This document shows positions 1 to 64,000 of a DNA stretch of 64,000 nucleotides, in pieces (positions within the stretch are counted from its first letter, which is position 1; the number at the start of each line of letters is the position of its first letter). Below the pieces are notes generated by a model, which was not told where the DNA came from, searched no databases, and worked only from the letters and a program-made list of their open reading frames with translations. The stretch covers positions 32,333-96,332 of the forward strand of contig SFJE01000002.1 in the NCBI GenBank assembly GCA_004555175.1, written 5' to 3'. Made by a program: the position numbers and the translations under genes. This DNA comes from Lentisphaeraceae bacterium. Lineage in GTDB: Bacteria; Verrucomicrobiota; Kiritimatiellia; RFP12; DVOR01.

Positions 1-8
1 AATATGCC

Positions 9-980
9 TTAAATCATTGCTTCACGCTGCGCGTCAATGCTCTCCTGCAGACGCTTCGCGTAATCATCCAGCGCCTTCAGGATGGTCTTGGCCGGCGCCT
101 CGCGCTGAATCATCTGCGCTTCGCGGTCATCATCCTTCTCCAGCGACTCCTTGTTCAAAATCGTCTGCACATCGGCCGCGCTCAACTTCATCACTTCAAT
201 CAACGCGCGCAGTTCATCGTCATTCAACTTGCCCCACTGCTCATCAATCTTACCCGAAAGTGAAGCCAGCTGATCCTGGAGCGTAACCGACTCCGCCTCC
301 AACTGTGTCTTGGTGGCCTGAGCGGTCTCCAGATTCGTCCGCGCCACATCGAGATTGGCGGAAGCCCGCGCGGCAGTATTCTGGGCATTGGCGAGCACCT
401 GCTGGGCCTGCGCCAGATTTGCCTGCGCCTGCGCTTGACGGGCCGCGAAGTCGGCATCGCTCTCATCAGGCGCCTGCGTCAGTCCATCGAGCTCGGCCTG
501 GGCATTATCGACAAAGCCCTGGGCGGTCACCACCTCGTGCTGCGCCCGGTCACTCACCCGCTGAGCGGAGGACACATCGCGCTGGGCCTGCTGAATGATG
601 GTATCCTGGCGCGAAATCTCCTGCTCCTTCGCCGAGATGGCCGCCTCAATCTCCTCCATCTCACGGGCATACTGGTCAATCTTGGTATACGCCTCGGAGT
701 GGGCAGAAGCCTGCTGCGCGTTCATCGCCTCAATCAGATCAAGCACCGATGCCAAGCGCTCGCGCGCCATCTTCAAGCGCTTTTCCTCATCCTCCAACTG
801 CATCTGGGCGAGCAACTTCTCCAAGTCGCCCCCGCCCGCCGCAACGCGCACATTCGCGCCCCCCAGAATCGGGGCAGAGGCCTGCGAGCCGCTCATCTCG
901 GCCACGTTCTCGGCGGCGGAAGCCAGGTTAATCGCCGAGACATTCGCCTTCAAATCCGCTGCATTGACATTCAGTTCCAT
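9..980 (-). CDS. Ala/Gln/Glu-rich coiled-coil protein, function unknown
   Basis: ORF 9..1106 trimmed to the ATG at 978-980, which is preceded by GGAGGA 8 nt upstream. Low-complexity heptad-like sequence, no signal peptide. Confidence 0.5.
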   Translation of the reverse strand: MELNVNAADLKANVSAINLASAAENVAEMSGSQASAPILGGANVRVAAGGGDLEKLLAQMQLEDEEKRLKMARERLASVLDLIEAMNAQQASAHSEAYTKIDQYAREMEEIEAAISAKEQEISRQDTIIQQAQRDVSSAQRVSDRAQHEVVTAQGFVDNAQAELDGLTQAPDESDADFAARQAQAQANLAQAQQVLANAQNTAARASANLDVARTNLETAQATKTQLEAESVTLQDQLASLSGKIDEQWGKLNDDELRALIEVMKLSAADVQTILNKESLEKDDDREAQMIQREAPAKTILKALDDYAKRLQESIDAQREAMI

Positions 981-1071
981 AAACGTATTCCTCCGTTCTG
1001 CGTGGTATACGCACGAATGCCGAGCGAGGTTACAGAAAAAGTTTCGCTCCGTACAACTTTTTATCCGGTCC

Positions 1072-1953
1072 TTAATCCGGCGTGACAAACTCCAAGAGTT
1101 GCCCAAAGACCGCGCCGACGATACCCGGCTCGCTCCGCTTCTCCACCTGCCCCCGCCGCTGCCGGAAGAGCCACCGTAACATCGCCGTATCGCCGAAGGC
1201 TCGCGACCAAATATTATGCCCCGCGTTTGGATATTCGGTGTACTTGGTAGCCACCCCCGTCTGCGAGAGGGCCGCTATCAATCGCCGCGTGCAATCCACT
1301 GGCACCGAACTATCGGCCGAACCGTGAAAGGCCCAAATCGACGTCGTTGCCGCCGCCTTTACTGCCGCCTCCTGCGTTGACCCGCCTCCGCAGACCGGCA
1401 CAGCCGCAGCAAAGTAGTCCGGCCACCGCGCGATGGCATCCCAGGTGCCAAAGCCGCCAAGTGAGTAACCGCCAATGTAGATCCGCTCAGGGTCGGCCAC
1501 GCCCTGACACACCAGTTCGTCCAAGTGCTCCTTGACGGTCTTCAACGCCGGGGCCGGATAGCGCGGCAAGCGGTAATCGGGCTTGAAGGCAATCGTCCGC
1601 ACCCAGGCATTGCCTTGCGTGCACTGCGGCAAGAGGTAGAGCGCGGGGGGAATGGTGCTGTCCACTAGAACCGTCTTGTAGAGCGCGTTGAAGGGGCCTA
1701 ACTGCGCGGCATTATCCTGCCCGCACTCGCCGCTCCCGTGCAACAGCACCACCACTGGCACCGGCAAATCCTTGGGCTGATACTTCCGCCAAACCCGCAC
1801 CGGCATTGTCTCGCCAAAGGCGTTGGTAAGCACCTCGGCCGAAAACTGCTCAGCCATCGAAAACTGAGCTTCGGCCACCGAGCACGCCAAGAGCCCCCAC
1901 CCTAGGCAAAGCCCTGCCACCACCGAACCGAATCGCCGCAGCCACTTGCCCAT
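1072..1953 (-). CDS. secreted alpha/beta-hydrolase (esterase/depolymerase-like)
   Basis: Signal peptide, GGYSLGG nucleophile elbow (GxSxG), conserved HGSAD and His near the C-terminus. AGGAGG RBS before the ATG at 1953. Confidence 0.7.
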   Translation of the reverse strand: MGKWLRRFGSVVAGLCLGWGLLACSVAEAQFSMAEQFSAEVLTNAFGETMPVRVWRKYQPKDLPVPVVVLLHGSGECGQDNAAQLGPFNALYKTVLVDSTIPPALYLLPQCTQGNAWVRTIAFKPDYRLPRYPAPALKTVKEHLDELVCQGVADPERIYIGGYSLGGFGTWDAIARWPDYFAAAVPVCGGGSTQEAAVKAAATTSIWAFHGSADSSVPVDCTRRLIAALSQTGVATKYTEYPNAGHNIWSRAFGDTAMLRWLFRQRRGQVEKRSEPGIVGAVFGQLLEFVTPD

Positions 1954-1970
1954 CGCCGCCTCCTAGCGCC

Positions 1971-2786
1971 TTAGCGCCGCACCTCCACCTTGCCCCATGC
2001 CTCCAACTTCGAGGCAATGAAGTCCACGCACTGCGCCTGCGCCTCTTTGGCATTGGCGCGTGTGACGGGGATCACCGGCCCGCACGCAAAGCGCACCGGG
2101 ATTTCCGGATTAACCGGTCCAAAATCCTTCGTATACTTTCCCACCCCCAAGAAGGCCGTCTGCCCAGCCACCGGAACCACCGGCACCCCGGCATTCTGGG
2201 CCAACTTCACCCCCAAGGTATTGAAGTGGTGGCAATCAAAGTAGGGCTGCCGCGTCCCCTGCGGATAGAGTAGCACCGAGGCCTTATCCTCCCGAATGAA
2301 GCGCTCGCCCTGCTCCAACACCGCCTTCAAATCCGCGCGCGGGTCCGTCCGCCCCACCGGGATTGCCTTACGCGAGGCAAAGGTCTTGCCCACCCATGGC
2401 ATCCCCAGTAGCGAAGATTTGAGGACAATCGCCACCTCCCCATACGCTAGCAGCAGCGGCGGGAAGGCAAAGGTCTCGTAAAGACTCATGTGGTTTGAGA
2501 CCACCACCACCGGCCCCACCCCCTTCAGTTGGTCGAAGCCCTCCAAGATAACCTCCGTCCCCAGACGCTCGGTCTCCCAAAAGAGGTGGAAGCCACACTC
2601 CTGCCAACGCACATTGTCAAAGGTCCCCCGACGGGCCAACCACCCCCCACGCAACATTGAGCCCCCCAACGCACGCAGATTGAAGGCGAGCGAGGTCATC
2701 ACCCCGGCTTTCCGCGGCTTACCCAACGCCTCCGGCGGCGTCCGATAAGACCCCGTCTCTTGGAACTGCTTGATAAACGCCTCAAC
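1971..2786 (-). CDS. plsC: 1-acyl-sn-glycerol-3-phosphate acyltransferase family (PlsC-like lysophospholipid acyltransferase)
   Basis: NHxSxxE acyltransferase motif I (VVSNHMSLYE) and a YPQGTR motif III-like block. Start chosen at MRNVEAF with an AGGAG RBS; the longer ORF extends to 2966. Confidence 0.65.
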   Translation of the reverse strand, partial: VEAFIKQFQETGSYRTPPEALGKPRKAGVMTSLAFNLRALGGSMLRGGWLARRGTFDNVRWQECGFHLFWETERLGTEVILEGFDQLKGVGPVVVVSNHMSLYETFAFPPLLLAYGEVAIVLKSSLLGMPWVGKTFASRKAIPVGRTDPRADLKAVLEQGERFIREDKASVLLYPQGTRQPYFDCHHFNTLGVKLAQNAGVPVVPVAGQTAFLGVGKYTKDFGPVNPEIPVRFACGPVIPVTRANAKEAQAQCVDFIASKLEAWGKVEVRR

Positions 2787-2854
2787 ATTCCGCATGGCTC
2801 TTCTCCTGACTTCTCTTCGCGCGCGCACGCGCGCTATTATAAGGTTATCCGTTC

Positions 2855-3685
2855 TCAGTTCACCAACTTCTGGGCCACCCGTTGACCCTTGGTCGGAAAG
2901 ATTCCCAACAACGCCTGCTCGGCCACCTGGCGCGTATCCTCCGGGAAGTCCCCGCGCGTCATCCACTTCAAGTATGCGTGCCCCTCATGCGGATCGTTGG
3001 CCAAATCGCGCAACTTCGTCCCCTTCTTCTTCCCAAAGTTCACGCACACCTCGCCATTCATCCACCGCCAACGCCCCTGGCGATCGACATTCAGCGGATC
3101 CTGCGGATTGAACATCCGGTCCAACGCATCCACGCTCCGTGGCAAATCCGGATAGCGCGCCAGCTGCCCCACCAACACCTCCAGCGTGGCCTGCGCATCC
3201 GCTAAGGCCCCATGCGCATCAGCCCCCAAATCGCGATTGCAATAGAACTTCAAGGCCGCCGTCAGGTCGCGCGGCTCACGCTTGTGGTAGATCTTCTGGG
3301 CATCAACAATCGCGCGCCCATCGGGATGGAAGTCGCGAATACCGCAGCGCAGGAACTCCTCGTTGAGGATCTGCGCATCGAAATAGCCCACCGAGAAGCC
3401 TCCCAGGTCGCACCCCTCAAAGAAGGTAAAGATCTCGAAGGCCTTCTCGGCAAAGGTCGGGCAACTGGCCACCTCTGCGTCTGTGATCCCGTGAATAGCA
3501 ATCGATTCCACCGGAATCTTCACCGTGGGATTAAGCAACCAAACCCGGTCATCGCGCGTTCCATCCGGATTCAACCGCAATGCCGCCAACTCAATAATCC
3601 GATCTGCCCGCGGACTAATCCCCGTCGACTCAATATCAAAGACAATCAACGGCCGCCGCAACACTATGGGAAAGTCAAACTTCAT
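2855..3685 (-). CDS. DnaQ-like 3'-5' exonuclease (DEDDh) with C-terminal extension
   Basis: Exo I motif FDIESTG and Exo III motif HGALADA. The ATG lies 7 nt downstream of an extended -10 box, which suggests a leaderless transcript. Confidence 0.8.
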   Translation of the reverse strand: MKFDFPIVLRRPLIVFDIESTGISPRADRIIELAALRLNPDGTRDDRVWLLNPTVKIPVESIAIHGITDAEVASCPTFAEKAFEIFTFFEGCDLGGFSVGYFDAQILNEEFLRCGIRDFHPDGRAIVDAQKIYHKREPRDLTAALKFYCNRDLGADAHGALADAQATLEVLVGQLARYPDLPRSVDALDRMFNPQDPLNVDRQGRWRWMNGEVCVNFGKKKGTKLRDLANDPHEGHAYLKWMTRGDFPEDTRQVAEQALLGIFPTKGQRVAQKLVN

Positions 3686-3692
3686 ACCTCAT

Positions 3693-3707
3693 AGTATAGC
3701 ACATCCC
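3693..3707 (-). promoter_or_regulatory. extended -10 promoter GGATGTGCTATACT, 7 nt upstream of the exonuclease ATG (leaderless-type)
   Basis: Minus-strand sequence GGGATGTGCTATACT-atgaggt-ATG. The same box recurs at 11449, 18448 and 47189. Confidence 0.5.
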
Positions 3708-3977
3708 AGCCCGGCGCGTGAGCCGCTTACCGAAAGGCCACTCCTCCTCCTGCTTTCTGCAGTTCTGTGGCGCGACATATTGGCCGCGCAGCGAGCGCCT
3801 GCCCCAAAGCTCCCGGCCGCTCCAATGGCCGCGCTTTCGCTACTCCTCCGCCGCGGAAATAAGCCGCGATCGGGGCGGGCGCAAATGGGAGCCGCCCGAT
3901 GTTGGGTTGCCCCCGCCGCCCTTTCACGGCCCACAAGGCCCCTCACGCGAGCGACAGCGCACACCTCCGCAGAAAAA

Positions 3978-4172
3978 TGCAGAAGGAAAGGAACGGCGGC
4001 GCGGATTATCACGCGGCGCGGAGAGAACTAACCGCTCGGCGAAGCGCAACTAATAAGGCCCCGTCTTATTGGCAATAAGACCCCGTCTTATTCGCAACAA
4101 GACCCCGTCTTATTGGCAACAAGGCGGGGCCTTATTTATTCAAGTCGCTCGGGAAGCGAGTTAACCCAGCGC
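3978..4172 (+). repeat. interspersed ~195-bp repeat element copy A, with 4 nested AAGACCCCGTCTT-type palindromic units
   Basis: About 97% identical to 30701..30895 in the same orientation. Contains 3 CCCC-type units and 1 GGGG-type unit. Confidence 0.9.
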
Positions 4173-4202
4173 TTCAGATAAGGGTGCAGCGCAAAAAGGG
4201 CT

Positions 4203-4230
4203 TTGCTTTTGGGGTTTGGTTTGCTACAAT
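4203..4230 (+). promoter_or_regulatory. sigma70-like promoter of metK (TTGCTT-N16-TGcTACAAT)
   Basis: -35 TTGCTT at 4203-4208, a 16-nt spacer, and extended -10 TGcTACAAT at 4222-4230. This predicts a 5' UTR of about 165 nt. Confidence 0.5.
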
Positions 4231-4400
4231 GTGCGGCACGTTTGCGTTGATTTGGAAAGCGCTCCGGCTTGCGGACGCAGACGTCTTGGAACTGCACGCT
4301 AAAATGGAGGCACCGGGAGTTTCCCCATGGCGGCGGCAGGACGTGCGAGTGCACGGTCTGTCGTTTTCTTTTGGGGGCTTTGCGGTCCTGAAAGGACACT

Positions 4401-5585
4401 ATGAGCAAGTTGTTGACACGGCACATTTACACCTCGGAATCGGTTTCGGAGGGGCATCCTGACAAGGTGGCCGACGCCATCTCGGACGCGATTTTGGATG
4501 CGTGCCTGGCCTTGGATGATCGCGCGCATGTGGCGTGCGAGACGGCCTGCGGGAAGAATCTGGTGGTGAACCTGGGCGAGATTACTTGCCGGGGCTTTGA
4601 GACGCTGAACACGAAGGCGATTGCCCAGGAGATCATCCGGCGCGTGGGCTATGACAATCCGGCCGAGGGTTTCTGCTGGCAAGACTTTACCTATATCAAT
4701 AACCTGCACACGCAGTCGCCGGACATTAACCAGGGGGTGAGCCGGGCCGACCCGGAGGAGCAGGGCGCAGGCGACCAGGGGATGATGTATGGCTACGCCA
4801 CCAACGAGACACCCGAGTTTCTGCCCCTGCCGGTGGTCTGCTCGCACCGTATCCTTGCGCGCCTGGCCGAACTGCGCCACAGCGGGGCAATTGAGTGGCT
4901 GCGGCCGGACTCCAAGGCGCAGGTCTCGGTGCTCTACGAGGGCGGAAAACCCCAGGAGATTACCTCGGTGGTCTGCTCGCACCAGACGCGGGAAGTGAGC
5001 GAAGAGACCATCCACGCAGGGTTGGAAGCGGTCATCCGCGAGGTGCTCGCACCCACGGGGCTGCTGACGAACCGGACGGCCTTCCACCTAAACCCCACCG
5101 GGCGCTTTGTGATTGGCGGTCCGGCCGGAGACGCAGGAGTGACCGGGCGCAAGATTATCGTGGATACCTACGGCGGCGTGGGCTCGCACGGCGGTGGAGC
5201 CTTTTCGGGGAAGGATCCCTCGAAGGTCGATCGCTCGGCGGCCTACTACGCGCGCTACGCGGCCAAGCAGATTGTCGCGGCGGGGTTGGCCGAGAAGTGC
5301 GAGATTCAGGTGGCCTACGCCATTGGGCTGGCCAAGCCGATGAGCATCAATGTTTCCACCTACGGCACCGGGAAGGTGAGCGAGGAGGCGCTGGCGCAGT
5401 TGCTCCTTTCGGGCGAACTCTTCGACTTCCGCCCCGCCGCACTCATTCGCGACCTAGATCTCACCCACCCCAAGGGCTGGTCCTACTCCGAAAACTGCAC
5501 CTACGGTCACTTCGGCCGCACCATGGTGCCCTGGGAACGCCTCGACCGCGTGGAGGCGCTGCGCGAGGCGTTTGCTACCCGCTAG
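4401..5585 (+). CDS. metK: S-adenosylmethionine synthetase
   Basis: Hallmark SESVSEGHPDK N-terminus and a GGGAFSGKD P-loop; full length at 394 aa. Confidence 0.95.
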   Translation: MSKLLTRHIYTSESVSEGHPDKVADAISDAILDACLALDDRAHVACETACGKNLVVNLGEITCRGFETLNTKAIAQEIIRRVGYDNPAEGFCWQDFTYINNLHTQSPDINQGVSRADPEEQGAGDQGMMYGYATNETPEFLPLPVVCSHRILARLAELRHSGAIEWLRPDSKAQVSVLYEGGKPQEITSVVCSHQTREVSEETIHAGLEAVIREVLAPTGLLTNRTAFHLNPTGRFVIGGPAGDAGVTGRKIIVDTYGGVGSHGGGAFSGKDPSKVDRSAAYYARYAAKQIVAAGLAEKCEIQVAYAIGLAKPMSINVSTYGTGKVSEEALAQLLLSGELFDFRPAALIRDLDLTHPKGWSYSENCTYGHFGRTMVPWERLDRVEALREAFATR

Positions 5586-5606
5586 TGCGGGCAGATAAGA
5601 GATGAA

Positions 5607-5660
5607 AGATGACAGCGGCCTGTCCGTTGAAGGACACGCCCTGTCATCTATTTCTATCAT
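5607..5660 (+). terminator. probable intrinsic terminator after metK
   Basis: Imperfect long hairpin (agatgacagcggcctgtcc ... ggacacgccctgtcatct) followed by a T-rich tract. Confidence 0.5.
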
Positions 5661-5740
5661 CTCCCCTCTATTTTTCTGCAAAGGTCTAACTTTTCTGCTA
5701 TAATGCGGGGCGTTGTATCACCGTTTTGATGGAGAGAGAC

Positions 5741-6001
5741 ATGAGCGCAACAGTGACCGTTGAAATCTGTATGGGCACCACCTGTTATGTGATGGGCAGT
5801 GCTCAATTAGCCGGTATTGCCGAACGCCTGCCGGAAGAGTGGAAGAGCTGCGTGACCGTGAAGGGAATGCGTTGCACTGGCGCTTGCCAGAAGGCTGAGC
5901 AGTTCGGGCGCGCCCCCTTTGTGCGGGTGAATGGCGAGATTATCGCCGAGGCGGACGAGGGGAAGATCCTCTCGGCCATTCGTGCGGCTCTTGAGCAGTA
6001 A
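5741..6001 (+). CDS. thioredoxin-like [2Fe-2S] ferredoxin (NuoE/HndA-like small subunit)
   Basis: Cys pattern CMGTTC ... CTGAC. GGAGAG RBS 5 nt upstream of the ATG at 5741. A TGcTATAAT promoter box lies at 5696-5704. Confidence 0.7.
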   Translation: MSATVTVEICMGTTCYVMGSAQLAGIAERLPEEWKSCVTVKGMRCTGACQKAEQFGRAPFVRVNGEIIAEADEGKILSAIRAALEQ

Positions 6002-6029
6002 TTGAACGCGGACAAAGAGAGGAAGTGTT

Positions 6030-7472
6030 ATGGCTATCCCGATGATTAGCGAAGCCGACCGCCTGCGGCGCGAGGTGCTGGCCTATGTGATTAAGGCTGT
6101 CAAGGCCGGAACCTATGGCGACATTGACCGGATCCCGATTAAGATGCGCCCGAAGGGGCAGCCCTTCTCGCGTTGCTGCATCTATAAGGACCGCGCAGCC
6201 CTGCGTTATCGTTGCATGTCCGCCCTCGGCTTCCGCGTGGAAGATGAAACCGATGAGCTTAAGACGCTCCAATCCTACGCCGAGGACCTAAAGGATAATC
6301 CGCCGGCCGCCGACCCCTTCCTGACCATCTTCCCGGACGCCTGCTCGGCGTGTATGGAATCGCAGATTATGGTCACGAATATGTGCCGCGGCTGCTTGGC
6401 CCGCCCCTGCACCAATATCTGCCCGCGCAAGGCCATTCAAGTGCGCAACGGCCGCGCGCGCATCTCCCACGAGCTGTGCATCAACTGCGGCAAGTGCGCC
6501 GAGGTCTGCCGCTACCACGCCATCATCCAGGTCCCGCTCGCCTGCGCCGATGCCTGCCCCGTGGGCGCCATTGGTAAGACCGATGACGGCCGCGTAACCG
6601 TCGACCACGAAAAGTGCATCCGCTGCGGCAAGTGCATCAAGGCCTGCCCCTTCGCGGCCATTATGCAGAGTAACCAGGTGGCCCATGTGGTCCGCGCCAT
6701 CGCCGAGGGCAAGAAGGTCATCGCCCTGGTCGCCCCCGCCATCAATGGCTTCTTCCCAACCGAGCCCGGCAAGCTCTACACCGCCCTGCGCCAAGTCGGT
6801 TTCTCGGCGGTCTACGAAGTGGCCCGCGGCGGCGATGACACCGCCATTGCCGAGGCGGCCGAGTGGGCCGAACGCAAGGCCGAGGGCGCGCCCTTTATGA
6901 CCACCAGCTGCTGCCCGGCGTGGATTGAGTGCGTGGAGCGTCATATCCCCGAGCTCAAGCCCTACGTCTCCTCCACCCCCACGCCGATGGCCTACACCGA
7001 TAAGCGCGCGAAGGCTGACCATCCGGACGCGGTGACCGTCTTCATCGGCCCGTGCATGGCCAAGCGTACCGAAGCCCACAAGCACGGCTCGCCCGACTAT
7101 GTCATCACCGCCGAGGAGATTGGCGCCTGGTTGATGGCCGAGAACATTCAGCTTGACGACCTGGAAGCCAGCGAGCCCGAGCTCTCCGGCACCCAGTATG
7201 GCGCCGAGTTCGCCATCAGCGGCGGCGTGGCCAACGCTGTGGCCCACTATCTGCCCGAAGGCGTCCCCACCCCGACGGTCTTCAAGATCAACGGCCTCAA
7301 CAAGAAGAACATCGCCCTCCTGCGCGTCTTCGCCAAGACCAAGAAGGCCCCGGCGGAGATTATCGAAGTGATGGTCTGCCCAGGTGGCTGCGTGGCCGGC
7401 CCCTGCGCCATCAACACCCCCGAAGACGCAGCCAAGCTCATCCAGTCTCGCCGCCCTGAAGGCTTCAAGTAA
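6030..7472 (+). CDS. hydA: [FeFe]-hydrogenase catalytic subunit (two F-cluster ferredoxin domains plus H-cluster domain)
   Basis: H-cluster motifs TSCCPAW, GPCMAKRTE (PCxxKxxE) and EVMVCPGGCVAGPC (ExMxCxxGCxxG). Two CxxCxxCxxxCP ferredoxin motifs. An uncharacterized N-terminal extension of about 100 aa. At 480 aa it resembles a large subunit that lacks the C-terminal tail. Confidence 0.8.
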   Translation: MAIPMISEADRLRREVLAYVIKAVKAGTYGDIDRIPIKMRPKGQPFSRCCIYKDRAALRYRCMSALGFRVEDETDELKTLQSYAEDLKDNPPAADPFLTIFPDACSACMESQIMVTNMCRGCLARPCTNICPRKAIQVRNGRARISHELCINCGKCAEVCRYHAIIQVPLACADACPVGAIGKTDDGRVTVDHEKCIRCGKCIKACPFAAIMQSNQVAHVVRAIAEGKKVIALVAPAINGFFPTEPGKLYTALRQVGFSAVYEVARGGDDTAIAEAAEWAERKAEGAPFMTTSCCPAWIECVERHIPELKPYVSSTPTPMAYTDKRAKADHPDAVTVFIGPCMAKRTEAHKHGSPDYVITAEEIGAWLMAENIQLDDLEASEPELSGTQYGAEFAISGGVANAVAHYLPEGVPTPTVFKINGLNKKNIALLRVFAKTKKAPAEIIEVMVCPGGCVAGPCAINTPEDAAKLIQSRRPEGFK

Positions 7473-7473
7473 G

Positions 7474-8820
7474 ATGGCTGGCGATATCGCCTGCATCGGC
7501 GCCGGGTACATCGGCGGCCCCACAATGGCCGTCATTGCCAAGATGTGCCCCGAGCGCCAGGTGTGGGTGGTAGATTGCGACGAAGCAAAGATTGCCGCCT
7601 GGAACTCCGAGGAACTCCCGGTCTACGAGCCGGGCTTGAAGGAAGTTGTGCTCGCCTGCCGCGGGCGCAACCTCTTCTTCTCCACAGACATTGCCGGGGC
7701 CATTCGGCGTTGCGACCTTATCTTCGTGGGCGTGAACACGCCAACCAAGACCTTCGGCGAAGGGGCGGGCTACGCCTCGGACCTGCAGTTCTGGGAGGCG
7801 GCCGCGCGCACCATCGCCGCCGAGGCCAATGGCGACAAGGTGGTCATCGAGAAGTCGACCCTGCCTGTGCGCACGGCCGACGCGATGGCCGCCGTCCTGC
7901 ACACCCACCCGGAACACACCTTCACCGTCCTCTCCAACCCCGAGTTTCTGGCCGAGGGGTCGGCCATTGAGGACCTCCTTCACCCCGACCGCGTGCTCAT
8001 CGGCGGACCCGAAACGCCCGCTGGCCGGGCCGCCGTGGCCGCGCTGACGGAGGTCTATGCCGCGTGGGTCCCGCGCGAGCGCATCCTCACCACGAATGTG
8101 TGGTCGAGCGAACTCTCCAAGTTGGCCGCCAATGCGATGCTCGCCCAGCGCATCTCCTCAATCAACGCCTTCTCGGCCCTTTGCGAGGTGACCGGGGCAG
8201 ACGTTGACGAAGTGGCCAACGTGTTGGGGATGGACCGCCGGATTGGGCCGCACTTCCTCAAGGCCGGCCCCGGCTTCGGCGGCTCGTGCTTCAAGAAGGA
8301 TGTCCTGAGCCTGGTCTACCTCTGCCGCCAGTTCGGCCTCACCGAGTGCGCGGACTACTGGGAAGGAGTCATCCGGATGAACGAGCGCCAGCAGCGGCGC
8401 ATCGTCGAGCGCACGGTCCACGCCCTCTTCAACACCCTCTCGGGCAAGCGCCTGGCCCTCTTCGGCTTCGCCTTCAAGGCCAACACCGGCGACACGCGCG
8501 AGACCCCGGCCTTGGCCATCGCCCGCCGCCTCCTCGAAGAGCGCGCCCAGCTCGTCATCACCGACCCCCGCGCCCTCCCCAACGCGCGGCGGGACCTCGC
8601 GGGCGAGGCGGTCGACTTCTGTGAAGACCCCTACCGCGCGGCTGAGGGGGCCGATGCCATCCTGATCTTGACCGAGTGGGCCGAGTATCGCGCGTTGGAC
8701 TGGGCGCGCATCTACCGCGCCATGCGCAAGCCCGCTCTTCTCTTCGACACGCGTAACCTCTTCGACCAGGCCGCCCTCAAAGCCCTTGGCTTCCGCGTCC
8801 TGGCCGTAGGCAAGCCCTAA
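7474..8820 (+). CDS. ugd: UDP-glucose 6-dehydrogenase
   Basis: GAGYIGG Rossmann motif and catalytic GGSCFKKD. The ATG is 1 nt after the hydA stop. Confidence 0.9.
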   Translation: MAGDIACIGAGYIGGPTMAVIAKMCPERQVWVVDCDEAKIAAWNSEELPVYEPGLKEVVLACRGRNLFFSTDIAGAIRRCDLIFVGVNTPTKTFGEGAGYASDLQFWEAAARTIAAEANGDKVVIEKSTLPVRTADAMAAVLHTHPEHTFTVLSNPEFLAEGSAIEDLLHPDRVLIGGPETPAGRAAVAALTEVYAAWVPRERILTTNVWSSELSKLAANAMLAQRISSINAFSALCEVTGADVDEVANVLGMDRRIGPHFLKAGPGFGGSCFKKDVLSLVYLCRQFGLTECADYWEGVIRMNERQQRRIVERTVHALFNTLSGKRLALFGFAFKANTGDTRETPALAIARRLLEERAQLVITDPRALPNARRDLAGEAVDFCEDPYRAAEGADAILILTEWAEYRALDWARIYRAMRKPALLFDTRNLFDQAALKALGFRVLAVGKP

Positions 8821-8832
8821 GGGATTCCGCCA

Positions 8833-9279
8833 ATGACCTCCTCTGACCCCGCAGCCGAGGCCGCCGCGCTCTTTACCGGCGGCTATTCTTGTGCCCAAGC
8901 GGTCCTCGCCGCGTGCGGACCGGCCTTGGGGCTCGACCGCGCCACGGCCCTACGCCTGGCCAGCGGCCTCGGGGCCGGTCTGGGCGGTCTGCGCGAAACC
9001 TGCGGGGCCGTGACGGCGATGGCCGCGGTGCTCGGTCTGCGCCACGGCACCACCGAGCCAATGGATGCCAAGACAAAGGCCGCCCTATACAAGGAGGTCC
9101 AGGCCGCGATTGCCGACTTCGAGGCCACCTTTGCCACGCACAACTGCCGCGAGCTCCTGCGCCGGGCCTCCATCGAGAAGCAAGCCGGCGTGGCCCCGGA
9201 GGAGCGCTCGGCGGCCTACTACGCCAAGCGCCCGTGCGAAGCCTTTGTCCGCTTCTGCGCCCAACGCGCCCTCCAATAG
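8833..9279 (+). CDS. C_GCAxxG_C_C family putative redox-active protein
   Basis: Conserved SCAQAVLAAC and TCGAVT Cys motifs typical of the family. Confidence 0.65.
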   Translation: MTSSDPAAEAAALFTGGYSCAQAVLAACGPALGLDRATALRLASGLGAGLGGLRETCGAVTAMAAVLGLRHGTTEPMDAKTKAALYKEVQAAIADFEATFATHNCRELLRRASIEKQAGVAPEERSAAYYAKRPCEAFVRFCAQRALQ

Positions 9280-9285
9280 CCATCT

Positions 9286-9798
9286 ATGCCGCGCGCGCTA
9301 GAACTCTGCCTGGTGCTCATGACCCTGCCGCTCTGGGGCGCGGCCATTCTCCTCATCGCGCTGGTGCTGGCCTTCGACCGGCCTATCTTCTTCCGCCAAG
9401 CGCGCCCCGGCCTCTACGGCCGCCCCTTCACCCTTATCAAGTTCCGCACGATGCGCCCGGGCCCCGAGGCCGACGCCGAGCGCCTGACGCGCCTCGGCCG
9501 CTTCCTCCGCGCCACCTCGCTCGATGAACTCCCCGAACTGCTCAACGTCCTGCGCGGCGAGATGGCCCTCGTCGGCCCCCGCCCGCTCCTGATGGCCTAT
9601 CTGGCCGAATACACGCCCGCCGAGCACCACCGCCACGATGTCCGCCCCGGCATCACCGGCTGGGCGCAGGTCCACGGCCGCAACGCCATCACCCGCGCCG
9701 ACAAGGTCCGCTACGACCTCGACTACATCGCCCGCCGCTCCACGGCCTTCGACTTCTACATCCTCTTCCTCACCATCTTTCACCTGCGGGGAAACTAA
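9286..9798 (+). CDS. small bacterial sugar transferase (PglC/WbaP C-terminal-domain type polyprenyl-phosphate glycosyl-1-phosphate transferase)
   Basis: N-terminal membrane helix and conserved KFRTM and DELPQL-like blocks of the bacterial sugar transferase family. 170 aa. Confidence 0.8.
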   Translation: MPRALELCLVLMTLPLWGAAILLIALVLAFDRPIFFRQARPGLYGRPFTLIKFRTMRPGPEADAERLTRLGRFLRATSLDELPELLNVLRGEMALVGPRPLLMAYLAEYTPAEHHRHDVRPGITGWAQVHGRNAITRADKVRYDLDYIARRSTAFDFYILFLTIFHLRGN

Positions 9799-10691
9799 TG
9801 CGCCACCTCTACGCTCTCCTCCTCACGCTCTGCTTCGCCCTGGCCGCCCCGCTCCGCGCCCAGCCCAATCCCTTCGAGGCCTCGGTGGAGACCGTGCGCG
9901 AAAACCGCGTCCCCTTGCGCATCCACCCGGCCAACAACCTCCAGACCCTTCAGGCCACGCTCAACGGCAAGCCCTGCACCCTCCTCTTCGATACGGGTGC
10001 CTCGCACACCACCTTCAACGATGCCTTCATTAAAGCCGCCTTTCCAGACCTCCCCCGCCAGCCGCTTATTCTGCCAGGCCAAACCAACGTCCGCCAGCGG
10101 CCCGACCTCATTCCCGTTGCCTCCCTCTCGCTCGGCAACACCACTCTGCGCGACTTCTACGCGATGGTCCTCCCCCTCGACCACCTCTCGCGCGCGGTCG
10201 GCACCCCCATCGACGGCATCCTCGGCGCTAACTCCATCGCCTACGCCCCCTGCCTCATCTCCCTGCGCCAAGCGGCCGTCACCTGGGCCCCTTCCGCCAA
10301 CGCGCTCCCGGCGAACTTCGCCGCCGCCCCCGAGCTCCCCCTCGCCCCCGAGTGCGCGCCCCTCGCGCCCATCACCCTCCTGGCCCGCCGCACCCCTGAG
10401 GGCGCCCCCTGCCCCCTTTTGCTCGACACCGGCTCCTCCTACACCTTCCTGCCCACCTCCTTCTGGCCCGCTGCCGAGGAGACCCTCGCCCTCGCCGCCA
10501 CCAACGTCAACGCCTCCAACCAGAAGCGCTACCGGCGCGGCCAGCCCGGTTCGCTCCTCCTCGGCGAGTGTTCGCTCCCCATCACCCCGCTCTTAACCGA
10601 CCAGAACCACCACCAAATCGGTGCCGACCTCCTGGCAAACTACGACCTTTTCGTCGACTTCCGCCGCCGTCTCCTCAAGGTGCTCCCATGA
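9798..10691 (+). CDS. secreted retropepsin-like (clan AA) aspartic protease with two tandem DTG domains
   Basis: Signal peptide; LLFDTGASHTTF and LLLDTGSSYTFL catalytic motifs about 145 aa apart. TAATG overlap with the upstream gene. Confidence 0.7.
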   Translation: MRHLYALLLTLCFALAAPLRAQPNPFEASVETVRENRVPLRIHPANNLQTLQATLNGKPCTLLFDTGASHTTFNDAFIKAAFPDLPRQPLILPGQTNVRQRPDLIPVASLSLGNTTLRDFYAMVLPLDHLSRAVGTPIDGILGANSIAYAPCLISLRQAAVTWAPSANALPANFAAAPELPLAPECAPLAPITLLARRTPEGAPCPLLLDTGSSYTFLPTSFWPAAEETLALAATNVNASNQKRYRRGQPGSLLLGECSLPITPLLTDQNHHQIGADLLANYDLFVDFRRRLLKVLP

Positions 10692-11374
10692 CCCCTGCCA
10701 CCCGCGCCCTCGTCCTCCCCTTTGCCCTCTGGATCGGTGGCATCGTTCTCCTCCTCTTCCCGCATAGCTACGACGCGCCGGCCTACCTCTACGCCGCCAA
10801 GACCCTCCTCTGCGCCCTCGCTCTCCTCGTGCTCAAGCCCTGGCGCTATGCCCCCTGCGCCAAACAGCGCGGTGACCTCGCCCTCGGCCTCCTCGTTGGC
10901 CTAGCCGTCTACGCCCTCTGGGCCCTCCCCGAAAGCACCCCGTGGCCTGCCGTGACCGCCTGGTACCGCCGCTGGCTCGTAATGCTCCCCGGCGCACTCC
11001 CCGATTATAGCGCCTCCTGGTGCTACGCCTACCCAAGTCACCCCCTTCTCGCCCTGGTCAAACTGGTCGGCTCGGCCTTCGTCATCGCCCCCATCGAAGA
11101 GTTCTTCTTCCGCGGCTGGTTGATGCGCTCGCTCACCCAGCGCGACTGGCAGGAGCTGCCCCTGGGCAAGGTCTCCACCGCCGCCTTCTGGGCCACCGTG
11201 GCGGTCTTCGCCTTCGAGCACGACCGCTTCCTCGGTGGCGCCCTTGCCGGTCTGACCTACGGCGCCCTCGCCCGCAACACCAATTCCCTGCGTGCCCCCA
11301 TCATCGCCCACGTCACCACCAACCTCCTCCTCGGTCTCCAAGTCCTCCTCGCCGGCCACTACCACTTCTGGTAA
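10688..11374 (+). CDS. CPBP family (CAAX/Abi) intramembrane metalloprotease
   Basis: EEFFFRGWL (EExxxR), FAFEHDRF (FxxxH) and HVTTN motifs; multiple TM helices. ATGA overlap with the upstream gene. Confidence 0.8.
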   Translation: MTPATRALVLPFALWIGGIVLLLFPHSYDAPAYLYAAKTLLCALALLVLKPWRYAPCAKQRGDLALGLLVGLAVYALWALPESTPWPAVTAWYRRWLVMLPGALPDYSASWCYAYPSHPLLALVKLVGSAFVIAPIEEFFFRGWLMRSLTQRDWQELPLGKVSTAAFWATVAVFAFEHDRFLGGALAGLTYGALARNTNSLRAPIIAHVTTNLLLGLQVLLAGHYHFW

Positions 11375-11448
11375 TCCGCGCTCCCTGCCCGCGACGAAGC
11401 AATCTCCCCGTTATGCATTTAGGGGCAAGTGAGTGCGGGAGCGGGTTA

Positions 11449-11462
11449 GGATGTGGTATACT
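11449..11462 (+). promoter_or_regulatory. extended -10 promoter GGATGTGGTATACT, 7 nt upstream of the ATG (leaderless-type)
   Basis: Sequence ATGTGGTATACTGCGC is identical to 18451-18466 upstream of smc. The ATG is at 11470. Confidence 0.5.
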
Positions 11463-11469
11463 GCGCGAT

Positions 11470-14400
11470 ATGTCGAAAGCTAAGCGAGCGAACTTCTTGG
11501 AGAAGGTCGACCGGCTTGCCTTATGGGTGAGCGGGTTGACGGCCTTTGCGGTCTATCTCCTCTCGCTAGGGCCTTCAATTGGCATGGAGGATGCGGGGGA
11601 GTTGGCAACGGCAGCTGACGTGCTGGGGGTTCCGCATCCGCCAGGGTATCCGCTCTGGACGATGCTCTCGTGGCTCTTTTGCCGGGCCTTTGGGTGGGTG
11701 ACATGGCAGGGGTGGCCGAATCCGGGTTGGGCAGTGGCATTGGCGTCGGCGGTGGCGGGAGCGGCAGCAGTGGGGGTGCTGGCGGCAGTGATTTCGCGCT
11801 CGCTGAAGGCGCCGTTGGGGGCGTTAGAAGGGGGAGAGACGGTACGCGGAATTACGGGAATCGGGGCGGCATTGGCCTTTGCCTTCTCACCGGGGATGTG
11901 GTCGCAGTCAGTGATTGTGGAGGTGTATGCACTGGGAGCACTCTTTTTTTCGCTAGTGATGCTCTTGGCGCTAGATTGGCTCGTGCAGCGGCGTGGTTGG
12001 ACCTTGGTGTGGTTGGGGTTAGTCTTTGGGTTGGGGCTGACGAACTATCAGGTGTTGCTCTTGGCGGCGGTGCCATTGGGAGCGATGGTAGCGATTCGGC
12101 GGTGGCGTCTAGCGCGAAGTTTTCTCGCGGTGGCGATTCCGTTGGGGCTGACGATTTACCTGTTGCAACTGGGCGCGATGGAGAGCGCGGATGCACTTTC
12201 GACGCCAGGAGCACCAGTGATTTTGCGGCCGGAGGCGGCCGTTGAGGTGCGTTATCCCGGGGCACTGGCGCCGGAGGCGGCCGTTGAGGTGCGTTATCCC
12301 GGGGCACTGGCGCCGGTGTGGCTCTATGGCGCGTTGGCGGGGTTGGTGCTGGGGATGGCCGGCGTGGCGTGGGCGCGGCCGCGAGGGCGGTGGTGGGCGT
12401 TAGGTACCTTGGCCGGAGCACTTGGCGCGCTCTTGGCCTTCTCGGCGTGGCGCTTTGCAACGCGGGAGGTGCCCGAGGGTTTTGCGGGAACGCTCTACGG
12501 CTTTGGTCGGGCATGGGTTGTGCACGCAGTGGCATTGGGGGGGCTCTGGGCGCTCTGTTGGCGGTGGCGGCGGGCGCGACGCTTTGCCTTTGTGGTGAGT
12601 GTAGGGCAGATGGGGGCGTTGGGGTTGATGGCGCAGGGGCTGATGATGGGGCTAACGCACCCCACAACGGGGTGGTTCTGGTGGCCAATTGTGTGGAATG
12701 GAGTGGTGTTGGCGCTGGCGTGGCGGCTCTTGCCGGGCGGAAAGTGGGTGGCCGGGACGATTGGGGCAGCCGAGGCCGGGCTCGCGGTCTATGGCTATAT
12801 GCCGCTGGCTTCCGACGCGCTAAATCCGGGGATGAATTGGGGGTATGCGCGGACGTGGGAGGGCTTTAAGCACGCGGTCTCGCGCGGACAGTATGAAGCA
12901 ATTTCGCCGGCAAGCATCTGCTCGGTGGCCTATCTCCGGCAGCTGTGGGTCTATCTGGGGGACCTGCGGATGCAGTTTATGGGGCTAGGGATGACGTTGG
13001 GGGCGGCCGGGCTGGTGAGCGCGCTGGGCGTGGCGCGGCGGCGGGTGCAGGGTTATCGGGGAATGCGGCTGTGGCCGTGGGTGACGGTGGGGCTCTTTGT
13101 GATGATGTCGGCGGTGTTGGTGGCATTGGCGAATCCGACGGGGGACATCCAAGATGGCTTTATTCAGAAGGTGAAGTTCATTACCTCGCACCAGCTCTTC
13201 GCGGTGTGGATTGGCTACGGTCTGGCTTTGGCGGCGGTGGGGCTAGCCAAGTGGCGCGGGACCCGCGCGGCGGCGATTGGAGCAGGCGTGCTGGCTGCAG
13301 CCGTCGCGTTGGGGCCGATGGTGGAGAACTTCCGCGACCGCGAGTTGGTTCGGCGCGTTGGGGCCGCCGAGCAGACGGGGCACGACTTTGGGTGGCAGTT
13401 TGGGGCCTACATGATGGGCGGGGCCGAGCAGATCTTGGCCGAGGTGCGCGCAGATGAAGAGCCGCTCCCGGATCCCTTCTGGCCGCCGCCGATGAGTCCG
13501 GGGGCAGTCTACTTTGGCGGGACAGATGCCGGGCGCTTTGTGCCCACCTACCTGGCCTATGCCGTTGGCTTCCGGCCCGATGTCTGTGTGCTCACGCAGA
13601 ATGCCTTGGCCGACCCCACCTATATGAATGTGGAGCGAGACCTCTATGGCGAGCAGCTCTGGCTCCCGACCGCCGATGAGGTCCGGACGGCCTTTACCGA
13701 TTACACCAATGCGGTCCTGGCTGGAAAGCGCACGTCGCGCGGGAAGATTACCGAGGTCAATGGGCGCGTACAGATTAGCGGCTCGGCGGCCGTGATGGAA
13801 ATTTGCGAGGAGCTGGCCCGGCAGATTTGGGAACGGAACCCTGAGCGGGACTTTTATCTAGAGGAGAGCTACCGGATGCCGTGGATGGATGCGGTGCTCG
13901 AGCCCGCGGGGCTGGCGATGCGCCTGCGGCGCGAGGTGGAGGGGCGCGACCTAGCGGCCGACCGCGCGCGGAATGATGACTTTTGGGATTGGATGGTGCG
14001 CCGGCTCATCACGCGCGCGGCTTATGGGCGGGACTTTGCCGCGCAGAAGAGCTTCTCAAAGTTGCGCTCCTCGCAGGCAGGGATTTATGCGCGCAACGGC
14101 CAGGCTGAGGCGGCCGAACGGGCCTTTGGCGAGGCGATGGCACTCTTCCCCATTTCGCCCGATGCCCTCTTCCGTTACCTGCAAGAGTCGCTCCTGCCCC
14201 AGGGGCGCTTTGAGGTGGCTGGGCGAATGTTGCGGCAGTATCTGCGCGTGGATCGCGGCAATACGCGAGCCTATGCGGCCCTAACGCGCGTGGAGGAACT
14301 AGGGAAGGCCGATGCCACCTTTCGCGCCCTGACCCAAAAGGTGCGCGATCAGCAGGCCACGACCGCCGACATCTGCAATTTGGCCCGCACGGCCGAGGCG

Positions 14401-14859
14401 CTTGACCGCCACGAGATTGCCGCCGCCTACTGGGAGCAGGTGGTCTCGGCCGCCGATTTAACCGCTGGGGACGCGCGCGACGGGTGCATTGCCCTGCAGC
14501 GCCTGCGCAAGAACGAGTCGGCAATGGCCCTTCTGCGACGCGTGCCAGAGGCCGTTTGGCCGACCCTTTCGGGGGCGGAGCTGGTGGCCTCATCTGGCTT
14601 GGCCCAGACCTTTGGAGAGCGACAGTTGGCGCTCGCCCTCCTGCAATGTGCCGTAAAGGCCGAGCCACAATCTGGCCGCGTGTGGCTGGGGATTGCCCTT
14701 TTCTATTATGGCGTCGGGGACGAAGCCCGGGCCTACGAGTACATGCGCACGGCAGTGCGCTTTGGAGCCTCCTCGCTCATTGAGGCAGATGAGGCCGTAG
14801 CAGAGGTCTTCTTGCACCTAGTGCGTCGCTACGGTCCACAGAAAGGAGTCGCGCAATGA
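11470..14859 (+). CDS. DUF2723/TMEM260-like GT-C family membrane glycosyltransferase (putative protein O-mannosyltransferase-like) with C-terminal TPR repeats
   Basis: N-terminal block GELATAADVLGVPHPPGYPLW matches the TMEM260/DUF2723 signature (GVAHPPGYPLF). Many TM helices and a C-terminal TPR-like region. Start chosen at MSKAKRAN; the ORF is open back to 11020. Confidence 0.7.
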   Translation: MSKAKRANFLEKVDRLALWVSGLTAFAVYLLSLGPSIGMEDAGELATAADVLGVPHPPGYPLWTMLSWLFCRAFGWVTWQGWPNPGWAVALASAVAGAAAVGVLAAVISRSLKAPLGALEGGETVRGITGIGAALAFAFSPGMWSQSVIVEVYALGALFFSLVMLLALDWLVQRRGWTLVWLGLVFGLGLTNYQVLLLAAVPLGAMVAIRRWRLARSFLAVAIPLGLTIYLLQLGAMESADALSTPGAPVILRPEAAVEVRYPGALAPEAAVEVRYPGALAPVWLYGALAGLVLGMAGVAWARPRGRWWALGTLAGALGALLAFSAWRFATREVPEGFAGTLYGFGRAWVVHAVALGGLWALCWRWRRARRFAFVVSVGQMGALGLMAQGLMMGLTHPTTGWFWWPIVWNGVVLALAWRLLPGGKWVAGTIGAAEAGLAVYGYMPLASDALNPGMNWGYARTWEGFKHAVSRGQYEAISPASICSVAYLRQLWVYLGDLRMQFMGLGMTLGAAGLVSALGVARRRVQGYRGMRLWPWVTVGLFVMMSAVLVALANPTGDIQDGFIQKVKFITSHQLFAVWIGYGLALAAVGLAKWRGTRAAAIGAGVLAAAVALGPMVENFRDRELVRRVGAAEQTGHDFGWQFGAYMMGGAEQILAEVRADEEPLPDPFWPPPMSPGAVYFGGTDAGRFVPTYLAYAVGFRPDVCVLTQNALADPTYMNVERDLYGEQLWLPTADEVRTAFTDYTNAVLAGKRTSRGKITEVNGRVQISGSAAVMEICEELARQIWERNPERDFYLEESYRMPWMDAVLEPAGLAMRLRREVEGRDLAADRARNDDFWDWMVRRLITRAAYGRDFAAQKSFSKLRSSQAGIYARNGQAEAAERAFGEAMALFPISPDALFRYLQESLLPQGRFEVAGRMLRQYLRVDRGNTRAYAALTRVEELGKADATFRALTQKVRDQQATTADICNLARTAEALDRHEIAAAYWEQVVSAADLTAGDARDGCIALQRLRKNESAMALLRRVPEAVWPTLSGAELVASSGLAQTFGERQLALALLQCAVKAEPQSGRVWLGIALFYYGVGDEARAYEYMRTAVRFGASSLIEADEAVAEVFLHLVRRYGPQKGVAQ
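12229..12312 (+). repeat. exact 42-bp x2 in-frame tandem duplication (PEAAVEVRYPGALA x2) inside the DUF2723 gene
   Basis: Positions 12229-12270 are identical to 12271-12312. Confidence 0.95.
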
Positions 14860-15869
14860 TACGCGTTGTCTTTATGGGATCGGCGGACCTCTCCGCAACG
14901 ATGCTGGAACGGTTGGTGCAGGAGCAGGAGCACCTGCAGGTGGTCGGTTGCGTCACACAGCCCGACAAGCCCGCCGGACGCAGTAAGCGGCTAACGCCGT
15001 GTGCCTGCAAGGCCTTTGTGACCCAAGCGGGAATTCCCTGCCTAACACCCGACCGGGTCAATACCCCCGAGAGCCTGGCGCAGATTGCCGCCTGGTTGCC
15101 GGATGTCATTGTGGTGGTGGCCTATGGGCAGTTCCTCAGCAAGCGACTGTTGGATATCCCAACGATGGGTTGCATCAACATCCACCTCTCGCTCCTGCCG
15201 CGCTACCGCGGGGCTTCGCCCATTCACGCCGCCCTCCTAGCCGGCGACCGCGAGACCGGTGCCACCGCGATGTTGATGGATGAGGGGATGGATTCAGGCC
15301 CCATCCTGATGACGGCCAAGACCCCCATTCGCGATGACGACACACTTGAGACCCTCCACGACCGTCTGGCCGACCTGGGCGCAGACCTCCTGATCCGCGT
15401 TCTGCCCCTCTGGGCCTTCTTCAAGGTCAAGCCCACCCCGCAAGATCCTAAACTTGTCACCACTGCTTACAAGATCCGTAAGAGCGATGGTTTGCTCCAT
15501 TGGACTGACCCGACCGACTTCAACCTCCGCAAGCTGCGCGCCTACACCCCCTGGCCCTCCTGCTTCACCTATATGCCCGAGGATCATAAGGAGCACGGCA
15601 AGATGCTCAAGATTCTCACCGCGCACGCCGAGCCCATCGACCTCAACCGCGAGAAGGTCGCCCCGGGCACCATCCTGGAGGTCGACAAGCGCGGTATTTT
15701 GGTGCGCACGGCAGATGGCGCGCTACGCCTAACTCGGGTTCAATCCGAGGGGGGCAAGCCGATGGAAGCTGCTGCCTGGCTCTGCGGTCACCCCCTGACT
15801 GCCGGCGAAGTCTTCGTGACGCCGCCCGCCCCCGGAGCTAAACAAATTGTCGCCTTCGACCGTAATTAG
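14856..15869 (+). CDS. fmt: methionyl-tRNA formyltransferase
   Basis: Formyltransferase N-domain motifs (HxSLLPxxRG, GxTxM) plus the Fmt C-terminal domain. ATGA overlap with the upstream gene. Confidence 0.9.
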   Translation: MIRVVFMGSADLSATMLERLVQEQEHLQVVGCVTQPDKPAGRSKRLTPCACKAFVTQAGIPCLTPDRVNTPESLAQIAAWLPDVIVVVAYGQFLSKRLLDIPTMGCINIHLSLLPRYRGASPIHAALLAGDRETGATAMLMDEGMDSGPILMTAKTPIRDDDTLETLHDRLADLGADLLIRVLPLWAFFKVKPTPQDPKLVTTAYKIRKSDGLLHWTDPTDFNLRKLRAYTPWPSCFTYMPEDHKEHGKMLKILTAHAEPIDLNREKVAPGTILEVDKRGILVRTADGALRLTRVQSEGGKPMEAAAWLCGHPLTAGEVFVTPPAPGAKQIVAFDRN

Positions 15870-15885
15870 AGAATCCAATAACGCT

Positions 15886-17559
15886 ATGACTGACTGCCAA
15901 CGTCCCACTATCGTCATCGGCCACCGCAATCCGGATACCGATTCTATCGTCTCGGCCATCGCCTACGCCGCCCTCAAACGCCAGCAAGGCTACATCAACT
16001 GCACGCCAGCGCGCGCCGGCCGCCTCACCCCGCAGACCGAGTACATCCTCCGCCGCTTCAATGTCGAGCCGCCCACGTTGATGCCTGACCTGCTCCCCAA
16101 GGTGGGTTACTTCCTGCCCGAAGGCAAGCCCGCCACCGTCCCGGAGAACAGCGCCTTGTGGGACGCGTTGGAATTGATGGACCACGGCCGCCTCCCGGCC
16201 ATTCCCGTGGTTGATTGCGAGGGCCGCTACCGCGCCTTCCTCTCGCACAACACCTTCACTGAAAATATCATCCACAAGACTGATCCCCACCGCAAGGCCA
16301 TCATCCCCACCAGCATCAACCTGCTAATCAAGACCTTGCGCGCCCAGCCGCTGCTCACCTTCAATGGCGATGCGGTCATCAAGAGCCGAATCCTCGTGGC
16401 CGGATCGACCAAGGAGGTCTTTGAGCAAGTTCTCAAGACCGAACTGCCCACCAACGCCATCGCCGTGGTCGAGAACCGTTGCTCCATCCTCGAGCTCTGC
16501 ATTCGCTACAAAGTCCGTGCGATTGTGCTTACCGGTGCCCAGCCGCTCCCCAAAGAGATGTTCGAAAAGGCCAACGCCGCCGGTATCTCCGTGCTCATCT
16601 CCCCCTACGACATCGCCAGCACGATCTACCTGACGCTCTACTCGATGCCTGTCAGCGCCATGACCACCGACGACATCCAGGCGGTCAAGGCCGATGACCT
16701 CGTGCGCGATATTCTCCCCGCCGTCCAAGCCTCCCCCACCCGCTCGCTCCCAGTCACGGACGACGAGGGGCACGTCATTGGCACCATCAACGAGCGCGAC
16801 CTCTACAAGCAGCCGAATCTCGACATCATTATGGTTGACCACAACGAGCTCTCCTTGGCCGTTGAGGGAATGGACCAATTCCACATCATCGAGATTATCG
16901 ACCACCACAAGCTCGGTAACTTCCCCACACACGAGCCTATCAACTTCATTAACCGCGTCGTCGGCTCCACCGCCACCATCGTCTCCTGCCTCTACCAAGA
17001 GCAGAAGGCCACCCTCACCCCCGCCATCGCCGGCCTCCTCCTCTCGGCCATCATCACCGACACCCTCGCGCTCCAATCGCCCACCACCACCGATGTCGAC
17101 CGCAACATGGCCGAGTACCTCTCTGGCCTCCTCAACCTTGAAGTCTCCGCCTTAGCCCACGACATCTTCTCGCACGCTTCCAAGCTCAACGACCTCTCAA
17201 TCGAGAAGATCCTCTCGATGGACACCAAGGCCTACGAGGAGGACGGTGTCACCTTCACCGTCTCGCAGATTGAAACCGGCACCTCCAACGAGCTCGGCGG
17301 CCGCGTGCCCGAACTTCTCGACGCCCTCGCCGCCCGCTGCAAGAACGAAAGGCACTTCTTCGCCGCGCTGATGGTCACCGACATTACCGCCCTCAACTCG
17401 GTCCTCCTCGTGGCGGGCGACCCGCGCTTCATCGCCAAGATCCCCTTCCCGAAGACCGGCAAGGATAATGTCTTCCTCTGCAAGGGCATTATGTCGCGCA
17501 AAAAGCAGCTTCTGCCCCTCCTTCTTGAACAGCTCAAAGCTACCCTCGGAGTTCGCTGA
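15886..17559 (+). CDS. ppaC: CBS-domain-containing family II (Mn-dependent) inorganic pyrophosphatase
   Basis: DHH motif (HRNPDTDS, MVDHN, DHH), an inserted CBS pair, and a DHHA2 C-terminus. Confidence 0.8.
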   Translation: MTDCQRPTIVIGHRNPDTDSIVSAIAYAALKRQQGYINCTPARAGRLTPQTEYILRRFNVEPPTLMPDLLPKVGYFLPEGKPATVPENSALWDALELMDHGRLPAIPVVDCEGRYRAFLSHNTFTENIIHKTDPHRKAIIPTSINLLIKTLRAQPLLTFNGDAVIKSRILVAGSTKEVFEQVLKTELPTNAIAVVENRCSILELCIRYKVRAIVLTGAQPLPKEMFEKANAAGISVLISPYDIASTIYLTLYSMPVSAMTTDDIQAVKADDLVRDILPAVQASPTRSLPVTDDEGHVIGTINERDLYKQPNLDIIMVDHNELSLAVEGMDQFHIIEIIDHHKLGNFPTHEPINFINRVVGSTATIVSCLYQEQKATLTPAIAGLLLSAIITDTLALQSPTTTDVDRNMAEYLSGLLNLEVSALAHDIFSHASKLNDLSIEKILSMDTKAYEEDGVTFTVSQIETGTSNELGGRVPELLDALAARCKNERHFFAALMVTDITALNSVLLVAGDPRFIAKIPFPKTGKDNVFLCKGIMSRKKQLLPLLLEQLKATLGVR

Positions 17560-18419
17560 TGGAGCTCTTCATCGCCGAGCCGCACGGAATGTGCACCGGG
17601 GTGGCGCGTGCCTTGCGCATCGTCCGGCGCACGCTCGAAGAGCACCCCGGTGAGCCGCTCTGGTGCTTCCACGAGATTGTCCACAACGAGCATGTGGTCT
17701 CCAACCTGCGTGCTCAGGGGGTTCGGTTTGTCAATGATTTGGCCGATGTTCCCCCCGGCTCGCGCCTCCTCTTCTCCGCGCACGGCGTGAGCCCAGCCGT
17801 TCGCGCCCAGGCGGCCGAACGCAATCTGGAGGTGGTCGACGCCACCTGCCCCTTCGTAGCCAAAGTCCATGCAGAAGCCAAGGTCTTCGCCTCCCAAGCT
17901 CTCCCCATCGCCCTCGTGGGCCACAAAGGGCACGACGAAGTGGTCGGCATCCTCGGCGAAGCGCCCACCGCCATCCGCGTCATTGAAACCGCAGCCGATG
18001 TTGCCGCCCTCCGCCAGGAGCTCCCCGCTGTGCGCGACCTCGCCCTCCTCAGTCAGACCACCGTCAGTGGCGAGATGTTCACCGAGCGACTCGCCAACCT
18101 CCGTGCCGCCGGCTTCACTCCCCGCCTCCCCAACCATCGCGACATCTGCTACGCCACCCAAGAACGCCAGGATGCCGTCCGCGAGCTCGCCGGCCGCGTC
18201 GACCGCCTCCTCGTGCTCGGCTCGCGCACCTCTTCCAACTCCAAGCGCCTAGCCGAAGTTGCACAAACGGCCGGCTGCCCCGCCACGCTCATTGCCTCGC
18301 CTGACGAGCTTGACACCCTCGACCTCTCCGGCGTTGAGCGCCTCGGCCTCACCTCCGGCGCCTCCACCCCCGAAGAACTCCTCACTGAAGTTGCCCACCG
18401 CCTCTCCCAGCACGCCTAA
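17559..18419 (+). CDS. ispH: 4-hydroxy-3-methylbut-2-enyl diphosphate reductase
   Basis: LytB family. Conserved Cys (MCTGV, ATCPFV, ICYAT) and SSNS motif. Confidence 0.9.
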   Translation: MELFIAEPHGMCTGVARALRIVRRTLEEHPGEPLWCFHEIVHNEHVVSNLRAQGVRFVNDLADVPPGSRLLFSAHGVSPAVRAQAAERNLEVVDATCPFVAKVHAEAKVFASQALPIALVGHKGHDEVVGILGEAPTAIRVIETAADVAALRQELPAVRDLALLSQTTVSGEMFTERLANLRAAGFTPRLPNHRDICYATQERQDAVRELAGRVDRLLVLGSRTSSNSKRLAEVAQTAGCPATLIASPDELDTLDLSGVERLGLTSGASTPEELLTEVAHRLSQHA

Positions 18420-18447
18420 GCTCTAGGCCCCCCCGCCTCTGCACGCA

Positions 18448-18462
18448 GGAATGTGGTATACT
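18448..18462 (+). promoter_or_regulatory. extended -10 promoter GGAATGTGGTATACT, 8 nt upstream of the smc ATG (leaderless-type)
   Basis: Shares 16 identical nt with the box at 11451-11466. Confidence 0.5.
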
Positions 18463-18470
18463 GCGCAACG

Positions 18471-21400
18471 ATGTACCTCAAAGCGCTTGAGATTCAGGGC
18501 TTCAAGAGTTTTGCCGATAAGACCCGACTGACCTTCGAGCCGGGGATGATTGCTATTGTTGGCCCGAATGGGTGCGGCAAGAGCAATGTCTCGGATGCGA
18601 TTCGCTGGGTCTTGGGCGAGCAGCGGCCGAGCGCATTGCGGTGTGGCAAGATGCAGGACCTCATCTTCAATGGCACCGACACGCGCAAGCCCTTGGGAAT
18701 GGTGGAGGTGACGCTACACTTCGCCGACTGCGAGGCGGCGCTCGGGACCGCTTATAGCGAGGTCTCGATTACCCGGCGGGCGGACCGATCGGGGGCCAAT
18801 ACCTACTTTCTAAACAAGACGCCTTGCCGCTTGAAGGATATCCAGCGTCTCTTTATGGGCACGGGCGTGGGGACGACCTCCTACTCGGTGATGGCCCAGG
18901 GGCAAATCGATGCCATCCTCTCTTCAAGACCCGAGGACCGCCGGGCGGTCTTTGAGGAGGCCGCCGGCGTGACGAAGTTCAAGGCCGACCGCAAGGAGGC
19001 CCTGCGTAAAATCGCCCAGACCGAGGAGAATTTGACGCGCCTGACGGACATCCTTCGCGAACTCAAGCGCCAGAGCACCCTTTTGCAGCGGCAGGCTGAA
19101 AAGGCCGAGCGGGCCCGGACATTGCGGACTGAATTGCGCGGGCTCGATCTCTTCCTCTCTAAGAAACGCGCGCGCGCGTTGGAGGCGGCGATTGCCGAGG
19201 CCGGGATGGCGGTGGCCCAAGCGGCCGGGCGGATTCTGGCCATTCAGGACGAGGCCGAGGCCGGGGCGCGGGCGATTGCTTCGGCTAATGAGCGCATCCA
19301 CGCCGGCGAAGAGCAGATTGCGCGCTTGATGGAGCAGGCGGCCGCCAGCTCGGCGCGTCACGCCCGGGCGCTTGAGATTATTCAGACCAATGAGGCGCGC
19401 GTGGAAGAGTATCGCCGCTGGGCCGAGGGGCTTGAGCGCGAGGCCGCCGTCGCCCGCGAACAGATTGCCAAGGCGCAGGCGAACCCCGAGGCTGGGCCCG
19501 ATTTGGAGCAGTTTGAGGAAGAGCGCGAGGCACTCCAAACCCTGCTCGAGGATGCGCAGGCTGAGTATGACGACCATCGGCAGATGTTGGAGGCCACACG
19601 CCGCGCCCTGCAGCAGGCGCGAGAGGCGTTGGCCCAGTGCGACCGTCAGCAACTGCTTTGGCAGCAGCGCCTCACACAGGCCGATGCCGAGCGCGAGGCA
19701 CAGTTGCTCCGGCGCGAACGATTAGCCGCCGAGGCCGCTGAAGCCAAGCGCCTCTTGGTCGAACGGCAGGCGGCCAAGGCCTCGGCCGAAAGCGAAGCCC
19801 AGGCCCATCGCGAGGCGGCTGAAGAGGCACGCGAAGCCTTGATTACCTTGGATGAAGACCGCTCCTTTGTGGCCGACGACCGCGCGCAAGCGCAGGCCCG
19901 CCAGGAGGCGCGTCGGCGGCAGAAGGCGGCCTTGGAGGCCCAGCGCGAGGTGCTACTCAAGCCCGCCGCTGGGGAGGTGCCCGATGGTGCCCTGCGCGTG
20001 CTCTCGCCGGATAACCCCTTTGGCGTGGCGCCGGGCGAGGTGTTGGGTCCGCTAGCCGAGGCGTTGGAGATTGCGCCGGAGGCGCGGCGGGCGGCCGAGA
20101 CGGCTTTGGCCCCATGGGCACGGGCGCTGGTGGTGCGGTCAGGCGAGGTAGCCCGACGGTTGCTCGCCCAGGCGCAAACGCACTGCCCGGAGGCGACCTT
20201 GCAGATGTTGGTGGCCGAGGCGGCAGGCGCACCGGTCTTACCCGGCTCCCTGGCTGAAGCGGTGCAGGCCAAGCCGGGCTTTGAGGGGGTCTGCGCGCGG
20301 ATCTTGGGAAGGATTTGCCAGGTAGCGGAATTGGCCGCGATACCGGCAGTGTGGCCGGAGGGGGTGCGGGCCTTTGTGACGCGCCAGGGGGAGATCATTT
20401 GGCGCACAGGCGATGGCGAGCGGCTGGCCGAAGGCTGCGCAGCCGACCCGGTGGCTCGCAAGGTGATGTGCGATGAGATTGCCGAGCGGATTGCCGCACT
20501 GGAGGGTGAGATGGCCGCCGAAGAGGCCACCTTGGCCGAGGCGCAAGCGCGGTTGGAGGCGATGACCGCCAAGCTACGCGATACGCAACGGGTTCTGGAA
20601 AAGGTTCAGCGGCAGGCTGACCAGGCCGCCGGCGCCCTGGCCGCCGCCACGCGCGATGAGCGCCAAGCTGCCGTGCGGGCTCAAGAGGCCGAGCGGGCGT
20701 TGGCTGAGGTTGAGGCCGATCAGACGCATGAGCGCGACGACCGAGAGGCCGCCCGGCAGGGGTTGGCCCAGTTGACGGCGGTGCGTGCGGCACGGACGCA
20801 GGAGAGCGCCGAAGCAACCGAGCGGCTGACCGCGCTGGAGGGGGCCTACGAGACAGCTTCGGCCCGGTTGAGCGAGGCGCGCTTTAAGATGGCCGGCTTT
20901 AACCAGAAGTGCGAGCATCTCTTGGCACAGCAGCGCGACCGTGAAGCGCGGTTGCGGGAGTTGGCGCAGACGGTGGCCCAGCGCGAGCGGAGCATCCAAT
21001 CGTGCACCGAGAACATTGCGCGGCTACAGCGCGAGAGCGAACAGTTGGTCGCCTCCCTTGCCTCACTCGACGAAGAGACGCAGGCGCTGCAGGGGCAGAT
21101 TGAAACCGCGCGGCAGGCGCGTCAGGCCTTGGCCGAAATGCGCGAACGCTTGGAACAGGAGACCGCTTCGGCTCGAAAGACATTGCTGGAAGCGCAGGAG
21201 GCCAAGACCAAAGCCGAAGTGGCAATGGCCGAGGGGCGCGAGCGGTATGCCGCCTTGATGGCGCGGCTGACGAATGAGTATGGCACCCAGCCCGAAACAT
21301 TGCAGGATGAACCGTGCGCCGAGTGGCCCGAGGGCGAAACGCCCGAGGATACGTGGTTGGAGGCGCGGATGGCCGACATTCGCGAAGAGCTCGAGCGCCT

Positions 21401-22028
21401 GGGGCCAGTCAACCTCTTGGCGATTGACGAATACAAGCAGTTGGAGGAGCGCCACGCCTTCTATCAGGCGCAGGCGGACGACTTGACGCGCTCGCGCGAT
21501 GAGTTGATGGCCCTAATTAAGACCATCAATGACACCTCTGGCAAGCGCTTCCGCGACACCTTTGACCGCGCCAACGCGAACTTCGAGCGGATGTTCACGC
21601 GCCTCTTTCACGGTGGCGAGGCCAAACTCGTCCTCCTGGATAACACCGAAGACCCCCTGGAGTGCGGCATTGACATCATTGCACGCCCCCCGGGCAAGCG
21701 GCCACAAACGATTTCGTTGCTCTCCGGCGGCGAGCGCACGATGACGGCCGTCTCACTCCTCTTCGCCATCTTCCTCATCAAGCCCGCCCCCTTCTGTCTG
21801 CTCGATGAGCTCGATGCCGCCCTCGACGACTCCAACATCGGGCGCTTTGTCGAGGCGCTCAAGGACTTCCTTATCCACTCTCAGTTCCTTATTATCACCC
21901 ACAATCAGCACACGATTGCCGGGTCGGACATCGTCTATGGTGTGACAATGCCAGAGAAAGGGGTCTCCAAGACGCTCTCGATGCGCTTTGGGGCCACTAC
22001 AGCCCCCCAGGAGGCCCCAAATGCCTAA
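18471..22028 (+). CDS. smc: chromosome segregation protein SMC
   Basis: Walker A GPNGCGKSN at the N-terminus, long coiled coils, a hinge, and C-terminal LSGGE signature with Walker B. About 1185 aa. Confidence 0.95.
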   Translation: MYLKALEIQGFKSFADKTRLTFEPGMIAIVGPNGCGKSNVSDAIRWVLGEQRPSALRCGKMQDLIFNGTDTRKPLGMVEVTLHFADCEAALGTAYSEVSITRRADRSGANTYFLNKTPCRLKDIQRLFMGTGVGTTSYSVMAQGQIDAILSSRPEDRRAVFEEAAGVTKFKADRKEALRKIAQTEENLTRLTDILRELKRQSTLLQRQAEKAERARTLRTELRGLDLFLSKKRARALEAAIAEAGMAVAQAAGRILAIQDEAEAGARAIASANERIHAGEEQIARLMEQAAASSARHARALEIIQTNEARVEEYRRWAEGLEREAAVAREQIAKAQANPEAGPDLEQFEEEREALQTLLEDAQAEYDDHRQMLEATRRALQQAREALAQCDRQQLLWQQRLTQADAEREAQLLRRERLAAEAAEAKRLLVERQAAKASAESEAQAHREAAEEAREALITLDEDRSFVADDRAQAQARQEARRRQKAALEAQREVLLKPAAGEVPDGALRVLSPDNPFGVAPGEVLGPLAEALEIAPEARRAAETALAPWARALVVRSGEVARRLLAQAQTHCPEATLQMLVAEAAGAPVLPGSLAEAVQAKPGFEGVCARILGRICQVAELAAIPAVWPEGVRAFVTRQGEIIWRTGDGERLAEGCAADPVARKVMCDEIAERIAALEGEMAAEEATLAEAQARLEAMTAKLRDTQRVLEKVQRQADQAAGALAAATRDERQAAVRAQEAERALAEVEADQTHERDDREAARQGLAQLTAVRAARTQESAEATERLTALEGAYETASARLSEARFKMAGFNQKCEHLLAQQRDREARLRELAQTVAQRERSIQSCTENIARLQRESEQLVASLASLDEETQALQGQIETARQARQALAEMRERLEQETASARKTLLEAQEAKTKAEVAMAEGRERYAALMARLTNEYGTQPETLQDEPCAEWPEGETPEDTWLEARMADIREELERLGPVNLLAIDEYKQLEERHAFYQAQADDLTRSRDELMALIKTINDTSGKRFRDTFDRANANFERMFTRLFHGGEAKLVLLDNTEDPLECGIDIIARPPGKRPQTISLLSGGERTMTAVSLLFAIFLIKPAPFCLLDELDAALDDSNIGRFVEALKDFLIHSQFLIITHNQHTIAGSDIVYGVTMPEKGVSKTLSMRFGATTAPQEAPNA

Positions 22029-22692
22029 GTCCCTCCCGGCGGCCCGCGCGCTGGTCGTCGAACTTGATCCGCTCCTGCTCGATGGCTTCACCCTCTCGGC
22101 CGAAACGCTCGATGAGCGACTGAAGAAGTATGGTCTGCCCGCGAACGATCCCTACCGCTTTGTTCGCCAAATCTACGGCAAACCCTTTAGCGAGGCGCTG
22201 GCGGCCCTGTTGCCGACAACGCTCGATCAAGCCCACGTGGAGCGGCGCCTAGCCGCCACTTATAGCGCCCTCTTGCAGCAGCGCGCCCAGCAGGTCCAGA
22301 CCACCATCCGCACGATGTTCCGCCCGCTAGCCGCCGCCGGAGTGCGCGTGGCCGTCATTACGCGGTTACGGGCTGATATTGTGGCCGAACTCGCGGTCGG
22401 GCTGCCCGGAGAGGTGCTGGCAATCTTCGACCCCTCGCCGCTGGCCGTTGGCCTTGCGCCCGAGACACTGCAGGCGGCCGTCGTGGCCCTGGCCGTGCCC
22501 ATCCGCGACTGCCGCGCCTTAGTGGCTTGCGGCGTGAGTGTGCGCTCAGCTGTGCGAATCGGGTTGCGAACGACAATCGTGCCTAGCGAAATGGTTGCCT
22601 TTGAGAATTGCGCTGGTGCCGATTGGATGGCCGAACGGCTCGACCGCGCCTTCCTCCGCCGCCTAAAGGTCTATCTTTGCGCAGATGCCTAA
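22021..22692 (+). CDS. hypothetical protein, possibly a degenerate HAD-like fold
   Basis: Overlaps the smc stop by 8 nt. Has an ELDPLLLDG block where HAD motif I (DxDG) would sit, without the first Asp. Confidence 0.35.
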   Translation: MPKSLPAARALVVELDPLLLDGFTLSAETLDERLKKYGLPANDPYRFVRQIYGKPFSEALAALLPTTLDQAHVERRLAATYSALLQQRAQQVQTTIRTMFRPLAAAGVRVAVITRLRADIVAELAVGLPGEVLAIFDPSPLAVGLAPETLQAAVVALAVPIRDCRALVACGVSVRSAVRIGLRTTIVPSEMVAFENCAGADWMAERLDRAFLRRLKVYLCADA

Positions 22693-22710
22693 ACGCACAC
22701 GCGCCCAACT

Positions 22711-22721
22711 TGTGATACACT
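22711..22721 (+). promoter_or_regulatory. extended -10 box TGTGATACACT upstream of nfu
   Basis: Followed by the AAGGAAG SD at 22732-22738 and the ATG at 22746. Confidence 0.4.
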
Positions 22722-22745
22722 ACGCCCCCGAAAGGAAGACTGACT

Positions 22746-22976
22746 ATGACCGAACTCAATGACCGTATTTGCGCCAAGCTCGAAGAACTCCGCGGCATGT
22801 TGCAGGCCGATGGCGGCGACTTGGAAGTCGTTAGCATCGAAGGCAAGGTTGTCAACCTGCGCCTACGTGGCGCTTGCGGTTGCTGCCCGCACGCGATGAT
22901 GACCCTCAAGAGCGGGATCGAACGCGTCTTGCGCGAAGAGATCGACCCCGAGCTGACCGTCGAACGCGTGATGTAA
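22746..22976 (+). CDS. nfu: NifU-like (Nfu C-terminal domain) Fe-S cluster assembly protein
   Basis: CGCCPH CxxC motif in a fold of about 75 aa. Confidence 0.8.
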   Translation: MTELNDRICAKLEELRGMLQADGGDLEVVSIEGKVVNLRLRGACGCCPHAMMTLKSGIERVLREEIDPELTVERVM

Positions 22977-22977
22977 G

Positions 22978-23415
22978 ATGGAGTTCCCGGCGCGAGAGCT
23001 GAAAACCTTGGGCGACACGGCAGCCCTTGCTGCCACCGTGGCGCCCCTGCTCGCTCCCGGAACGGCCCTCCTCTTGGAAGGAGATCTCGGTGCGGGCAAA
23101 ACCACCTTTGTCCAAGCCCTCGCCAAGTGTTTTGGCGTGGCGCGAATGGTAACGAGCCCCACCTTCACCCTGGCCAACGAATATCCCCTCCCGCAAGGCG
23201 GTAAGCTGGTCCACTACGACCTCTATCGCCTGGCCACGCCCGAAGGCATCTACGACCTTGGGCTGGAAGACGCGCTTGAATCCGGCGCGCGCCTACTCAT
23301 CGAGTGGCCCGAGCGCGCCCAGCGCGTCCTCGATCGCGAACTTCTCCACCCCCTTTGCCTCCGCCTGACGCACACGCCGCAAGGTACGCGCAAGGCGGAA
23401 TTGGTGCGCCTGTAA
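22978..23415 (+). CDS. tsaE: tRNA threonylcarbamoyladenosine biosynthesis ATPase TsaE
   Basis: P-loop GDLGAGKTTF, YjeE family size and motifs. Confidence 0.85.
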   Translation: MEFPARELKTLGDTAALAATVAPLLAPGTALLLEGDLGAGKTTFVQALAKCFGVARMVTSPTFTLANEYPLPQGGKLVHYDLYRLATPEGIYDLGLEDALESGARLLIEWPERAQRVLDRELLHPLCLRLTHTPQGTRKAELVRL

Positions 23416-23433
23416 ACCGGAAAGGAGCGCGCA

Positions 23434-24468
23434 ATGATCACCGATGAAATCCGCCAGTACCGCGAACAGTGGGGCGATCGCTTGCTCATCCTAGGGCATC
23501 ACTACCAACGCTCGGAGATTGTCGCCTGTTGCGATGCCGTTGGCGACTCCCTGGAGCTCTCGCGCCTGGCCGCCGACTCCAAGGCTGAGCGCATCGTCTT
23601 CTGCGGCGTGCGCTTTATGGCCGAGACGGCCGACATTCTCTCCCGCGCCGAGGATGGCCGCCCCTGCGGGCGCAGTGTGTGGTTGCCCGATCCGGCGGCT
23701 GGTTGCCCAATGGCTGACATGGCCACAGAGCCCGCGCTCGAAGCCGCGTGGCAAGCCCTGAGCGAGGTCGCTGGCGAGCCCTTGGTGCCGGTGGTCTATG
23801 TCAACTCTTCAGCTGAAGTCAAGGCCTTCTGCGGGCGCCATGGCGGCTCGGCCTGTACCTCAGGGAATGGCCGGCGAGTGGTCAAGCACTTCCTCGACCA
23901 GGGCAAACGCCTCTTCTTCGCCCCCGATCAGCATCTGTGTACCAATATCCTGCGCGAACTGGGCTATCCGCCTTCGGCCGTGGCGATCTGGCGGCGGGGA
24001 CTGGAACTCGGCGGCCTAACGGCCGATCGCATTCAGACCGCGCGCCTCATCGCCTGGGATGGCTGCTGCCCTATTCACGCCGGCTACACCATCCAGGATG
24101 TCTCCACCGCCAGAGCGCAACATCCCGGAGCACGATTGGTCATCCACCCCGAGGCCCCCTCCCCCGTTGCCGCGCTGGCCGATCAGACCGGCTCGACCCG
24201 CGCTATTATCGACGCCGTCCGGCGCAGCGATGAAGGCGAGACCTTCCTCGTCGGCACCGAGCAGCACCTTGTCGAGCGCCTAGCGCGCGACTTCCCCGGC
24301 AAGACTATCCACCCCCTGCGCCCCATTGTCTGTGGCGATATGGACCGCACCTCGCCCGAGCAACTCCTCGAACTCCTCACCACCTGGCCCGAGGAATGCT
24401 TGGTTCAGGTACCCGACGCGATTGTCCCCGATGCCCGCACCTGCGTTGAGCGGATGCTCGCGCTCTAA
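23434..24468 (+). CDS. nadA: quinolinate synthase
   Basis: NadA family conserved Cys and domain blocks (ILGHHYQ, VNSSAEVK, VGTEQHL). Confidence 0.85.
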   Translation: MITDEIRQYREQWGDRLLILGHHYQRSEIVACCDAVGDSLELSRLAADSKAERIVFCGVRFMAETADILSRAEDGRPCGRSVWLPDPAAGCPMADMATEPALEAAWQALSEVAGEPLVPVVYVNSSAEVKAFCGRHGGSACTSGNGRRVVKHFLDQGKRLFFAPDQHLCTNILRELGYPPSAVAIWRRGLELGGLTADRIQTARLIAWDGCCPIHAGYTIQDVSTARAQHPGARLVIHPEAPSPVAALADQTGSTRAIIDAVRRSDEGETFLVGTEQHLVERLARDFPGKTIHPLRPIVCGDMDRTSPEQLLELLTTWPEECLVQVPDAIVPDARTCVERMLAL

Positions 24469-24487
24469 CACCCCCTCCTTGAATGAC

Positions 24488-24523
24488 AAAAAGCGGGGCG
24501 GCCATTGGCCGCCCCGCTTTGTT
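24488..24523. terminator. bidirectional intrinsic terminator between convergent nadA and the repeat protein
   Basis: Perfect 11-bp GC stem (gcggggcggcc attg ggccgccccgc) flanked by AAAAA on one side and TTTGTT on the other. Confidence 0.7.
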
Positions 24524-24538
24524 ACGCTGGCTTTAGGT

Positions 24539-24997
24539 TCACTCCCAGTGGCCCGGCACCCAGACACGCGTGGCTTCTCGCCCATCCGGCGTCCGTGTCA
24601 CGCGCCAATAGCCCTCCACCCAGGTGCGCGGCGTGCCAACCTGCGGCTGAACCACAGGCTGTTGCACAACCACCGGCTGCTGGACAACAACCGGCTGTTG
24701 CACCACCGGCTGCTGCACCACAATGGTGCGCTCTTCACGAATAACCGGCTCGGGCGTGACGAGCGGCAGGGAGATGCCAATCGCGCCGTAGCGCCCAACG
24801 CGGGTGCCAATGCCCAGCGAGACTCCGCCGGGGCAGAAGTTAAGCCCCCAGCCCCAAGAGGGCGCCTTCCAATGGCGGTTATGATGCACCGGCGGCGGAG
24901 GCGGCGGTGCAGGACGGTGCGCGGGTCCCCGCGGCCGAGCCTCAACCGAAGCCACCGCACACAGGGTCAAGAACGATGCTAACAAGACTTTCTTCAT
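24539..24997 (-). CDS. secreted protein with (V)VQQP tandem repeats and a Trp-rich C-terminus
   Basis: Strong AAAGGAG RBS. Signal peptide MKKVLLASFLTLCAVASVEA, a PPPPPP tract, VVQQPVV repeats encoded by a ~15-bp DNA tandem repeat at 24640-24730, and a C-terminal W-x-x-G-x-W-type motif. Confidence 0.6.
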   Translation of the reverse strand: MKKVLLASFLTLCAVASVEARPRGPAHRPAPPPPPPVHHNRHWKAPSWGWGLNFCPGGVSLGIGTRVGRYGAIGISLPLVTPEPVIREERTIVVQQPVVQQPVVVQQPVVVQQPVVQPQVGTPRTWVEGYWRVTRTPDGREATRVWVPGHWE

Positions 24998-25123
24998 AGC
25001 ACTACTCCTTTCGTTTACGCCCATAGGATAACACGCAAGCGGAGCGCGAAGCAAGCAATAAACATACCTCTAGGTATGTCTGCATACAACTGTAGGCACC
25101 CACCCCCACTCCACTGCGCGGTC

Positions 25124-26242
25124 CTAGCAGCGATGGAGGTGGTAAGTCTGGGTACCGATGCCGAGCCGCTCGGCGTGGACAAGGCAGGAGCGCCAGTCGG
25201 TCTCGGGGGAGACGCGGCCAAAGTGGTCGCGCTCAGGATGGGCGGGGGCGTTCTTAGCCAGGAGCGAGCCGGGGAGCGCGGGCTGAGCGTTGACGGCATC
25301 GGCGCAAGCGCGATCGAGGGCCACGGGGTCGAAGGAGGCGAAGAAGCCAATGTCCGGGACGATGGGGACATCGTTCTCGGCGTGGCAATCGCAGAAGGGG
25401 GAGACGTCGATGGCCAGGGAGATGTGGAAGTGGGGGCGGCCGTGGACGACGGCAAGGGCGTACTCTGCCATCTTGCAGTTGAGGACATCGTTGGCTTCGT
25501 CGTACTGCGGCTCGATGGCATCGCGCGGACAGACGCCAATGCAACGGCCGCAGCCAACGCAGCGGGCGTGGTCGATGGCGGCCTTGCCATTGGCCAGAAT
25601 TGGAGCATCATGGGCGCAGATGGCGCGACAACGACCGCAGCCGACGCAGGCTTCGGTGGCAACGACAGGCTTGCCGGCCGCGTGCATCTCCATCTTGCCA
25701 GCGCGCGAGCCGCAGCCCATCCCGAGGTTCTTGAGCGCGCCCCCAAAGCCGGTCAGCTCGTGGCCCTTGAAGTGGTTGAGGGAGATGACGATGTCGGCAT
25801 CCATGATTGCCCGGCCGATCTTGGCGCGCTGGACGTAGGTGCCGCCGGGGACCGGAACCTCGACTTCATCGGTGCCCTTGAGACCGTCGGCGATGATTGT
25901 GTGCACGCCTGTGACGAGGGGGTTGTAGCCATTGGCGTAGGCAGAATCGAGGTGGTCGAGGGCCTGCTTGCGCCCGCCAACGTAGAGGGTGTTACAGTCG
26001 GTCAAGAAGGGGCGTCCGCCAAGGCGCTTGATAAGGTCACAGAGCGTACGCGCGTAGTTCGGGCGCAGGAAGGCTAGGTTACCCGGTTCGCCGAAATGGG
26101 TCTTCACCGCCACGAAGCGACCGGCAAAGTCAATCTGCTCAATGCCGGCCTTGAGCATGAGCTTCTCGAGCTTCTTCTGCAGACCGTCGCCCATGGCCAC
26201 GGTGTGAAGGTCGGTAAAGTAGACATCGGAGGGGTGCTGCAT
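25124..26242 (-). CDS. DUF362 domain protein with 2x[4Fe-4S] ferredoxin motifs
   Basis: DUF362 N-terminal region plus CVGCGRCRAICAHDAP and CVGCGRCIGVCPRDAI motifs. Confidence 0.65.
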   Translation of the reverse strand: MQHPSDVYFTDLHTVAMGDGLQKKLEKLMLKAGIEQIDFAGRFVAVKTHFGEPGNLAFLRPNYARTLCDLIKRLGGRPFLTDCNTLYVGGRKQALDHLDSAYANGYNPLVTGVHTIIADGLKGTDEVEVPVPGGTYVQRAKIGRAIMDADIVISLNHFKGHELTGFGGALKNLGMGCGSRAGKMEMHAAGKPVVATEACVGCGRCRAICAHDAPILANGKAAIDHARCVGCGRCIGVCPRDAIEPQYDEANDVLNCKMAEYALAVVHGRPHFHISLAIDVSPFCDCHAENDVPIVPDIGFFASFDPVALDRACADAVNAQPALPGSLLAKNAPAHPERDHFGRVSPETDWRSCLVHAERLGIGTQTYHLHRC

Positions 26243-26249
26243 AAGGCTC

Positions 26250-27617
26250 CTATTCAATCATTTGGATGGTTTCCCAGCGCCCGCGCAGAAAGCGAATCAA
26301 GAGACCGCAACCGGCGAGCGTAACGTAAAGGACAATCGACAGCCACAGGGCCACAATCCCAAAGCCGGCCAGATAGAGGCCAAAGAGCGCAGGCATCCAC
26401 AGAAAAACGGCCACCGAGCAGACCCAGCCCATCACGAAGTGCGTGTCGCCCGCGCCCTTCAACGCGCCGCCCAAGACGATGTTCCAGGTATCAAAGAGCG
26501 CCCAAACCAGGAAGATAACGATGAGCTTTTGACTCAAAGGAAGGAACTCGGCGTAGGTGAAGGGGGCGTGCGCGGGGAAAAAGGCACGCAGGATAGGGCC
26601 ATTGAAGCCTAGGATAACCGCCGTGCAGAGGACCAGGTAGCCCCAGCCCAAAAGCACGCAGTTGCGGCCAACGCGCCGAGCGCCGACGACATCCCGCTCG
26701 CCCATACACTGCCCCGTGAGAATGTTCGCCGCCATTCCTAACCCCATCAGCGGGGCAAAGACCAGATGATTGATCGAGAAGGCGATATTGCTCGCCGCAA
26801 ACGAGAGCGCGTCCAACCGCCCGGTCAGAAAGACAAAGACCGTAAAGGTGCCCACATCCAACAAGACATGGCTTCCGCTGGGCAAACCAAAACGCATCAC
26901 CCTCAAGAGCTCCTGCGTCTGCCAAGCGAAGGCCACGCGCCGGCGGCGACGCGTGGCAAAGTGTGTTTCGCGGCAGAGCGCCACCACCAAAATCGCCAAG
27001 ACGAGATACTGCGCCAACGCCGTTGCCAATCCAGCCCCGGCGATGCCGAGCTCCGGCAACCCCCACCACCCCCAAATCAGAAAGGGATCAAGCGCCACAT
27101 TAAAGACATTCCCCGCCACATTGGCCACCATCACCAAGCGTGTAAAGCCCTGTCCGGTGAAGAAGCCAGAGAGCGCCGCCACAAAGGGAATCGCCAGGCT
27201 GCCAAAGACAAGCATCCGGTAGTAGCTCACCTCCTCGTTCACCACCTCAGGCGCATGGCCCACCAGCGCAAAGAGCCAGTTCCCCAGCGGCAACGTCAAG
27301 AGCAACACCGGCACGCACAGCACCGCCAGCCAGACCCCCTGCCCCATCGCCCGCGCACAGGCTGCCCGCGCCCCCGCGCCGGCATACTGCGCCACAAAGG
27401 TCCCCGAATAGGCCACCACATTCTGCAAAAAGGCCAGGATGATAAAGCTCATCAATCCCGCCGGCATCGCCGCCTGAATGCTCACGGCACTATAACGCGC
27501 CAAGAAGAGGCGATCGGCAAACATCATTACCGCCTGCGCAGCCATCGCCAACACCAATGGCCAAGCCACCGTCAGGCACGACCCCAGACTGCCACGTGCG
27601 TGCGTCCGTTCCGCCAT
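26250..27617 (-). CDS. MATE family efflux transporter
   Basis: 12-TM topology and NorM-like conserved blocks. Confidence 0.85.
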   Translation of the reverse strand: MAERTHARGSLGSCLTVAWPLVLAMAAQAVMMFADRLFLARYSAVSIQAAMPAGLMSFIILAFLQNVVAYSGTFVAQYAGAGARAACARAMGQGVWLAVLCVPVLLLTLPLGNWLFALVGHAPEVVNEEVSYYRMLVFGSLAIPFVAALSGFFTGQGFTRLVMVANVAGNVFNVALDPFLIWGWWGLPELGIAGAGLATALAQYLVLAILVVALCRETHFATRRRRRVAFAWQTQELLRVMRFGLPSGSHVLLDVGTFTVFVFLTGRLDALSFAASNIAFSINHLVFAPLMGLGMAANILTGQCMGERDVVGARRVGRNCVLLGWGYLVLCTAVILGFNGPILRAFFPAHAPFTYAEFLPLSQKLIVIFLVWALFDTWNIVLGGALKGAGDTHFVMGWVCSVAVFLWMPALFGLYLAGFGIVALWLSIVLYVTLAGCGLLIRFLRGRWETIQMIE

Positions 27618-27620
27618 CGC

Positions 27621-28289
27621 CTAGCCCCTGGCACCCTCGGCGCAAAGGGCCTGCACCCGCGCCACCGTCACCTCGCGCAAACTCTCTACCACCGGATAAC
27701 CGGCTCGAACTAGGCGCTCAGGCGTCTGGTGACCCGCTGCGCACAGCAGACACTGCCACCCCTGCGCGCGCGCCACCTCGGCATCATGTAGCGTATCGCC
27801 AATAAGCACCACCGGCCCGCGCAAAGCCAACCGTTCAGCAGCCTTGGCCTTTGAGGCGCCCTCGTAGTTGCTGCTGCCCAGCACAAAGTCCATTCCCTCG
27901 GCCAACCCGAACTGCTGCAACTGCATCTCCAGCAACCCCTGCTCCAGCGCCGAGAGAACCCCCTGACGCAGGCGCCCTTCACGGAAGGCGCTTACGCACT
28001 CACGCGCCCCCGGCTGCAGCCGCAGGTGCTTGGAGAAGAGGTAACGCAGATGAAAACTCTCGGCGAGGGCCTCCCAGTCGAAGGGCGTAGCCGGCGCCAT
28101 CCCTAGCGAGTGATAGAAGGAAGCCACGGGGAAGTCGAAGCGCCGGCGGTAATCCTCGCGCGACAGGGGCGGGAGGCGATGGGCGCGCAGAATGGCATTG
28201 AGAGCATCAAGGCACGCCTGCAAATCGTCGATCAGCGTGCCATTGAAGTCCCAAATCACAGTCACAGGGGAGGTTGAAGGCGGGGTCAT
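27621..28289 (-). CDS. HAD-superfamily hydrolase (phosphoglycolate phosphatase-like)
   Basis: Motif I VIWDFNGTL, with motif II and III blocks present. Confidence 0.75.
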   Translation of the reverse strand: MTPPSTSPVTVIWDFNGTLIDDLQACLDALNAILRAHRLPPLSREDYRRRFDFPVASFYHSLGMAPATPFDWEALAESFHLRYLFSKHLRLQPGARECVSAFREGRLRQGVLSALEQGLLEMQLQQFGLAEGMDFVLGSSNYEGASKAKAAERLALRGPVVLIGDTLHDAEVARAQGWQCLLCAAGHQTPERLVRAGYPVVESLREVTVARVQALCAEGARG

Positions 28290-29404
28290 ACGGTAAACGA
28301 GACAGGTTTAAGGGTGTTTGCTTCGGGGTCGATTTCTTGATTGAGCGTAACGCGGCCGACCCCCAGGAGGATGCCGACAGCGGAGAACGAGGCCAGAAGG
28401 CAGGAGCCGCCATAGGAGAGAAAGGGCAAAGCCAGTCCCTTCGTCGGAAAGAGGTGTGTGACCACGGCCATATTGGCCGCGCCCTGCGCGCAGAGAAGCA
28501 TGGTTGCCCCAAAGGCTAGGAGCGTTCCCTGCTTATCCTTGGCACGGAAGGCAATCGTCGCCCCGCCGCCCAGGAGTAGCAAATAGGCCAACCAAACTCC
28601 GCCGGTGGCCACGAGCCCCATATCCTCAGCCACCACAGCAAAGATGAAGTCGGTATGGCACTCGGGCAGATAATACTCCTTCTGCATGCCCTGCCCGATG
28701 CCCACGCCACGCAAACCGCCGTTGCGAAAGGCAATCTCAGACTGCAACGCCTGGTCGTTCTCGTCGTTCGCCTCTTTACGCAGGCGCGCCATCCGGTTTG
28801 GATTGAGCGCCACCAGAATACCAATCGCAGCGACCCCAATCGCCCCTAGCAACAGACAGCGCCGAATCGAGACGCCCCCCAACAGCAATGTCAGCCCGCA
28901 GAGCGCGCAATAGACAAAGGACCCCCCAAAGTCCGGCTGCGCCAAGGTCAACATCAGCGGCACGGCCACCAGCGCCATCGGCACGACGAAACCACGGCCA
29001 AAGCGCCGAATCAGTCCCCCCTGCACCTCTAGGTAGGCCGAGAGCACCACAATGATGAAGAGCTTAACGAACTCAATGGGCTGCAGACTAAACGGCCCTA
29101 GGTTAATCCACCGGTGCGCGCCCTTGGCCGCGCGCCCAAGCCCCGGCACAAACACCGCCACCAGCGCGCACACCATCAGCGCAAAAAGCGTCCACATCAC
29201 CGCCGGGCGCCGATAAAAGCGATAATCAATGAAGTAGAAGAATGTGGCCAACACAATCCCCAACACCAAAAAGGCGCTCTGCATAATGCAGTAATGATAG
29301 GGCCCAAGCCCCTGCGACTTGCTGGCATACGAAATCACCATCACCCCGAACACTGCGAGGGCGAAGGTGACAATCATAATCGTGCGAAGGGCAAGCTTGA
29401 GCAT
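28286..29404 (-). CDS. SEDS family peptidoglycan glycosyltransferase (FtsW/RodA)
   Basis: Ten-TM SEDS blocks (DFGGSF, LPFLSYGGS). ATGA overlap with the HAD gene. Confidence 0.85.
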   Translation of the reverse strand: MLKLALRTIMIVTFALAVFGVMVISYASKSQGLGPYHYCIMQSAFLVLGIVLATFFYFIDYRFYRRPAVMWTLFALMVCALVAVFVPGLGRAAKGAHRWINLGPFSLQPIEFVKLFIIVVLSAYLEVQGGLIRRFGRGFVVPMALVAVPLMLTLAQPDFGGSFVYCALCGLTLLLGGVSIRRCLLLGAIGVAAIGILVALNPNRMARLRKEANDENDQALQSEIAFRNGGLRGVGIGQGMQKEYYLPECHTDFIFAVVAEDMGLVATGGVWLAYLLLLGGGATIAFRAKDKQGTLLAFGATMLLCAQGAANMAVVTHLFPTKGLALPFLSYGGSCLLASFSAVGILLGVGRVTLNQEIDPEANTLKPVSFTV

Positions 29405-29495
29405 CGCTGCGGGCCTATCAAGGGAAAAAAGGAGCGGATTGCAAGTGGCGCGGGCCAGGGTGCAATCCGCCATCTATCAGCGCCAAGCGCTGGGC

Positions 29496-30557
29496 TTAGT
29501 GCTTCGGGATACGGAGCGTAGTGCCAGGAGCCACCGCATTATTCGTGGTATCCTCAAGGTTATTTGCCGCACGCAGGTCGGTCAAGAGCACATTGAACCT
29601 CAACGAGATGCTCACCAGGTCCTCCTTCTCGCCCACCACGTAGGTGGTGAACTCATCGGCCGGCGCCGCCGGCTGCTGCTGGGGCACCGGAGGCTGGGGC
29701 GCAGCCTCCTCCACGGGCGCCACCGGGGGCGGCGGCAACGCTTCCTCGCCCTGCTGGGCGTCCACCGGCGTAACAATCACCGTCTGCTCTTCAGCGGCCG
29801 GGACCGGCTGCTCGACCACAGGCTTCTGCTCAACAGGCTTCTGCTCCACCGGCTTCGCAGCAGGCTTCTGGGTAGCAGGCTTCGCGGCGGACTTCTGAGC
29901 GGGCTTCTTCGTCGCACCCGGGATAGCGAGCTTCTGGCCCACCCAAATCGTGTCGCCCTTCAAGTTGTTGGCCTTCTTGATGGCCTCCACCTTCACCCCA
30001 TGCTTACGCGCAATCGTGCCAAGCACATCACCGGACTTGACCGTATAGGTCGTCGACCCGGCCGGCGCCGCCGGCTTCGCCGCACGCGGCTTGGCCTTGA
30101 CCGTCACATCCGTTCCTGCCGGCAAGAGCACCTTCTGCCCGATGCGCAGGTTGTTCGGATTCCCGCGCAACGAGGGGTTGAGGGCCAGAATATCAGGCTG
30201 ACGGACTTTGAAGCGAGTGGCGAGCGCGCTCACCGAATCCCCCGCCGTCACCGTGTAACTCACCGGCTGAGGATGAACCGCCTCGGGCTTCTTCGCCTCA
30301 GGCTTGGCTTCGGGCTGCGTAGCGGGCGCGGGCTTGACCTCGGGCTCAGCCGTCTCAGGTGCCACTTCGGCCTCATTCGGAGTAACCGTCGGCTCGGCGC
30401 TCACCTCGGCTTCGACCTGCTCAGCCTCTTGGCGATTGACCTCAATGGCTTCCTGCTGCGCCTGGCTAGCCGCAGCCTCCTGCTTCGTGGCGCAACCAGT
30501 CAGCACCACAGCGGAACACGCCGTTAGACAAAGGGAAAACAACACTTGCTTCTTCAT
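29496..30557 (-). CDS. lipoprotein with LysM peptidoglycan-binding domains and Pro/Lys/Glu-rich linkers
   Basis: Lipobox LTGC, and three LysM-like repeats (YTVTAGDSVSALA, YTVKSGDVLGTIA, YVVGEKEDLVSIS). Confidence 0.8.
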   Translation of the reverse strand: MKKQVLFSLCLTACSAVVLTGCATKQEAAASQAQQEAIEVNRQEAEQVEAEVSAEPTVTPNEAEVAPETAEPEVKPAPATQPEAKPEAKKPEAVHPQPVSYTVTAGDSVSALATRFKVRQPDILALNPSLRGNPNNLRIGQKVLLPAGTDVTVKAKPRAAKPAAPAGSTTYTVKSGDVLGTIARKHGVKVEAIKKANNLKGDTIWVGQKLAIPGATKKPAQKSAAKPATQKPAAKPVEQKPVEQKPVVEQPVPAAEEQTVIVTPVDAQQGEEALPPPPVAPVEEAAPQPPVPQQQPAAPADEFTTYVVGEKEDLVSISLRFNVLLTDLRAANNLEDTTNNAVAPGTTLRIPKH

Positions 30558-30700
30558 TGATAAACTCCTGATCTCGAGGCTTAATCACCCTCAAAACGGC
30601 TCGAACTATACCAAACCATCACCTAAAAGGCAAGCATTTGTACCACCTGCACCCTCATTCTGCGCTCCCCGGGAACTCCGGAAATTCCGGAATAAGGGTG

Positions 30701-30895
30701 TGCAGAAGGAAAGGAACGGCGGCGCGGATTATCACGCGGCGCGAAGAGAACTAACCGCTCGGCGGAGCGCAACTAATAAGGCCCCGTCTTATTGGTAACA
30801 AGGCCCCGTCTTATTGGCAACAAGACCCCGTCTTATTGGCAACAAGGCGGGGCCTTATTTATTCAAGTCGCTCGGGAAGCGAGTTAACCCAGCGC
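30701..30895 (+). repeat. interspersed ~195-bp repeat element copy B
   Basis: About 97% identical to 3978..4172 in the same orientation. Confidence 0.9.
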
Positions 30896-31219
30896 GGAGG
30901 TGTGATGTAATGGCGGTGCTTGAACGGTTGAAACTGTCTAACGTGAAAGGAGTATGACAATGAGCAAACAGACTGATACGGACGCTGTATAAATATCAAT
31001 AGAATTGCGCACGAGGGCGGCATCGCCCCTTGCGCTTCGCCCCCGCTACGCACATCACGCTGCACGCATTTACACGCCAACCCAACGCCTCACAACAGAA
31101 AACTTTCCACCGCTATCACATTCCCGATAACCGCATCTGCTAACCCACTCCCCTCCGTCGCCTCTCCTTTCCTACCCCCCTCGCGACAAGGGGCAGCCCC
31201 TGCATAGCCTATAAAAGAG

Positions 31220-31250
31220 GCGCTCGCCAAGCATCTCTCTTGGCGAGCGC
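31220..31250 (-). terminator. 12-bp perfect hairpin (gcgctcgccaag/cttggcgagcgc) plus T-rich tail next to the duplicated ssrA 3' end
   Basis: On the minus strand this is followed by CTCTTTTAT. It looks like an orphaned original ssrA terminator. Confidence 0.4.
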
Positions 31251-31261
31251 GCGCTCAAAAA

Positions 31262-31485
31262 TTGGTGGAGGTGGCGGAAATGAGGACCTGCAAACACAAG
31301 TCTATCTTGAGATCCTATCTTGAAACTCTATCTTAATTCAACCCAAAAAACGTATAGTCCAGATAGGAAATGCAACAGAAAGTATGAAAATGCAAAAAAC
31401 AAAAATGGTGAAAAAATGGTTAAAACCAAAAAGCCCTACATACACAAAAAACTCCTTAAAGCATTGTGCTTTAAGGAGTTAAACT
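31262..31485 (-). mobile_element. putative remnant of an ssrA-targeted integrative element (att-like duplicate of the tmRNA 3' end plus ~200-bp AT-rich insert)
   Basis: The 16-nt sequence TTGGTGGAGGTGGCGG at 31262-31277 duplicates the ssrA 3' end at 31485-31500. The intervening 31279-31455 is strongly AT-rich, unlike the rest of the window. Confidence 0.35.
31456..31482 (-). terminator. intrinsic terminator of ssrA
   Basis: Hairpin ctccttaaagc acaat gctttaaggag followed by TTTTTT on the minus strand. Confidence 0.7.
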
Positions 31486-31841
31486 TGGTGGAGGTGGCGG
31501 GAATTGAACCCGCGTCCAAAGCAGCTTCACAGCGATGTCTACGTGCGTAGCCGGATCTTTGTGTCGCGCAAGGCAAGCCAACCGGCGGGCCAGACCTTGA
31601 GCCACCCTTCATGATGGTACGGTTACGTGTTCCCGAGGGGCCGGTTCACGCAGAGACCTGCGGGTTGACGCGTCCGCCCTTAGCAGGTGTCAGGGGTTCA
31701 GCGACGGGCCAAAAAGGTTAGGCCGCGTAGGCGAAGTTATCGTTCGCAGTTAGGTTTTTGATCGATGTTTTACGGGGCCAACGATCATCCCCGGCACGCA
31801 ACCGAAGTTCCGACATGCCCTGTCGAGACCTGGTCACCCCC
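31486..31841 (-). ncRNA. ssrA: tmRNA (ssrA); encoded tag peptide ANDNFAYAA
   Basis: 5' end GGGGGUGACCAGG and 3' end GGACGCGGGUUCAAUUCCCGCCACCUCCACCA (T-arm plus CCA). Resume codon and tag ORF GCGAACGATAACTTCGCCTACGCGGCCTAA. Confidence 0.9.
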
Positions 31842-31900
31842 GAAAATCGGGAAAACGGGGCGCAGGATAGCAAAAAGGGGTTGGGAAGTCCAGTGAAAAG

Positions 31901-31909
31901 TGCTACAAT
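31901..31909 (+). promoter_or_regulatory. extended -10 TGcTACAAT, 6 nt upstream of the rsmE ATG (leaderless-type)
   Basis: tgctacaat-ctcggt-ATG. Confidence 0.45.
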
Positions 31910-31915
31910 CTCGGT

Positions 31916-32680
31916 ATGATTAGGCAGAAAGTATCGACCGAGGAGATTATGCGCGAGGGGCTGGTGCTCTTCGGCGAGGCGGCGCATCACCTCTTGCACG
32001 TGCTTCGGGTTAAGCCCGGGGCGGAGATTGGATGTTTCGATGGGGCTGGGCATACGCGGCTTTATCATGTGACCGAACGCGGGGAGGCCGAACTGACCTT
32101 GCAGGCCAAACAACCCGTCTTCGACTGCGCGCAGCCTCCGGTGGAGTTAGTGCTCTTTGCCTGCATTCCCAAGGGCGAGCGGATGGATTGGTTACTTGAG
32201 AAGGCCACCGAGCTGGGCGTGGGGCGAATTGTGCCGGTGATGAGCGCACGGACGGTGGTGCGGCTGGCTGGGGCGCAGGCGGAGGCTAAGCGCGCGCGGT
32301 GGCAGCGAATTGTCGAGGCGGCCTCGCGCCAATGTGGGGCCACGCGTGTGCCAGAGGTGACCTTGCCCGTGCCCTTTAAGGAGACCGAGCCGATGATGCG
32401 CGCGTGCTCGACCCTCATCGTCGCAGCCCTCATTCCCCAAGCCAAGCCCCTTAAGCCGGTGCTTGATACGCTCGACCCGGCGCGCCCGGGCCAGGTGTGG
32501 GGGTGGTGGTGCGGCCCGGAGGGGGACTTCACCCCCGGCGAGATGGAGGCGATCCTCGCGTGCGGCGCCACGCCGGTCACCCTAGGCCCGCTCATTTTAC
32601 GTGTCGAGACAGCCGCCATTTACGGTCTAGCCAACCTCGGCTGCGTTCGCAACAACCTGCCGCAGACACAGGAGGCATAA
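31916..32680 (+). CDS. rsmE: 16S rRNA (uracil1498-N3)-methyltransferase
   Basis: RsmE family PUA-like N-domain and SPOUT C-domain blocks. Confidence 0.8.
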   Translation: MIRQKVSTEEIMREGLVLFGEAAHHLLHVLRVKPGAEIGCFDGAGHTRLYHVTERGEAELTLQAKQPVFDCAQPPVELVLFACIPKGERMDWLLEKATELGVGRIVPVMSARTVVRLAGAQAEAKRARWQRIVEAASRQCGATRVPEVTLPVPFKETEPMMRACSTLIVAALIPQAKPLKPVLDTLDPARPGQVWGWWCGPEGDFTPGEMEAILACGATPVTLGPLILRVETAAIYGLANLGCVRNNLPQTQEA

Positions 32681-32684
32681 AATA

Positions 32685-33518
32685 ATGGACGACGTGCTTT
32701 TCCCCACCGTAGGCATCGCGGGCATTGGCCTCATCGGCGGCTCGTTGGCCAAGGACCTGCGGACCTTTGGGCTCACCAACCGCTTGATCGGTTGGAACCG
32801 CACCGCCGCGCACGCTGAGCGCGCGCTCGAGCTCGGGCTGGTTGACGACCTGGCGCCTTCGCTTGAAGCGTTGGTGGCAGCGTGTGACCTGACCGTCCTG
32901 GCGATGCCGGTGGATGTACTGGTGCGCCTGCTGCCCGGGCTTCTCTCCACCCTCCGCCCCGGCCAGGTGCTCATCGATGTGGGCTCCACCAAACAGGCCA
33001 TTGCGCAGGCGGCCGCCAACCACCCCAACCGCCGCCAGTTCGTGGCCTGCCACCCCATGGCCGGCACCGAAAAGAGCGGCCCGGATGCAGCCATCGACAA
33101 CCTCTTCCGTAACCGCTTCACCCTCCTTATCGATCCGGAGGCCAGTGATCCCGAGGCCCTTGCGCGCGTCAGCGCCATGTGGCAGCGCGTCGGCGCGGTC
33201 CTCGCCACCCTCTCGGCCGAAGCGCACGACCGCACCGCCGCCCTCCTCTCGCACATGCCCCATGTCTTGGCTTACGCCTTGGCGCGGACGATTAAGGAGG
33301 CCGAACGTAACCAGGCCCTCAACGCCCGCTTCGCCGGCGGCGGCCTAGCCTCGATGACGCGCATTGCCCACTCGCCCATCACCATGTGGCAGCCAATCTT
33401 TCGCCAGAACCGCGAGGCCCTTCTCACGGCCATTGATGCCTTTTCTGCGCACCTCGCCGCCTTCCGCAAAGCCATTGCTGAGGGTGACGACGACGCGCTC
33501 GTTGAACTGATGCGTTAA
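32685..33518 (+). CDS. tyrA: prephenate/arogenate dehydrogenase
   Basis: GIGLIGGS Rossmann motif and conserved HPMAG catalytic block. Confidence 0.85.
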   Translation: MDDVLFPTVGIAGIGLIGGSLAKDLRTFGLTNRLIGWNRTAAHAERALELGLVDDLAPSLEALVAACDLTVLAMPVDVLVRLLPGLLSTLRPGQVLIDVGSTKQAIAQAAANHPNRRQFVACHPMAGTEKSGPDAAIDNLFRNRFTLLIDPEASDPEALARVSAMWQRVGAVLATLSAEAHDRTAALLSHMPHVLAYALARTIKEAERNQALNARFAGGGLASMTRIAHSPITMWQPIFRQNREALLTAIDAFSAHLAAFRKAIAEGDDDALVELMR

Positions 33519-33536
33519 CATTATAAGGAGTAACCG

Positions 33537-33800
33537 ATGAAACCGATCTTGATGATGGTAATGGCCGGCTGCCCGCACTGCCGCCACGCCCGGGAGCTAA
33601 TGGACCAACTCTTCAAAGAGCACCCCATCTACGCCGACATCCCCCTGCGTATCGTCGACGAGACCGAAGAGCCCGCCTTCGCCGAAACGCTCGATTACTA
33701 CTACGTCCCCACCTTCTTCGTGGGCGACCAAAAGATGCACGAAGGCGTCCCCACCCGCGAGGCCATTGAGGCCGTCTTCCTCGCCGCGCTCAAAGACTAA
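33537..33800 (+). CDS. glutaredoxin-like thioredoxin-fold protein
   Basis: CPHC active-site motif in an 87-aa protein. Confidence 0.6.
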   Translation: MKPILMMVMAGCPHCRHARELMDQLFKEHPIYADIPLRIVDETEEPAFAETLDYYYVPTFFVGDQKMHEGVPTREAIEAVFLAALKD

Positions 33801-33805
33801 GCGCC

Positions 33806-34168
33806 ATGTCCTTACTCCTCTTCGTGCCGCTCGCCGGGGCTCTTGGCGCGCTGTGCCGCTGGGGTTGTGTTCGCGCGCTGACCGCCCTCGGGGCCGGCGC
33901 GCCCTGGGGCACCCTAGCGGTCAACCTCCTGGGCAGCTTCCTCGCGGGTCTGCTTTACGCGCCCCTGCGCGCCCACCATCCCCTTCTGGCCCAAATCCTC
34001 TTCCTGGGCTTCCTCGGGGCCTTCACCACCTTCTCCACCTACACCCTCGAGACCGCCAACCTCGCCCTCCAAGGCCACCTGGCCAAGGCGCTCCTCAACC
34101 TTACCCTCCAAAACGGCCTCGGCCTTCTCGCCGCCCTCGCCGGTCTCCTCCTCACCTCGCGCCCCTAA
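33806..34168 (+). CDS. crcB: fluoride ion channel CrcB/FluC
   Basis: GFLGAFTTFSTY signature; 4 TM; 120 aa. Confidence 0.85.
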   Translation: MSLLLFVPLAGALGALCRWGCVRALTALGAGAPWGTLAVNLLGSFLAGLLYAPLRAHHPLLAQILFLGFLGAFTTFSTYTLETANLALQGHLAKALLNLTLQNGLGLLAALAGLLLTSRP

Positions 34169-34312
34169 TAACCGCGCGCTTCCCTTTCGCCAATTCGCGC
34201 TTCGGGCTTAGGGATATACTTTTGAGTGTCTTTTGAGACGCTTTTCGTATATAATGCAGCCCATTTCGGCATCCAAAAGAGGGGCCGAGGCGATGAGTGA
34301 AAGGATGAGACC

Positions 34313-37300
34313 ATGAATTGGATGTGCGCGCACGGAATAGCTGCGGTTTGCTTATGGATCGGGACGCTGCTCCCGGGAGTGGCGGCAGCGACAAGCTTGG
34401 AGGGCGCAACGCTTTGGCGCGCAGTGCGCGAGCGCTTCCCGGAGCTAGCGTTGACCGAGGATGTTTCGCCGACGGTGCGCGTGGCCACGGATCGGGCCTC
34501 GCTTCAGGATGCCTTGACGGCGGCTGTAACCGAGGCGGGGGAGGACCTCATTCTCTTGGATGGTCGAACCTCAGCCGAATGGACGGGTTCAACCTCAGTG
34601 ACAGTAACGATGGCCAATGGCGGCATTACCGTGGTCTCCCAAAATCCCGAGACGGGCGACTTTGAAACGCCGGTCACCTTCAAGGGCTTTGGCTTTGCCG
34701 CCACCCTATCTGCCTCTGCGCCCCTGCGCCTAGCCAACTTCGCCATTGTCGAAGCCACGACACAGCAAGCGAGTCCCATTTTTTGCTGTGCGTTGAACTT
34801 TGTGGGTTCAGGTATGGTGGTTGGAAGCGCCCTTTCAATTGTTAACTGTGGCGCAACATCAAGTACGGTTTATGCAGGTGGCGTTTATGCAATGGGTTCA
34901 ACGGTTTCGCTTTACAACACAACCATCGCCAATACGTTCACAGCGTTGTATGGAGCGGTTACCACGACGAGTGCCACGGTGACCCTAACGCATTGCACCC
35001 TCTCCGGGAACAAGAGTGCCAATGGGACAACCGTGACGACTGTTACGCGCAACGGTTCTGATGCCACCGCCCTCAATTGTTGGATGCCCGATTCGGCGGC
35101 GGTGGTGACGATGGGCGCGGGGTTGCCCCATTGCGTGCCGAAGGCCTCCGACGCGGCTATTGATGGGGCGACGGCGGAGAGCATTCTCGCGTTCGATGCG
35201 CTCGGGCGAACGCGGAAGAGTGGCGCGGCGGCGGATTTGGGCGCAGTCGAGGTCCAGGAGAGCGTAACCGTGGAGCCGCCGGCGGACCTGGTGGCGATGC
35301 CGTCGGGTCCACGCCAGGTCTACCTGGGCTGGAGCGCCATTCCGCGGGCGCAGGGCTACACCCTTGCGCGCGCGAACTCCGAGGCGGGTCCGTGGGAGGA
35401 TATTTCGGCGCAGACGCTCTGGCGCTCGCCGGGAACGGGGCGCGCGGACACGATTGCTGGTTGGGCGAGTGCGCGCTTTGTCGCGGCCAAACCGGGGAGT
35501 GCGGCCTACTATCGTCTCTCGATTCTTGTGGAGGGACAGGAGACGATCCAGTGCGAGCCCATGTACGTTGAGACCCCGGCAGCGGAGGCCGTGTCTGCCT
35601 ACCATTCGCGTCCCGGGGCAACGCGGTGCATCTATCTGGACTTTACGGGCTATGTGGAGGACTCGGCTGCACTGGTCGCCGCCGCCCGCGAGGAGCTCTC
35701 GGAGCCAGAGATGACCTATATCGCCACAGCCCCCTTTGAATATGTTGGGCGCTTTGGCGATCGCTCGCAGGTCTACCCCACGGCCTCCGCCATTTACGAC
35801 ATTTGGCGAATGGTAGCCGAAGACTTCGCTGCTTTCGACGTGGATGTCACCACCGAGCCACCCGCGTATGAGGCGTTGGTGAAGGAATCGGATGAGGATG
35901 AGGTCTACGGCAAGCGAGTGGTCATTGGCTACGCGCAGGGGACCTCGAGCCCGTGGTATTCGGGCGGTGGGGCCTTTGCCGGCGGCGGGTACTTCGGCGA
36001 GCGCGTCGATCGGCCGGTCTTCATCTTCAGCGTCCAGTCGCGCCAGAACATTGCCGCGCAGGTCACGCATGAAGTCTCGCACACCCTCGGGCTCTCGCAC
36101 GATAGCGGCAATGTCTGGTTTGGCGACTTTCGTGGTTCGCAGACCTACTACCAAGGCGTGGAGCTCACCCGCAGTGGCGAATTGAACACGAGTGCCACCT
36201 GGGAGAGCAACATCACATGGTACCCGGTGATGGGCGCAGCCCCGACGGTCCAGAAGGCAACCACCTCCGCCGGCGAGTATTACTACTATGACAGTGGCGA
36301 CTTCATCAACCAGTGGAGCCGCGGCAGCTACGCCTCGGCCACGAACCAGGAGGACGACTTTGCCATCCTGCTCGGCCTAGCTGTGGGCTCCGGCACGCAG
36401 TTTGTTGGGGAGCCGGACTTTGAGGCTGCCGCGCGGAACCTGGTGCTGGCCGCGGATGAAGCCGGGGATACCCCCGCTCAGGCCGCTGACCTTGGCGCAC
36501 TGGATGTGGGCGGAGATCAAGCCGCGCAGGGGGTGATTGGCAAGCACGTCACCGAGGCAGGCGCGGTGACCGAGGATGTGGATTGCTACGCCTTGGAGGT
36601 CGCGCAGGGCGGCTGGCTGGAGGCGGCGGTGGTGCCCGGTTTTGAGGGACTAACTGAAGGTGCCTCGCTTGATGCCTGCCTCGAACTTCTCTCCCCCGAG
36701 GGCGATCTCCTCGCCCGCGCCGAGTTGCCCCTGGGCATTGTGGAGGAGGTCACCTTCTCGCGCGTTCGCGAGGCGGGGCTTCGGATGCTTGTGCCAGCGG
36801 CCGGGCGCTACATCCTGCGCGTCTCGGGCACCGTCCACCCCGTCTTTAGCACCACCCTTTCGCCCGACGGCTCGGCCTCGGCCGAGACCCCGTGGTTCTT
36901 CAATGACCGCGAGGCTTATGGCTCCATCGGCCCCTACTCGCTCTCGGCAACCCTCTCCGCAGCCTCGGCCGCAGACCTGCCCGCCTTCCCCAAGCCCCTC
37001 GCAGGCGACGACTCCGCCTACACCCCCGCCGCCCAGCGCGCCCTCTACCAAGCGGCCAACGGGAGTGTCCCCGTCTCAATCCGCGCCACCGATGGCCGCA
37101 CGGAGGTCCTCTCCGCCCAGGCCATCAGTGAAGCCCTCGCTTGCCTCTCCGGCGCGCTTGTCCCCGAGGGCGAAGGCCTAGCGCTCGACTATCGTTTTGA
37201 GGTGACCCATCTCACCCTCGCCGAGGATTCGCTGACCGTTACCGTCGCCCTCTCCTCGCCCTTGGAGGGGTGCGACATCGCCTTCGCCGAGGGCATCACC

Positions 37301-37441
37301 TTCATTCTAACCGACTGGCGCACGGGCTCGGAGATTCGCATCGAGGCCTCCGCCGTCACGGAAGTGGACGCACGCACCCGCCGCTTTGCCCTCACACCCC
37401 CCGCCGGACTCACCTGCTTCCGCGTTCGCGTAAAGCATTAG
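34313..37441 (+). CDS. secreted multidomain metzincin-type zinc metalloprotease (beta-helix repeats, FN3, HExxHxxGxxHD catalytic domain, PPC-like C-terminal domains)
   Basis: Signal peptide; HEVSHTLGLSHD motif. TATAAT at 34245 with AAGGA SD. Confidence 0.65.
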   Translation: MNWMCAHGIAAVCLWIGTLLPGVAAATSLEGATLWRAVRERFPELALTEDVSPTVRVATDRASLQDALTAAVTEAGEDLILLDGRTSAEWTGSTSVTVTMANGGITVVSQNPETGDFETPVTFKGFGFAATLSASAPLRLANFAIVEATTQQASPIFCCALNFVGSGMVVGSALSIVNCGATSSTVYAGGVYAMGSTVSLYNTTIANTFTALYGAVTTTSATVTLTHCTLSGNKSANGTTVTTVTRNGSDATALNCWMPDSAAVVTMGAGLPHCVPKASDAAIDGATAESILAFDALGRTRKSGAAADLGAVEVQESVTVEPPADLVAMPSGPRQVYLGWSAIPRAQGYTLARANSEAGPWEDISAQTLWRSPGTGRADTIAGWASARFVAAKPGSAAYYRLSILVEGQETIQCEPMYVETPAAEAVSAYHSRPGATRCIYLDFTGYVEDSAALVAAAREELSEPEMTYIATAPFEYVGRFGDRSQVYPTASAIYDIWRMVAEDFAAFDVDVTTEPPAYEALVKESDEDEVYGKRVVIGYAQGTSSPWYSGGGAFAGGGYFGERVDRPVFIFSVQSRQNIAAQVTHEVSHTLGLSHDSGNVWFGDFRGSQTYYQGVELTRSGELNTSATWESNITWYPVMGAAPTVQKATTSAGEYYYYDSGDFINQWSRGSYASATNQEDDFAILLGLAVGSGTQFVGEPDFEAAARNLVLAADEAGDTPAQAADLGALDVGGDQAAQGVIGKHVTEAGAVTEDVDCYALEVAQGGWLEAAVVPGFEGLTEGASLDACLELLSPEGDLLARAELPLGIVEEVTFSRVREAGLRMLVPAAGRYILRVSGTVHPVFSTTLSPDGSASAETPWFFNDREAYGSIGPYSLSATLSAASAADLPAFPKPLAGDDSAYTPAAQRALYQAANGSVPVSIRATDGRTEVLSAQAISEALACLSGALVPEGEGLALDYRFEVTHLTLAEDSLTVTVALSSPLEGCDIAFAEGITFILTDWRTGSEIRIEASAVTEVDARTRRFALTPPAGLTCFRVRVKH

Positions 37442-37467
37442 GCGCCGTATCCTCCCCCCACCCCACG

Positions 37468-37508
37468 AAGTTGGGTCTAGTTCACCACGAACTAGGCCCA
37501 ACTTTTTT
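37468..37508 (+). terminator. intrinsic terminator of the metzincin gene
   Basis: 16-bp stem aagttgggtctagttc / gaactaggcccaactt followed by TTTTTT. Confidence 0.7.
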
Positions 37509-37531
37509 GAGCGATGATTGGTGACCTGGCA

Positions 37532-37575
37532 CTAAAAGAAAACCATCAGGGGGCCTTGAGGAGGCCACCCTGATG
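37532..37575 (-). terminator. intrinsic terminator of the queD operon
   Basis: Hairpin catcagggggcc ... ggccaccctgatg with a T-run on the minus strand (AAAAGAAAA on plus). Confidence 0.6.
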
Positions 37576-37610
37576 ATTCTGGAGGAGGGGATCGGTCCCG
37601 AGATTGCGCG

Positions 37611-38033
37611 TTAGGGGCGATAGGTGGCGCAGGATTCGGGTGTCTCGCGGAGGGAGACGGCGGTGACGGGGAGGCCGCGAGCGGCGATCTTGGCGAAGAA
37701 GTGCTTGGCCAGGAGTTCGGAGGTGGTGCGGTGCGGGAGGGGATAGACGCGTAGGCCGTGCTTTTGGAGGACGGAAGCGATGTCGGTCTCAACGGCGGAG
37801 GTGGTGTTATAGAGGAAGGCGTGGTCGCAGCAGGAGACGATTTCCTCTTGGAGGACGGTCTTGACCTCCTTGAAGTCCATCACCATATCCTCCGGCTGGC
37901 CGGGGATGGGGGGAACGTTACCGAGCTCGACGGTGAGTTGGTAGGTATGGCCGTGGAGGTTACGGCACTGGCCGGCGTGGCCGGTGAGCAGGTGGGCGGC
38001 ATCGAAGGAGACGGTCTTGGTGACAATGAGCAT
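37611..38033 (-). CDS. queD: 6-carboxy-5,6,7,8-tetrahydropterin synthase
   Basis: PTPS fold motifs (CxxxHGH, catalytic H/E blocks). Confidence 0.85.
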   Translation of the reverse strand: MLIVTKTVSFDAAHLLTGHAGQCRNLHGHTYQLTVELGNVPPIPGQPEDMVMDFKEVKTVLQEEIVSCCDHAFLYNTTSAVETDIASVLQKHGLRVYPLPHRTTSELLAKHFFAKIAARGLPVTAVSLRETPESCATYRP

Positions 38034-38041
38034 GGCGGACC

Positions 38042-39322
38042 TCACGGGCGGGGGCGTTTAACGGCGGCAAAGAAGGGTTTTGAGCGGGCGCTCGCGGCGG
38101 CGGGCTTGGCTGGGCGCGGCGGACGGGGCTGGGGGGCACGCTTGGGGCGGACGGCCTCGGCGCCCATCGCGTTGCGAGCATGTTCGGAGTGGAAGGGCTG
38201 CTCGACATCTTGGGGGATGGGGCGGCCGATGAAGTGCTCGATGTCGCGCAGGGCTTGGCGGTCGTGCGGGCAGACGAGGCTGATGGCTTCGCCTTCGGCG
38301 CCGGCGCGAGCGGTGCGGCCAATGCGGTGAACGTAGGTTTCGGGCTCGTCGGGCAGGTCGTAGTTGATGACGTGGGTGACCTCGTCGACATCAATTCCGC
38401 GGGCGGCAATGTCGGTGGCCACGAGGACTTGGACCTTGCCCGAGCGGAAGCCTTCGAGGGCGCGCAGGCGGGCGGCCTGGCTCTTGTCGCCATGGAGGGC
38501 GGCGGCGGGGAAGCCATCGCGCGTGAGCTGCTTGCAGAGGCGGTCGGCCCCATGCTTCATGCGCGGAAAGACAATGACGCGGAAGCACTTGGGCGTATCG
38601 AGGACCCACTTGAGGAGGGAATACTTCTTCTCCTTATCCACAAAGAGGACGCGCTGGCGGATTGTGTCAACGGTCGGCGCCTCGGGGTTGATGCGAATGG
38701 AGACGGCGTGGCCCTGGATGAACTGCTTGGCCAAGGCCGTGACCTCCGGCGAGAGGGTGGCCGAGAAGAAGAGCGATTGGCGCTTGTGCGGCAATTTGGC
38801 CAGGACCTTGCGGATGTCGGGCAGAAAGCCCATATCAAGCATCCGGTCGGCCTCATCGAGCACCACCGCTTGGACGCTCTCGAGCGAGAGTGCGCCCTGC
38901 CCCTCCAGGTCCAAGAGCCGCCCGGGGGTGGCCACGAGCACGGCCACCCCCTTGGCCAAGGCCGCCACCTGCGGCTTGATGTTCACGCCGCCAAAGACCA
39001 CCGCACAGGGCAGGTCCAGCCCTTTGGCGTAGGCAGAGCAATTCGCCTCAATCTGCGCGGCCAGTTCGCGCGTGGGAGCCAAGATGAGCACCAACGGTCG
39101 TTTGGGGCGGAGCGTGGCGTGCGCCTGGGCGAGCCGGTGCAGGAGCGGTAAGGCGAAGGCGGCCGTCTTGCCAGTGCCGGTCTGGGCGCAGCCCATGAGG
39201 TGCTTGCCGGCGAGGATGGGCTTGATGGCCGCTTCCTGGATGGGCGTGGGGCGTTGATACCCCATCGCCGCGATGGCCTGTTGCAAGGCCGGGTGGAGAT
39301 GCGCGAAGACCGTCCCCTTCAT
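38042..39322 (-). CDS. DEAD-box ATP-dependent RNA helicase (RhlE-like) with basic C-terminal tail
   Basis: Q motif, AQTGTGKT, DEAD, SAT, HRIGRTAR. Confidence 0.9.
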   Translation of the reverse strand: MKGTVFAHLHPALQQAIAAMGYQRPTPIQEAAIKPILAGKHLMGCAQTGTGKTAAFALPLLHRLAQAHATLRPKRPLVLILAPTRELAAQIEANCSAYAKGLDLPCAVVFGGVNIKPQVAALAKGVAVLVATPGRLLDLEGQGALSLESVQAVVLDEADRMLDMGFLPDIRKVLAKLPHKRQSLFFSATLSPEVTALAKQFIQGHAVSIRINPEAPTVDTIRQRVLFVDKEKKYSLLKWVLDTPKCFRVIVFPRMKHGADRLCKQLTRDGFPAAALHGDKSQAARLRALEGFRSGKVQVLVATDIAARGIDVDEVTHVINYDLPDEPETYVHRIGRTARAGAEGEAISLVCPHDRQALRDIEHFIGRPIPQDVEQPFHSEHARNAMGAEAVRPKRAPQPRPPRPAKPAAASARSKPFFAAVKRPRP

Positions 39323-41055
39323 TGGCGCGCCTCCCGCCGCTTGCCGGGATGGCCCTTGCCGCGGCCCTTAAAGTTGCCCTTGAAGGGGCCCTTACGGCCC
39401 TTGGGGCCTTTGGGGCGGGGCGACTCGGGGGTAGCCTCCACGAACTTGGGGTTGAGCGGCCGGCCATCAAAGTCGGCCTCGCACAAGGCTTCTAGGACGC
39501 GCTCGCCGAGTTCGGCGCGCACATCGAAGAAGGCGAACTCACGCTTGATGGCAATGGCTCCGATGTCCGAGGCTTGAATACCGGCCAGTTCGCAGGCCAA
39601 GCGGACAACGGCGCCCTCGCGCAGGTGGTCTAGTCGCCCCACGTGGAGCATCAGGCGCTTGCGCTCACCGAAGGCCGCGTCGCGTTCGGCGCGGGAGGGA
39701 GCGGCCACGGGGTTGAGGTCTCGCGCGTCTTCATAGGCCTCCATCAACGAACTCAGGCGCAGCTGGAGGATACGCGCCAGGACCTCGGTGGCGGAGAGTT
39801 GGCCCATCAGCGGGGCCACGGCCGGCAAGAGCTCCTGGATGGCCGGGTTAATCTCCTGGACCTGGCGGACCTGTTCGGCCAGCCAGAAGACGTGCTTTTG
39901 GCGGACATCGTCGGCAGTCGGGATGGCGCGCTGCTCGAAGCGCAGACCGCAGATGCGCTCGATGAGGCGGAGCTTCTGGCGGTCGCGCGGGGTGACCAAG
40001 GTGATCGAGATGCCCGCCTTGCCGGCGCGGGCGGTGCGGCCGGAGCGATGGGTGTAGACGGCCGCGTCATCGGGCAGATGGTAGTGAATGACATGGGTGA
40101 TGTCCTCGACATCCAGGCCGCGCGCGGCGACATCGGTGGCCACGAGGATGCGGACAGCCTTGTCGCGGAACTTGCGCATCACCGCGTCGCGTTGGGCCTG
40201 GGAGAGGTCGCCGTGGAGGGCTTCGGCGTAGACGCCATCGTGCATCAACGCCTCGCTCAGCTTCTGGGTGTCGGCCCGCGTGCGGCAGAAGACCAAGCCA
40301 TACATTTCGGGAACGAAGTCGATAATCCGCCGCAGGGCACCGTAGCGATTCTTCTCGGCCACGGCGTAGGCGTGGTGCTCAATATTGGCCTGGGCCACAT
40401 TGCGCGTGCCGACGGTAATCTCTAGGGGCTGGTGGATGTAGCGCCCGGCGATGGCCTCGACTTCTGGCGGCATCGTGGCCGAGAAGAGCCACTTCGCGGC
40501 AGAAGCCGGCACGCGCTCGAGAATGAAGTCAAGCTCCTCGCGAAAACCCAGGTCGAGCATCTCGTCGGCTTCGTCAAGGACGCAGGTACGCACCGTGTCT
40601 AGGGCGATAGCCTCGCGCCGGAGGAGGTCGCAGAGTCGCCCGGGGGTGGCCACCACCACCTGCGCCCCGCGTTCAAGCTTGGCAATCTGCTGGCCGATTG
40701 GCGCGCCGCCGTAGCAAGCCACCACGCGCACCTGCGCCAGGTGCTTGGCAAAGCGGGCCAACTCCTCGCCAATCTGCAAGCAGAGTTCACGCGTTGGGGC
40801 CAGAATCAGCCCCTGCACGGAGGTCGCTTCGCCTTGAACCCGGGCCAAGAGCGGCAGACCGTAGGCGCAGGTCTTGCCAGTGCCCGTGGCAGCCAGGGCC
40901 ACGCAGTCGGGCGCCTCGGCAGCCAACAGGGGCGGAATAGCGGCAGCCTGAATCGGCATCGGGGCCTTAAAGCCCAGCCCCTCAACGGCCCGCAGCAACG
41001 GCTCGGGCAATCCCAAACTCCGGAACTCTCCGGTCTCTTCGCACATCGTCATCAA
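39319..41055 (-). CDS. DEAD-box RNA helicase with DbpA/CsdA-like C-terminal RNA-binding domain
   Basis: ATGTGKT, DEAD, SAT, HRSGRTAR, plus a C-terminal DbpA-like region and an RGG/K-rich tail. Confidence 0.9.
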   Translation of the reverse strand: MMTMCEETGEFRSLGLPEPLLRAVEGLGFKAPMPIQAAAIPPLLAAEAPDCVALAATGTGKTCAYGLPLLARVQGEATSVQGLILAPTRELCLQIGEELARFAKHLAQVRVVACYGGAPIGQQIAKLERGAQVVVATPGRLCDLLRREAIALDTVRTCVLDEADEMLDLGFREELDFILERVPASAAKWLFSATMPPEVEAIAGRYIHQPLEITVGTRNVAQANIEHHAYAVAEKNRYGALRRIIDFVPEMYGLVFCRTRADTQKLSEALMHDGVYAEALHGDLSQAQRDAVMRKFRDKAVRILVATDVAARGLDVEDITHVIHYHLPDDAAVYTHRSGRTARAGKAGISITLVTPRDRQKLRLIERICGLRFEQRAIPTADDVRQKHVFWLAEQVRQVQEINPAIQELLPAVAPLMGQLSATEVLARILQLRLSSLMEAYEDARDLNPVAAPSRAERDAAFGERKRLMLHVGRLDHLREGAVVRLACELAGIQASDIGAIAIKREFAFFDVRAELGERVLEALCEADFDGRPLNPKFVEATPESPRPKGPKGRKGPFKGNFKGRGKGHPGKRREARQ

Positions 41056-41064
41056 TCGTCATCC

Positions 41065-42321
41065 TTAAATCATCGCCGCTTGCAGAGCGCGGGCGAAAGC
41101 CTCGGCATCCGCCGGCAGGCCCAACTCCACTTCGGAGGCATAGGCCACGGCCGTCCCGGGACCCGAGGCGCGCCCATGCGTGCCGCGAATTCGCTCGACC
41201 GCTTGCGACACATGCCACGGCACGCGCCCAAAGAAGAGCTCGCAGGGGTCGAAGCCCGGCTTGTTGTGAATATCAACGTGCGTGGCATAGTCCGGCGCCT
41301 CGCGCGGATCCTGCCACCACGGCCAGGCAAACCAACAGCCCGGCTTGGCCTCGGCAATCCAGTCCGGCCCCTCGCCACCAGGCCCGGGGAGGACACTTTC
41401 CACTTGCGGCAGGGCGGCCAAGACCGCGCGGGCGGCCTCGGAGGCGGATTCGTCCTGCACATAGAGCAAAACCACCTGGTGATCGCAAATCGCCACCGCG
41501 CGGCTCCGGTAGAAATCGGGATAGGCCATCTGGCGAATGGTGCGCGTGGCGAAAAGGCCGCTCTCGCGCAGGGCCCGATTGGGGAAGGCCACACCGGTGG
41601 CCCCAGGCAAGGTGGGGGTAATGGCGTAGTCGCCGGCAATGATCAGCGCATAGCCCTCGCGCCGGGCGGCCTCGGCCACCGCCTCAATCTGCCGCAAGGC
41701 GTGTTGGAGCGAAGCGGCCGCGCGCGGATGATCCGGCCCGTGGCGCTGCAAATCGTAATCCAAGGTCGGCAGATAGGCCAATATCACCTCGGGCGCATCG
41801 CCGCGTTGCAAGCGGCCAATCAGCGCCTGAGCAATCCCCCACCCCACCTTCGGCGAAGCCAGCGGCCCCCAATAGCGCCAGAGCGGGATTGGATTCTCCA
41901 CGCCCAGAACGCGCGTCGGCTTTTGGTAGGTGGCCATAATCAGCCCGCCGCCGTGGGTGTGTATCGGCGCAGGCGAGACAATCTCATCAACCGCCTCGCC
42001 CAGCAACTGCTGAAAGAAGTAGAGCCCCACCCGCGCGCCCCGCTGCCGAGCCGCTTCCCAAATCCGCGCCCCGTGCACCAACTTGGCCGACTGGTTCCAG
42101 AAGGCCGGAGCCATCGTCTCGCGGAAGTAGCGCCCATTGGCCGGCATCCCGTGGACTTCTGGCGCCAGCGCGGTCCGCAAGGTGGCCTGCGCGGTGCAGG
42201 TGACGGCCGGGAAGGCTGGCGCCATCGCCCGAATGGGCAGCCCTGCTAGACGCGTAATGCGGTGCTTGGCCAAAAGGTCTGCACCCAAGGCCGCAACCGA
42301 GAGTATGAGGAGCTTCTTCAC
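41065..42321 (-). CDS. alkaline-phosphatase-superfamily nucleotide pyrophosphatase/phosphodiesterase (NPP-like)
   Basis: Type I phosphodiesterase blocks. GTG start with AGGAGG RBS, overlapping the upstream stop (GTGA). Confidence 0.6.
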   Translation of the reverse strand: MKKLLILSVAALGADLLAKHRITRLAGLPIRAMAPAFPAVTCTAQATLRTALAPEVHGMPANGRYFRETMAPAFWNQSAKLVHGARIWEAARQRGARVGLYFFQQLLGEAVDEIVSPAPIHTHGGGLIMATYQKPTRVLGVENPIPLWRYWGPLASPKVGWGIAQALIGRLQRGDAPEVILAYLPTLDYDLQRHGPDHPRAAASLQHALRQIEAVAEAARREGYALIIAGDYAITPTLPGATGVAFPNRALRESGLFATRTIRQMAYPDFYRSRAVAICDHQVVLLYVQDESASEAARAVLAALPQVESVLPGPGGEGPDWIAEAKPGCWFAWPWWQDPREAPDYATHVDIHNKPGFDPCELFFGRVPWHVSQAVERIRGTHGRASGPGTAVAYASEVELGLPADAEAFARALQAAMI

Positions 42322-42839
42322 GGCGCCTCCTGCCCGGCCGCTTGCTCTAGGTGCTGCGAGCGCACGCGCGCTTCGCCTTGAGCCGCAGGGTCATACAGAA
42401 AAGGCTCCTCCCAACCATCCTCCAAGGCCGCTTGGCGCAGCAATCCCTCGCTAACCAACTCCTCCAGCTTTGCCGGCGCGCTCCCCCCATAGGCCAGCGA
42501 ATACTCCAAGAGTGCCGCCCGGATTTGCCGCAAGCGCAGGAGCGTTACCCGCCGCGCTTCAACGCCGGGCATCACATAGCGATACCATGAGCCTGTTGCG
42601 TCATCCGTTTGATAGGCCTCGCCCGGGGCCTTGACCGCCCGGCCGAGGTTTCCATAGCAAATGCCAATCCCCATGCCGATGGTAATAGCCGCAATCACGG
42701 CACAGACCGGCCCCGAGAAACGAGCGGCACGCGCCTGTTTCTGGCGCGCCAAACGCCTCTCCGGCACCCGGCTCTTCGCCTGAGAGGGGCGCCGGAGAGA
42801 GGCTTTGGGGCGATGGCGTCTGCGCCGGACGTGTGCCAT
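42318..42839 (-). CDS. hypothetical single-TM protein, weak GspG-pseudopilin-like C-terminal region
   Basis: Basic N-terminus, one TM helix, LLEYSLAYGG ... DPAAQGE block. Start overlaps the glyA stop (TAATG). Confidence 0.35.
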   Translation of the reverse strand: MAHVRRRRHRPKASLRRPSQAKSRVPERRLARQKQARAARFSGPVCAVIAAITIGMGIGICYGNLGRAVKAPGEAYQTDDATGSWYRYVMPGVEARRVTLLRLRQIRAALLEYSLAYGGSAPAKLEELVSEGLLRQAALEDGWEEPFLYDPAAQGEARVRSQHLEQAAGQEAP

Positions 42840-44524
42840 TACGGCACCGGGAAGTGCGCCACGAGCGCGCGCACCTCTTCACGCACGCGCTGCTGGAGCG
42901 CGGTGTCTTCGGGCGACTTGAGGATCTCGACGATCCAACCGCCGAGCTTGACCATCTCGGGCTCCTTCATTCCGCGCGTGGTCACCGCAGCGGTACCGAT
43001 GCGGATACCGGAGGTGACGAAGGGGCTCTCGGTGTCGTAGGGGATGGTGTTCTTGTTGCAGATGATGCCCGCAGCATCCAACGCCGCGGCCGCCAGCTTA
43101 CCCGTCAGCCCCGAGGCCTTCACGTCCACCAGGAAGAGGTGGTTATCCGTGCCCCCGGAGACGAGCCGGAAGCCAGCCTCCTGCAACACCTTTGCCAGCG
43201 CCTGCGTATTGGCGACAATCTGCGCGGCATAGGCGTGCGCATCGCGGTGGAGCCACTCGTTAAAGCAAACCGCCTTGGCCGCGATAACATTCTCCAGCGG
43301 ACCGCCCTGGATGCCCGGGAAGACCGTCTTATTGATGGCCCCGATGTACTTCTCCTTGCAGAGAATGAGGCCCGAGCGCGGGCCGCGCAAGGTCTTGTGT
43401 GTAGTGGTGGTCACGAAGTCGGCATAAGGCACCGGCGAGGGGTGAACGCCGCCAGCAATCAGACCGGCAATGTGGGCCATATCCACCATCAAGTAGGCGC
43501 CCACCTTGTCGGCAATCGCCCGGAAGCGGGCAAAGTCAATCACGCGCGGATAGGCCGAAGCGCCCGCCAAGATGAGCTGGGGCTTGACCTCCATCGCCTG
43601 CGCCTCAATCGCGTCATAATCGAGCTGCTCGGTCTCCTTGTTCACCACGTAGGGGACAATGTTGTAGAGCTTGCCCGAGAAGTTCACCGGCGAGCCGTGG
43701 CTCAAGTGGCCGCCCTGATCCAGGCTCATCGAGAGAATCGTGTCACCCGGCTTGAGCATCGCAAAAAAGACCGCCATATTCGCCGCGCTGCCGCAGTGCG
43801 GCTGGACATTCGCCGCCTCGGCCCCGAAGAGCTTCTTGGCGCGCTCGATGGCCAACTGCTCGACCGCGTCCACCGGCAAACATCCGCTATACCAGCGCTT
43901 GCCCGGATAGCCCTCGGCGTACTTGTTATTCAGCACCGAGCCCTGCGCCTCGCGCACGGCCGCGGAGGTGTAGTTCTCCGAGGCTATCAGGTTGACCGTC
44001 TCATCCTCCTGCTTCACCTGCGCGACAATCGCCGCATGCACCTCAGGGTCGGCCCACGCCAAGAGCGAAGACTCGGCCAGACGGCCCGCGCGGTCGCACT
44101 TCACCAGGCGTCGGGCGTGACGCTCAGCCCCCGAGAACGGCGTATCCAGCCACACGCCCAGGGCGCGCTCGGCCGCAGCCTCGCTCAACGCGCGGGCCGA
44201 AAGGATTAGGACATTGGCATCATTATGCTCGCGCGAGAGCTTCGCCACCGCTTCATCGGTGACAATCGCCGCGCGAATACCGGTGAAACGGTTGGCCGTG
44301 ATGCTCATCCCAATCCCCGTCGAGCACAATAGCACCCCGCGATCGGCCTTCTTCTCCAAAACCGCCTCGCAGACCGCCACCGCAAAGTCCGGATAGTCAT
44401 CAGCGGCTTCGGCGTTGAATGAACCCACATCCACCACCGTCTCGCCGCGCGCTTCCAGCACCGCAGCCAACTTCGCCTTCAGGGCTACGCCCGCATGATC
44501 GCAACCAATCGCAATCGTACTCAT
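42839..44524 (-). CDS. rpiB-glyA: fusion protein: ribose-5-phosphate isomerase B (N-terminal ~145 aa) fused to serine hydroxymethyltransferase
   Basis: RpiB signature IAIGCDHAG ... [11 protein letters not shown] followed in the same frame by SHMT blocks [36 protein letters not shown]. Start at MSTIAIG with AGAGGAG upstream. Confidence 0.8.
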
Positions 44525-44609
44525 CTCTCTCGTATGCTCCTCTTTCGGAATGTCGAATAAAGAAAACGGCGAAAGTATACCACAATCCCACCCCGTACGC
44601 GCACAATGC

Positions 44610-46748
44610 CTACGGCAGAAAGACGAGTTTGCCACCCTTACTATTCTTGAAAAGAGCCTCTGGCGGGAACCAATCTGGCCGTAGCCCCGTGCGATAATCG
44701 TTGGTGCGATAGAGCGCAAAGTTCAAGTGAAGTTGTGGGGCGGAGGGATCTGCAGCATCGGGCCGATAGCCGTCAATCAGTGTGGTGGTCAAACCATAGA
44801 GTGCGCGCGAATCATAGGTGGGCGTGCGGACGCACAGCACGGGCTTGCCAGCCTCAAGTGAGGCCTTGATCCGCGGGAGCAAGAGCGGCAGGGTGACTTC
44901 ATCCAGCGTAACGATGGGCCCAAGGAGGGCTCTCGTCTGCTCTGGCGTGAGCCCCACTGCGCGCGCCTCCGTGGCGAAACTGGGCGGAATCTGCGAGGGG
45001 CCCGGCTTGAGTTGCAGGGCGCGGGTGCAACTCGCATCAAAGTCCTCGGGGAAGGCCCCGGCATAGAGTCCGGCCTCCTCGGCAAGAGAGATGGCCCAAT
45101 GGTAGGCGGCCGCAAGGTCTTGGATTGTGGGGCTATAGCGCGCATAGGGGCAACCGGGGAGGATGTTGTTGGGCTGCAGATGGAGGCGTTGACAGTTGAA
45201 ATCGGGCTTCTTGCTAGTCTTCCCAACAGGATGATGCCAGAGGGCCATCAACTTCACCAAGGCACACGCGCCGCTCTTGTTATAGAGGTAGCCTTCGGAA
45301 TCGTAGTGCAAATCGCGCGGTGGGACGGTGTAGCCATCTAGCAACAACGCTGGCACTTCGTCCACCTCTTTCGGCAGCGTAACCTGATGGCACTCAGGAG
45401 AGTACGCCACGCCATAGGCATTCTTGGCATAGGCGCGCACATACAGCGTAGAGCCGGGCTTGAGACCGGTGATGCGCGTGGTGTCACGCCAATCCGAAAA
45501 GCCCCAAAGCGGCCAAAGCCCCTGCTTGATGGTGGGGTTGGGGGTGGACGCGTAGCAAAAGCCGTAGTCGGTGTAGGGCTCTTCTCCGCGGAAGTGCACG
45601 GTGAGGGTGGCGCGCAGGCTGGTGGGCAAGAGCTCGCGGGGCTCTTCCAGGTGAACCACTGGCAACATCGAGCGCTTGAGCGCTTGCCCGGAGAGGCGGC
45701 TTGCGGGGACGGTCACCGTCACCTCTGCGCCCGTTTCATCCTGGGGTCCAAAGGTGATCTCAACGCCCGTGGGCAGGCAGTTAGGGAGGCGATTAGGCGG
45801 GTCACTCTCGACCGAGAAGTCATCTCCCTCACGAAAGATCGCCAAGGGACTCTCTGGCTTGATGCGCTCATAGCGGAAACGCCCGGGCGCGACCTGCACC
45901 CGTTGATACCCTTCCTTGGCGTTGGGGTCCGGGGCCGAGCGCCCGCGGAAGTAGGGATCGCGCTTGCGATAGGAATAGACCAAGTCGGGCGTGCCGTGAT
46001 AGGGATCAGACTGTGGCACGTTAATATAGTAGATAAGGATGCCGCCGCGCGGAGAGTACGAATCTGTAACCTTCCCGATGGTGTTCTCTGTGGGGCCGTT
46101 GTCAAAGGTCTGCACCTCATCGGGTTCATACTCCAAGTGCAGGAGGTAGTTAGGGTGCTCGGTGGGGATAAAGATGCCCAGGGGTGTCTTGCCATCAAAC
46201 TCGCCCCAGCGCGGGGCCAACTTCACTGTGGTGCTTTGGTGCAGCGTGGGATAGGCTGCCGCCGGCAACAGACCGCAATAGCGGTAGCGGCAGTAGAGCG
46301 GCGCGGTAGGCCCGCCGCCGGCGATGACGGGATGACCGGGAATGCCGTTATCCTTCTGCGGAGCGTGATAGGTGTCAGGAGCACCCAGCACATGCCCCAA
46401 CTCGTGAATCATCGTGCTGGCACCCCCCTCGGCTTTGACGATAATGCGCGAGTTCGGCCACAAAGGCTCCCCCCAGGCAATGTAGAAGTTGGGGTTGTAA
46501 TCCTTGAGCGGATCTATGTCGCGATCCTCGCGGAAGCCGACGGCCCGCCGTTCATCTTCACTCTGGGAGTAGTGACTGACGGGGTAAAGCTTGCGCAACT
46601 CCGGCAACTGCTCCAGCGAGCGCGGATGGGTTGAATCCTTGCTGGTGACCGGCAGAATCTTCGTGGCGTAGGCCAGCACGCGCACATCCACCTTATCAGC
46701 CCGTTTGGAGGAGCTCCTCAACGCCGCAACACCCCCACCACTCCACAT
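44610..46748 (-). CDS. putative HExxH zinc metallopeptidase (M6/InhA-like motif [13 protein letters not shown]) with FN3-like region; N-terminus uncertain
   Basis: No signal peptide or RBS at any in-frame start; the ORF opens with TTG at 46775. Possibly truncated. Confidence 0.45.
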
Positions 46749-46974
46749 GCTAGCCGCGTGCGCGTGTGCACGCAAGTCGACAGTGAACAGTCGACAGGAC
46801 GCGGCAAGCCGCGACGGACGGGCTCTCGTTAGAAGTATTGAGCTTCATCGTTTCAGACTTTCGCTTGTTCGTCGCGTTAGCGCACGGCGACTCGACTGTC
46901 GACTATTCACTCTCCTCTGTCGGCCGGGCGCAACCTCCCCCATGCCGGGCGAAAACCTCCTCCCGGGGCGGGAG

Positions 46975-47047
46975 GAATTATTAAGACCCCGTCTTAATTC
47001 AAACAAGACGGGGTCTTATTTGCAATAAGACGGGGTCTTATTAGTTT
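46975..47047. repeat. partial copy C of the palindromic-unit repeat (3 AAGACSSSGTCTT units, mixed orientation)
   Basis: ttattaagaccccgtcttaatt ... aagacggggtcttatt ... aataagacggggtcttatt. Confidence 0.8.
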
Positions 47048-47188
47048 GTATATGGGCGAGAGGCAATTTCCTGGTGGTGTGATTGAAATGGCCCTTGCGT
47101 GAAGGCGGCGCAGAAGGTGCGAATGGGCCTAGCGCAAAGGCCAGACGCGTTGCAAGTGGGAGTGCTGTCACGTGCACATCGAGTAAGG

Positions 47189-47202
47189 GGATGTGCTATA
47201 AT
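47189..47202 (+). promoter_or_regulatory. extended -10 promoter GGATGTGCTATAAT of dnaB
   Basis: Same GGATGTGSTATAMT box as at 3693, 11449 and 18448. GGAG SD at 47218 and ATG at 47229. Confidence 0.5.
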
Positions 47203-47228
47203 GCGGCCTCTTTTTTGGAGCAGGTGAT

Positions 47229-48740
47229 ATGGCAGCGGGACAACGGAAACCAAAGCGGAATGCAGCAACAATCGGAGCGGATCGTGCACTGGAAGCGCCT
47301 TTGGCGCGGCAGGTGCCGCAGTCGATTGAGGCGGAGCGGGCGCTGTTGGGGGCGATTTTGATTGATAGCGCGCGCGTGCTGGAGTTGTGCGCGGCCAAGC
47401 GGGTGGTGCCGGAGGCCTTTGTTGAGCCGGCCCATCGGCGCATCTACACGGCAATGATGCATCTCTCTTCGCGCGGGATGCCGGTGGACGCAGTGACGCT
47501 CGGGGAGTGTCTGCGGGGAATGCAGGAGGAGGCGGCGAGTGCAGTGGGGCTGGAGATGCTCTCGGAGTTGGTGATTTCGACGCCGACGAGCGCGCACGCT
47601 GGCTACTATATTGGCGTGGTGATGGAGCAGTATCTGCGCCGGCAGATTTTGGGCGTGACGCGGGAAATCGAGGAGCGGGTCTACGACCCGGCACAGGGGG
47701 CGGACTATGTGCTGGGCGAAGCGGAGCAAGCGATTTTGGCCATTGGCGAGGGGCGGGCGCAGCAGGGCTCGACGGTGGATTGGAAGACTTCGGTGGGCGA
47801 GACCTTGGCGATGCTGACGCGGCAGTTGGATGCGCCGGGGCAACTGTCGGGGCTTTCGACGGGCTTCAAGGCGCTCGACGAGAAGACGCGCGGGATGCAC
47901 AAGGGGGCGATGATTGTGCTGGCGGCGCGCCCGGCGATGGGCAAGACGTCGCTGGCGATGAACGTGGCCGAGTGCGTGGCGCGCGGGCTGGACATTATGG
48001 GCCGGCCAATCAAGAGCGCCGATGGGCTGCGCCACAAGCACACGGTGCTGGTCTTTTCGCTGGAAATGCCGCAGGTGCAGTTGACCACGCGTATGCTCTG
48101 TGGAATGGCGGAGGTTTCGGCGCGCGAGGTGGAGCGCGGGCAGTTTGTGAAGAAGGAAGTGGTGTTGCCGCGGCTGAATGCGGCGGCGCGCGAGCTGGCC
48201 GATACACCGATTCTCTGCGATGACCAGGGCGGGTTGGATGTGTTGGAACTGCGAGCGCGGGCACGGCATATCCACAAGAAGACGCCCGTTGACCTGATTG
48301 TGATTGACTACCTGCAGCTGCTGGGCTACCGTGAGTATTCCGCGCAAGGTCAGCAGGTGATGGTCTCGAAGATCTCCGGCGAAATTAAGGCGATGGCCAA
48401 GGAGCTAAATGTGCCGGTGCTCGTGCTCTCGCAGCTCTCGCGTAATAGCGAAAACCGCAATGGCGACGAGCGGCCGAGGAACTCGGACTTGCGCGACTCG
48501 GGCGCGATCGAGCAGGACGCGGATATGATTTGGCTCCTGCGCCGCCCGAGTTATATGGGTTCGCGCGTGCCCGAGCACGACGACCGGCTGCTGGCGATTG
48601 TCGACGTCTCAAAGAACCGCAATGGCGCCACCGGCGAAGTGCGGTTGAACTTCGATGGCAGTATCACGCGCTTCAAGGACCGAATTGAGACGAACCCGGA
48701 GATGATGGGCGGCGATATGGAGCCAGTGGATACGCCTTAA
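47229..48740 (+). CDS. dnaB: replicative DNA helicase
   Basis: DnaB N-domain, Walker A ARPAMGKTS and RecA-like C-domain blocks. Confidence 0.95.
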   Translation: MAAGQRKPKRNAATIGADRALEAPLARQVPQSIEAERALLGAILIDSARVLELCAAKRVVPEAFVEPAHRRIYTAMMHLSSRGMPVDAVTLGECLRGMQEEAASAVGLEMLSELVISTPTSAHAGYYIGVVMEQYLRRQILGVTREIEERVYDPAQGADYVLGEAEQAILAIGEGRAQQGSTVDWKTSVGETLAMLTRQLDAPGQLSGLSTGFKALDEKTRGMHKGAMIVLAARPAMGKTSLAMNVAECVARGLDIMGRPIKSADGLRHKHTVLVFSLEMPQVQLTTRMLCGMAEVSAREVERGQFVKKEVVLPRLNAAARELADTPILCDDQGGLDVLELRARARHIHKKTPVDLIVIDYLQLLGYREYSAQGQQVMVSKISGEIKAMAKELNVPVLVLSQLSRNSENRNGDERPRNSDLRDSGAIEQDADMIWLLRRPSYMGSRVPEHDDRLLAIVDVSKNRNGATGEVRLNFDGSITRFKDRIETNPEMMGGDMEPVDTP

Positions 48741-48766
48741 GACTTTGGAAAAGAGAAGGACAGCGA

Positions 48767-51142
48767 ATGAAACGCATTGCTTCGTTTTTGGCCGTGGCCC
48801 TGCTAACAGGGGCGTTGTGGGCCGAGCGCGTGACCGTGCAGGATGTGCAGGTGCGCGCGAATGACAACTTCGGGGTGGATCCCTCGGCCGATGTGCGCCA
48901 GATTTGCTCCATCAAGCCGGGGTGGACCGCTGAGCAGGCCGACATTCAGGCCGCGATGAGCGCGGACGTGAAGGCGCTCTTGGCCAACCCGCTCTATGCG
49001 CGCGTGGATGTGGCAATCGGCCAGGATGAGCAGGGAGGCTGGGTCATTATCTACACCGTCGAGCGCCGAGCGCTCTTGGCCGAGGACCCGGTCATCGAGG
49101 GGCTCAATGGCGCCATCCGAATGGGCAAAGCCGAGGAGGCCGTCAAGCTGACCTGGCACGACCGCATCGATGAATCGATTGCCGCAGCCGCCGCCGGGCG
49201 CTTGCGCGACAAGTTGGCCACCGAGGGCTTCGTTGATGCCAAGGTGACCTTCGACTTGCGCTACGCCGACAAGCCCGGCTATGCCTTCCTCACCCTCTAC
49301 GCTGAGCCCGGCATTGAGCGCCAAATCCGCGACTACGCCTTCGAGGGCAATACGGCCTTTGACCACGATACGCTTGCCTCCTCCTTCGGCTGGCTCCCCC
49401 TTTGGAACCCTCTGAGCTGGTTCTTGGATATGCCGTTGACCGATGAGAAGCTCGACGACGCCCGCGCCGCCGTTTTGGGCGTCTACACCGACGCCGGTTA
49501 TCTGGATGCCGAAGTGGCCACGCCCGACCTGCGGCAGATTCCCGGCAAGGGCCCCGGGCGCGTGGATGCCGTCTTCCAGGTCACCGAGGGCGAGTGCTAC
49601 ACCGTTGGCACCGTGAAGGTGGAGGGCGCGAGCATCTACCCCACCGCCGCGCTGGAGGCCGCCGCCGCGCAGGTGCTCGTTGAGCACGGGCGGACGGCCA
49701 CAGCCGCCACCCGCGCGGCCTTGCGCGAAGCCATTGAGCTCTACTACGGCTCGCGCGGGTATGTGGATACCTACGCCGTGCCCACCGTGGTGCCGCGCAT
49801 CGATGAGCCGGTCATCGACATCACCTACAAGCTCACCGAAGGCGTGCAGGTCAACATCCGCAACATTGAAATCCGCGGCAACGCCGTCACCCAAGACAAG
49901 GTCATCCGCCGCGAGTTGGTGACCCAGCCGGGCGAAGGCTACGATCAGCGTCTGGTCAACCTCTCGCAGACGCGCATCCGCAACTTGGGCTACTTCGCCG
50001 AGGAGAGCGGGGTGACCGCCTACACCGTCAAGACGCCCAACGAGCACGAGCGCGACCTGGTCTTCGAGGTGCGCGAGGTGCCGACGATGGAGACGATGGT
50101 GGGCGTGAGCGTGAGCACGGTCGACAGCGTCTTCCTCCACGCAGGCGTTTCGCAGCCGAACTTTGACCTCTTCAACCCCGGAAACGGCTTCCGTGGCGGC
50201 GGCCAGCGCGCCAGCGCCCGCGCCGAAATCGGCTCGCGCCGCCAAACTATCGACCTCAGCTGGACCCAACCCTGGCTCTTCGATATGCCCCTCTCCTTCA
50301 CCGTCAACCCCTACCGCAAGATGCGCTGGTTCGACGAGTATGACGAGATTCACATGGGCGCGGCCTTTACCCTCTCCTGGAAGCCTCAGCCCATCCCCAC
50401 GCCCTTCGGCGACATCCAGCTCGACCGTATTGGCGTGCGCTACACCCTCGAGCAGGTCTCCTACGACGATGCGGAGTCTGGCACCTGGTACACCGCCAAC
50501 GGCGACAAGCCCTTCCGTTTCACCGACCTGGATGACAGCATCAACAGCAAGTTCCGCTTCTTCTGGAACGAAGAGCACCGCAACCGGCCCCTCTTCCCCA
50601 CCGATGGTTGGAATAGCCAAGTCTATGCCGAGTTCGGTGCCGGCGGGGACGCGAAAGACTACGGCTTCGGCTTCGTCTTCAATAAGTACACGCCCTTGTG
50701 GTGGGACCACGTCCTCCAAGCCCGCGTGCGCTTCGACACGGTGGAAGCCTACAGCGGCGATGTGCCGATCTTTGACCGCTACTTTATCGGCGGCTTGCGC
50801 ACCATCCGCGGCTTTGAGTTCCGCGATGGCGGCCCGAAGGCCTACCAGCGCCCCGGCCGGCGCGGCGACCACGTCTCCATTGGCGGCCAGACCCTCTGGT
50901 GCGCCACCTTGGAATACAACATTCCTATCAATAGCATGCTCCGCTTCGCCGTCTTCTCCGACATCGGCGCGGTGGGCGAGGACTTCTGCGACCTGGGCGG
51001 CGACCTGCTCTGGTCGGTCGGGTGCGGTCTGCGCCTCGACTTGGCCAAGTTCCCGATCCGCCTCGACGTGGCCAAGCCCATCACCAACGATGATGACACC
51101 GAGGAAGAGGTCTTCTCCTTCTCCTTGGGCTACACCGATTGA
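48767..51142 (+). CDS. bamA: outer membrane protein assembly factor BamA (POTRA repeats plus Omp85 barrel)
   Basis: Signal peptide, five POTRA-like segments, C-terminal Omp85 barrel with terminal aromatic residue. Confidence 0.85.
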   Translation: MKRIASFLAVALLTGALWAERVTVQDVQVRANDNFGVDPSADVRQICSIKPGWTAEQADIQAAMSADVKALLANPLYARVDVAIGQDEQGGWVIIYTVERRALLAEDPVIEGLNGAIRMGKAEEAVKLTWHDRIDESIAAAAAGRLRDKLATEGFVDAKVTFDLRYADKPGYAFLTLYAEPGIERQIRDYAFEGNTAFDHDTLASSFGWLPLWNPLSWFLDMPLTDEKLDDARAAVLGVYTDAGYLDAEVATPDLRQIPGKGPGRVDAVFQVTEGECYTVGTVKVEGASIYPTAALEAAAAQVLVEHGRTATAATRAALREAIELYYGSRGYVDTYAVPTVVPRIDEPVIDITYKLTEGVQVNIRNIEIRGNAVTQDKVIRRELVTQPGEGYDQRLVNLSQTRIRNLGYFAEESGVTAYTVKTPNEHERDLVFEVREVPTMETMVGVSVSTVDSVFLHAGVSQPNFDLFNPGNGFRGGGQRASARAEIGSRRQTIDLSWTQPWLFDMPLSFTVNPYRKMRWFDEYDEIHMGAAFTLSWKPQPIPTPFGDIQLDRIGVRYTLEQVSYDDAESGTWYTANGDKPFRFTDLDDSINSKFRFFWNEEHRNRPLFPTDGWNSQVYAEFGAGGDAKDYGFGFVFNKYTPLWWDHVLQARVRFDTVEAYSGDVPIFDRYFIGGLRTIRGFEFRDGGPKAYQRPGRRGDHVSIGGQTLWCATLEYNIPINSMLRFAVFSDIGAVGEDFCDLGGDLLWSVGCGLRLDLAKFPIRLDVAKPITNDDDTEEEVFSFSLGYTD

Positions 51143-51165
51143 TTTCCAACCCCGAAAGGAATCCT

Positions 51166-51777
51166 ATGAAAACCCTCCTTTGCGCCTGTGCGCTCCTCTG
51201 CGCCTTCAACCTGAAGGCCGCCTCGGTCCCCTCCATCGTTGTGGTGGATATGGAGGCCATTATTGCCCACCACCCCAACACCCCCAACGACAAGAAGTTG
51301 CTTGAGGACACCCTCGCCGAATTCTCCCAAGAACGCGATGCCCTGCGCGCGGCCATCAAGGCCAAGCAGACCGATCTGGAAAAGCAGGTCCAGGAGGCCC
51401 AGAACCCGATGATTGCCCCGGCCAAGGCCGAAGAACTGCGCAAGGCCTGCGAGGCCAAGTTCCGCGAAATCCAACGCGACACCGATGCCGCCGAGCAGAA
51501 GATGGCCAGCCGCTCCCGCGAACTCTCCGACCTCGAGGACCGCCTGCTCAAGCGCACCACCAAGGAAATCCAAGCCCACATCGCCGCCTACGCCAAGGAG
51601 AAGGGTTTCCAGGTGGTGCTCTATAAGAATATGGTCCCCTATGTCACCCCCGAGCGGGACATCACTGACCTCATCATCGTGCTCTGCGGCGGCAGGCCCG
51701 AGCCTAAGGACTCCTCCAAGGGCGCCGACGAGCTCAAGCCCGCCGCCACGCTCGAAGACTCTCTTCCCACCAAGTAA
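51166..51777 (+). CDS. skp: OmpH/Skp-like periplasmic chaperone
   Basis: Signal peptide and a coiled-coil OmpH family protein immediately downstream of bamA. Confidence 0.75.
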   Translation: MKTLLCACALLCAFNLKAASVPSIVVVDMEAIIAHHPNTPNDKKLLEDTLAEFSQERDALRAAIKAKQTDLEKQVQEAQNPMIAPAKAEELRKACEAKFREIQRDTDAAEQKMASRSRELSDLEDRLLKRTTKEIQAHIAAYAKEKGFQVVLYKNMVPYVTPERDITDLIIVLCGGRPEPKDSSKGADELKPAATLEDSLPTK

Positions 51778-51799
51778 CCCCTACCCCAAGGAACCCCAC

Positions 51800-52228
51800 A
51801 TGTCCCACGAACTCGAAGAAGGCCTCACGCTGCAGCTCGACTTCACGAAGATTGCCAAGGTCGCTGCCAACATCAAGGAAGAGAAGGACAACGTCATCCC
51901 CGTGGCCGTCCAGCACGCCGACACCAAGGAGGTCATCCTCGTGGCCTACACCAACCGCCTGGCGATGGAACTCACCTTCAAGACCCGCACCCTTACCCTC
52001 TGGTCCACCTCCCGCAACGTCCTCTGGGAGAAGGGCAAGACCTCCGGCGAGAGCTTTGAGGTCCTCGAAGCGCGCGTCAATTGCGAGCAGAACTCCCTGC
52101 TTTACATCGTCCGCCCGCGCCGCGGCAACATCTGCCACACCAAGAACAGCGCCGGCCACCCGCGCAACTGCTACTACCGCGCGGTCAACCTCGACGACGG
52201 CTCCACCCTCGTCAACCTCGACCCCTAA
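51800..52228 (+). CDS. hisI: phosphoribosyl-AMP cyclohydrolase
   Basis: HisI blocks VAVQHADTKEVILVAY, WSTSRNVLWEKGKTSG, and CEQNSLLYIV with the C-x-C region. Confidence 0.8.
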   Translation: MSHELEEGLTLQLDFTKIAKVAANIKEEKDNVIPVAVQHADTKEVILVAYTNRLAMELTFKTRTLTLWSTSRNVLWEKGKTSGESFEVLEARVNCEQNSLLYIVRPRRGNICHTKNSAGHPRNCYYRAVNLDDGSTLVNLDP

Positions 52229-52245
52229 CCGAGCCGGTTTTCCCC

Positions 52246-53994
52246 GTGCTTTCGGTCATCCTGCCGTTTCACAACGAAGGGCCTGAGCGCGCCGAGCGCA
52301 ATCTCGGCGCGCTCTCGGCATACCTCTGCGCGCAAGGCCTCGACTTCCGCCTCATCCCCGTGGATGACGGCTCCACCGACGGCACCGCCCAGGCCCTACA
52401 CGCCTTCGCCGAAAGCCATCCCGCCTGCCGCCCCATCCTCCTCCCCGAAAACCGCGGCAAAGGCGCTGCCCTCCTTGCTGGCCTCCCCGAGGTCGCCGGC
52501 GACTGGGTCCTCCTCCTTGATGGCGACTTCGATCTCGATCCTGCGATGCTCCCGCACTTCTTCGCCGAAGCCGAACGCACCAGCGCGGACATCGTCGTTG
52601 GCAGCAAACGCCACCCCCGCGCCGAGGTCCACTATCCCCTCCGCCGCCGCCTCCTCAGCGCCTGCTACCACGCCCTCACCCGCCACGCCCTCCACCTCCC
52701 GATCAGCGACACCCAAAGCGGGATGAAGCTCATCCGCACCGAGGTCCTTCGCTACGCCGCCGAACGGATGCTCGTTAAAGCCTTCGCCTTCGACCTCGAA
52801 CTCCTCGTCGTGGCCCTCGGCGGCGGCTACCGCGTGGCCGAGGCCCCCGTGCGCATCGCCCACTTCGGTCACCGCTGGGGCTGCATCTCCGCGCGAATGC
52901 TCTGGCGCACCCTCATCGACACCCTGGCCATCCTCTACCGCGAGCGCATCCTCCACTACTACGCCTCCCTCACCCCGCCCCCCGCGCCGGAAGCTGCCCC
53001 CGCACAAGGCCCGCGCTTCAGCCTCATCGTTGCCTGCCCCGGCGATAGCGCCGTCCTCCGCCGCCTCATCGATGCCCTGCGCGCGCAAACCTACCGCAAC
53101 TTTGAAGTCCTCTTCCTCCCCGACCACCTCCTCGTCCGCCCCGAAACCAACTACCGCTTCCGCATCCTCGCCACCGGCAGTGTCCGCCCCGCCCGCAAAC
53201 GTAATATGGGCGCCCTCGCCGCCACTGGCGACATCCTCGTCTTCATCGACGACGATGCCTACCCCCGCGCCGACTGGCTCGCCAATGCCGCCGCCCGCTT
53301 CGCCGACCCCGCCATTCACGCCCTCGGCGGCCCCGGCCTCACCCCGCCCGAAGATCCCCCCCTCGCCCAACTCTCCGGCACCGTCTTCGCCTCCCCCCTC
53401 GTCTCTGGCAACTTCCGCTACCGCTACTTCATCCAAGGCGCTCTCCGCCGCGTGGAAGACTTCCCCAGTTGCAACCTCTTCATCCGCCGCACCGCCTTCG
53501 ATGCCATCGGCGGCTTCCGCGAAAACTTCTGGCCCGGCGAAGACACCCTCCTCTGCGCCGACCTCCAACGCCACGGCTATAGCCTCTGGTACGACCCGCG
53601 CGTCGTCGTCTACCACCACCGCCGCCCCCTCTTCGGCCCCCACCTCCGCCAAGTCGGCCGCTACGCCCTCCACCGCGGCTACTTCGCCCGCCGCATCGGC
53701 CTCAACTCCCGCCGCCTCTCCTACCACCTCCCCGCCCTCTTCGTCCTCGGCCTCCTCTTGGGCCTCCCCGCCGCCTACTTCCTCCCCCTCCTCGCGCTCC
53801 CCTACTGCGCCACCATCGCCCTCTACCTCACCCTCACCGCCGCTGACGCCCTCCTCGAAGCCCCCGCCCTCCGCACCGTCCCCACCGTCTGGGCTGGTAT
53901 CATCCTCACCCACTTGTGGTACGGCCTCCGCTTCCTCCAAGGTCTCTTCGCCCGCCGAATGCCCTGCGGCGTCCGCCCCTTCGACCACCGTTAA
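52246..53994 (+). CDS. tandem two-domain family 2 glycosyltransferase
   Basis: Two GT2 domains (VILPFHNE ... DGDFD and LIVACPGD ... FIDDDAY), C-terminal TM segments. GTG start. Confidence 0.75.
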   Translation: MLSVILPFHNEGPERAERNLGALSAYLCAQGLDFRLIPVDDGSTDGTAQALHAFAESHPACRPILLPENRGKGAALLAGLPEVAGDWVLLLDGDFDLDPAMLPHFFAEAERTSADIVVGSKRHPRAEVHYPLRRRLLSACYHALTRHALHLPISDTQSGMKLIRTEVLRYAAERMLVKAFAFDLELLVVALGGGYRVAEAPVRIAHFGHRWGCISARMLWRTLIDTLAILYRERILHYYASLTPPPAPEAAPAQGPRFSLIVACPGDSAVLRRLIDALRAQTYRNFEVLFLPDHLLVRPETNYRFRILATGSVRPARKRNMGALAATGDILVFIDDDAYPRADWLANAAARFADPAIHALGGPGLTPPEDPPLAQLSGTVFASPLVSGNFRYRYFIQGALRRVEDFPSCNLFIRRTAFDAIGGFRENFWPGEDTLLCADLQRHGYSLWYDPRVVVYHHRRPLFGPHLRQVGRYALHRGYFARRIGLNSRRLSYHLPALFVLGLLLGLPAAYFLPLLALPYCATIALYLTLTAADALLEAPALRTVPTVWAGIILTHLWYGLRFLQGLFARRMPCGVRPFDHR

Positions 53995-54182
53995 CCCGCC
54001 CCCGAGCGCCCCGCATGCTCGGCGAAAGGGCCTCTCTCCCTCTAGCGTAAACAAAAAAAAGCTCCCCTCTCCGCCCTTTTGAGGTAGGGGCGGGGCGCAA
54101 TCGCGCTCGCCCCGAGGAGGCGTGGTACGCCAATTGGGGTACTTGAGCTTATCGAGCGGAAGGAGAAGGGGCACGGGGAAGA

Positions 54183-54208
54183 CAAAAAAGGCGCGGCAGT
54201 GCCGCGCC
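54183..54208 (-). terminator. intrinsic terminator of the GH2 gene
   Basis: ggcgcggcagtgccgcgcc hairpin with a T6 run on the minus strand. Confidence 0.7.
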
Positions 54209-54233
54209 TAAAGGGAGAGCAGAAGGGCTCCGC

Positions 54234-57200
54234 TTACTCGATGATGGTGATTTCAGCCATCGAAGCGAACTCTTGCCCGTGCTGCTCGGAGAGGCCAGTG
54301 AAGCGGAGGTAGCGGACATTCGCAGCCGGGGTGGCGAAGAGGACCTTCTGCCCATCGGCACTGTTGGCCAGCTGGCCTTCGGCGGCCACGGTCCACGCCT
54401 TGCGATCGGGCGAGACTTCGACGCGGAAGTCCTTGATGCGCCCATTGGTGCCCTCCTGGCGGCCGAAGCAGGTGATGCCCTTGAGGGTGCGGACCTTGCG
54501 CAGGTCGATGGTCACGCTGTGGGGGTACTTGCCAAGGGTGACGCCATACTGCGTGTGCCAGATGGTGCCGAGGTCGCCATCGCAGACCTTACCGCCTTCG
54601 TTGCCGGGCTCCTGCGAGGTGCACTCCACGGCGGTGAAGGTCTCCGGCGGCGGAGGCATCGTCTCATCGAGGGCGACGACCTGCTCGCGCACCGTGGCGG
54701 TCTCGGCCTGCTTGAGTGCAGCCGGGCGAATGGCGAAGTTCAGGCGGTAGGGCTTATCGGCGCGCGGGATGTCACGGTTGAGCGGACCCGGACCGCAGCT
54801 GGCACCGCCGAGGCCGCGGTTAGTGGCCAGGAGCGTGAGAACGGTCTTCTCGCCAGGTGCGGGGAGCTCAGCCGGGTGCTTGGTCAGGCAGAGGTCAGTG
54901 GCCGTGTAGGGCAGGGCCGAGAAGGCGAAGGCTTCGCCATTGAGCGCCGAGAAGGTCAGCCCGCCAGTCTCGCCAAAGAGGGTCACGCCGGAGGCCTCTT
55001 CGCGGTTACCCATATCGTTGGGACGCGCATAGTTGACAACCATGTTGGCCACGGTGTCCTGATAGAGGCCCGGGAAGGCACCGGCCTTACGGTCGGGGTA
55101 GTTCTCGAAGGGACCGCGGGCGGCGTAGCGGACGGTGTCGAGGGCCGGATTGAGAATGAGCGAGTAGCCCAAGCGCCCGAGTTCAATGACGCGGCCGCGC
55201 GGCAGAATGGCCGACTGAACAGTCACGGTGCCATCGGGGTAGACCTTCCAGGCGGCGTTGACCACAAAGTGGGTGTTCCGCTTGGAGACGGGGGTGCGCA
55301 AGACCTCGAAGGAGGTTGGCGCATCGCCATCGAAGGAGACCATCTTCTCCAGTTGGCGGCCCATCACGGTGGTGGAAGTAAGGAAGGTGACGCAGTCGCC
55401 ATCGCGGTTGAGGTTGGTGATTTCTGCCTTCACCGGCACAAGGGTGCGCAGGCCTTGCTGAGCCCATTCGGCCCCCTTCCACACTTCGTTGGAGGAGGGG
55501 CAACGGAAGGCATCGACAGCCAACGGCGCTTGCAGCAGCTTGCGACCGTTGAGCTCATACTGCGCCAGGAAGCCGGAGGCCTTACAGAAGGAGATTGAGA
55601 AGTGCTTACCGGAGACCACGAGGGCCTTATCCGTCTCCTTCACGCGCACCTCACCCTGGGCCTGAATGGCGATGGGGGCGCGCTTCTGCAGGGTAATCTG
55701 ATCGGAGGCAACACAGGTTCCGGCCTTGAGAAGCCCCTCGTCAGCCTTCAAGCAGAACGTGATGCGCAAATCGTAGCCATCGAGCGAACGCGGCACGCGC
55801 ACGGGTAGCGGGAAGGTGGCCTGAGCCTGCGGGCCGATGGCGGCCACATCAAAGGTGCCCGAGCCGGCGGATTCGCCGTTCTTCAGGAGGGTCCAGGTGG
55901 CCGTCACGTAATCGAGCGGGCGGAAGTAGTTCTTGTTACGGATCGTAATCTGCCCATCGGCGAAGGTGGCCTTGATGTTTTGGTAGACGTAGGCGACCTC
56001 GTAGTAGCCAGGCTCAGGGGTACGGTCGGAGAGGATCGTGCCGTTGCAGTCGAACTGGCCAGAGTTGGGGTGGTCGCCCCAGTCACCGCCATAGGCGAGA
56101 ATGCGCTTGCCGGTGCGCGGCGAATCGTACCACAGGCCCTGGTCAATCCAGTCCCAAATGGCCCCGCCGAGGATAACATCCGAGCTCTCAATGGCATCCT
56201 GATAGTCGATAAAGTTGCCCATCGCGTTCATCATGTTGTGGGCGTATTCGGAGATGTAGAAGGGCTTGGGATCCTTGAGGTCGGCAGCCTTCCACTGCAC
56301 CCAGCCCACGCCGGGATACTGGTTCGAGCCCATATCCACAATGTCGTTATTGCGCTCGTAGTGCGTGGGGCGGGTGAAGTCGCGCGCCTTGATGGTGCGC
56401 TCGGCCACGGCGAAGTTGCGCCCGGGGCCAGCTTCGTTGCCCAACGACCAAATCACCACGCAGGGCTGGTTCTTGTTACGTTCGACCATGTTCATCACGC
56501 GGTCAACATGCGCATCCATCCACTCCACCGGGTGCGAGAGCGACTCCTTGCCGTAGTAGTAGCCGTGCGACTCGATGTTCGCCTCGTCCTCCACATAGAT
56601 GCCGTACTTGTTGCAGAGATAGTAGAAGTAGGGCGAAGCAGGATAGTGAGAGCAACGAACATGGTTGATGCTCGCAGCCTTCATCAGGCGGATTTCCTCC
56701 TCGATGGCCGCATCTGGGACTGCATGGCCCATCCAGGGGTCCGTCTCGTGGCGGTTGACACCTTTGAGCTTGATCTTCTGGCCGTTGACCCAGAAGCGCT
56801 TCTCGGTCTGGCCCTTGCGTGCGGCCACCTCCACCTTACGGAAGCCCAGCTGCGCAGGCACCGCCTCAATCAGCACCCCGCGGTCATCGCGCAACGTCAA
56901 GAGCAATGTGTAGAGATTCGGGCACTCGGCCGACCAGAGTTTGGGGCTGTCGAAACGCAGCTTAAGCCCCGTGCGCCAAAGCTTCTGCCCGGTCAGATTC
57001 ACCGACTTCTCGGCAATGCCATCCCACGGATAATCAACCGGCTGAACGGCCGCAACCTCGTTCCCCTTGCCATCCACCACCTTGGCCGAGAGAATAGCCA
57101 CCGCCGCGCTCTCCGGCGCGTTGAGGTTCTCGAGCTCCACATCCACCGTCAACTCCCAGCGCCCATCCATCTGCTCCCACTTGAGCGGCTCGGTGGTGGC

Positions 57201-58010
57201 GAAGAAGTCGCGAATGTGCAGCTTGGGCACAGCGTAGAGCTGAACCGTGCGGAAGAGGCCCGACAGGCGCGTCATGTCCTGACACTCGAGGTAAGCCGCA
57301 TCGCTATGGCGGTAGACCTCGGCCGCCAGGACATTGTTGCCCGGCTTGAGGAAGGGCGTGATGCGGAAGGCCGCCGGATTGCGCGAATCCTTCGAGAAGC
57401 CCACATACTTGCCGTTGATCCACAGGTAGAAGAAGGAGTCCACACCGTCAAACTGAAGGTAAATCTCCTCGCCGGCCCACTCAGCGGGCACCGTGAAGTC
57501 GCGCCGATAGGAGCCCACCGGGTTGCGCGCCTCGTAGTTGGTGTAGTGCTTGGGCGGGGTGGTCATCACCCGCGGCCAATCGCGCGCGAAGGGATAGGGC
57601 TGATTGGAGTAGAGCGCCGTCCCCCACCCCTTAACGCGCTCGGGATGCGCGCCCATCGCCTGCCACGAAGCCGGCACCACAATCGTCTCCCAGGCCGACA
57701 CATCGTAGGCCGGATCCTGGAAGCCCACCGGCCGCGACGCCGGGTCCTTACTCCACTTAAACTTCCACGCCGTGGTGCTATCCAAGCTCAACCAGCGCGC
57801 GCTAAATCGCGGCAAAATCTGCTTGGCCGTCTCCTCGCTCGTAAAGCTAAACGCCCACGCGCGTGCAGGCTCCTTATTATAGGAGAGGTTTTGCTCCTGC
57901 TCCCACTCCAGACCCGTCGGCGCAGGCGCCGTTCCAAAGCCGTGCACAGCGAAAGCCGCAGTTGCCAAGCAACAAATGCCTCCGATGGCCAAAGCATTCT
58001 TCATCATCAT
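54234..58010 (-). CDS. secreted GH2 family beta-galactosidase with C-terminal F5/8 type C (discoidin) domain
   Basis: Signal peptide and LacZ-like GH2 blocks (sugar-binding, Ig-like, TIM barrel with WSLGNE and ISEYAH), plus a C-terminal discoidin-like domain. AAAGGAG RBS. Confidence 0.85.
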   Translation of the reverse strand: MMMKNALAIGGICCLATAAFAVHGFGTAPAPTGLEWEQEQNLSYNKEPARAWAFSFTSEETAKQILPRFSARWLSLDSTTAWKFKWSKDPASRPVGFQDPAYDVSAWETIVVPASWQAMGAHPERVKGWGTALYSNQPYPFARDWPRVMTTPPKHYTNYEARNPVGSYRRDFTVPAEWAGEEIYLQFDGVDSFFYLWINGKYVGFSKDSRNPAAFRITPFLKPGNNVLAAEVYRHSDAAYLECQDMTRLSGLFRTVQLYAVPKLHIRDFFATTEPLKWEQMDGRWELTVDVELENLNAPESAAVAILSAKVVDGKGNEVAAVQPVDYPWDGIAEKSVNLTGQKLWRTGLKLRFDSPKLWSAECPNLYTLLLTLRDDRGVLIEAVPAQLGFRKVEVAARKGQTEKRFWVNGQKIKLKGVNRHETDPWMGHAVPDAAIEEEIRLMKAASINHVRCSHYPASPYFYYLCNKYGIYVEDEANIESHGYYYGKESLSHPVEWMDAHVDRVMNMVERNKNQPCVVIWSLGNEAGPGRNFAVAERTIKARDFTRPTHYERNNDIVDMGSNQYPGVGWVQWKAADLKDPKPFYISEYAHNMMNAMGNFIDYQDAIESSDVILGGAIWDWIDQGLWYDSPRTGKRILAYGGDWGDHPNSGQFDCNGTILSDRTPEPGYYEVAYVYQNIKATFADGQITIRNKNYFRPLDYVTATWTLLKNGESAGSGTFDVAAIGPQAQATFPLPVRVPRSLDGYDLRITFCLKADEGLLKAGTCVASDQITLQKRAPIAIQAQGEVRVKETDKALVVSGKHFSISFCKASGFLAQYELNGRKLLQAPLAVDAFRCPSSNEVWKGAEWAQQGLRTLVPVKAEITNLNRDGDCVTFLTSTTVMGRQLEKMVSFDGDAPTSFEVLRTPVSKRNTHFVVNAAWKVYPDGTVTVQSAILPRGRVIELGRLGYSLILNPALDTVRYAARGPFENYPDRKAGAFPGLYQDTVANMVVNYARPNDMGNREEASGVTLFGETGGLTFSALNGEAFAFSALPYTATDLCLTKHPAELPAPGEKTVLTLLATNRGLGGASCGPGPLNRDIPRADKPYRLNFAIRPAALKQAETATVREQVVALDETMPPPPETFTAVECTSQEPGNEGGKVCDGDLGTIWHTQYGVTLGKYPHSVTIDLRKVRTLKGITCFGRQEGTNGRIKDFRVEVSPDRKAWTVAAEGQLANSADGQKVLFATPAANVRYLRFTGLSEQHGQEFASMAEITIIE

Positions 58011-58042
58011 TCAATCTCCTTTGGTAAGGTTTAACGACTTCA

Positions 58043-58070
58043 TAGTAGACCATCTAGGCCTTGAAGTCAA
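58043..58070 (-). promoter_or_regulatory. sigma70-like promoter of the GH2 gene (TTGACT-N16-TACTAT)
   Basis: -35 and -10 hexamers are the reverse complements of plus-strand agtcaa (58065-58070) and atagta (58043-58048). Confidence 0.5.
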
Positions 58071-58365
58071 CGCAAAAATACCTGCAATCTTCCGCTGCGA
58101 CCTTTTGTATGCACCCCCGCGCGCCCGATACCCTAAAAAAGGTAGGGCCTACCTCGACCCGACCTAGGCCCTAGGTCACCTCGAGGTAGGCCCTAGGTCG
58201 AAATGAACTAGGCGCGGGGGAACAGCGCATCAGAGTTGGCAGTTTTTTTTTGGGGGGGGAGTTGCCGGCGATGCGTGCGACGGCTTCGAGGAGGAGATGG
58301 CGCGGACCGAGGGGAGGTATTCGGCGAGGGTGTCGAGGTTCTTTTTGAGGGATAACAGATGACAG

Positions 58366-58392
58366 AAAGCCGACGTGTCCAGAGGGCACGTC
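58366..58392 (-). terminator. probable terminator after nadE
   Basis: Perfect 9-bp stem gccgacgtg ... cacgtcggc with a T-rich minus-strand tail, about 63 nt after the nadE stop. Confidence 0.45.
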
Positions 58393-58454
58393 GGCCGGAG
58401 TGGAGCGCACCGCGCCCCCGAGGTGTAGGGCGATTAGCCCCACATAGGCGGGGA

Positions 58455-60304
58455 TTAGAGGGAAAAGGCGGCGTCGGAGGGCATCCGCCAGTCGCCGCGG
58501 GGGGAGAGGGCGATGGTGCCGACCTTGGGGCCGTCGGGGATGGCCGAGCGCTTGAATTGCTGTTGCACGAAACGGCGGGCAAAGATGTCGAGGGTGCGGT
58601 CGATCTCCTCGGGGGAGAACTGGTCACCCAGGAGCAGGCGAGCGAGGGCTGAGAGTTCGGCGCGCGAGCAGCCGTACTTCTGGAAGTAGTAGAGGAAGAA
58701 GTCGTGGAGCTCGTATTGGCCGACGATGGCCTCGGTGTGTTGTTCGCCGGGGAGGAGCTCGGGGGAGACGGGCGTATCGCAAATGTCGCGCAAGACGGCG
58801 GCGAGGTCGGCTTCACTCTCACGGGCGACGGTCTCGACGCACCAGCGCACGAGGGTCTTGGGCACACCACAGTTGACGGCATACATGCTCATGTGGTCGC
58901 CATTATAGGTGCTCCAGCCCAGCGCGATCTCCGAGAGGTCGCCCGTGCCGACTAGGAGGCCGCCGCTCTGGTTGGCCAGGTCCATCAGCAGATAGGTGCG
59001 GGCGCGGGCCTGGGCATTCTCGTAGGTGACATCGTGGCAGGCGGGGTCGTGGCCAATATCGCGGAAGTGCTGCTCCACGCCGGGGACAATCGAGATTTCG
59101 CGCAACTCCGCACCCAGGAGTTCGGCTAGGGCACCGGCATTCGAGCGTGTCCGCTTGCTAGTCCCGAAGCCAGGCATCGTGACGGCCAGAATGGTCTTGC
59201 CAGGCAGCCCGAGTGCGCGGCACATCTGGGCGCAGACGAGGAGGGCCAAGGTGGAGTCGAGCCCGCCGGAGAGGCCAATGACCAAGCGTTTACTGTGGGT
59301 GTGGGAGAAGCGCTTGGCCAATCCAGCCACCTGAATGCGAAAGATCTCGCGGCAGCGCTCTATGCGCCGGGCATCATCGGCAGGCACAAAGGGATGGGCT
59401 TCCAACCCAGCAAGCGTGCCATCGGCTTCGCGAAGCGCCTCCGGCAGCGGACAAGTCACGCGCCGCATCGCCACGCGCGGCAGGTCGGGGAAGGAGGTCT
59501 CCCGCTGACGCACCACATCCACCCAATGGGGATTGAAGTCCATCAGGCTAATCCCCTCGCTCCACCGCGCCTCCGCTAGGACGCGCCCATTGTTCGCCAG
59601 AATGCGATGACCGCCATAGACCACATCGGTGGTCGATTCGCCCATCCCGGCGGCGGCATAGGCATAGGCGCAGGCCAGGCGCCCGGACTGCATCCGCACC
59701 AAGTCGCGCCGATAGGTAGCCTTGCCCACCGCCTCAGTACTCGCCGAAAGGTTCACAATCAGCTGCGCCCGAGCAGCGGCTAAACGGTTCGAAGGCGCGT
59801 CGACGGCCCAAAGATCCTCGCAAATCTCCACACCAAAACGCAGGTCGCCCACCGTAAACAGGAGGTCCGTGCCAAAGGGGATACCACGCCAGGTGGTCCC
59901 TTCGGGCACGGTGGTGCCGCTGACGAAGTGGCGTTTTTCGTAGAACTCGCGATAGGTGGGCAAGTGCACCTTCGGCACCAATCCCAAAAGTTGCCCTCGC
60001 TGCAACACCGCCGCGCAGTTGTAGAGGCGGTCTTCCCAACGAATGGGCAGCCCCACCACGGCCACGAGTCCCTCAGGCAAGGCCACGAGCAATTCTGCCA
60101 AGGCCGCCTCGACCTGCGCTTCGAGCGACTGCATCCCAAAGAGGTCGGCGCAGGTGTAACCCGTGAGGGAGAGTTCCGGCGCTACGGCGAGCGCGGCACC
60201 CTGCGCTGCGGCCGCCCGGAGTAGTTCCAACAAAGCCGCCGCATTCGCCTGCGGATTGGCCACTTGAACCTGCGGCGTCACCGCCGCCACGCGAACAAAA
60301 CCCT

Positions 60305-60308
<4 letters not shown>
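58455..60308 (-). CDS. nadE: glutamine-dependent NAD+ synthetase
   Basis: N-terminal nitrilase-like (CN hydrolase) domain plus a C-terminal NAD synthetase domain with the SGGLDS P-loop. Confidence 0.9.
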
Positions 60309-62718
<2,410 letters not shown>

Positions 62719-63777
62719 CTAAAACAAAATCATTACCGCCATCACCACCAGCGCCAAGACCAACACCGCGGCCCCCGCCAACATCACCCACCCCCACAGC
62801 CCAATGCGTTTGCGCTGAAAGGGCTTACCCCGATGCGCCCGCAACTCCGCCGCCGAAATCCGAATCGTCCGCTCCGCCCGACCCCACTTGGCCGGATTGG
62901 GGAGCGCAATCACCGCACCGGCATCATCGCCCTCGGCGGGCGCTTCGCCGCGTAAAGATGCCGCTAGATCGCACACCACCTCGTCCCAATCGGCATAACG
63001 CTCGGCCGCAGCGCGGCGCGTCATCCGCCCCAAGACCGCCGCCAAAGGCCGCGGGAAACCCTTGACCACATCGCACGGTGACGGGATCTGGTCGCGCAAT
63101 TTACGCTCAAGAATCTCCTCAGCCGGAATGGCCCCGAAGGGCACTTGCCCCGTACCCAGTGCATAGAGCGTCATGCCCAAAGCGAACATATCCGCGCGCG
63201 TATCCACTGTTCCCGGCGCCATATACTGCTCAGGCGCCACGTAGGGGGCCGACCCCACCAACGCCCACTCCGGCGGATTGGTCCCCCACCCCGCTTCAAA
63301 ACTCATAGGCGAAAAGTCCGGCAAGAGCGGTTCGTTGCCATCCACCAAATAGACCTTACTCGGGCGCAGGCCACCATAGACCAAGTGCTCCTGCGCCAAG
63401 GTCGCGAACCCCTCGGCTAACTTCATCCCCAGCCGCACCAAGCGCTCGGGCTCCACCCGCTTCCCATCCAGCAGCGACATCAGCGGCGCAGCGTGCGCGT
63501 CCTCCAAGATGACATAGCCTGTGTCTGCCTCACGGCGAATATCAATCACATCCGGGAGCAACGGCGTCTTCACCTGCGTCAACTTCCGCACCAATTCAAA
63601 GAGTGCATCGGCCAACGCCCTATCAGCCAGCACCTCCTTTGAGAAGACGGCCACCAGCACATCGCGCTCTAGCGCGCACTGCACCGCGCGCCACAACACA
63701 CAACGCGTCGACTGCGCCAAGCGCTGCCGAAACTCAAAACCCGCCATCTCAGGGGTGTCCATCATATTGCCTCTCAT
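62719..63777 (-). CDS. membrane-anchored protein-kinase-like protein, probably catalytically inactive
   Basis: Hanks-type kinase fold blocks (VAPEQ and DxFALG-like), but the HRD catalytic loop reads YGGLRPSKV and DFG reads DFS. C-terminal TM helix. Alternative start at 63765. Confidence 0.55.
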   Translation of the reverse strand: MRGNMMDTPEMAGFEFRQRLAQSTRCVLWRAVQCALERDVLVAVFSKEVLADRALADALFELVRKLTQVKTPLLPDVIDIRREADTGYVILEDAHAAPLMSLLDGKRVEPERLVRLGMKLAEGFATLAQEHLVYGGLRPSKVYLVDGNEPLLPDFSPMSFEAGWGTNPPEWALVGSAPYVAPEQYMAPGTVDTRADMFALGMTLYALGTGQVPFGAIPAEEILERKLRDQIPSPCDVVKGFPRPLAAVLGRMTRRAAAERYADWDEVVCDLAASLRGEAPAEGDDAGAVIALPNPAKWGRAERTIRISAAELRAHRGKPFQRKRIGLWGWVMLAGAAVLVLALVVMAVMILF

Positions 63778-63862
63778 TCTAGCATAAATCCCACCCCAGG
63801 CAAAAACACCTTGGGCGCAGCCTATGCCGCGCCCAAGGTGTTTACAACAATTACGTCTGCCT

Positions 63863-64000
63863 TACTCAACCGAAGTCGTCCGGCGCGTACGCTTCGGCGC
63901 CACCGGCGTCGGGGCCAAGGTGGCCTTCATCGTCGGCGTATCGGTGGTCGGTTGCGGCGCGGGAGGAATAACCTCGGGCTCGGTAGTGGTCACCGTCTGC
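63863..64000 (-). CDS. C-terminal fragment of a Pro/Thr-rich protein running off the window
   Basis: Open frame to the window edge ending TAA at 63863-63865 (... PTMKATLAPTPVAPKRTRRTTSVE*). Confidence 0.3.

Follow-up and report, generated by a model that had tools for sequence, protein, structure and literature searches.

The locus raises the question of whether a short box recurring upstream of several genes that act on DNA marks a replication or cell-cycle regulon, or belongs to the ordinary promoters of the host lineage. In the 64-kb stretch of DNA analyzed here (the window), GGATGTGSTATAMT had exactly four matches with at most one mismatch, whereas shuffled sequences predict 0.01. Three matches are exact, and the smc copy carries the single mismatch (Table 1). 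The recurrence of four boxes reported in the preliminary description is therefore real, although two of its coordinates were one base off. Pfam agreed with the identities of the downstream genes, namely an RNase_T exonuclease, a TMEM260-like/DUF2723 protein with TPR repeats, SMC, and DnaB. The boxes in the window invariably read TGTG-S-TATAMT, i.e., T-17 G-16 T-15 G-14, and the looser pattern TGNTAYAMT occurred 9 times in the window versus 1.2 expected.

Table 1. Boxes, promoters, and associated genes in the window.
Feature	Position	Strand	Sequence	Remarks
Box, exonuclease	3693-3706	-	GGATGTGCTATACT	
Box, DUF2723 gene	11449-11462	+	GGATGTGGTATACT	
Box, smc	18449-18462	+	GAATGTGGTATACT	one mismatch; including 18448, GGAATGTG...
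Box, dnaB	47189-47202	+	GGATGTGCTATAAT	
Exonuclease promoter	3693..3706	-	GGA + TGTG (TRTG) + C + TATACT	7 nt (ATGAGGT) to ATG 3685; predicted leaderless
RNase_T-family 3'-5' exonuclease gene, DnaQ-like	2855..3685	-		276 aa; Pfam PF00929, E = 3e-18
metK promoter	4222..4230	+	TGCTACAAT	170-nt leader
Promoter of 2Fe-2S-ferredoxin-like and Fe-hydrogenase-like genes	5696..5704	+	TGCTATAAT	leadered, SD GGAG
DUF2723/TMEM260-like promoter	11449..11462	+	GGATGTGGTATACT	7 nt to ATG 11470; predicted leaderless
DUF2723/TMEM260-like glycosyltransferase-type membrane protein gene, TPR repeats	11470..14859	+		1129 aa; Pfam; N-terminal homologue alignment
smc promoter	18448..18462	+	GGAATGTGGTATACT	8 nt to ATG 18471; predicted leaderless or 1-nt leader
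smc gene	18471..22028	+		1185 aa; Pfam SMC_N + SMC_hinge; N-terminus MYLKALEIQGFKSF
nfu (NifU-like) promoter	22713..22721	+	TTGTGATACACT	leadered, SD AAGGAAG
rsmE promoter	31901..31909	+	TGCTACAAT	6 nt to ATG 31916; leaderless-type; without TRTG or GGA
rpiB-glyA promoter	44574..44590	-	GGGATTGTGGTATACT	same box plus one extra T; leadered, non-DNA gene
dnaB promoter	47187..47202	+	GGGGATGTGCTATAAT	about 19-20-nt leader with T-tract and SD GGAG (47217-47220); ATG 47229
dnaB gene	47229..48740	+		503 aa; Pfam DnaB + DnaB_C
Classical -35/-10 promoter of large glycoside-hydrolase gene (54234-58010)	58042..58070	-	TTGACT-17 nt-TACTAT	Pfam families from L001 orthologue
Kinase-like/ligA/nadE operon promoter	63776..63793	-	GGGATTTATGCTAGAAT	10 nt to ATG

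The dnaB loci at 97% identity are those of Candidatus Spyradenecus/Kiritimatiellia gut MAGs (Kiritimatiellota). A promoter survey covering the window together with some 40 related loci yielded 110 non-redundant TGnTAnAMT sites, in which a T stood two bases 5' of the TG (position -17) in 90 cases (82%; information content 1.37 bits). The base after that T was G in 34, A in 27, T in 41, and C in 8 sites (purine 55%, T 37%). No -35 signal was found among the 110 aligned sites, and no position from -40 to -20 carried information. Because of the frequent T-17 and the absence of a -35 signal in these sites, ATGTG-S-TATAMT is, as judged from the sequences, the general TRTG extended -10 promoter of the lineage. 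This agrees with the preliminary description, which had read the box as an extended -10 promoter. The R position of TRTG is variable, since the rpiB-glyA promoter of a sister species (L003) reads GGGATTATGGTATACT. Two promoters of the same genome beyond the window read GTTGTGCTATACTGCGCG and GTTGTGGTATCAT.

In the sister-species loci L004-L006, homology to the window starts exactly at 47187 (GGGGATG, dnaB promoter) and unrelated DNA lies 5' of that point, so the dnaB promoter appears to be self-contained and to need no -35 element. TGnTAnnnT preceded by T was found in 23 of 26 dnaB upstream regions of Spyradenecus-clade relatives (L003-L026). The dnaB hexamer lies 26 nt from the ATG, and the earlier claim of a leader with a Shine-Dalgarno (SD) sequence at this gene was correct. 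The classical promoter of the glycoside-hydrolase gene shows that the host RNA polymerase should also be able to use -35 elements.

When the hexamer is numbered -12 to -7, the TG -15/-14, the T -17, and the G-rich GGA flank that is common in the genus -20 to -18, established sigma70 biology suggests that sigma region 2 would contact the hexamer and region 3.0 the TG/TRTG, which would make a -35 contact dispensable. The TRTG sequence has been recognized as one variant of the extended -10 element, and the distribution of transcription start sites (TSSs) is centered 7 bp 3' of the -10 hexamer (PMC12641261). Transcription here would begin about 7 nt (range 6-9) 3' of the hexamer. For the exonuclease gene, the DUF2723 gene, smc, and rsmE, we infer a start point on the first base of the ATG or 1-4 nt from it, and a mode of translation in which the mRNA would start with AUG, without an SD sequence, and its 5'-terminal AUG would be recognized by the ribosome and fMet-tRNA. 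At dnaB, rpiB-glyA, nfu, metK, and other genes, the same promoter type would be combined with a conventional leader and an SD sequence; an SD of the AGGA/GGAG type was present at each of the eight leadered window genes inspected.

The hexamer-ATG spacings reported earlier for the exonuclease gene, the DUF2723 gene, smc, and rsmE (7, 7, 8, and 6 nt, respectively) were reproduced, and the architecture is conserved. Exonuclease homologues number more than 2000 and are mostly 265-280 aa long; the orthologues share the start position and this length, and a TRTG-like extended -10 box lies 6-10 nt 5' of the ATG in 7 of 7 orthologue promoters (7, 7, 10, 10, 10, 6, and 9 nt). Translation starts of close homologues of the DUF2723 protein map no more than a few residues from ATG 11470, and the in-frame open stretch 5' of 11470 is taken up, in a different frame, by a CPBP/CAAX-protease-like gene whose end is at 11374. 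The hexamer was kept 6-11 nt 5' of the ATG in 3 of 4 DUF2723 orthologues (7, 8, and 11 nt), among them AGGATGTGGTATCCT 8 nt 5' of the ATG in L042 and TTTGGTATAAT 11 nt 5' of the ATG in L044. The N-terminus MYLKALEIQGFKSF of SMC is kept across orthologues, and TRTGnTAnAMT occurs 8-11 nt 5' of the ATG in 4 of 5 of them (8, 8, 9, and 11 nt). In the rsmE orthologue of L007, TGCTACAAT lies 10 nt 5' of the ATG, compared with 6 nt in the window. Spacings of 10-11 nt would give transcripts with 3-5-nt leaders, not zero.

Across the family, the spacing to ATGs of ORFs of at least 100 codons was bimodal. An ATG followed the hexamer by 6-11 nt at 27 of 113 sites (28 ATGs, two at one site; 3.2 expected), no spacing of 12-16 nt occurred among the 113 sites, and 42 spacings fell between 19 and 40 nt. 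All leaderless candidates start with ATG. A pyrimidine at -1 of the ATG was found in 23 of 27 leaderless-type and 33 of 48 leadered cases, which is not a significant excess (Fisher p = 0.17). From spacing and conservation, a leaderless architecture is predicted for the exonuclease gene, the DUF2723 gene, smc, and rsmE, in line with the earlier reading of them. It might instead be argued that the promoters are real and the spacing incidental, with true starts downstream or main transcripts arising from upstream promoters or read-through. Read-through transcripts are conceivable for smc and the DUF2723 gene, each 50-95 nt behind a same-strand gene, and some exonuclease orthologues carry GGAGGG 4 nt 5' of the ATG, a possible SD on a longer transcript. 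However, homologue alignments fix the N-termini of SMC, the DUF2723 protein, and the exonuclease against downstream starts, and for all three genes the 6-11-nt spacing is kept between species while the intervening sequence changes. An empty interval at 12-16 nt is what two separate classes of genes should produce, and the exonuclease gene has no read-through source 5' of it because it is transcribed divergently from metK. We therefore regard this explanation as very unlikely.

The preliminary description had further proposed that GGATGTG may be a regulator site, giving a replication or cell-cycle regulon. In this reading GGATGTG, or its GGA part, would be a transcription-factor operator overlapping the extended -10, and the factor would control the exonuclease gene, smc, and dnaB, and perhaps also the ligA operon and rpiB-glyA, as a replication, segregation, and repair set coordinated with the cell cycle. 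The flank is indeed overrepresented. Exact GGATG occurred at 3 of 11 strict window sites versus about 0.03 per site expected from the product of family column frequencies, GGAT, counted over three registers, at 4 of 11 window sites versus 4 of 99 elsewhere, and G-R-A-(T) directly 5' of about 8 of 13 TGTG/TATG promoters of the window and sister species (hand count). The GGA-type promoters of the window stand mostly at DNA-tied genes (exonuclease, smc, dnaB, ligA operon), a small post hoc pattern that would be compatible with such a regulon. GGAT is kept at dnaB in L008, L009, and L013, at the DUF2723 gene in L042, and at the exonuclease gene in L045, L048, and L040, and the sister-species conservation at dnaB begins at GGGGATG.

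However, DUF2723 is a non-DNA gene, and GGA-type flanks also precede rpiB-glyA and the kinase-ligA-nadE operon and, in relatives, genes for secreted and membrane proteins, gdhA, and miaB. They are absent at untargeted DNA genes of relatives, i.e., mutS (L008, L040), parA (L014, CGATG), holA (L043), and dnaA and dnaN (L041). GGA was lost in smc orthologues, including those at 85, 67, and 65% identity (none of the orthologues with TRTGnTAnAMT retains it), and in most exonuclease orthologues; where GGAT is kept, its spacing to the TG differs by 0-2 nt between loci. No dyad partner and no inverted or direct repeat of GGA was found in the roughly 50 nt 5' and 70 nt 3' of it. GRA flanks occurred at 8 of 51 sites in G+C-rich relatives and 0 of 59 in A+T-richer ones, and this confinement points to a compositional, clade-level flavor. 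The apparent enrichment of DNA genes is biased, since the related loci were fetched with dnaB, smc, and exonuclease queries. Thus, the regulon was not supported, TGTG being the generic TRTG/-16 element with GGA flanks at other genes too, and we consider an operator improbable.

It is probable that the four boxes are near-consensus, -35-independent TRTGn-TATAMT housekeeping promoters of the Candidatus Spyradenecus lineage, several of them leaderless and with no dedicated regulator. Three DNA-related genes would share the box because close-to-consensus promoters stand at many operon-first housekeeping genes. This generic model does not fully explain the GGA excess in the genome. A tentative refinement, which we find possible but doubtful, is that RNA polymerase itself reads GGA or a G-run (-18 to about -25), in the spacer 5' of the extended -10, as a basal element specific to the lineage, which would aid promoters without a -35 in G+C-rich members of the family. 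A spacer element contacted by the core enzyme around -18 to -22, termed the 'Z-element', is known from promoters lacking a -35 and offers a precedent. The flank of the genus is G-rich and not C-rich (GGGGTGGGATT twice, also GGGGAGGGGATT, GGGGGGGAGTT, and GGGGATG), G at -5/-6 and A at -4 relative to the TG are weakly enriched family-wide, the family sites have no -35 signal, and the synteny breakpoint coincides with the G-run of the dnaB promoter. However, the genus contributes only about 15 promoters, a small sample, the register is variable, several strong promoters of the same genome (nfu, phosphoribosyltransferase, rubredoxin, metK, rsmE) have no G-run or GGA, and local base composition could alone give the pattern.

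The promoter type resembles known systems. According to the summary in PMC12641261 and the work listed in PMC2613000 (Voskuil & Chambliss), TRTGn '-16 region' extended -10 promoters occur in Bacillus subtilis and other Firmicutes, with the same T-R-T-G, one base, and TATAAT-like hexamer. However, the window host belongs to the Kiritimatiellota (PVC group), most B. subtilis sigma-A promoters keep a -35 whereas none is detectable in the Kiritimatiellota sites, and the G-rich flank of the Spyradenecus genus is a further difference from the Firmicutes. In Mycobacterium tuberculosis the extended -10 motif is T-17G-16T-15G-14, likewise TGTG in a G+C-rich genome (PMC6212719). Bacterial leaderless genes are recognized by a Pribnow box at 6-8 nt from the start of the gene (PMC6028130), an arrangement found in mycobacteria in a sizeable minority of operon-first genes (PMC6028130 group C; PMC4633059), leadered and leaderless genes being intermixed as here. 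The phyla are unrelated, however, and most promoters in mycobacteria lack TGn and carry TANNNT alone, while GTG starts are also used there and the Spyradenecus-family candidates are all ATG. Deinococcus deserti similarly has a -10 box directly 5' of the start codon and TSSs at or near the AUG (PMC4007540), but about 60% of its mRNAs are leaderless, compared with a predicted quarter, roughly, of the strong extended -10 sites in the Spyradenecus family. SD sequences are predicted for about 63% of the genes of Kiritimatiellae (PMC10783764).

Akkermansia muciniphila (Verrucomicrobiota) is likewise a gut bacterium of the PVC superphylum, and in Cappable-seq data from the mouse gut about 10% of its TSSs coincided with an annotated start codon (PMC4782308), so leaderless expression in the PVC group has experimental precedent. 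It belongs to another phylum, -35 and -10 signals are reported there whereas the Kiritimatiellota sites show no -35, and its leaderless state was mapped experimentally while that of the Kiritimatiellota is a prediction from sequence. Both TRTG promoters and leaderless genes are already known in other bacteria, and the box is most likely no special switch for the DNA-replication genes of this lineage.

The box found upstream of four genes in the window (Table) is a repeated sequence and not a chance likeness. With up to 1 mismatch, GGATGTGSTATAMT occurred in 4 copies in the 64-kb window vs. 0.01 expected from dinucleotide-preserving shuffles, which bears out the repetition reported in the preliminary description. 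By Pfam, the downstream genes code for an RNase_T/DnaQ-like exonuclease, a DUF2723/TMEM260-like TPR protein, SMC, and DnaB. The hexamer of the box is TATACT at three sites and TATAAT at one, matching 5-6 of the 6 consensus positions, and in all four boxes TG lies one base before it (-15/-14). The four boxes also share the TRTG form (T at -17, purine at -16), each reading TGTG. In addition, TGNTAYAMT was present 9 times in the window vs. 1.2 expected. In a scan of all 49 fetched loci, the exact box was seen nowhere but at dnaB, in loci of the same or sister species; thus the exact 14-mer is species-group specific, and the motif class is general.

Table. Coordinates of the boxes and other features in the window
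Feature	Position	Strand	Sequence or remark
Box, exonuclease	3693-3706	-	GGATGTGCTATACT
Box, DUF2723	11449-11462	+	GGATGTGGTATACT
Box, smc	18449-18462	+	GAATGTGGTATACT; GGAATGTG... when read from 18448
Box, dnaB	47189-47202	+	GGATGTGCTATAAT
Classical promoter	58042-58070	-	TTGACT-17 nt-TACTAT; precedes 1258-aa glycoside hydrolase gene
T-rich tract, dnaB	47211-47216		GCGGCCTCTTTTTTGGAG
metK leader	4231-4400	+	~170 nt, after TGCTACAAT promoter
tmRNA gene	31486-31841	-	Rfam 160 bits; tag ANDNFAYAA
Region with repeat of tmRNA 3' end	30620-31500	-	CCGCCACCTCCACCA
tRNA-Leu(CAG), ARAGORN	39776-39867	+	92 nt; probable false positive
RpiB-GlyA fusion ORF	42839-44719	-	
Hairpin then T-run	63800-63845	-	AAACACCTTGGGCGC...GCGCCCAAGGTGTTTTT

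Three other identities of the box were considered and rejected. The likeness among the four sites stops about 3 nt either side of a 14-17-nt core, unlike that of a longer repeated or mobile element. The reading of TGTGSTATA as a DnaA box (TTWTNCACA; reverse complement TGTGNAWAA) was discarded because TGTGCTATA and TGTGGTATA mismatch at two specified positions. A FokI-type restriction-modification or methylation target was without support, since GGATG is not avoided (226 copies vs. 159 ± 11 expected).

The comparison set consisted of the dnaB, smc, exonuclease, and DUF2723 loci of relatives, about 540 kb in total, obtained with DNA genes as queries; the SMC metagenome scan yielded only 6 loci. 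DnaB is 97% identical in MAGs of Candidatus Spyradenecus and 62-75% identical in other Kiritimatiellia and 'Lentisphaeraceae' gut MAGs, and identical contigs are present in gut read sets. When 110 non-redundant TGNTA[TCA]A[ACT]T sites were aligned (65 in a smaller alignment), T occupied -17, two bases before TG, in 90 of them (1.37 bits), and was itself preceded by T or A in 86. The base at -16 was G in 34 sites, A in 27, T in 41, and C in 8. The positions between -40 and -20 had no information content in either the 65 or the 110 sites, so the promoter consensus appears to include no -35 element. Upstream of dnaB, T plus TGnTAnnnT was found in 23 of the 26 Spyradenecus-clade relatives (loci L003-L026), for example GATTGTGGTATGCT, GATTATGATAAAAT, TTTTATGGTATACT, and GCATGTGGTAGAAT. 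Compared with three sister-species loci with a different upstream gene order, the homology of the window starts exactly at 47187, in the G-run of GGGGATGTGCTATAAT, and the dnaB promoter appears to be self-contained from about -22, where synteny breaks. The 110-site pattern indicates that the ATGTG-S-TATAMT part of the box is the general promoter consensus of the lineage. It is the TRTGn or '-16' type of extended -10 promoter, which has been described in Firmicutes (PMC12641261; Voskuil and Chambliss, as cited in PMC2613000) and, as T-17G-16T-15G-14, in M. tuberculosis (PMC6212719).

A clear classical -35/-10 promoter was seen just once in the window, before the glycoside hydrolase gene, and contrasts with the apparently -35-less type used elsewhere. 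Its occurrence indicates that the enzyme can read -35 elements too.

The distances from hexamer to ATG that had been described for these genes were confirmed, with 7 nt at the exonuclease gene, 7 nt at DUF2723, 8 nt at smc, and 6 nt at rsmE, while dnaB has 26 nt and a GGAG 8 nt before its ATG. The box lies too close to the ATG of the exonuclease, DUF2723, and smc genes for an SD sequence to be transcribed, and an AGGA/GGAG-type SD was found in 8/8 leadered window genes inspected. Downstream of 113 strict sites, distances were counted to ATGs that open an ORF of 100 codons or more. Of these ATGs, 28 (at 27 of the 113 sites) lay 6-11 nt from the hexamer (3.2 expected for random positions), none lay at 12-16 nt, and 42 lay at 19-40 nt. 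Bimodal spacing of this sort characterizes genomes with both leaderless and leadered genes, the group C of GeneMarkS-2, with a -10 box about 6-8 nt before the start codon of the operon-first gene (PMC6028130).

The arrangement is conserved across orthologues although the intervening bases change. It was kept in 4/5 species for smc (8, 8, 9, and 11 nt), in 7/7 for the exonuclease (7, 7, 10, 10, 10, 6, and 9 nt), in 2/2 for rsmE (6 and 10 nt), and in 3/4 for DUF2723 (7, 8, and 11 nt), the fourth DUF2723 gene being inside an operon. Other leaderless-type genes in the relatives include mutS, parA, holA-like, purD, and hisH genes and those for an M16 peptidase, a SpoU methylase, an MFS transporter, and a T2SS ATPase, several of them named from N-terminal sequence alone. 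The start codon was ATG in all leaderless candidates. The predicted leaderless state of these genes is thus well supported by the comparisons of spacing and conservation, in agreement with the promoter and leaderless reading of the preliminary description. In Akkermansia muciniphila, a PVC gut bacterium, about 10% of TSSs are leaderless (PMC4782308), and about 63% of genes in Kiritimatiellae are predicted to have an SD (PMC10783764). A pyrimidine at -1, considered as evidence of the TSS, was uninformative (23/27 leaderless candidates vs. 33/48 leadered controls, p = 0.17).

The start codons were also compared with those of homologues. The SMC N-terminus MYLKALEIQGFKSF is common to orthologues, the exonuclease orthologues start at the identical residue, and close homologues of the DUF2723 protein start no more than a few residues from ATG 11470. 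A CPBP/CAAX-protease-like gene in another frame, which ends at 11374, overlaps the open frame that extends the DUF2723 gene upstream; third-position G+C is 0.47 in this extension vs. 0.71 within the gene. Automatic gene starts are misplaced at such leaderless genes. At L042, the locus of a relative, the likely ATG of the DUF2723 orthologue follows its promoter by 8 nt, and the called start (10001) lies 11 codons beyond this ATG. Similarly, the longest-ORF rule puts the smc start of the window at 18453, a GTG inside smc's own -10 region.

On the basis of established sigma70 biology, region 2 of sigma in the primary holoenzyme would contact the hexamer, and region 3.0 would bind TG/TRTG, stabilizing the open complex even where no -35 contact is made. 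Transcription would begin about 7 nt past the hexamer, as known for -10 promoters (PMC12641261). At four window genes the start point would then fall on or next to the AUG, and translation of the mRNA would take the leaderless pathway. The promoters of dnaB and other genes would be followed by a T-rich leader that includes an SD. Family-wide, leadered transcripts had a T-rich tract at positions of about +3 to +6, 10-12 nt after the hexamer (0.4-0.5 bits, 65 sites), as at dnaB (Table) and glyA (CGCCGTTTTCTTT), which may act as a U-rich translation enhancer or as an element of the start region.

The preliminary description had further proposed that GGATGTG may be a regulator site overlapping the -10 box, giving a cell-cycle or replication regulon. 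Because TRTG is generic, only GGA at -20 to -18 remains as a candidate for such a site. Of the 11 strict sites in the window, 3 have exact GGATG before them, while about 0.03 per site was predicted from the product of column frequencies in the family (the relatives and the window), and by hand count about 8 of the 13 TGTG/TATG promoters in the genus have G-R-A-(T). The GGA-bearing promoters of the window also lean to DNA-related operons, but this is a small, post hoc pattern, and DNA genes had served as queries for collecting the loci. Moreover, the exact box is carried by DUF2723, and boxes one and two T longer precede rpiB-glyA (GGGATTGTGGTATACT) and the kinase-like/ligA/nadE operon (GGGATTTATGCTAGAAT). 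In G+C-rich relatives, GRA(T)-TG flanks (8/51 sites) precede dnaB and the exonuclease gene, as well as gdhA, miaB, and genes for a membrane protein and two secreted proteins; in A+T-richer relatives they were found at 0/59 sites, with T-runs in their place. GGA is absent from the smc orthologues and from 3/7 exonuclease orthologues, the others having GGAT at a shifted distance; some dnaB promoters, and that of DUF2723 in L042, likewise retain GGAT at an altered spacing. The mutS (two species), parA, holA-like, dnaA, and dnaN genes of relatives lack GGA, as do two promoters of the same genome in 5.5 kb of new sequence outside the window (GCGTTGTG and CCGTTGTG), both of which have GTTGTG. In addition, no CATCC, ATCC, or second GGAT was found from about 50 nt upstream to 70 nt downstream of any site, so operator-like symmetry, with an inverted or direct repeat partner, is absent. 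The regulator claim was therefore not supported, as the motif is not restricted to a functionally coherent gene set and has no dyad, and we consider a regulon of this kind very improbable. That the GGA flank is a lineage-specific basal promoter element, which is compatible with the extended -10 promoter as the main explanation, may tentatively be entertained.

Several other features of the window were observed (Table). The 3' end of the tmRNA is repeated about 220 nt downstream, followed by an A+T-rich stretch in which TTGTTGCCAATAAGACGGGG(T/C)C is repeated three times in tandem, and the region resembles what is left of an element that had integrated at ssrA, with att duplication. A riboswitch in the metK leader was rejected, as no Rfam family matched even at E <= 1 and the fold was only mildly stable (z = -1.6); the leader may represent a SAM-responsive type not described so far, or be no more than a long UTR. 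One ORF fuses a ribose-5-phosphate isomerase B domain with serine hydroxymethyltransferase, and at L017, the locus of another relative, the same N-terminus (12 residues) follows the equivalent promoter. The tRNA-Leu called by ARAGORN lies within a high-GC3 opposite-strand ORF (39319-41055). A G+C-rich hairpin directly upstream of the kinase-ligA-nadE promoter probably serves as terminator for the gene before it and is closely packed against this promoter.

Both the extended -10 promoter and leaderless genes are phenomena of known kinds, for which this lineage is new. A wider proposal is that in Spyradenecus and G+C-rich Kiritimatiellota relatives most housekeeping genes are transcribed from -35-less TGTGnTATAMT promoters with a G-rich 'GGA(T)' at about -18 to -25, either a new basal element or a global-factor site, and that about 1/4 of these promoters abut the start codon. 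The lineage would then be a previously unrecognised leaderless-rich one, with replication, segregation, and repair genes preferentially leaderless (smc, dnaB in some species, the DnaQ-like exonuclease, mutS, parA, and holA). As a whole, we regard this proposal as rather unlikely. The promoter model aids expression-tool design and reveals no new regulatory system. What it offers is a working promoter and start-site model for Kiritimatiellota, an uncultured gut phylum without transcript mapping. Its elements are TRTGnTAnAMT, the lack of a -35 element, and, at about 1/4 of strong promoters, a start codon that lies 6-11 nt further on. This model is useful for gene-start annotation in Kiritimatiellota MAGs, where SD-biased callers mis-set such starts.

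Follow-up and report, generated by a model that had tools for sequence, protein, structure and literature searches.

The analyzed stretch of DNA (64 kb, hereafter the window) carries three intergenic arrays of a short palindromic repeat, comprising 11 units altogether (Table 1). Copy A is located between a gene for an RNase_T-type exonuclease and metK, copy B between a LysM gene and tmRNA, and copy C between an ORF coding for 721 aa and dnaB. The genes bordering these sites are Pfam-confirmed or tmRNA, which agrees with the intergenic localization given in the first-pass annotation of this DNA. Copy B lies about 70 nt upstream of the promoter-like site of the LysM gene (− strand) and about 550 nt downstream of the ssrA terminator (− strand), and the end of copy C is found about 150 nt upstream of the dnaB TGCTATAAT box. 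The spurious ORFs ending with WVNSLPERLE (4136-4426 and 30859-31080) that had been ascribed to the repeats both exist. The window belongs to Candidatus Spyradenecus (Lentisphaerota): its MetK and DnaB proteins are 96-98% identical to those of MAGs of this taxon, the loci of which were used for the comparative analyses. An exact look-up of the MetK sequence of the window gave no record.

Table 1. Repeat elements of the window and the genes bordering them.
Feature	Position	Strand	Description
RNase_T-type exonuclease gene	2855-3685	−	borders copy A
Copy A	3978-4172	+	195-nt mosaic, 97% to copy B
Copy A, 5' segment	3978-4051
Copy A, four-unit array core	4052-4136	+	orientation >>><, period of 22 bp
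Copy A, direct units	4055, 4077, 4099		AAGGCCCCGTCTT, AAGACCCCGTCTT, AAGACCCCGTCTT, respectively
Copy A, inverted unit	4121		AAGGCGGGGCCTT
Copy A, 3' segment	4137-4172		contains small hairpin cgctcgggaagcgag at 4146-4160
metK	4401-5585	+	borders copy A
LysM gene	29496-30557	−	borders copy B
Copy B	30701-30895	+	195-nt mosaic; array at 30775-30859, orientation >>><
tmRNA	31486-31841	−	borders copy B
721-aa ORF	44610-46775	−	borders copy C
Copy C	46976-47046	+	independent three-unit array, orientation ><<
Copy C, units	46983, 47005, 47027		array at 46983-47039
dnaB	47229-48740	+	borders copy C
Second family	58141-58197	+	13+9 = 22-bp geometry; units GGTAGGGCCTACC, CCTAGGCCCTAGG, GGTAGGCCCTAGG

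Copies A and B, previously described as nearly identical, align without gaps over their whole length (189 of 195 positions identical, six differing) and their similarity stops abruptly at both ends; they are a recent duplicate of one mosaic. Copy C, which had been taken for a partial and rearranged version of the same element, turned out to be an independent array composed of these units. Within the window, only A and B carry the 73-nt 5' segment and the 3' hairpin, which had earlier been attributed to each copy; C lacks both. Moreover, the 195-nt block is known at just two window sites and in one ortholog, so that it is not the repeat unit; the dispersed family consists of arrays of a 22-bp module with variable flanks. 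Within the window, AAGRCCCCGYCTT with no more than one mismatch was found 14 times (0.54 expected; maximum of 3 in 100 shuffles), and 11 of these matches are exact, all of them within the three arrays. The use of Tandem Repeats Finder indicated period-22 arrays at 4055-4123, 30778-30848, and 46991-47042, and all 16-mers occurring at least three times in the window come from arrays A, B, and C. The GC-skew profile was uninformative as to array orientation versus replication direction.

The elementary module is composed of a 13-nt palindrome, AAGRC-CCC-GYCTT, whose stem can be lengthened to 8 bp (AATAAGRC/GYCTTATT), and a 9-nt spacer (ATTGSCAAY), which is nearly palindromic in its own right. A CRISPR array was ruled out, as these spacers are conserved and not unique. 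Two to five modules are arranged per site, head-to-tail and in a strict 22-bp register, frequently with one inverted unit at the end of the array, which enables folding as a single long REPIN-like hairpin. A single unit (AATAAGACCCCGTCTTATT) forms an 8-bp stem with a 3-nt (CCC) loop (fold z = −16.8), and the arrays fold as one long hairpin with z of −7.6 to −10.8. In copy A, unit 1 pairs with unit 4 and unit 2 with unit 3 (z = −10.8 for the array alone; −4.6 as RNA and −6.1 as DNA for the whole element), and z for the DNA fold of copy C equals −7.6. Single-hairpin folding goes with the patterns >>><, ><<, and ><; many arrays in relatives are all-direct (>>>>, >>>>>). Among the 55 TAAG-N7-CTTA sites present in 217 kb of sequence of this lineage, none has more than one mismatch in the inner stem, and minor subfamilies differ by double substitutions that are complementary to each other (AC/GT to AG/CT, TG/CA, or TC/GA). 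The commonest unit contains a G.T pair (50 of 79 units), with the wobble on the CCC strand only, and this sequence pattern hints at a single-strand, strand-specific recognition.

Strongly negative folding z-scores on both strands could also be expected of structured small-RNA genes or cis-regulatory RNA leaders. This is very improbable, given that the sequence, being palindromic, folds equally well on either strand, and that the number of units and the orientation toward flanking genes vary among copies. The sister strain L025 (98% MetK identity) has cgctcgggaagaggg in place of the 3' hairpin cgctcgggaagcgag in its orthologous copy, so that this hairpin is unlikely to be a functional part. Rfam searches (at the gathering score and then with E up to 5) yielded for the arrays only generic long-hairpin matches, all below the gathering score, and tmRNA alone passes the gathering threshold in the window.

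The occurrence of further copies in related genomes was confirmed with a two-unit pattern, for which the chance expectation is about 0.002 (49 bits versus 1.2e12 positions, uniform base composition being assumed). The scan indicated 18 loci in three related MAGs, i.e., 19 arrays of 2-5 units, always with 22-bp spacing. In total, at least 20 arrays were found in the related MAGs, all of them intergenic and many at contig ends; no long high-GC3 ORF encloses any of 22 arrays. The heuristic gene calls were too noisy for classing the intergenic contexts as convergent, divergent, or tandem. In MAG CAMGJH01, five of six arrays are at contig ends, and upstream of both metK and dnaB the contigs of sister strains are broken within the arrays, which is the behaviour of high-copy repeats. 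Furthermore, five loci (L008, L010, L015, L016, and L019) contain mosaics of different 13+9 unit families and G+C-rich caps. One such family is also present in the window (Table 1), and its left end (GATACCCTAAAAAA) and units are fused to AAGRCCCCGTCTT arrays in the Spyradenecus contigs L016 and L019. These two loci look like two copies of one 230-nt composite; as they also have at least 70 nt of the left flank in common, both may represent a single locus assembled in two ways, and they were not treated as independent copies.

The exact phasing of 5-3-5 palindromes at two turns, the identical 13+9 geometry of several unit families, and the location of the three window copies 50-190 nt upstream of promoter-like boxes could indicate double-stranded operator arrays, in which a dimeric protein would occupy each 13-bp palindrome and, with sites 22 bp apart on one helix face, would build a complex with a regulatory or nucleoid-structuring role upstream of promoters. 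We consider this improbable. A TGNTANAAT box lies within 400 nt of only 3 of the 22 arrays in related loci, with no regular distance to these boxes; some arrays are located just downstream of a gene (e.g., L011), and the commonest unit, of the G.T class, is an imperfect palindrome as a duplex. A gene-specific regulator is, moreover, hard to reconcile with the presence or absence of the element and the replacement of one family by another at the metK and dnaB sites of near-identical strains. The element upstream of metK is present in the window and in L025, where the 3' part of the A/B mosaic is found as well, and is absent from L020, L021, and L026, in which homology to the window resumes at 4190. 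The dnaB site of L035 and L036 is occupied by a different repeat family. No clean pair of a filled and an empty site was obtained at metK or dnaB; the sister genomes differ across the whole upstream region at both genes, so precise insertion boundaries were not defined. It is also worth mentioning that mis-assembly of the MAGs could account for part of the synteny breaks at arrays.

As for the mode of dispersal, the size of about 70-230 nt, the intergenic distribution, the two 97% identical copies, and the loosely inverted G+C-rich caps bracketing the MAG arrays (CTCGGGCGGGG..GAATTAAT and ATTAATTC..CCCCGCCCGAG) recall MITEs, i.e., elements derived by deletion from an insertion sequence of the DDE type and mobilised in trans via TIRs, which the first-pass annotation had also considered. 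Like Correia/NEMIS, RUP, and ERIC, the repeats are small, non-coding, intergenic, dispersed, and capable of forming hairpins, but their interior is modular and tandem and their length varies, with 2 to 5 units. Target-site duplications, raised earlier as a possible trait, were found at neither copy A nor copy B (flanks gaaaaa...ttcaga and agggtg...ggaggt), nor do these 195-nt copies have TIRs (ends TGCAGAAGG... and ...CCCAGCGC). The cap motif (GCTCGGGCGGGG) is not enriched in the window (26 observed versus 33 expected), and no transposase gene recurs near the 19 arrays of related loci, beside which, apart from orthologous loci, only PEP-CTERM paralogues are recurrent. The MITE origin is thus largely refuted and would be a very surprising outcome. 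The lack of TSDs and TIRs is what is expected for Y1/HUH single-strand transposition. The 22-bp direct periodicity resembles that of plasmid iterons, from which the Spyradenecus units differ in being palindromic, in occupying many chromosomal intergenic sites, and in having no rep gene nearby. Plasmid and phage BLAST searches with the 195-mer gave no match, and viral contigs contain no match to the two-unit pattern. When metagenomes were scanned for a 22-mer taken from the 5' segment, one chance match, within an unrelated coding sequence, was returned.

The two-unit pattern scan also matched an Omnitrophota contig with AAGAC-CSG-GTCTT arrays, which partly have the same 22-bp period and the same spacer (ATTGCAAAC) as the Spyradenecus arrays and which end 20 nt before a gene for a 198-aa Y1_Tnp protein. 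The best NCBIfam match of this protein is the REP-associated tyrosine transposase (RAYT), with 55 bits versus 18 bits for IS200, which is below the RAYT equivalog cutoff of 80 bits; a profile of its clade has E. coli TnpA-REP (4ER8) as the best match, spanning the HUH motif and the catalytic Tyr. The gene neighbourhood is kept in Omnitrophota orthologues down to 59% identity (54% by gene order), and each orthologue for which DNA was compared (100-59% identity) is bracketed by an inverted pair, with AAGACCGGGTCTT upstream of the gene and AAGACCCGGTCTT downstream of it. The gene is single-copy, syntenically conserved, and REP-flanked in these genomes (L027, L029, and L030-L034). Cluster look-up returned no names for the RAYT homologues. 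RAYTs are defined by their single copy, vertical inheritance, and flanking REPs (PMC5581495, PMC3116915), and, judged from the sequence, the Omnitrophota Y1 gene with its inverted core pair is a classic REP-RAYT arrangement. Common descent of the Omnitrophota and Spyradenecus REP families is likely, but no more than likely, because the loops differ (CSG versus CCC) and the search pattern forced most of the similarity.

The resemblance of the Spyradenecus arrays to the REPs and BIMEs of Enterobacteria and Pseudomonas is considerable: short, extragenic, imperfect palindromes forming stem-loops, clusters and mosaics with other short motifs, a variable number of units per site, neither TSD nor TIR, and probably many copies per genome (3 arrays were counted in the window and 19 in three related MAGs). 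The REP/BIME-like architecture recognised in the first-pass annotation is upheld by these extragenic hairpin palindromes, their multi-copy occurrence in relatives, the mosaics, and the near-identical core flanking RAYT genes in Omnitrophota. Head-to-tail arrangements, tandem clusters, and REPs with 5-bp stems have been described, and REPs were reported in PVC bacteria, i.e., Planctomycetes and Opitutus; most described REPs are marked by an unpaired GTAG or CGTC tag (PMC3733652). No such unpaired tag was found at the flanks of 79 Spyradenecus units, in which the flanking AAY...ATT belongs to the stem; CGTC is confined to the interior of the hairpin and, in the second family, GTAG is present but lies within the stem. 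E. coli TnpA-REP reportedly requires GTAG. Other differences include the very short, A+T-rich stem with a CCC loop and the mainly head-to-tail layout at strictly 22 bp, whereas BIMEs alternate in orientation with S/L spacers. With REPIN-RAYT systems the arrays that have one inverted end unit share the folding into one long hairpin and, through Omnitrophota, the inverted core pair flanking a single-copy Y1_Tnp gene; in contrast to the fixed inverted doublet of REPINs, the replicating unit comprises 2-5 modules. The searched literature contained neither Lentisphaerota REPs nor the unit sequence. The repeats are an ordinary kind of bacterial repeat, uncatalogued before for this lineage.

Searches of the window (64 kb) and of about 200 kb of related loci, by tblastn and with an HMM built from 120 homologues, revealed no RAYT gene, and CGTC-type REPs without a dedicated transposase have been reported (PMC3733652). 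The palindromes might thus have spread by slippage, recombination, and gene conversion and have been kept as terminators, insulators, or stabilisers of mRNA ends. The strict 22-bp register combined with a variable number of units fits slippage, one array is kept at an orthologous site across species (L012, L014), and the last unit of A/B, together with the ATTTATT that follows, obtained the score of a weak terminator-like site. We regard such an origin as possible but rather unlikely: slippage and conversion cannot account for units at many unrelated intergenic sites and leave unexplained the near-identical core beside RAYT genes in another PVC phylum. Furthermore, the orientation of arrays relative to neighbouring genes varies, and sites A and C, lying between divergent genes, offer no transcript needing termination.

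Taken together, we consider it fairly probable that the arrays are REP/BIME-type repeats dispersed intergenically by RAYT-based spread in this genome, and the family is probably RAYT-dependent. The hairpin formed on single-stranded DNA (AATAAGRCCCCGTCTTATT) would be recognised by a Y1 (HUH) transposase of the RAYT type, whose gene would lie elsewhere in the genome. Such an enzyme would cut and rejoin single-stranded DNA at replication forks, seeding new sites without TIRs or target duplications. The arrays would then grow or shrink by 22-bp steps, through repeated addition beside an existing unit or through slippage, and might serve as substrates for rearrangement. Effects at the host level, such as a bidirectional hairpin terminator or an insulator between genes, would be secondary. 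It is a more speculative and, in our opinion, doubtful extension that an ancient RAYT-REP partnership of the PVC superphylum (Omnitrophota and Lentisphaerota) employs untagged REPs in a fixed 22-nt register. Owing to that register, co-resident 13+9 families would build phased mosaic arrays, which the cell would read (e.g., as a two-turn-phased DNA-binding or insulating complex) and which would be preferred rearrangement breakpoints.

REP/BIME-type repeats are described here for the first time in gut bacteria of the Lentisphaerota, which extends a known phenomenon without introducing a new principle. The arrays break metagenome assemblies, give rise to spurious ORFs, and are located where synteny between near-identical strains is interrupted; hence, recognising them will aid annotation and the quality control of MAGs. 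In the Omnitrophota RAYT clade, the 13-nt REP core has not changed while the identity of the protein dropped to 59%. Should the arrays of Lentisphaerota depend on a related enzyme, REP-RAYT biology would reach beyond Proteobacteria, to untagged, phased REPs.

The two copies that the first-pass annotation had called nearly identical, A and B, align without gaps over 195 nt with six differences (189/195 identical), and their similarity ends sharply on either side of this block. Gene calls at these sites and at the third cluster, C, agree with the neighbours claimed for them, and both short ORFs with the shared WVNSLPERLE C-terminus are present as well, this common end stemming from the repeat. 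Cluster C had been read as a rearranged partial copy; it is instead an independent array, and the 73-nt 5′ segment and the 36-nt 3′ segment (the latter containing the hairpin), both previously ascribed to each copy, are confined to A and B. Of the proposed family of ~195-bp repeats, the repetitive character stands and the unit does not: the dispersed entity is an array of 22-bp modules within mosaics, and the 195-nt block is one such mosaic, duplicated recently. The core motif AAGRCCCCGYCTT occurs, with up to one mismatch, 14 times in the window vs. 0.54 expected (shuffled sequences never held more than three), and Tandem Repeats Finder reported period-22 arrays at A, B, and C, from which all 16-mers with at least three occurrences in the 64 kb also come.

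Repeat arrays and other features of the window (> and <, orientation of units within an array)
Feature	Position	Array or units	Location or neighbours
Copy A	3978-4172	>>><	RNase_T-type exonuclease gene (-), metK (+)
Copy B	30701-30895	>>><	LysM gene (-), ssrA (-)
Copy C, third cluster	46976-47046	><<	721-aa ORF (-), dnaB (+)
Family 2 array	58141-58197 (context 58120-58225)	GGTAGGGCCTACC, CCTAGGCCCTAGG, GGTAGGCCCTAGG; 13 + 9 = 22-bp geometry	between beta-galactosidase gene and NAD synthase gene
Cap-like cggggcgggcgcaaatggga	3868-3900		left of copy A
ATAAGGGTG(T)GCAG	4179-4190		directly right of copy A
ATAAGGGTG(T)GCAG	30692-30705		directly left of copy B
Extended -10 box	4222-4230		upstream of metK
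Extended -10 box	about 5696-5704		upstream of 2Fe-2S/hydrogenase operon
Extended -10 box	47196-47204		upstream of dnaB
metK 5′ leader	4232-4400
42-bp tandem duplication	12228-12316		in 1279-aa ORF (11020-14859)
tRNA-Leu(cag) call (+)	39776-39867		within long high-GC3 ORF (39319-41055, -)
T9G8 homopolymer run	58243-58259		just downstream of family 2 array

The cap-like sequence resembles the right-hand cap (cccggggcgggcgcgaatgggg) of arrays at two loci of related MAGs (L019 and L018), so the mosaic at site A may reach leftward of 3978 by another ~110 nt. Both copies are adjoined by ATAAGGGTG(T)GCAG, which beside copy A may represent part of the start of an element.

The elementary unit measures 22 bp and consists of a 13-nt palindrome, AAGRC-CCC-GYCTT, and a 9-nt spacer (ATTGGCAAT/C and variants), which is nearly palindromic itself and lengthens the stem to AATAAGRC/GYCTTATT; the orientation of a unit is set only by its R/Y positions and its CCC or GGG loop. 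On its own, a unit folds into a stem of 8 bp closed by a 3-nt loop. Arrays whose end unit is inverted fold into one long hairpin, in which the outer units pair perfectly and the inner ones pair with 3x3 loops (DNA-fold z-scores of -7.6 for C and -10.8 for A). Over 79 units the core is nearly invariant; 50 of them have G.T at the variable pair, 26 have A-T, and three have G-C, the G.T wobble occurring on the CCC strand only. All 55 TAAG-N7-CTTA sites in 217 kb retain the inner stem with at most one mismatch, and rare subfamilies carry complementary double changes (e.g., AAGAG..CTCTT, AAGTG..CACTT, and AAGTC..GACTT).

The window's MetK and DnaB share 96-98% identity with proteins from Candidatus Spyradenecus MAGs (Lentisphaerota). 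One genome per species was searched with a two-unit pattern, for which we estimate ~0.002 chance matches (49 bits vs. 1.2e12 positions, uniform base composition assumed). Matches were found at 18 loci in three related MAGs from the gut (labels: Spyradenecus sp., 'Lentisphaeraceae', and 'Kiritimatiellae') and in one Omnitrophota contig; common flanks and an orthologue identity of 84-93% indicate that the three MAGs are close relatives. Copies in related genomes, for which a BLASTN-type check had been proposed, were thus found by pattern scan: 19 arrays at 18 loci, each of 2-5 units, always spaced by 22 bp, with the patterns (>)n or (>)n<, and none of these related-MAG arrays inside long high-GC3 ORFs. 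In one MAG, five of six arrays lie at contig ends, and sister-strain contigs with metK (L025) and dnaB (L035, L036) start within an array, which is the assembler behaviour expected for multi-copy repeats. That the arrays are a small RNA gene is very improbable, since this reading fails on Rfam, orientation, and conservation.

Unit arrays are often fused to other families of like 13 + 9 geometry. One of them, family 2 (GGTAGGSCCTASS), has in the window the same left end, GATACCCTAAAAAA, as in MAG composites; a module with this left end is joined to AAGRCCCCGTCTT arrays at L016 and L019, and in the sister strains L035 and L036 dnaB, too, is preceded by a family 2 array. Turnover was seen between strains. 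The element upstream of metK is present in the window and in L025 (98% MetK identity) and absent from L020, L021, and L026 (96-97%), where homology resumes at window position 4190, 17 nt beyond the element, and the upstream gene is different. The 3′ hairpin is destroyed by substitutions in L025 and is therefore without visible constraint. Upstream of dnaB, a 97%-identical strain has a family 2 array in place of C, and the sequences are homologous again only from the -10 box on. Window 52081-53994 has no array beside it, unlike its orthologue in a MAG; in L012 and L014, by contrast, the array has been kept at an orthologous site. Since repeats can make MAG contigs chimeric, the association of arrays with synteny breaks is no more than suggestive. 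Phased double-strand operator arrays would fit the two-turn spacing; we regard them as improbable, given that arrays are gained and lost among near-identical strains and, in relatives, do not keep a constant position with respect to promoter-like boxes. The MITE-like nature considered previously has hardly any likelihood, neither terminal inverted repeats (TIR) nor target-site duplications (TSD) having been seen at A and B. In two strains without element A, the DNA upstream of metK contains a long hairpin, AGAAAAGTGCACC...GGTGCACTCTTCT (L020 2660-2730, L026 1-70), whose arms resemble the AAGTG-GTG-CACTT unit subfamily.

On the Omnitrophota contig, arrays of AAGAC-CSG-GTCTT, partly with a 22-bp period and the spacer ATTGCAAAC, stop 20 nt before a gene whose 198-aa product contains a Y1_Tnp domain (E = 4e-16). 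Among NCBIfam models, 'REP-associated tyrosine transposase' (RAYT) scores highest, at 55 bits and thus below the 80-bit cutoff (IS200, 18 bits); JGI labels the gene RayT, and the clade profile matches best E. coli TnpA-REP (4ER8), in a match that takes in the catalytic tyrosine and the HUH motif. The gene neighbourhood (BNR protein, Y1_Tnp, thioredoxin, CbiA/DRTGG, PTA) is shared by orthologues of as little as 54% identity, and those with available DNA sequence (100-59% identity) are each bracketed by an inverted pair, AAGACCGGGTCTT upstream and AAGACCCGGTCTT downstream. At the Omnitrophota loci L027, L029, and L030-L034, the RAYT-like Y1 transposase is single-copy and always bracketed by inverted AAGACCSGGTCTT units; the downstream flank in L029 is expanded to ~3.5 tandem copies of a ~129-nt unit with four such palindromes each. 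Single copy, vertical inheritance, and a flanking dispersed repeat are defining properties of RAYTs (PMC5581495, PMC3116915).

The window unit and the Omnitrophota RAYT-flanking REP have the stem and an all-G/C 3-nt loop in common, from which we infer that the Spyradenecus arrays may be REPs that a related RAYT recognises in the form of single-strand hairpins. Such recognition, a plausible dependence, would account both for the absence of TSD and TIR and for the strand asymmetry of the G.T pair, and the 22-bp register could arise by addition beside an existing unit or by slippage. Neither the window nor ~200 kb of related loci yielded a RAYT gene, which is consistent with the main alternative, i.e., repeats without a dedicated transposase, retained as terminators or insulators, as is the weakly terminator-like end unit; we consider this rather unlikely, as it leaves both the dispersal and the Omnitrophota association unexplained.

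Several other features of the window were recorded. The metK 5′ leader, conserved in relatives of as little as 79% nucleotide identity (L022, L023), matched nothing in Rfam even with E relaxed to 5; it may be a riboswitch or SAM-responsive leader that has so far escaped recognition. The recurrent extended -10 box, TGCTACAAT or TGCTATAAT, is probably the housekeeping promoter signature of the organism. The 92-nt tRNA-Leu(cag) called by ARAGORN scored below gathering with the Rfam tRNA model and is probably a false positive. The 42-bp duplication is perfect (2.1 copies, 100% matches) and would amount to an in-frame duplication of 14 residues.

The repeat family is genuine and of an ordinary kind, the REP/BIME type, one of the two that the first-pass annotation had proposed from its architecture, and the known systems nearest to it are REP/BIME elements and REPIN-RAYT systems. 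It resembles the former in its small extragenic hairpins, clustered as mosaics and multi-copy in the lineage, and differs in that the window units are without the unpaired GTAG/CGTC tag borne by most described REPs (PMC3733652). Head-to-tail clusters, 5-bp stems, and REPs of PVC bacteria were reported earlier (PMC3733652). The unit sequence appeared in no paper of the literature searched, and the top-ranked papers for RAYT/REPIN together with these phyla contained neither RAYT nor REPIN. REP/BIME-type repeats are newly described here for Lentisphaerota.

Follow-up and report, generated by a model that had tools for sequence, protein, structure and literature searches.

The analysed window is a 64-kb stretch of DNA from Candidatus Spyradenecus (Kiritimatiellia), which is known only as metagenome-assembled genomes (MAGs). 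Three consecutive genes on its forward strand encode a small monotopic phosphoglycosyl transferase of the PglC type (PGT, 170 aa, 9286..9798), a secreted or periplasmic, single-chain, two-lobed pepsin-like aspartic protease (AspP, 297 aa, 9798..10691) and a CPBP (Rce1-like) glutamic intramembrane protease of family TIGR03008 (CPBP, 228 aa, 10688..11374). PGT and CPBP form the core of the module, and AspP is an optional member. The surrounding genes, all on the same strand, are context outside the conserved module. Upstream, a thioredoxin-like 2Fe-2S protein (5726-6001) precedes a monomeric [FeFe] hydrogenase of group B1 (6030..7472; TIGR04105, 486.5 bits vs cutoff 450), followed by the UDP-glucose 6-dehydrogenase gene ugd with three UDPG_MGDP_dh domains (7474..8820) and a C_GCAxxG_C_C putative redox protein (8833..9279; PF09719, 95.4 bits). 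At 95 nt downstream of CPBP lies the gene for a TMEM260-like/DUF2723 polytopic protein of 1129 aa with C-terminal TPR repeats (11470..14859; PF11028, 97.8 bits, plus TPR matches), which overlaps fmt by 4 nt. Protein families were assigned with Pfam and NCBIfam models, applying curated cutoffs or gathering scores. Every family name given in an earlier note on this DNA was confirmed in this way, and its coordinates, flanking genes and stop-start overlaps were reproduced on re-derivation.

At the PGT/AspP junction (TAATG), the TAA stop of PGT and the ATG of AspP (9798) have one base in common; at the AspP/CPBP junction (ATGA), the TGA of AspP overlaps the CPBP ATG at 10688. The hydrogenase stop (7470-7472) and the ugd ATG (7474) are one nucleotide apart, as had been noted before. 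Overlaps of 1 or 4 nt occur in about 10 of the 39 same-strand adjacent gene pairs in the window, which is the norm for this genome, and they include functionally unrelated genes such as DUF2723-fmt and a pyrophosphatase gene with its neighbour. Because they stand at background frequency, the overlaps prove little about the trio and were rejected as evidence of coupling. A promoter and terminator scan of positions 3600-18600 gave no signal above shuffled expectation, so that co-transcription from 5726 onwards is suggested by gene spacing only.

Products of the three genes

PGT matched PF02397 (Bac_transf) with 179.8 bits against a gathering score of 27, and its residues 7-164 could be aligned to residues 20-181 of PglC in PDB entry 8g1n (134.6 bits). 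An invariant proline (P15) is located in the N-terminal hydrophobic helix and an invariant dyad (D80-E81) within the motif SLDELPE. With its single domain, N-terminal membrane helix with conserved Pro and Asp-Glu dyad, the protein is PglC-like and resembles PglC of Campylobacter (8g1n, 8e37), but it is shorter (170 aa vs about 190-205 aa; 17 residues are deleted at the C-terminus) and lies outside any N-glycosylation or bacillosamine cluster. The PGTs of the module clade (170-172 aa) are all without the 17-aa C-terminal segment (GIxxxGEATMxEF) of their nearest non-module relatives and constitute a distinct, shortened subclade that occurs with the TIGR03008 CPBP. The earlier suggestion of a PEP-CTERM-type sugar transferase was not borne out: against TIGR03013 (EpsB_2, the XrtA/PEP-CTERM sugar transferase) PGT scored 140.6 bits, far under the cutoff of 393.35, and its 170 aa covered only profile positions 263-433 of a family with a full length of ~440 aa, leaving out the N-terminal half.

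AspP matched PF13650 (65.2 bits vs gathering score 24.3) and starts with a signal-peptide-like helix. Its catalytic motifs, D65-T66-G67 and D210-x-G212, one in each lobe, are invariant in 18 homologs. For the AF2 model (pLDDT 88), the best Foldseek match was 9iy9, a putative endopeptidase of B. fragilis (E 3.5e-13), followed by pepsins, renins and tethered HIV protease dimers, with probability 1.00 to pepsins, renins and 9iy9. The Pfam domain, the two D-T/S-G motifs and the two-lobed fold place the protein in clan AA. Bacterial two-lobed aspartic peptidases (9iy9) and eukaryotic pepsins (A1) share with it the two lobes, a D-T/S-G in each and the pepsin-like fold. However, its sequence resembles the retropepsin-like PF13650 and PF13975 and not PF00026, and identity to solved structures is only 10-17%. 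Among 1.84 billion representatives, the family accounts for about 87 clusters at E<=1e-30 and for 653 at E<=1e-10. AspP reached 17 bits against TIGR02281 (clan AA 'DTGA', cutoff 57.95) and fits no exosortase-linked family. Neither Haft 2006 nor the 2023 CPBP-sortase preprint by Haft contains the word 'aspartic', so that these texts lend no support to the statement in the earlier note that a clan AA aspartic protease accompanies exosortase loci.

CPBP matched PF02517 (56.6 bits vs gathering score 22.4) and passed the NCBIfam model TIGR03008 'pepcterm_CAAX' with 114.7 bits (cutoff 81.05). It is thus the one member of the trio for which the proposed link to PEP-CTERM systems by family assignment stood. 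The motifs EExxxR, FxxxH and HxxxN are present, and E137, E138, R142, F174, H178, H208 and N212 are invariant in 16 diverse members, which argues for retained proteolysis; by its motifs, the enzyme is predicted to be catalytically intact. The fold is helical, of the Rce1 type and similar to Rce1 and SpdC. All ten clade and outgroup CPBPs tested passed TIGR03008 (112-147 bits), the module proteins forming a divergent subclade (112-118 bits vs 121-147 bits for the outgroup).

Other TIGR03008 proteins and the CPBP half of exosortase E (TIGR04162) have in common with the module CPBP the passed cutoff, the catalytic motifs and the Rce1/SpdC fold. Exosortase-CPBP fusion proteins, and a correlation of PF02397 transferases with PEP-CTERM, were described by Haft in 2006. 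The module CPBP, in contrast, is neither beside nor fused to an exosortase, lies outside EPS loci and is accompanied instead by a small PGT, in some loci together with an aspartic protease. Myxosortases (MrtX/C/P/S/J; Haft 2023; mBio 2025) belong to the same superfamily and are proposed to remove C-terminal membrane anchors, but the module CPBP remained below every myxosortase cutoff (NF040914 and relatives; best Mrt_core, 42.9 bits vs 100), and the signals with invariant Cys on which these enzymes act were not found in the window ORFs. A further relative is SpdC (LyrA) of the S. aureus SagB-SpdC peptidoglycan-release complex. The known roles of SpdC are non-catalytic and its partner is an extracellular glycosidase, whereas the module CPBP keeps its catalytic residues and is paired with a cytoplasmic-face PGT.

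Conservation of the module in relatives

The gene order was compared in 26 informative loci of relatives, a clade with CPBP at least 59% identical to that of the window. PGT adjoins CPBP in 23 of these, with unrelated flanks, and this adjacency is kept down to 59-63% CPBP identity and in at least six different neighbourhoods. In two loci (L017 and L018) an inversion has put PGT-AspP on the other strand, still beside CPBP. The pair is confined to loci of a single clade. PGT-CPBP is therefore a conserved core pair with changing flanks. AspP was found in 16 loci, tripled in one of them, and is missing from seven PGT-CPBP pairs; it occurs throughout the tree of the clade, with losses at three or more points. 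It is an ancestral yet dispensable insert between PGT and CPBP. The 4-nt overlap of AspP and CPBP in the window recurs in L005, L006 and L007. Conserved adjacency thus holds for PGT and CPBP, and the trio is not an obligate one.

The description of the surroundings as a glycosylation cluster could not be upheld, since the hydrogenase, ugd, C_GCAxxG_C_C and DUF2723 genes are kept only in near relatives. ugd lies upstream of the module only in L007-L011, where the hydrogenase synteny is kept as well, and the C_GCAxxG_C_C protein stays near the module only in close relatives. In other loci the neighbours of the module are housekeeping genes, among them rpsP-trmD-rplS, nadE and gltA, and not EPS loci. 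The DUF2723 gene follows the module only in L009 and L011, of the same species-level group, with a single independent recurrence in the distant L047; it was rejected as a module partner.

Outside the clade, CPBP has other neighbours. In the nearest outgroup locus (L029) it is joined by a 4-nt overlap to an M28 lipoprotein, another periplasmic peptidase, and 2Fe2S-HydA is also found upstream. In an outgroup TIGR03008 subclade, CPBP is linked to a processive-type GT2 membrane glycosyltransferase in 19 of 61 loci. A further outgroup neighbour, of 490 aa with eight transmembrane segments, had no Pfam, NCBIfam or PDB-profile match even at E<=10, leaving a GT-C-type glycosyltransferase and an exosortase-like protein as possible identities.

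Search for exosortase and PEP-CTERM proteins

Exosortases were searched for in the window and in more than 80 relatives' loci. A Pfam scan of the polytopic ORFs of the window revealed none; its large polytopic proteins are a MatE-family transporter (26250-27617), FtsW/RodA (28286-29473) and the DUF2723 protein only, and a GT2 is also among the polytopic ORFs. None was found with NCBIfam in the relatives' loci either, for which polytopic ORFs (230 aa or longer, at least five predicted membrane helices) were clustered and a sample, without several single-locus ones, was scanned; these were MraY, FtsW, MurJ, CydAB, UbiA-family, NagX-like, CstA and similar proteins. No PEP-CTERM or other C-terminal sorting signal was detected in the window ORFs by regular expression and a small HMM, and the 6.5 kb beyond the left window edge contained neither an exosortase nor a PEP-CTERM protein. 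Among the window genes scanned, no chain-length determinant, Wzx/Wzy, EpsI or PrsK/R/T was present, a faint 19-bit PrsT-like TPR match inside the DUF2723 protein being the sole match to an EPS companion. These scans agree with the earlier note, in which no exosortase, PEP-CTERM substrate or Wzy had been seen within 64 kb.

Canonical PEP-CTERM proteins (TIGR02595, 20-25 bits, cutoff 16) were identified 2-7 kb from the module in three relatives' loci (L018, L019 and L023), four proteins in total. The clade thus appears to have the PEP-CTERM system, and the occurrence of PEP-CTERM proteins in its genomes is a likeness to other TIGR03008 systems, although the four might lie close to modules just because the host genome is rich in PEP-CTERM. 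In published profiles PEP-CTERM strictly co-occurs with exosortase (Haft 2006), and it is therefore simpler to expect that these genomes encode an exosortase at another site. Literature searches found no paper on TIGR03008 and none on Kiritimatiellia combined with PEP-CTERM, and a search for phosphoglycosyl transferase with CAAX returned plant prenylation papers only.

Proposed function

We favour, tentatively and with somewhat less than even confidence, the reading of a cell-envelope module specific to the lineage of Candidatus Spyradenecus and allied Kiritimatiellia from gut and rumen, in which priming by PGT would be coupled with the TIGR03008 protease. The module probably assists a PEP-CTERM/exosortase system whose genes lie elsewhere. 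The earlier note had left the choice between a fragment of a dispersed system and a separate module, and our results lean towards a dispersed accessory.

PGT is predicted to load a sugar-1-phosphate on undecaprenyl phosphate at the inner membrane face. PGT and CPBP would be co-produced and take part in the same membrane process, and glycan priming on a polyprenyl carrier may be coupled to intramembrane cleavage by CPBP of a surface-protein precursor or a leftover anchor. The likeliest substrates of CPBP would be PEP-CTERM proteins, handled by the exosortase encoded elsewhere. Against this stands that the myxosortases, the known CPBP sorting proteases, act on signals with an invariant Cys, a residue that PEP-CTERM is without (Haft 2023 preprint), along with the housekeeping surroundings of the module and the negative searches for an exosortase or PEP-CTERM protein in the window. 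Where present, AspP could make a periplasmic first cut, by analogy with site-1/site-2 pairs such as PerP/MmpA of Caulobacter, the precedent for an aspartic site-1 protease that acts with an intramembrane protease (PodJ proteolysis). PerP is a single retropepsin-like domain and MmpA a metalloprotease (S2P). Both systems pair a periplasmic aspartic protease with an intramembrane protease, but the module has a two-lobed single chain and a glutamic CPBP.

TIGR03008 CPBPs owe their name solely to the fact that they co-occur with PEP-CTERM systems. That one clade locks such a protease to a glycan-priming enzyme is a concrete lead that the family may act on or beside polyprenyl-linked glycan intermediates in surface-protein or polymer assembly. 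This lead is strengthened by the sister lineages, in which the same protease is linked to a processive GT2 or to another periplasmic peptidase. It also bears on surface building in abundant uncultured Kiritimatiellia of gut and rumen.

Of the alternatives, a possible though not a likely one is that CPBP serves above all as scaffold or partner in polyprenyl-diphosphate-linked glycan chemistry and not as a sorting protease, the PEP-CTERM link being incidental. CPBP would then bind the undecaprenyl-diphosphate-sugar that PGT makes, or control the position or activity of PGT, much as S. aureus SpdC scaffolds SagB on lipid-linked peptidoglycan. Such a role is at odds with the invariance of the three catalytic motifs and with the match of the family to a PEP-CTERM-associated equivalog model; the repeated coupling of CPBP to a second periplasmic peptidase (AspP, or M28 in L029) fits proteolysis better.

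It is unlikely that the genes have no shared function and are merely unrelated genes packed in same-strand arrays of a compact genome, with an order inherited within one family. Were the link inherited gene order only, the module would be an ordinary operon of known families. The usual overlaps and short gaps, shared even by DUF2723-fmt, the housekeeping flanks, the repeated loss of AspP and the confinement of the pair to one clade are all compatible with this. Nevertheless, PGT and CPBP have stayed adjacent through the reshuffling of their surroundings, down to 59-63% CPBP identity, and after the inversion in L017/L018, and the shortened PGTs of the module make up a distinct subclade that accompanies the module CPBP.

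Slightly more doubtful is a self-contained, exosortase-independent surface maturation, in which CPBP would remove C-terminal anchors and PGT build a lipid-linked display glycan. CPBP proteases have been proposed as sorting enzymes for several C-terminal signals (Haft 2023 preprint), the pair is conserved without an exosortase within 10 kb in the loci examined, and PEP-CTERM proteins stand beside three modules. The strict co-occurrence of PEP-CTERM with exosortase speaks against it, as do the lack of a candidate substrate in the module and of any sorting-signal protein of the window species within the 64 kb.

A related and more speculative idea, to which we give little credence, is that PGT-CPBP is an unrecognised surface-display machinery. 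A prenyl-binding cavity is typical of Rce1 and SpdC; in the module CPBP it might hold the undecaprenyl-diphosphate-sugar, with C-terminal anchors of cargo such as PEP-CTERM proteins being cleaved in a glycolipid-dependent manner. The same improbable reading would link proteolysis to the attachment of glycans with no exosortase beside the pair, and AspP, or M28 in the outgroup, would be an exchangeable periplasmic first-cut protease. The least probable by far is CPBP as a bacteriocin-immunity or peptide-processing protein (classical 'Abi') with AspP as maturation protease of a secreted peptide: CPBP proteins do often adjoin bacteriocin genes according to review text, and a secreted protease is adjacent, but neither the module nor its flanks contain a small peptide gene, ABC exporter or bacteriocin-like ORF in any locus, the PGT linkage would go unexplained, and TIGR03008 is no bacteriocin-associated CPBP group.

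For the favoured reading, in which PGT primes an envelope glycan, the only clue to the predicted sugar comes from outside the module. The gene for the nearest non-module relative of PGT (61% identical) has PglD-like and DegT-like genes as neighbours, like pglC, and this neighbourhood may hint at the sugar that is transferred.

Gene layout and protein families

The three open reading frames were found on the forward strand at positions 9286-11374 exactly as the earlier note had described them, overlaps included: a PglC-type phosphoglycosyl transferase (PGT, 9286-9798, 170 aa), an aspartic protease (AspP, 9798-10691, 297 aa) and a CPBP intramembrane protease (10688-11374, 228 aa). The AspP ATG and the PGT TAA have one base in common (TAATG), while the CPBP ATG overlaps the AspP TGA (ATGA). 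The neighbouring genes also agreed with that description. Upstream are located genes for a thioredoxin-like 2Fe-2S protein (5726-6001), a monomeric group B1 [FeFe] hydrogenase (6030-7472; TIGR04105, 486.5 bits, cutoff 450), ugd (7474-8820), which indeed begins one nucleotide past the hydrogenase stop, and a C_GCAxxG_C_C protein (8833-9279). Downstream, 95 nt beyond CPBP, a TMEM260-like/DUF2723 protein with TPR (11470-14859, 1129 aa) overlaps fmt by 4 nt.

Overlaps of 1 or 4 nt were present in about 10 of the 39 same-strand adjacent gene pairs of the window, some of them without plausible shared function; those of the trio are real, yet nothing special for this window. Since no promoter-like or terminator-like sites above shuffled expectation were found in a consensus scan, co-transcription can be suggested from gene spacing only. 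Another 17 of the 39 pairs are separated by about 20 nt or less or overlap to a different extent, and packing is very tight window-wide, across functionally mixed gene arrays.

Gene identities, folds and intact active sites can be taken as shown, and every gene of the module falls in a known family. PGT, a Bac_transf enzyme (PF02397, 179.8 bits) complete in a single domain, has an N-terminal hydrophobic helix carrying an invariant Pro, and its invariant Asp-Glu is situated in SLDELPE; its residues 7-164 aligned to Campylobacter PglC (8g1n, 134.6 bits). The PGTs of the module (170-172 aa, at least 65% identical to that of the window) formed their own subclade. Compared with their next relatives (188-210 aa, at most 64% identical), they are shortened by a C-terminal deletion of 17 residues at about residue 165. 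The absent segment, with the consensus GIxxxGEATMxEF, is a conserved feature of the PglC-like proteins nearest to them. PglD-like and DegT-like genes adjoin the nearest non-module relative, which is a bacillosamine-type setting.

AspP has a signal-peptide-like N-terminus, matched retropepsin-like Pfam families (PF13650, 65.2 bits) and carries a D-T/S-G motif in each half, invariant in 18 homologs. Its AlphaFold model (pLDDT 88, pTM 0.84) predicts a two-lobed pepsin-like fold. A putative endopeptidase of Bacteroides fragilis (9iy9, E 3.5e-13) was its best PDB match, ahead of pepsins, renins, Candida Saps and tethered HIV protease dimers. When 1.84 billion representatives were searched with a profile, 87 relatives reached E<=1e-30 and 653 reached E<=1e-10, so AspP belongs to a moderately sized group of bacterial single-chain aspartic peptidases. 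Distant homologs (30-34% identical) stand without the module, beside coaBC-like and rsgA genes.

The three proteins had been put forward as possible companions of exosortase loci. CPBP is indeed of the PEP-CTERM-associated type; all ten CPBPs tested, from the clade and the outgroup defined below, passed TIGR03008 (112-147 bits). PGT, however, scored 140.6 bits against 393 for the PEP-CTERM-system sugar transferase model TIGR03013, with a match confined to the C-terminal catalytic part of the model, and AspP scored 17 bits against a cutoff of 58 for TIGR02281.

Conservation of the module and partners of distant CPBPs

A GTDB scan of one genome per species with an alignment of CPBP homologs as query yielded 80 loci. 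The window proteins were searched against six-frame ORFs of all loci, and five loci were added via the protease. The closest CPBPs, 96% and 94% identical, belong to Candidatus Spyradenecus MAGs (Kiritimatiellia). Loci with a CPBP at least 59% identical to that of the window were taken as the clade, of which 26 were informative; L026, cut by a contig end, stands outside these, and L008 and L009 are second contigs of the L007 and window arrangements. PGT, AspP and CPBP occur in this order in 14 of the 26, including L013 with a reduced AspP (143 bits) and L019 with a tripled one. Two loci (L017, L018) carry PGT-AspP on the opposite strand, directly downstream of CPBP. AspP is absent and PGT abuts CPBP in seven of the 26, and CPBP is without partners in two (L027, L028).

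In a neighbour-joining tree of CPBPs, trio loci are scattered throughout the clade and AspP-less pairs occupy at least three separate places, so that most simply the trio is ancestral and AspP was lost repeatedly. The adjacency is thus kept in relatives, but AspP is optional, and the trio is really a PGT-CPBP pair with an optional AspP insert. No description of this conserved arrangement turned up in the literature searched, and it could serve as a starting point for tests on a protease family that is uncharacterised so far.

In L018 (8342-11294) the rearranged PGT-AspP is convergent with CPBP, as in L017. Behind it, in both loci, comes a 193-aa protein with a pair of PepSY domains, which are associated with the regulation of proteases. 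In L019 (6900-9997), a single MAG, three tandem AspP paralogs lie between PGT and CPBP.

The outgroup comprised 61 loci with a CPBP 36-48% identical, from other Kiritimatiellia, Lentisphaerota, Verrucomicrobiota, Armatimonadota and one Thermodesulfobacteriota. Neither PGT nor AspP adjoined CPBP in any of the 61. A cellulose-synthase-like GT2 and a protein of about 490 aa with 8 TM precede CPBP in 19 of them, and a 2-TM protein of about 240 aa and no assigned family comes after it in 27. The former protein gave no Pfam, NCBIfam or PDB-profile match, the latter no Pfam or NCBIfam match. In the nearest outgroup locus (L029), the gene of an M28-family lipoprotein peptidase (9099-10004) runs 4 nt into the start of CPBP and takes the slot occupied by AspP in the window. 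The module has M28 homologs 4-5 kb upstream in L005 (4707-5633) and L024 (4673-5629) as well, two loci that group together in the CPBP tree. AspP and M28 may be non-orthologous substitutes in the role of companion peptidase. With the PGT and AspP of the clade, these GT2 and M28 partners give two recurring themes for TIGR03008 CPBPs in these phyla, a link to a membrane glycosyltransferase and a link to an exchangeable periplasmic peptidase.

The complete four-gene cassette, as in L032 (704-4411), consists of GT2 (4 TM), the 8-9-TM protein of about 490 aa, which has a conserved C-terminal soluble domain, the TIGR03008 CPBP and the 2-TM protein of about 240 aa. It is conserved in other Kiritimatiellia, Lentisphaerota and Verrucomicrobiota (also L034-L038, L046, L050, L056, L062-L064 and others).

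PEP-CTERM links and possible role

No exosortase was found among the polytopic proteins of the 64-kb window (MatE, FtsW/RodA, GT2, DUF2723) or among polytopic ORFs sampled from all loci (MraY, FtsW, MurJ, CydAB, UbiA-family and similar), and neither PEP-CTERM nor any other tripartite C-terminal signal was detected in the window or 6.5 kb past its left edge, which bears out the absence of both within 64 kb reported before. Four canonical PEP-CTERM proteins are encoded at a distance of 2-7 kb from the module, in L018 (15347-15919, reverse strand), L019 (1417-2223, reverse) and L023 (2324-2857, forward; 12770-13678, reverse). They scored 20-25 bits on the signal model TIGR02595 (cutoff 16) and have near-identical tails (...PEPTALALLALGVAGLALRRR). 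The clade (0.43 Mb of loci searched) therefore has a PEP-CTERM system; 0.84 Mb of outgroup loci yielded no such protein. Because the events are so few, they do not show a local linkage of module and PEP-CTERM proteins. The founding PEP-CTERM paper (Haft 2006) reported exosortase-CPBP fusions and listed PF02397 transferases among PEP-CTERM-correlated families; neither it nor Haft's 2023 CPBP-sortase preprint mentions an aspartic protease.

Our best explanation, which as a whole is offered tentatively, is that PGT would prime an undecaprenyl-diphosphate-linked sugar and the co-produced CPBP would make an intramembrane cut in the same surface-assembly process. The likeliest substrates would be PEP-CTERM-type proteins or their leftover anchors, with CPBP accessory to an exosortase encoded elsewhere and AspP, an optional extra, making the first cut in the periplasm, on the model of PerP/MmpA. 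The main rival, rather unlikely in our judgement, is that CPBP may bind a lipid pyrophosphate carrier and scaffold envelope enzymes, as was proposed for the CPBP homolog of SagB-SpdC. Such a role would directly account for the PGT and GT2 links, but is harder to reconcile with the invariance of the catalytic residues of CPBP and with the recurrent companion peptidases. Inherited gene order without shared function seems improbable, an exosortase-independent sorting system slightly more so, and a bacteriocin-type role very unlikely.

Flanking genes

The flanks of the module are not conserved in the clade. The upstream hydrogenase-ugd-C_GCAxxG_C_C genes occur only in L007-L011 and the downstream DUF2723-fmt genes, within the clade, only in L009 and L011; other flanks include rpsP-trmD-rplS, arginine decarboxylase, NAD synthase, glutamate synthase, an MFS transporter, galactokinase and others. 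The proposed glycosylation cluster is thus local to close relatives. From the earlier interpretation as a whole, the CPBP type and the conserved adjacency stand, but not the cluster setting, the trio, or PGT and AspP as exosortase-family companions.

The 2Fe-2S protein and [FeFe] hydrogenase directly upstream of ugd (window 5726-8820) are syntenic in L007, L008, L010 and L011, and a 2Fe2S-HydA pair is located a few kb upstream of CPBP in L029 (5080-6881), which has neither ugd nor PGT. Among the 61 outgroup loci, only L047 has DUF2723-TPR downstream as in the window, a 1137-aa TMEM260-like and TPR protein (11356-14769) about 650 bp beyond a CPBP 44% identical. Two large window ORFs with coding-like GC3, at 34313-37441 (forward, 1042 aa) and 44610-46775 (reverse, 721 aa), remained without a significant hit in Pfam when matches up to E<=1 were admitted. 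Within the DUF2723/TMEM260-like gene of the window, a perfect 42-bp tandem duplication (12228-12316, 2.1 copies, 100% match) encodes an in-frame 14-residue repeat (PEAAVEVRYPGALA) in a loop region of the protein; it appears to be of recent origin, or may reflect a variant of assembly or strain.

Follow-up and report, generated by a model that had tools for sequence, protein, structure and literature searches.

Sequence and predicted structure of a single-chain, two-lobed retropepsin-like aspartic protease from a gut Kiritimatiellae bacterium

Introduction

Textbooks and recent papers on aspartic proteases describe pepsins as monomers of two lobes and retropepsins as homodimers (PMC2761423, PMC4140852, PMC11957791, bioRxiv 10.1101/2025.03.18.643919). 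A gut bacterium of the Kiritimatiellae, diderm and closely related to Candidatus Spyradenecus, has a locus that encodes a 297-aa protein with the DTG active-site motif of these enzymes twice in one chain. What kind of enzyme does such a chain form, how did its two halves come together, and what might it do for the bacterium? The initial annotation of the locus saw an internal tandem duplication that yielded a secreted, pepsin-like bilobal monomer built from retropepsin halves. Here we examine the gene and its surroundings in a 64,000-nt window, by which we mean the whole stretch of DNA that was analysed, together with homologous proteins and loci.

Results

The protease gene lies between two genes that it overlaps:

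9286..9798, + strand: upstream gene, small polyprenyl-phosphate sugar-phosphate transferase (Bac_transf), 170 aa, catalytic domain only (PF02397, 179.8 bits)
9798..10691, + strand: protease precursor gene, an ORF coding for the 297-aa precursor of a two-lobed retropepsin-like aspartic protease
10688..11374, + strand: downstream gene, CPBP (Rce1-like) intramembrane protease, 228 aa (PF02517, 56.6 bits)

The start codon of the protease gene shares 1 nt with the TAA that ends the upstream gene (TAATG), and the end of the protease gene overlaps the start of the downstream gene by 4 nt, with TGA and ATG merged as ATGA. The ORF looks like a real gene because its GC3 is 0.89 versus a GC2 of 0.50, its dN/dS against orthologues is below 1 (0.31-0.46), and it has homologues, 26 of which were recovered for the 297-aa protein in a word-indexed search. 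The neighbouring genes have dN/dS values of 0.05-0.25, the protease gene evolving two to three times faster. No second copy of the gene is present within the 64,000-nt window, and no public name is on record for the protein or for four relatives. The whole protein matches PF13650 in two stretches (65.2 bits, cut-off 24.3) and PF13975 (43 bits, cut-off 28.2); membership in TIGR02281 (clan_AA_DTGA) was rejected, with a score of 17 bits versus a cut-off of 57.95.

The N-terminus of the protein suggests that it is exported:

9798..9860, + strand: predicted Sec signal peptide, residues 1-21, MRHLYALLLTLCFALAAPLRA followed by Q at the predicted cleavage site

Hydropathy places Arg2, a hydrophobic stretch at residues 4-17 and then PLRA followed by Q in this region, and a scan of the protein found no hydrophobic segment besides the N-terminal one. 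An N-terminal stretch of this kind is also present in the aligned homologues, and residues 2-15 form an isolated helix in the AlphaFold2 model. The predicted mature chain has about 275 residues (roughly 30-kDa). Only about 14 residues separate the predicted cleavage site from the first strand, and no propeptide is evident. Genes for BamA and Skp (48767-51777 in the window) indicate that the host has an outer membrane, and with a plain signal peptide in a diderm host the simplest location for the protein would be the periplasm. As far as its sequence goes, the description of the protein as secreted agrees with its signal-like N-terminus where export is concerned, and the periplasm would be its most straightforward destination.

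The remainder of the chain consists of two lobes and a linker:

9903..10286, + strand: N-lobe, residues about 36-163, the better conserved lobe
9990..9998, + strand: N-lobe catalytic motif D65-T66-G67 (GAT ACG GGT, inside LLFDTGASHTTF), followed by Ala68
10083..10091, + strand: T96-N97-V98, candidate N-lobe flap, nearly invariant, inside the low-confidence loop 82-102
10218..10226, + strand: N-lobe hydrophobic-hydrophobic-Gly (psi-loop) motif I141-L142-G143, within ILGAN, with G143 invariant (22 sequences)
10287..10373, + strand: Pro/Ala-rich inter-lobe linker, residues about 164-192, the least conserved part (26% identity)
10374..10688, + strand: C-lobe, residues about 193-297, the more diverged lobe
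10425..10433, + strand: C-lobe catalytic motif D210-T211-G212 (GAC ACC GGC, inside LLLDTGSSYTFL), followed by Ser213
10506..10511, + strand: V237-N238, candidate C-lobe flap, nearly invariant, at the tip of a hairpin of strands 225-232 and 243-248
10614..10622, + strand: C-lobe hydrophobic-hydrophobic-Gly motif QIG 273-275, with G275 and D277 invariant (22 sequences)

The two DTG motifs are present as the initial annotation described them, with their aspartates at D65 and D210. Residues D65, T66 and G67, as well as D210 and G212, are invariant in 22/22 aligned sequences, and an active-site motif and a psi-loop motif are conserved in each lobe (LFDTGA and ILG in the N-lobe, LLDTGS and QIG in the C-lobe). 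Both catalytic aspartates occur in 155 of 156 two-lobed relatives (155/156 for either lobe), although these have otherwise diverged to 24-30% identity; the full N-lobe DTG is found in 151 of these relatives and the C-lobe D[TS]G in 142. The variants specific to each lobe, ILGxN versus LLGxD and DTGA versus D[ST]G[AS], are kept family-wide. Mean identity to homologues is 58% for the N-lobe (residues 48-163) and 43% for the C-lobe. On its own, the N half matches PF13650 at 51 bits over residues 52-145, and the C half scores 17.6 bits, which is under the 24.3-bit cut-off. In a search with the family profile, the C-lobe matches the protease domains of ASPRV1 and Ddi1/Ddi2 (E 7e-6 to 3e-4).

The similarity of the halves extends past the DTG tripeptides. 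Although BLASTP of one half against the other returned a single 24-residue stretch (50% identity, pairwise E 2e-5), hhalign aligned the N-half and C-half over 103 columns with a probability of 96.3% and an E of 1.9e-9, the half profiles being the corresponding columns of the 22-sequence alignment. The aligned span runs from the strand before the DTG through the last strand. A chance pair of DTG tripeptides is ruled out by this profile alignment together with the conservation of the motifs.

Structure prediction likewise agreed with the initial annotation. The AlphaFold2 model (pLDDT 88, pTM 0.85) is a two-lobed aspartic protease with the retropepsin fold in the lobe, and the lobes pair against each other within one chain. 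The best Foldseek match of the model is PDB 9IY9 (E 1.7e-13), followed by pepsins and by single-chain HIV-1 protease dimers, and the whole chain superposes on pepsins and 9IY9 over 225-269 residues. The least confident parts of the model are the two putative flaps (pLDDT 60 at residues 91-100 and 56 at residues 231-240). The N-lobe TNV aligns with the C-lobe VN motif in the profile-profile alignment, and since each lobe has a conserved flap-like loop (TNV 96-98 and VN 237-238), two flaps are likely, as in retropepsins.

The pairing of two lobes in one chain is widespread. Representative clusters that match at E<=1e-10 number 1,520, and the two-lobed architecture is common to at least 150 sequence clusters and to PDB 9IY9. 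Most of its members come from Kiritimatiellae, Lentisphaerae, Victivallales and Akkermansia of the gut and rumen; Akkermansia genomes encode two-lobed members of 285-300 aa, and forms of 420-460 aa with an N-terminal extension exist among the relatives. PDB 9IY9 is a "putative endopeptidase" (Exported protein) of Bacteroides fragilis, released 2025-08-06; a literature search for a publication on this structure found none. Its match to the family profile is collinear across both lobes (E 2.6e-6), with D-T/S-G in each lobe. The Bacteroides protein differs in belonging to another phylum, in its low identity to the 297-aa protein (16-17%), and in its 420 residues, of which about 150 form an additional N-terminal region; our protein lacks this region, and its lobes begin at about residue 36. 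Literature searches found no paper that describes the two-lobed bacterial retropepsin-like architecture, and those aimed at tandem or two-domain retropepsins of bacteria yielded studies of single-lobe enzymes only. The premise of one DTG per subunit and homodimeric action overstates how rare the present arrangement is, as a survey of homologues found the two-lobed form to be the norm in a large bacterial family for which a crystal structure has been deposited.

The internal tandem duplication seen by the initial annotation is only a possible origin of the two lobes. The C-lobe profile scores partner N-lobes at no more than 22 bits, and human ASPRV1 reaches 28 bits against the C-lobe region of the full profile. 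The resemblance between the lobes thus does not exceed their resemblance to distant single-lobe domains, ASPRV1 among them, and for this reason duplication in place is indistinguishable from a fusion of diverged paralogues. A recent internal duplication was rejected on the basis of the 24-residue BLASTP match, the lack of any DNA-level repeat listed inside 9798-10691, and the low scores of the C-lobe profile against N-lobes. The event that joined the lobes is either very old or a fusion of two paralogues that had diverged beforehand.

The surrounding 12 kb is a single long run of genes on the same strand, and co-orientation alone therefore means little. Within the sub-clade of the window's gene, which comprises loci at ≥41% identity and two more at 34%, the protease gene usually lies between the phosphoglycosyl transferase and CPBP genes; this order recurs in loci at 34-89% identity whose outer flanks differ. 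The CPBP gene is still linked, though inverted, in loci L012 and L019, and in L015-L017 of the closer clade the transferase gene is present with no CPBP gene within the locus stretch examined. Most loci at 30-40% identity are without both neighbours, among them the two with listed genes, where the protease gene adjoins DFP and RsgA genes. The upstream Bac_transf protein matches only the C-terminal catalytic part of TIGR03025/TIGR03023 and scores below both cut-offs. The downstream CPBP protein scores 114.7 bits against TIGR03008 "pepcterm_CAAX" (cut-off 81.05), a family defined by its link to the PEP-CTERM/exosortase system. No such context was found for the CPBP gene in the window: Pfam detected no exosortase among 43 predicted window proteins, a set that omits a few ORFs (among them 1971-2966, 2855-3685 and 44610-46775), a simple C-terminal motif scan of the window found no PEP-CTERM protein, and neither component is among the listed genes of homologous loci. 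The window also encodes a GH2 beta-galactosidase with an F5/8 type C domain.

Discussion

We consider it likely that the 297-aa protein is exported by the Sec pathway and acts as a soluble aspartic endopeptidase of clan AA, complete in a single chain, with a role linked to the cell envelope. Removal of the signal peptide (residues 1-21) would leave two non-identical retropepsin-like lobes joined by the Pro/Ala-rich linker. Each lobe would contribute one aspartate (D65 and D210), held in a D-T-G psi-loop that is supported by the hydrophobic-hydrophobic-Gly motif of that lobe. The two aspartates would lie opposite each other in the cleft between the lobes and activate a single water molecule, which would be the chemistry of pepsin and of the retropepsin homodimer. 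With both halves in one chain, no dimerisation would be needed and an asymmetric substrate cleft could evolve; indeed, the N-lobe is more conserved than the C-lobe. Members of the family are small, apparently lack a propeptide and, as predicted aspartic proteases, probably act at neutral pH.

The protein resembles members of pepsin family A1 (pepsin, chymosin, endothiapepsin, renin and the bacterial shewasins) in being bilobal with one Asp per lobe, but membership in A1 is without sequence support. None of the A1 models (PF00026 Asp and TAXi_N/TAXi_C) is listed for the protein even at E<=10, and the best pepsin chains in a profile search reach E 0.02-0.2 over the DTG segment only. Pepsins have about 325 residues versus about 275 in the mature chain here, where no propeptide is evident. 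They have one flap, whereas both lobes of the present protein appear to keep a flap-like loop, and its N-lobe has DTGA as in retropepsins, unlike pepsins. Since PF13650/PF13975, ASPRV1 and Ddi1/Ddi2 provide the matches and no pepsin match is significant, the description of the protein as a bilobal monomer built from retropepsin halves is fair. The known single-lobe enzymes, which include retroviral proteases (A2), Ddi1/Ddi2 (A28), ASPRV1/SASPase, Rickettsia APRc and Pseudomonas RimB and RloA, have one lobe per chain and are obligate dimers with a symmetric site. The present protein would not act as a homodimer of single-lobe subunits, as two diverged lobes are fused in one chain and pair within that chain in the model, and its site is predicted to be intrinsically asymmetric and free of concentration dependence. 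Its artificial counterpart is the engineered tethered HIV-1 protease dimer (1HVC, 3KA2 and 4EQ0).

It is possible that the lobes pair between chains to give two homodimer-type sites, or that the C-lobe is a removable inhibitor or pro-domain. All characterised bacterial retropepsin-like enzymes are homodimeric, namely APRc (PMC4140852), RimB (PMC11957791) and RloA (10.1101/2025.03.18.643919), and the linker, with about 30 residues, is long and shows little conservation. Nevertheless, we regard either arrangement as extremely improbable, given that the model sets the lobes together within one chain (pTM 0.85), that pepsins and the crystal structure 9IY9 can be superposed on the whole chain, and that the conserved motif variants of each lobe are those expected of a fixed heterologous pairing. 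The two lobes might also form a catalytically inactive binding protein. Inactive proteins with an aspartic-protease fold include the wheat xylanase inhibitor TAXI, soybean basic 7S globulin, cockroach Bla g 2 and the C-terminal domain of PE_PGRS16, and such homologues typically have at least one of the active-site or psi-loop motifs lost or altered. Relatives at 24-30% identity retain the two D-T/S-G motifs and the two hydrophobic-hydrophobic-Gly motifs, with the Asp of each lobe in 155/156, which makes a binding function on this scaffold very improbable.

A role outside the envelope deserves more weight. With the same architecture, the protein may instead be secreted for nutrition or to act on the host, degrading proteins or glycoproteins, such as mucins, of dietary or host origin, in which case the gene order would be inherited and functionally meaningless. 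Members of the family live mainly in the gut and rumen, the gene evolves faster than its neighbours (dN/dS 0.31-0.46 versus 0.05-0.25), a feature of many exported environment-facing proteins, most members at 30-40% identity are without the transferase and CPBP neighbours, and the GH2 beta-galactosidase in the window would suit such a lifestyle. In addition, Amuc_1434* of Akkermansia muciniphila, described as secreted by this gut member of the Verrucomicrobia and compared with APRc by its authors, carries DTG and LLG motifs, is sensitive to pepstatin A, has its pH optimum at about 8 and degrades Muc2 (PMC6982040). That enzyme is, however, about 50 kDa versus roughly 30-kDa here, and is at most a candidate member of the present family. 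Moreover, a plain signal peptide in a diderm would deliver the protein to the periplasm unless a further secretion step follows, and the stop/start overlaps on both sides of the gene and the CPBP linkage that survives inversion in L012 and L019 argue for a functional tie within the clade. We therefore view a nutritional or host-directed role as possible but on balance unlikely.

For the preferred envelope-linked protease, the overlap of its gene with those for a phosphoglycosyl transferase and a TIGR03008-type CPBP protein is the reason to suggest that it may process or degrade exported or envelope proteins tied to surface-glycan or protein-sorting functions. These neighbours give hints of envelope processing in the periplasm, and secreted bacterial retropepsin-like proteases are known to act in the envelope, as shown by RloA (bioRxiv 10.1101/2025.03.18.643919). 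The pepstatin-sensitive Akkermansia protease, with its DTG and LLG motifs and its activity at about pH 8, is a second precedent (PMC6982040).

A bolder reading, which we consider doubtful, is that the family is a living bacterial intermediate between retropepsins and pepsins and that one Kiritimatiellae/Lentisphaerae clade has placed it in an undescribed three-gene envelope module. By sequence the lobes can still be recognised as retropepsin-like, in a chain that already has the lobe arrangement of pepsin. The family may descend from the same ancient duplication-fusion as family A1, or it may be an independent natural replay of that event. The module may consist of the protease, the minimal phosphoglycosyl transferase and the TIGR03008-type CPBP protease.

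The single-chain two-lobed arrangement is real and conserved, and it is already present in hundreds of uncharacterised bacterial proteins. Because the architecture is in the sequence databases and in PDB 9IY9, this gene adds nothing qualitatively new; its value is as a well-documented case whose conserved neighbourhood hints at where a substrate might be sought. It is still debated whether a retropepsin-like gene gave rise to pepsins through duplication and fusion, and a large bacterial family of single-chain two-lobed proteins is a natural test case for that idea. The family is also a natural counterpart, from gut bacteria, to the tethered dimers that were engineered from HIV-1 protease.

The protease gene and its product

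The ORF at 9798-10691 was initially annotated as encoding a secreted protein with two DTG motifs, and both the ORF and the motifs were confirmed, with the motif codons read at 9990-9998 and 10425-10433.

Features of the protease gene and its neighbors
9286-9798, + strand: phosphoglycosyl transferase upstream of the protease gene, 170 residues, catalytic domain only (PF02397, 179.8 bits)
9798-10691, + strand: protease ORF, 297 residues
9990-9998, + strand: N-lobe D65-T-G, in LLFDTGASHTTF (DNA GAT ACG GGT)
10425-10433, + strand: C-lobe D210-T-G, in LLLDTGSSYTFL (DNA GAC ACC GGC)
Residues 141-143 and 273-275: psi-loop partner motifs (hydrophobic-hydrophobic-Gly), ILG in the N-lobe and QIG in the C-lobe
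10688-11374, + strand: CPBP/Rce1-like membrane protease, 228 residues (NCBIfam TIGR03008 'pepcterm_CAAX', 114.7 bits against a cut-off of 81.05)
About 11437-14859, + strand: TMEM260/DUF2723-like membrane protein gene

The ORF behaves as a real gene in its composition (GC3 of 0.89 versus GC2 of 0.50), its dN/dS against orthologues (0.31-0.46) and its homologue counts, which were 26 at E<=1e-3 in a word-indexed search and 1,520 matching representative clusters at E<=1e-10 in an exhaustive search. Invariant columns in a 22-sequence alignment are D65, T66, G67, G143, D210, G212, G275, and D277, and most relatives have LLG at the position of the C-lobe QIG. The single hydrophobic segment of the protein is N-terminal (Arg2, residues 4-17, then PLRA/Q) and fits a putative cleavable Sec signal peptide.

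Relationship of the two lobes

When the halves of the protease were compared by BLASTP, only 24 residues around DTG aligned (50% identity, pairwise E of 2e-5), and the Pfam model PF13650 gave 51 bits for the N half but, for the C half, 17.6 bits, which is under its cut-off. Once the 22-sequence alignment was split into N-half and C-half columns, hhalign matched the two over 103 columns (probability 96.3%, E of 1.9e-9), a span that starts at the strand preceding DTG, takes in the flap region and the hydrophobic-hydrophobic-Gly motif, and ends at the last strand. The halves are thus similar beyond the DTG tripeptides.

This result upholds one part of the proposed internal tandem duplication, namely that the halves are related, but the data fit both an in-place duplication and a fusion of two paralogues that had diverged beforehand, and the lobes may have been joined in either way. 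Each lobe has a signature that is fixed family-wide: the N-lobe combines DTGA and ILGxN, the C-lobe D[ST]G[AS] and LLGxD. The C-lobe profile scored partner N-lobes at no more than 22 bits, with the same ceiling in the reverse comparison, and the C-lobe region scored ASPRV1 at 28 bits in a full-profile search, a rough comparison because the profiles behind these scores differ slightly. Judged from these signatures and the low cross-lobe scores, the joining event is ancient, older than the family's radiation.

Fold and family assignment

An AlphaFold2 model built on the protease alignment (pLDDT 88, pTM 0.85) had as its top Foldseek match in the PDB 9IY9 (E of 1.7e-13), a 420-residue 'putative endopeptidase' from Bacteroides fragilis, followed by pepsins, chymosin, renin, fungal aspartic proteases, and single-chain or tethered HIV-1 protease dimers. 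The crystal structure 9IY9 has the same two-lobed architecture as the protease, with both lobes collinear. Because the whole chain superposes on pepsins, the modeled lobes adopt a pepsin-like orientation, and the two psi-loops are therefore predicted to oppose each other face to face.

No pepsin (A1) model in Pfam matched the protease even at E<=10. In a search of PDB sequences, the family profile matched 9IY9 collinearly across both lobes (E of 2.6e-6), and its C-lobe region matched human ASPRV1 (7e-6) and Ddi1/Ddi2 (about 2e-4), while no pepsin chain gave a significant match. Therefore, the lobes are retropepsin-like and the overall architecture is pepsin-like, in keeping with the predicted bilobal monomer of retropepsin halves. 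Taken together, the observation of two DTG motifs and two retropepsin-like lobes is confirmed, and its interpretation is supported.

Distribution of the two-lobed family

With one representative taken per cluster at 50% identity, most of the top 150 have 270-330 residues and a single profile stretch that spans both lobes, and a few are longer (420-460 residues) through an N-terminal extension like that of 9IY9. Both lobes are covered in 156 of 168 collected proteins. The N-lobe DTG is found in 151 of these 156, the C-lobe D[TS]G in 142 and DSA in 9, and each lobe keeps its aspartate in 155. A species-level genome scan placed Candidatus Spyradenecus and other Kiritimatiellae gut MAGs nearest to the window (86-89% identity) and found the family in Kiritimatiellia, Lentisphaerae, Victivallales, Opitutales, and Akkermansia, mostly in gut or rumen samples; the Akkermansia members have 285-300 residues and two D-T/S-G motifs. 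Given these lengths and motif counts, the two-lobed form is the norm of a sizeable family and no oddity of the gene in the window.

Gene neighborhood and rate of evolution

The protease gene overlaps both neighbors, by its ATG with the transferase TAA (TAATG, 9796-9800) and by its TGA with the CPBP ATG (ATGA, 10688-10691). The order transferase-protease-CPBP recurs at loci of 34-89% identity with variable outer flanks. CPBP is still nearby though inverted at two loci (L012, L019), and at three others (L015-L017) the transferase is present and CPBP is absent from the stretch examined. Most loci of 30-40% identity have neither neighbor; at the two of these that were examined gene by gene, the protease gene lies among DFP and RsgA genes.

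In close relatives, the dN/dS of the protease (0.31-0.46) exceeds that of the transferase and CPBP (0.11-0.25) and of UDP-glucose dehydrogenase (about 0.05). Protein identity in the same genomes is 45-54% for the protease and 65-80% for the transferase and CPBP. A comparison of 9286-11374 with L002, L006, L007, L009, and L010 puts the evolutionary rate of the protease at two to three times that of the overlapping genes. Within the protease, the N-lobe is the best conserved part (58% identity), ahead of the C-lobe (43%) and the linker (26%).

CPBP exceeds the TIGR03008 equivalog cut-off ('CAAX prenyl protease-related protein', PEP-CTERM/exosortase-associated), yet no exosortase gene was found among the window's predicted proteins scanned with Pfam and no PEP-CTERM protein by a simple motif scan of the window. 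Preceding the trio, at 5726-8820 (+), are a small 2Fe-2S thioredoxin-like ORF, an Fe-hydrogenase-like protein with several 4Fe-4S domains, UDP-glucose dehydrogenase, and a C_GCAxxG_C_C protein, in an order kept in closer relatives (L001, L007). Within the TMEM260/DUF2723-like gene, whose large product also has TPR repeats, a perfect 42-nt in-frame tandem duplication (12228-12316, 2.1 copies, 100% match) repeats the 14-residue segment PEAAVEVRYPGALA; either the copy arose very recently or the assembly is at fault.

Other features of the window

A 22-nt unit, AAG[A/G]CCCCGTCTTATTGGCAAC, is repeated in tandem about three times at each of two intergenic sites, with a related unit at a third (4055-4123, 30778-30848, 46991-47042). 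The unit includes the short palindrome AAGAC...GTCTT; a dispersed intergenic repeat and a protein-binding array are both possible readings. Further features were as follows.

31486-31841, - strand: tmRNA gene (Rfam RF00023, 160.6 bits), in the window's lowest-GC part (55.7% GC)
34313-37441, + strand: 1,042-residue ORF with a strong coding signal (GC3 0.75) and no Pfam match at E<=1e-5
42839-44719, - strand: 626-residue ORF joining a ribose-5-phosphate isomerase B (LacAB_rpiB) domain to a full serine hydroxymethyltransferase
44610-46775, - strand: 721-residue ORF with a HELGH zinc-metalloprotease motif, missed by the GC3-based gene caller and outside the Pfam scan

Proposed mechanism and role

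The protease is most likely a single-chain aspartic endopeptidase that is exported by Sec, probably to the periplasm. BamA and Skp genes at 48767-51777 indicate that the host has an outer membrane. D65 and D210 would form the catalytic pair in a cleft between two diverged retropepsin-like lobes, and fusion of the lobes would remove the need for dimerisation and could permit an asymmetric substrate cleft. Since each lobe has a conserved loop at the retropepsin flap position (TNV 96-98 and VN 237-238), the enzyme likely has two flaps, although these candidate loops are the lowest-confidence parts of the AlphaFold2 model. With DTGA in its N-lobe and no evident propeptide, the enzyme may work at near-neutral pH and need no activation from a zymogen, by analogy with renin, HIV protease, and bacterial pepsin homologues (PMC2761423).

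What does the protease cleave? From synteny in one clade only, we infer that it processes proteins of the envelope or exported proteins with a link to the transferase and CPBP. A role in nutrition, or one directed at the host, has to be considered a serious alternative. A possible member of the family in Akkermansia muciniphila is Amuc_1434*, a pepstatin-sensitive protease of ~50 kDa that carries DTG and LLG motifs, works best near pH 8 and breaks down Muc2 (PMC6982040).

Bacterial pepsin homologues have been described (PMC2761423), as have the single-lobe homodimeric retropepsin-like enzymes APRc (PMC4140852), RimB (PMC11957791), and RloA (bioRxiv 10.1101/2025.03.18.643919), and these reports repeat that, as a rule, a pepsin is a bilobed monomer and a retropepsin a homodimer. 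Our literature search found no published account of a natural single-chain two-lobed retropepsin and no publication on 9IY9. The two-lobed architecture is nevertheless not new, as a crystal structure and many database sequences already have it, and the protease is a further member of a little-studied known group. The family as a whole is a test case for the origin of pepsins.
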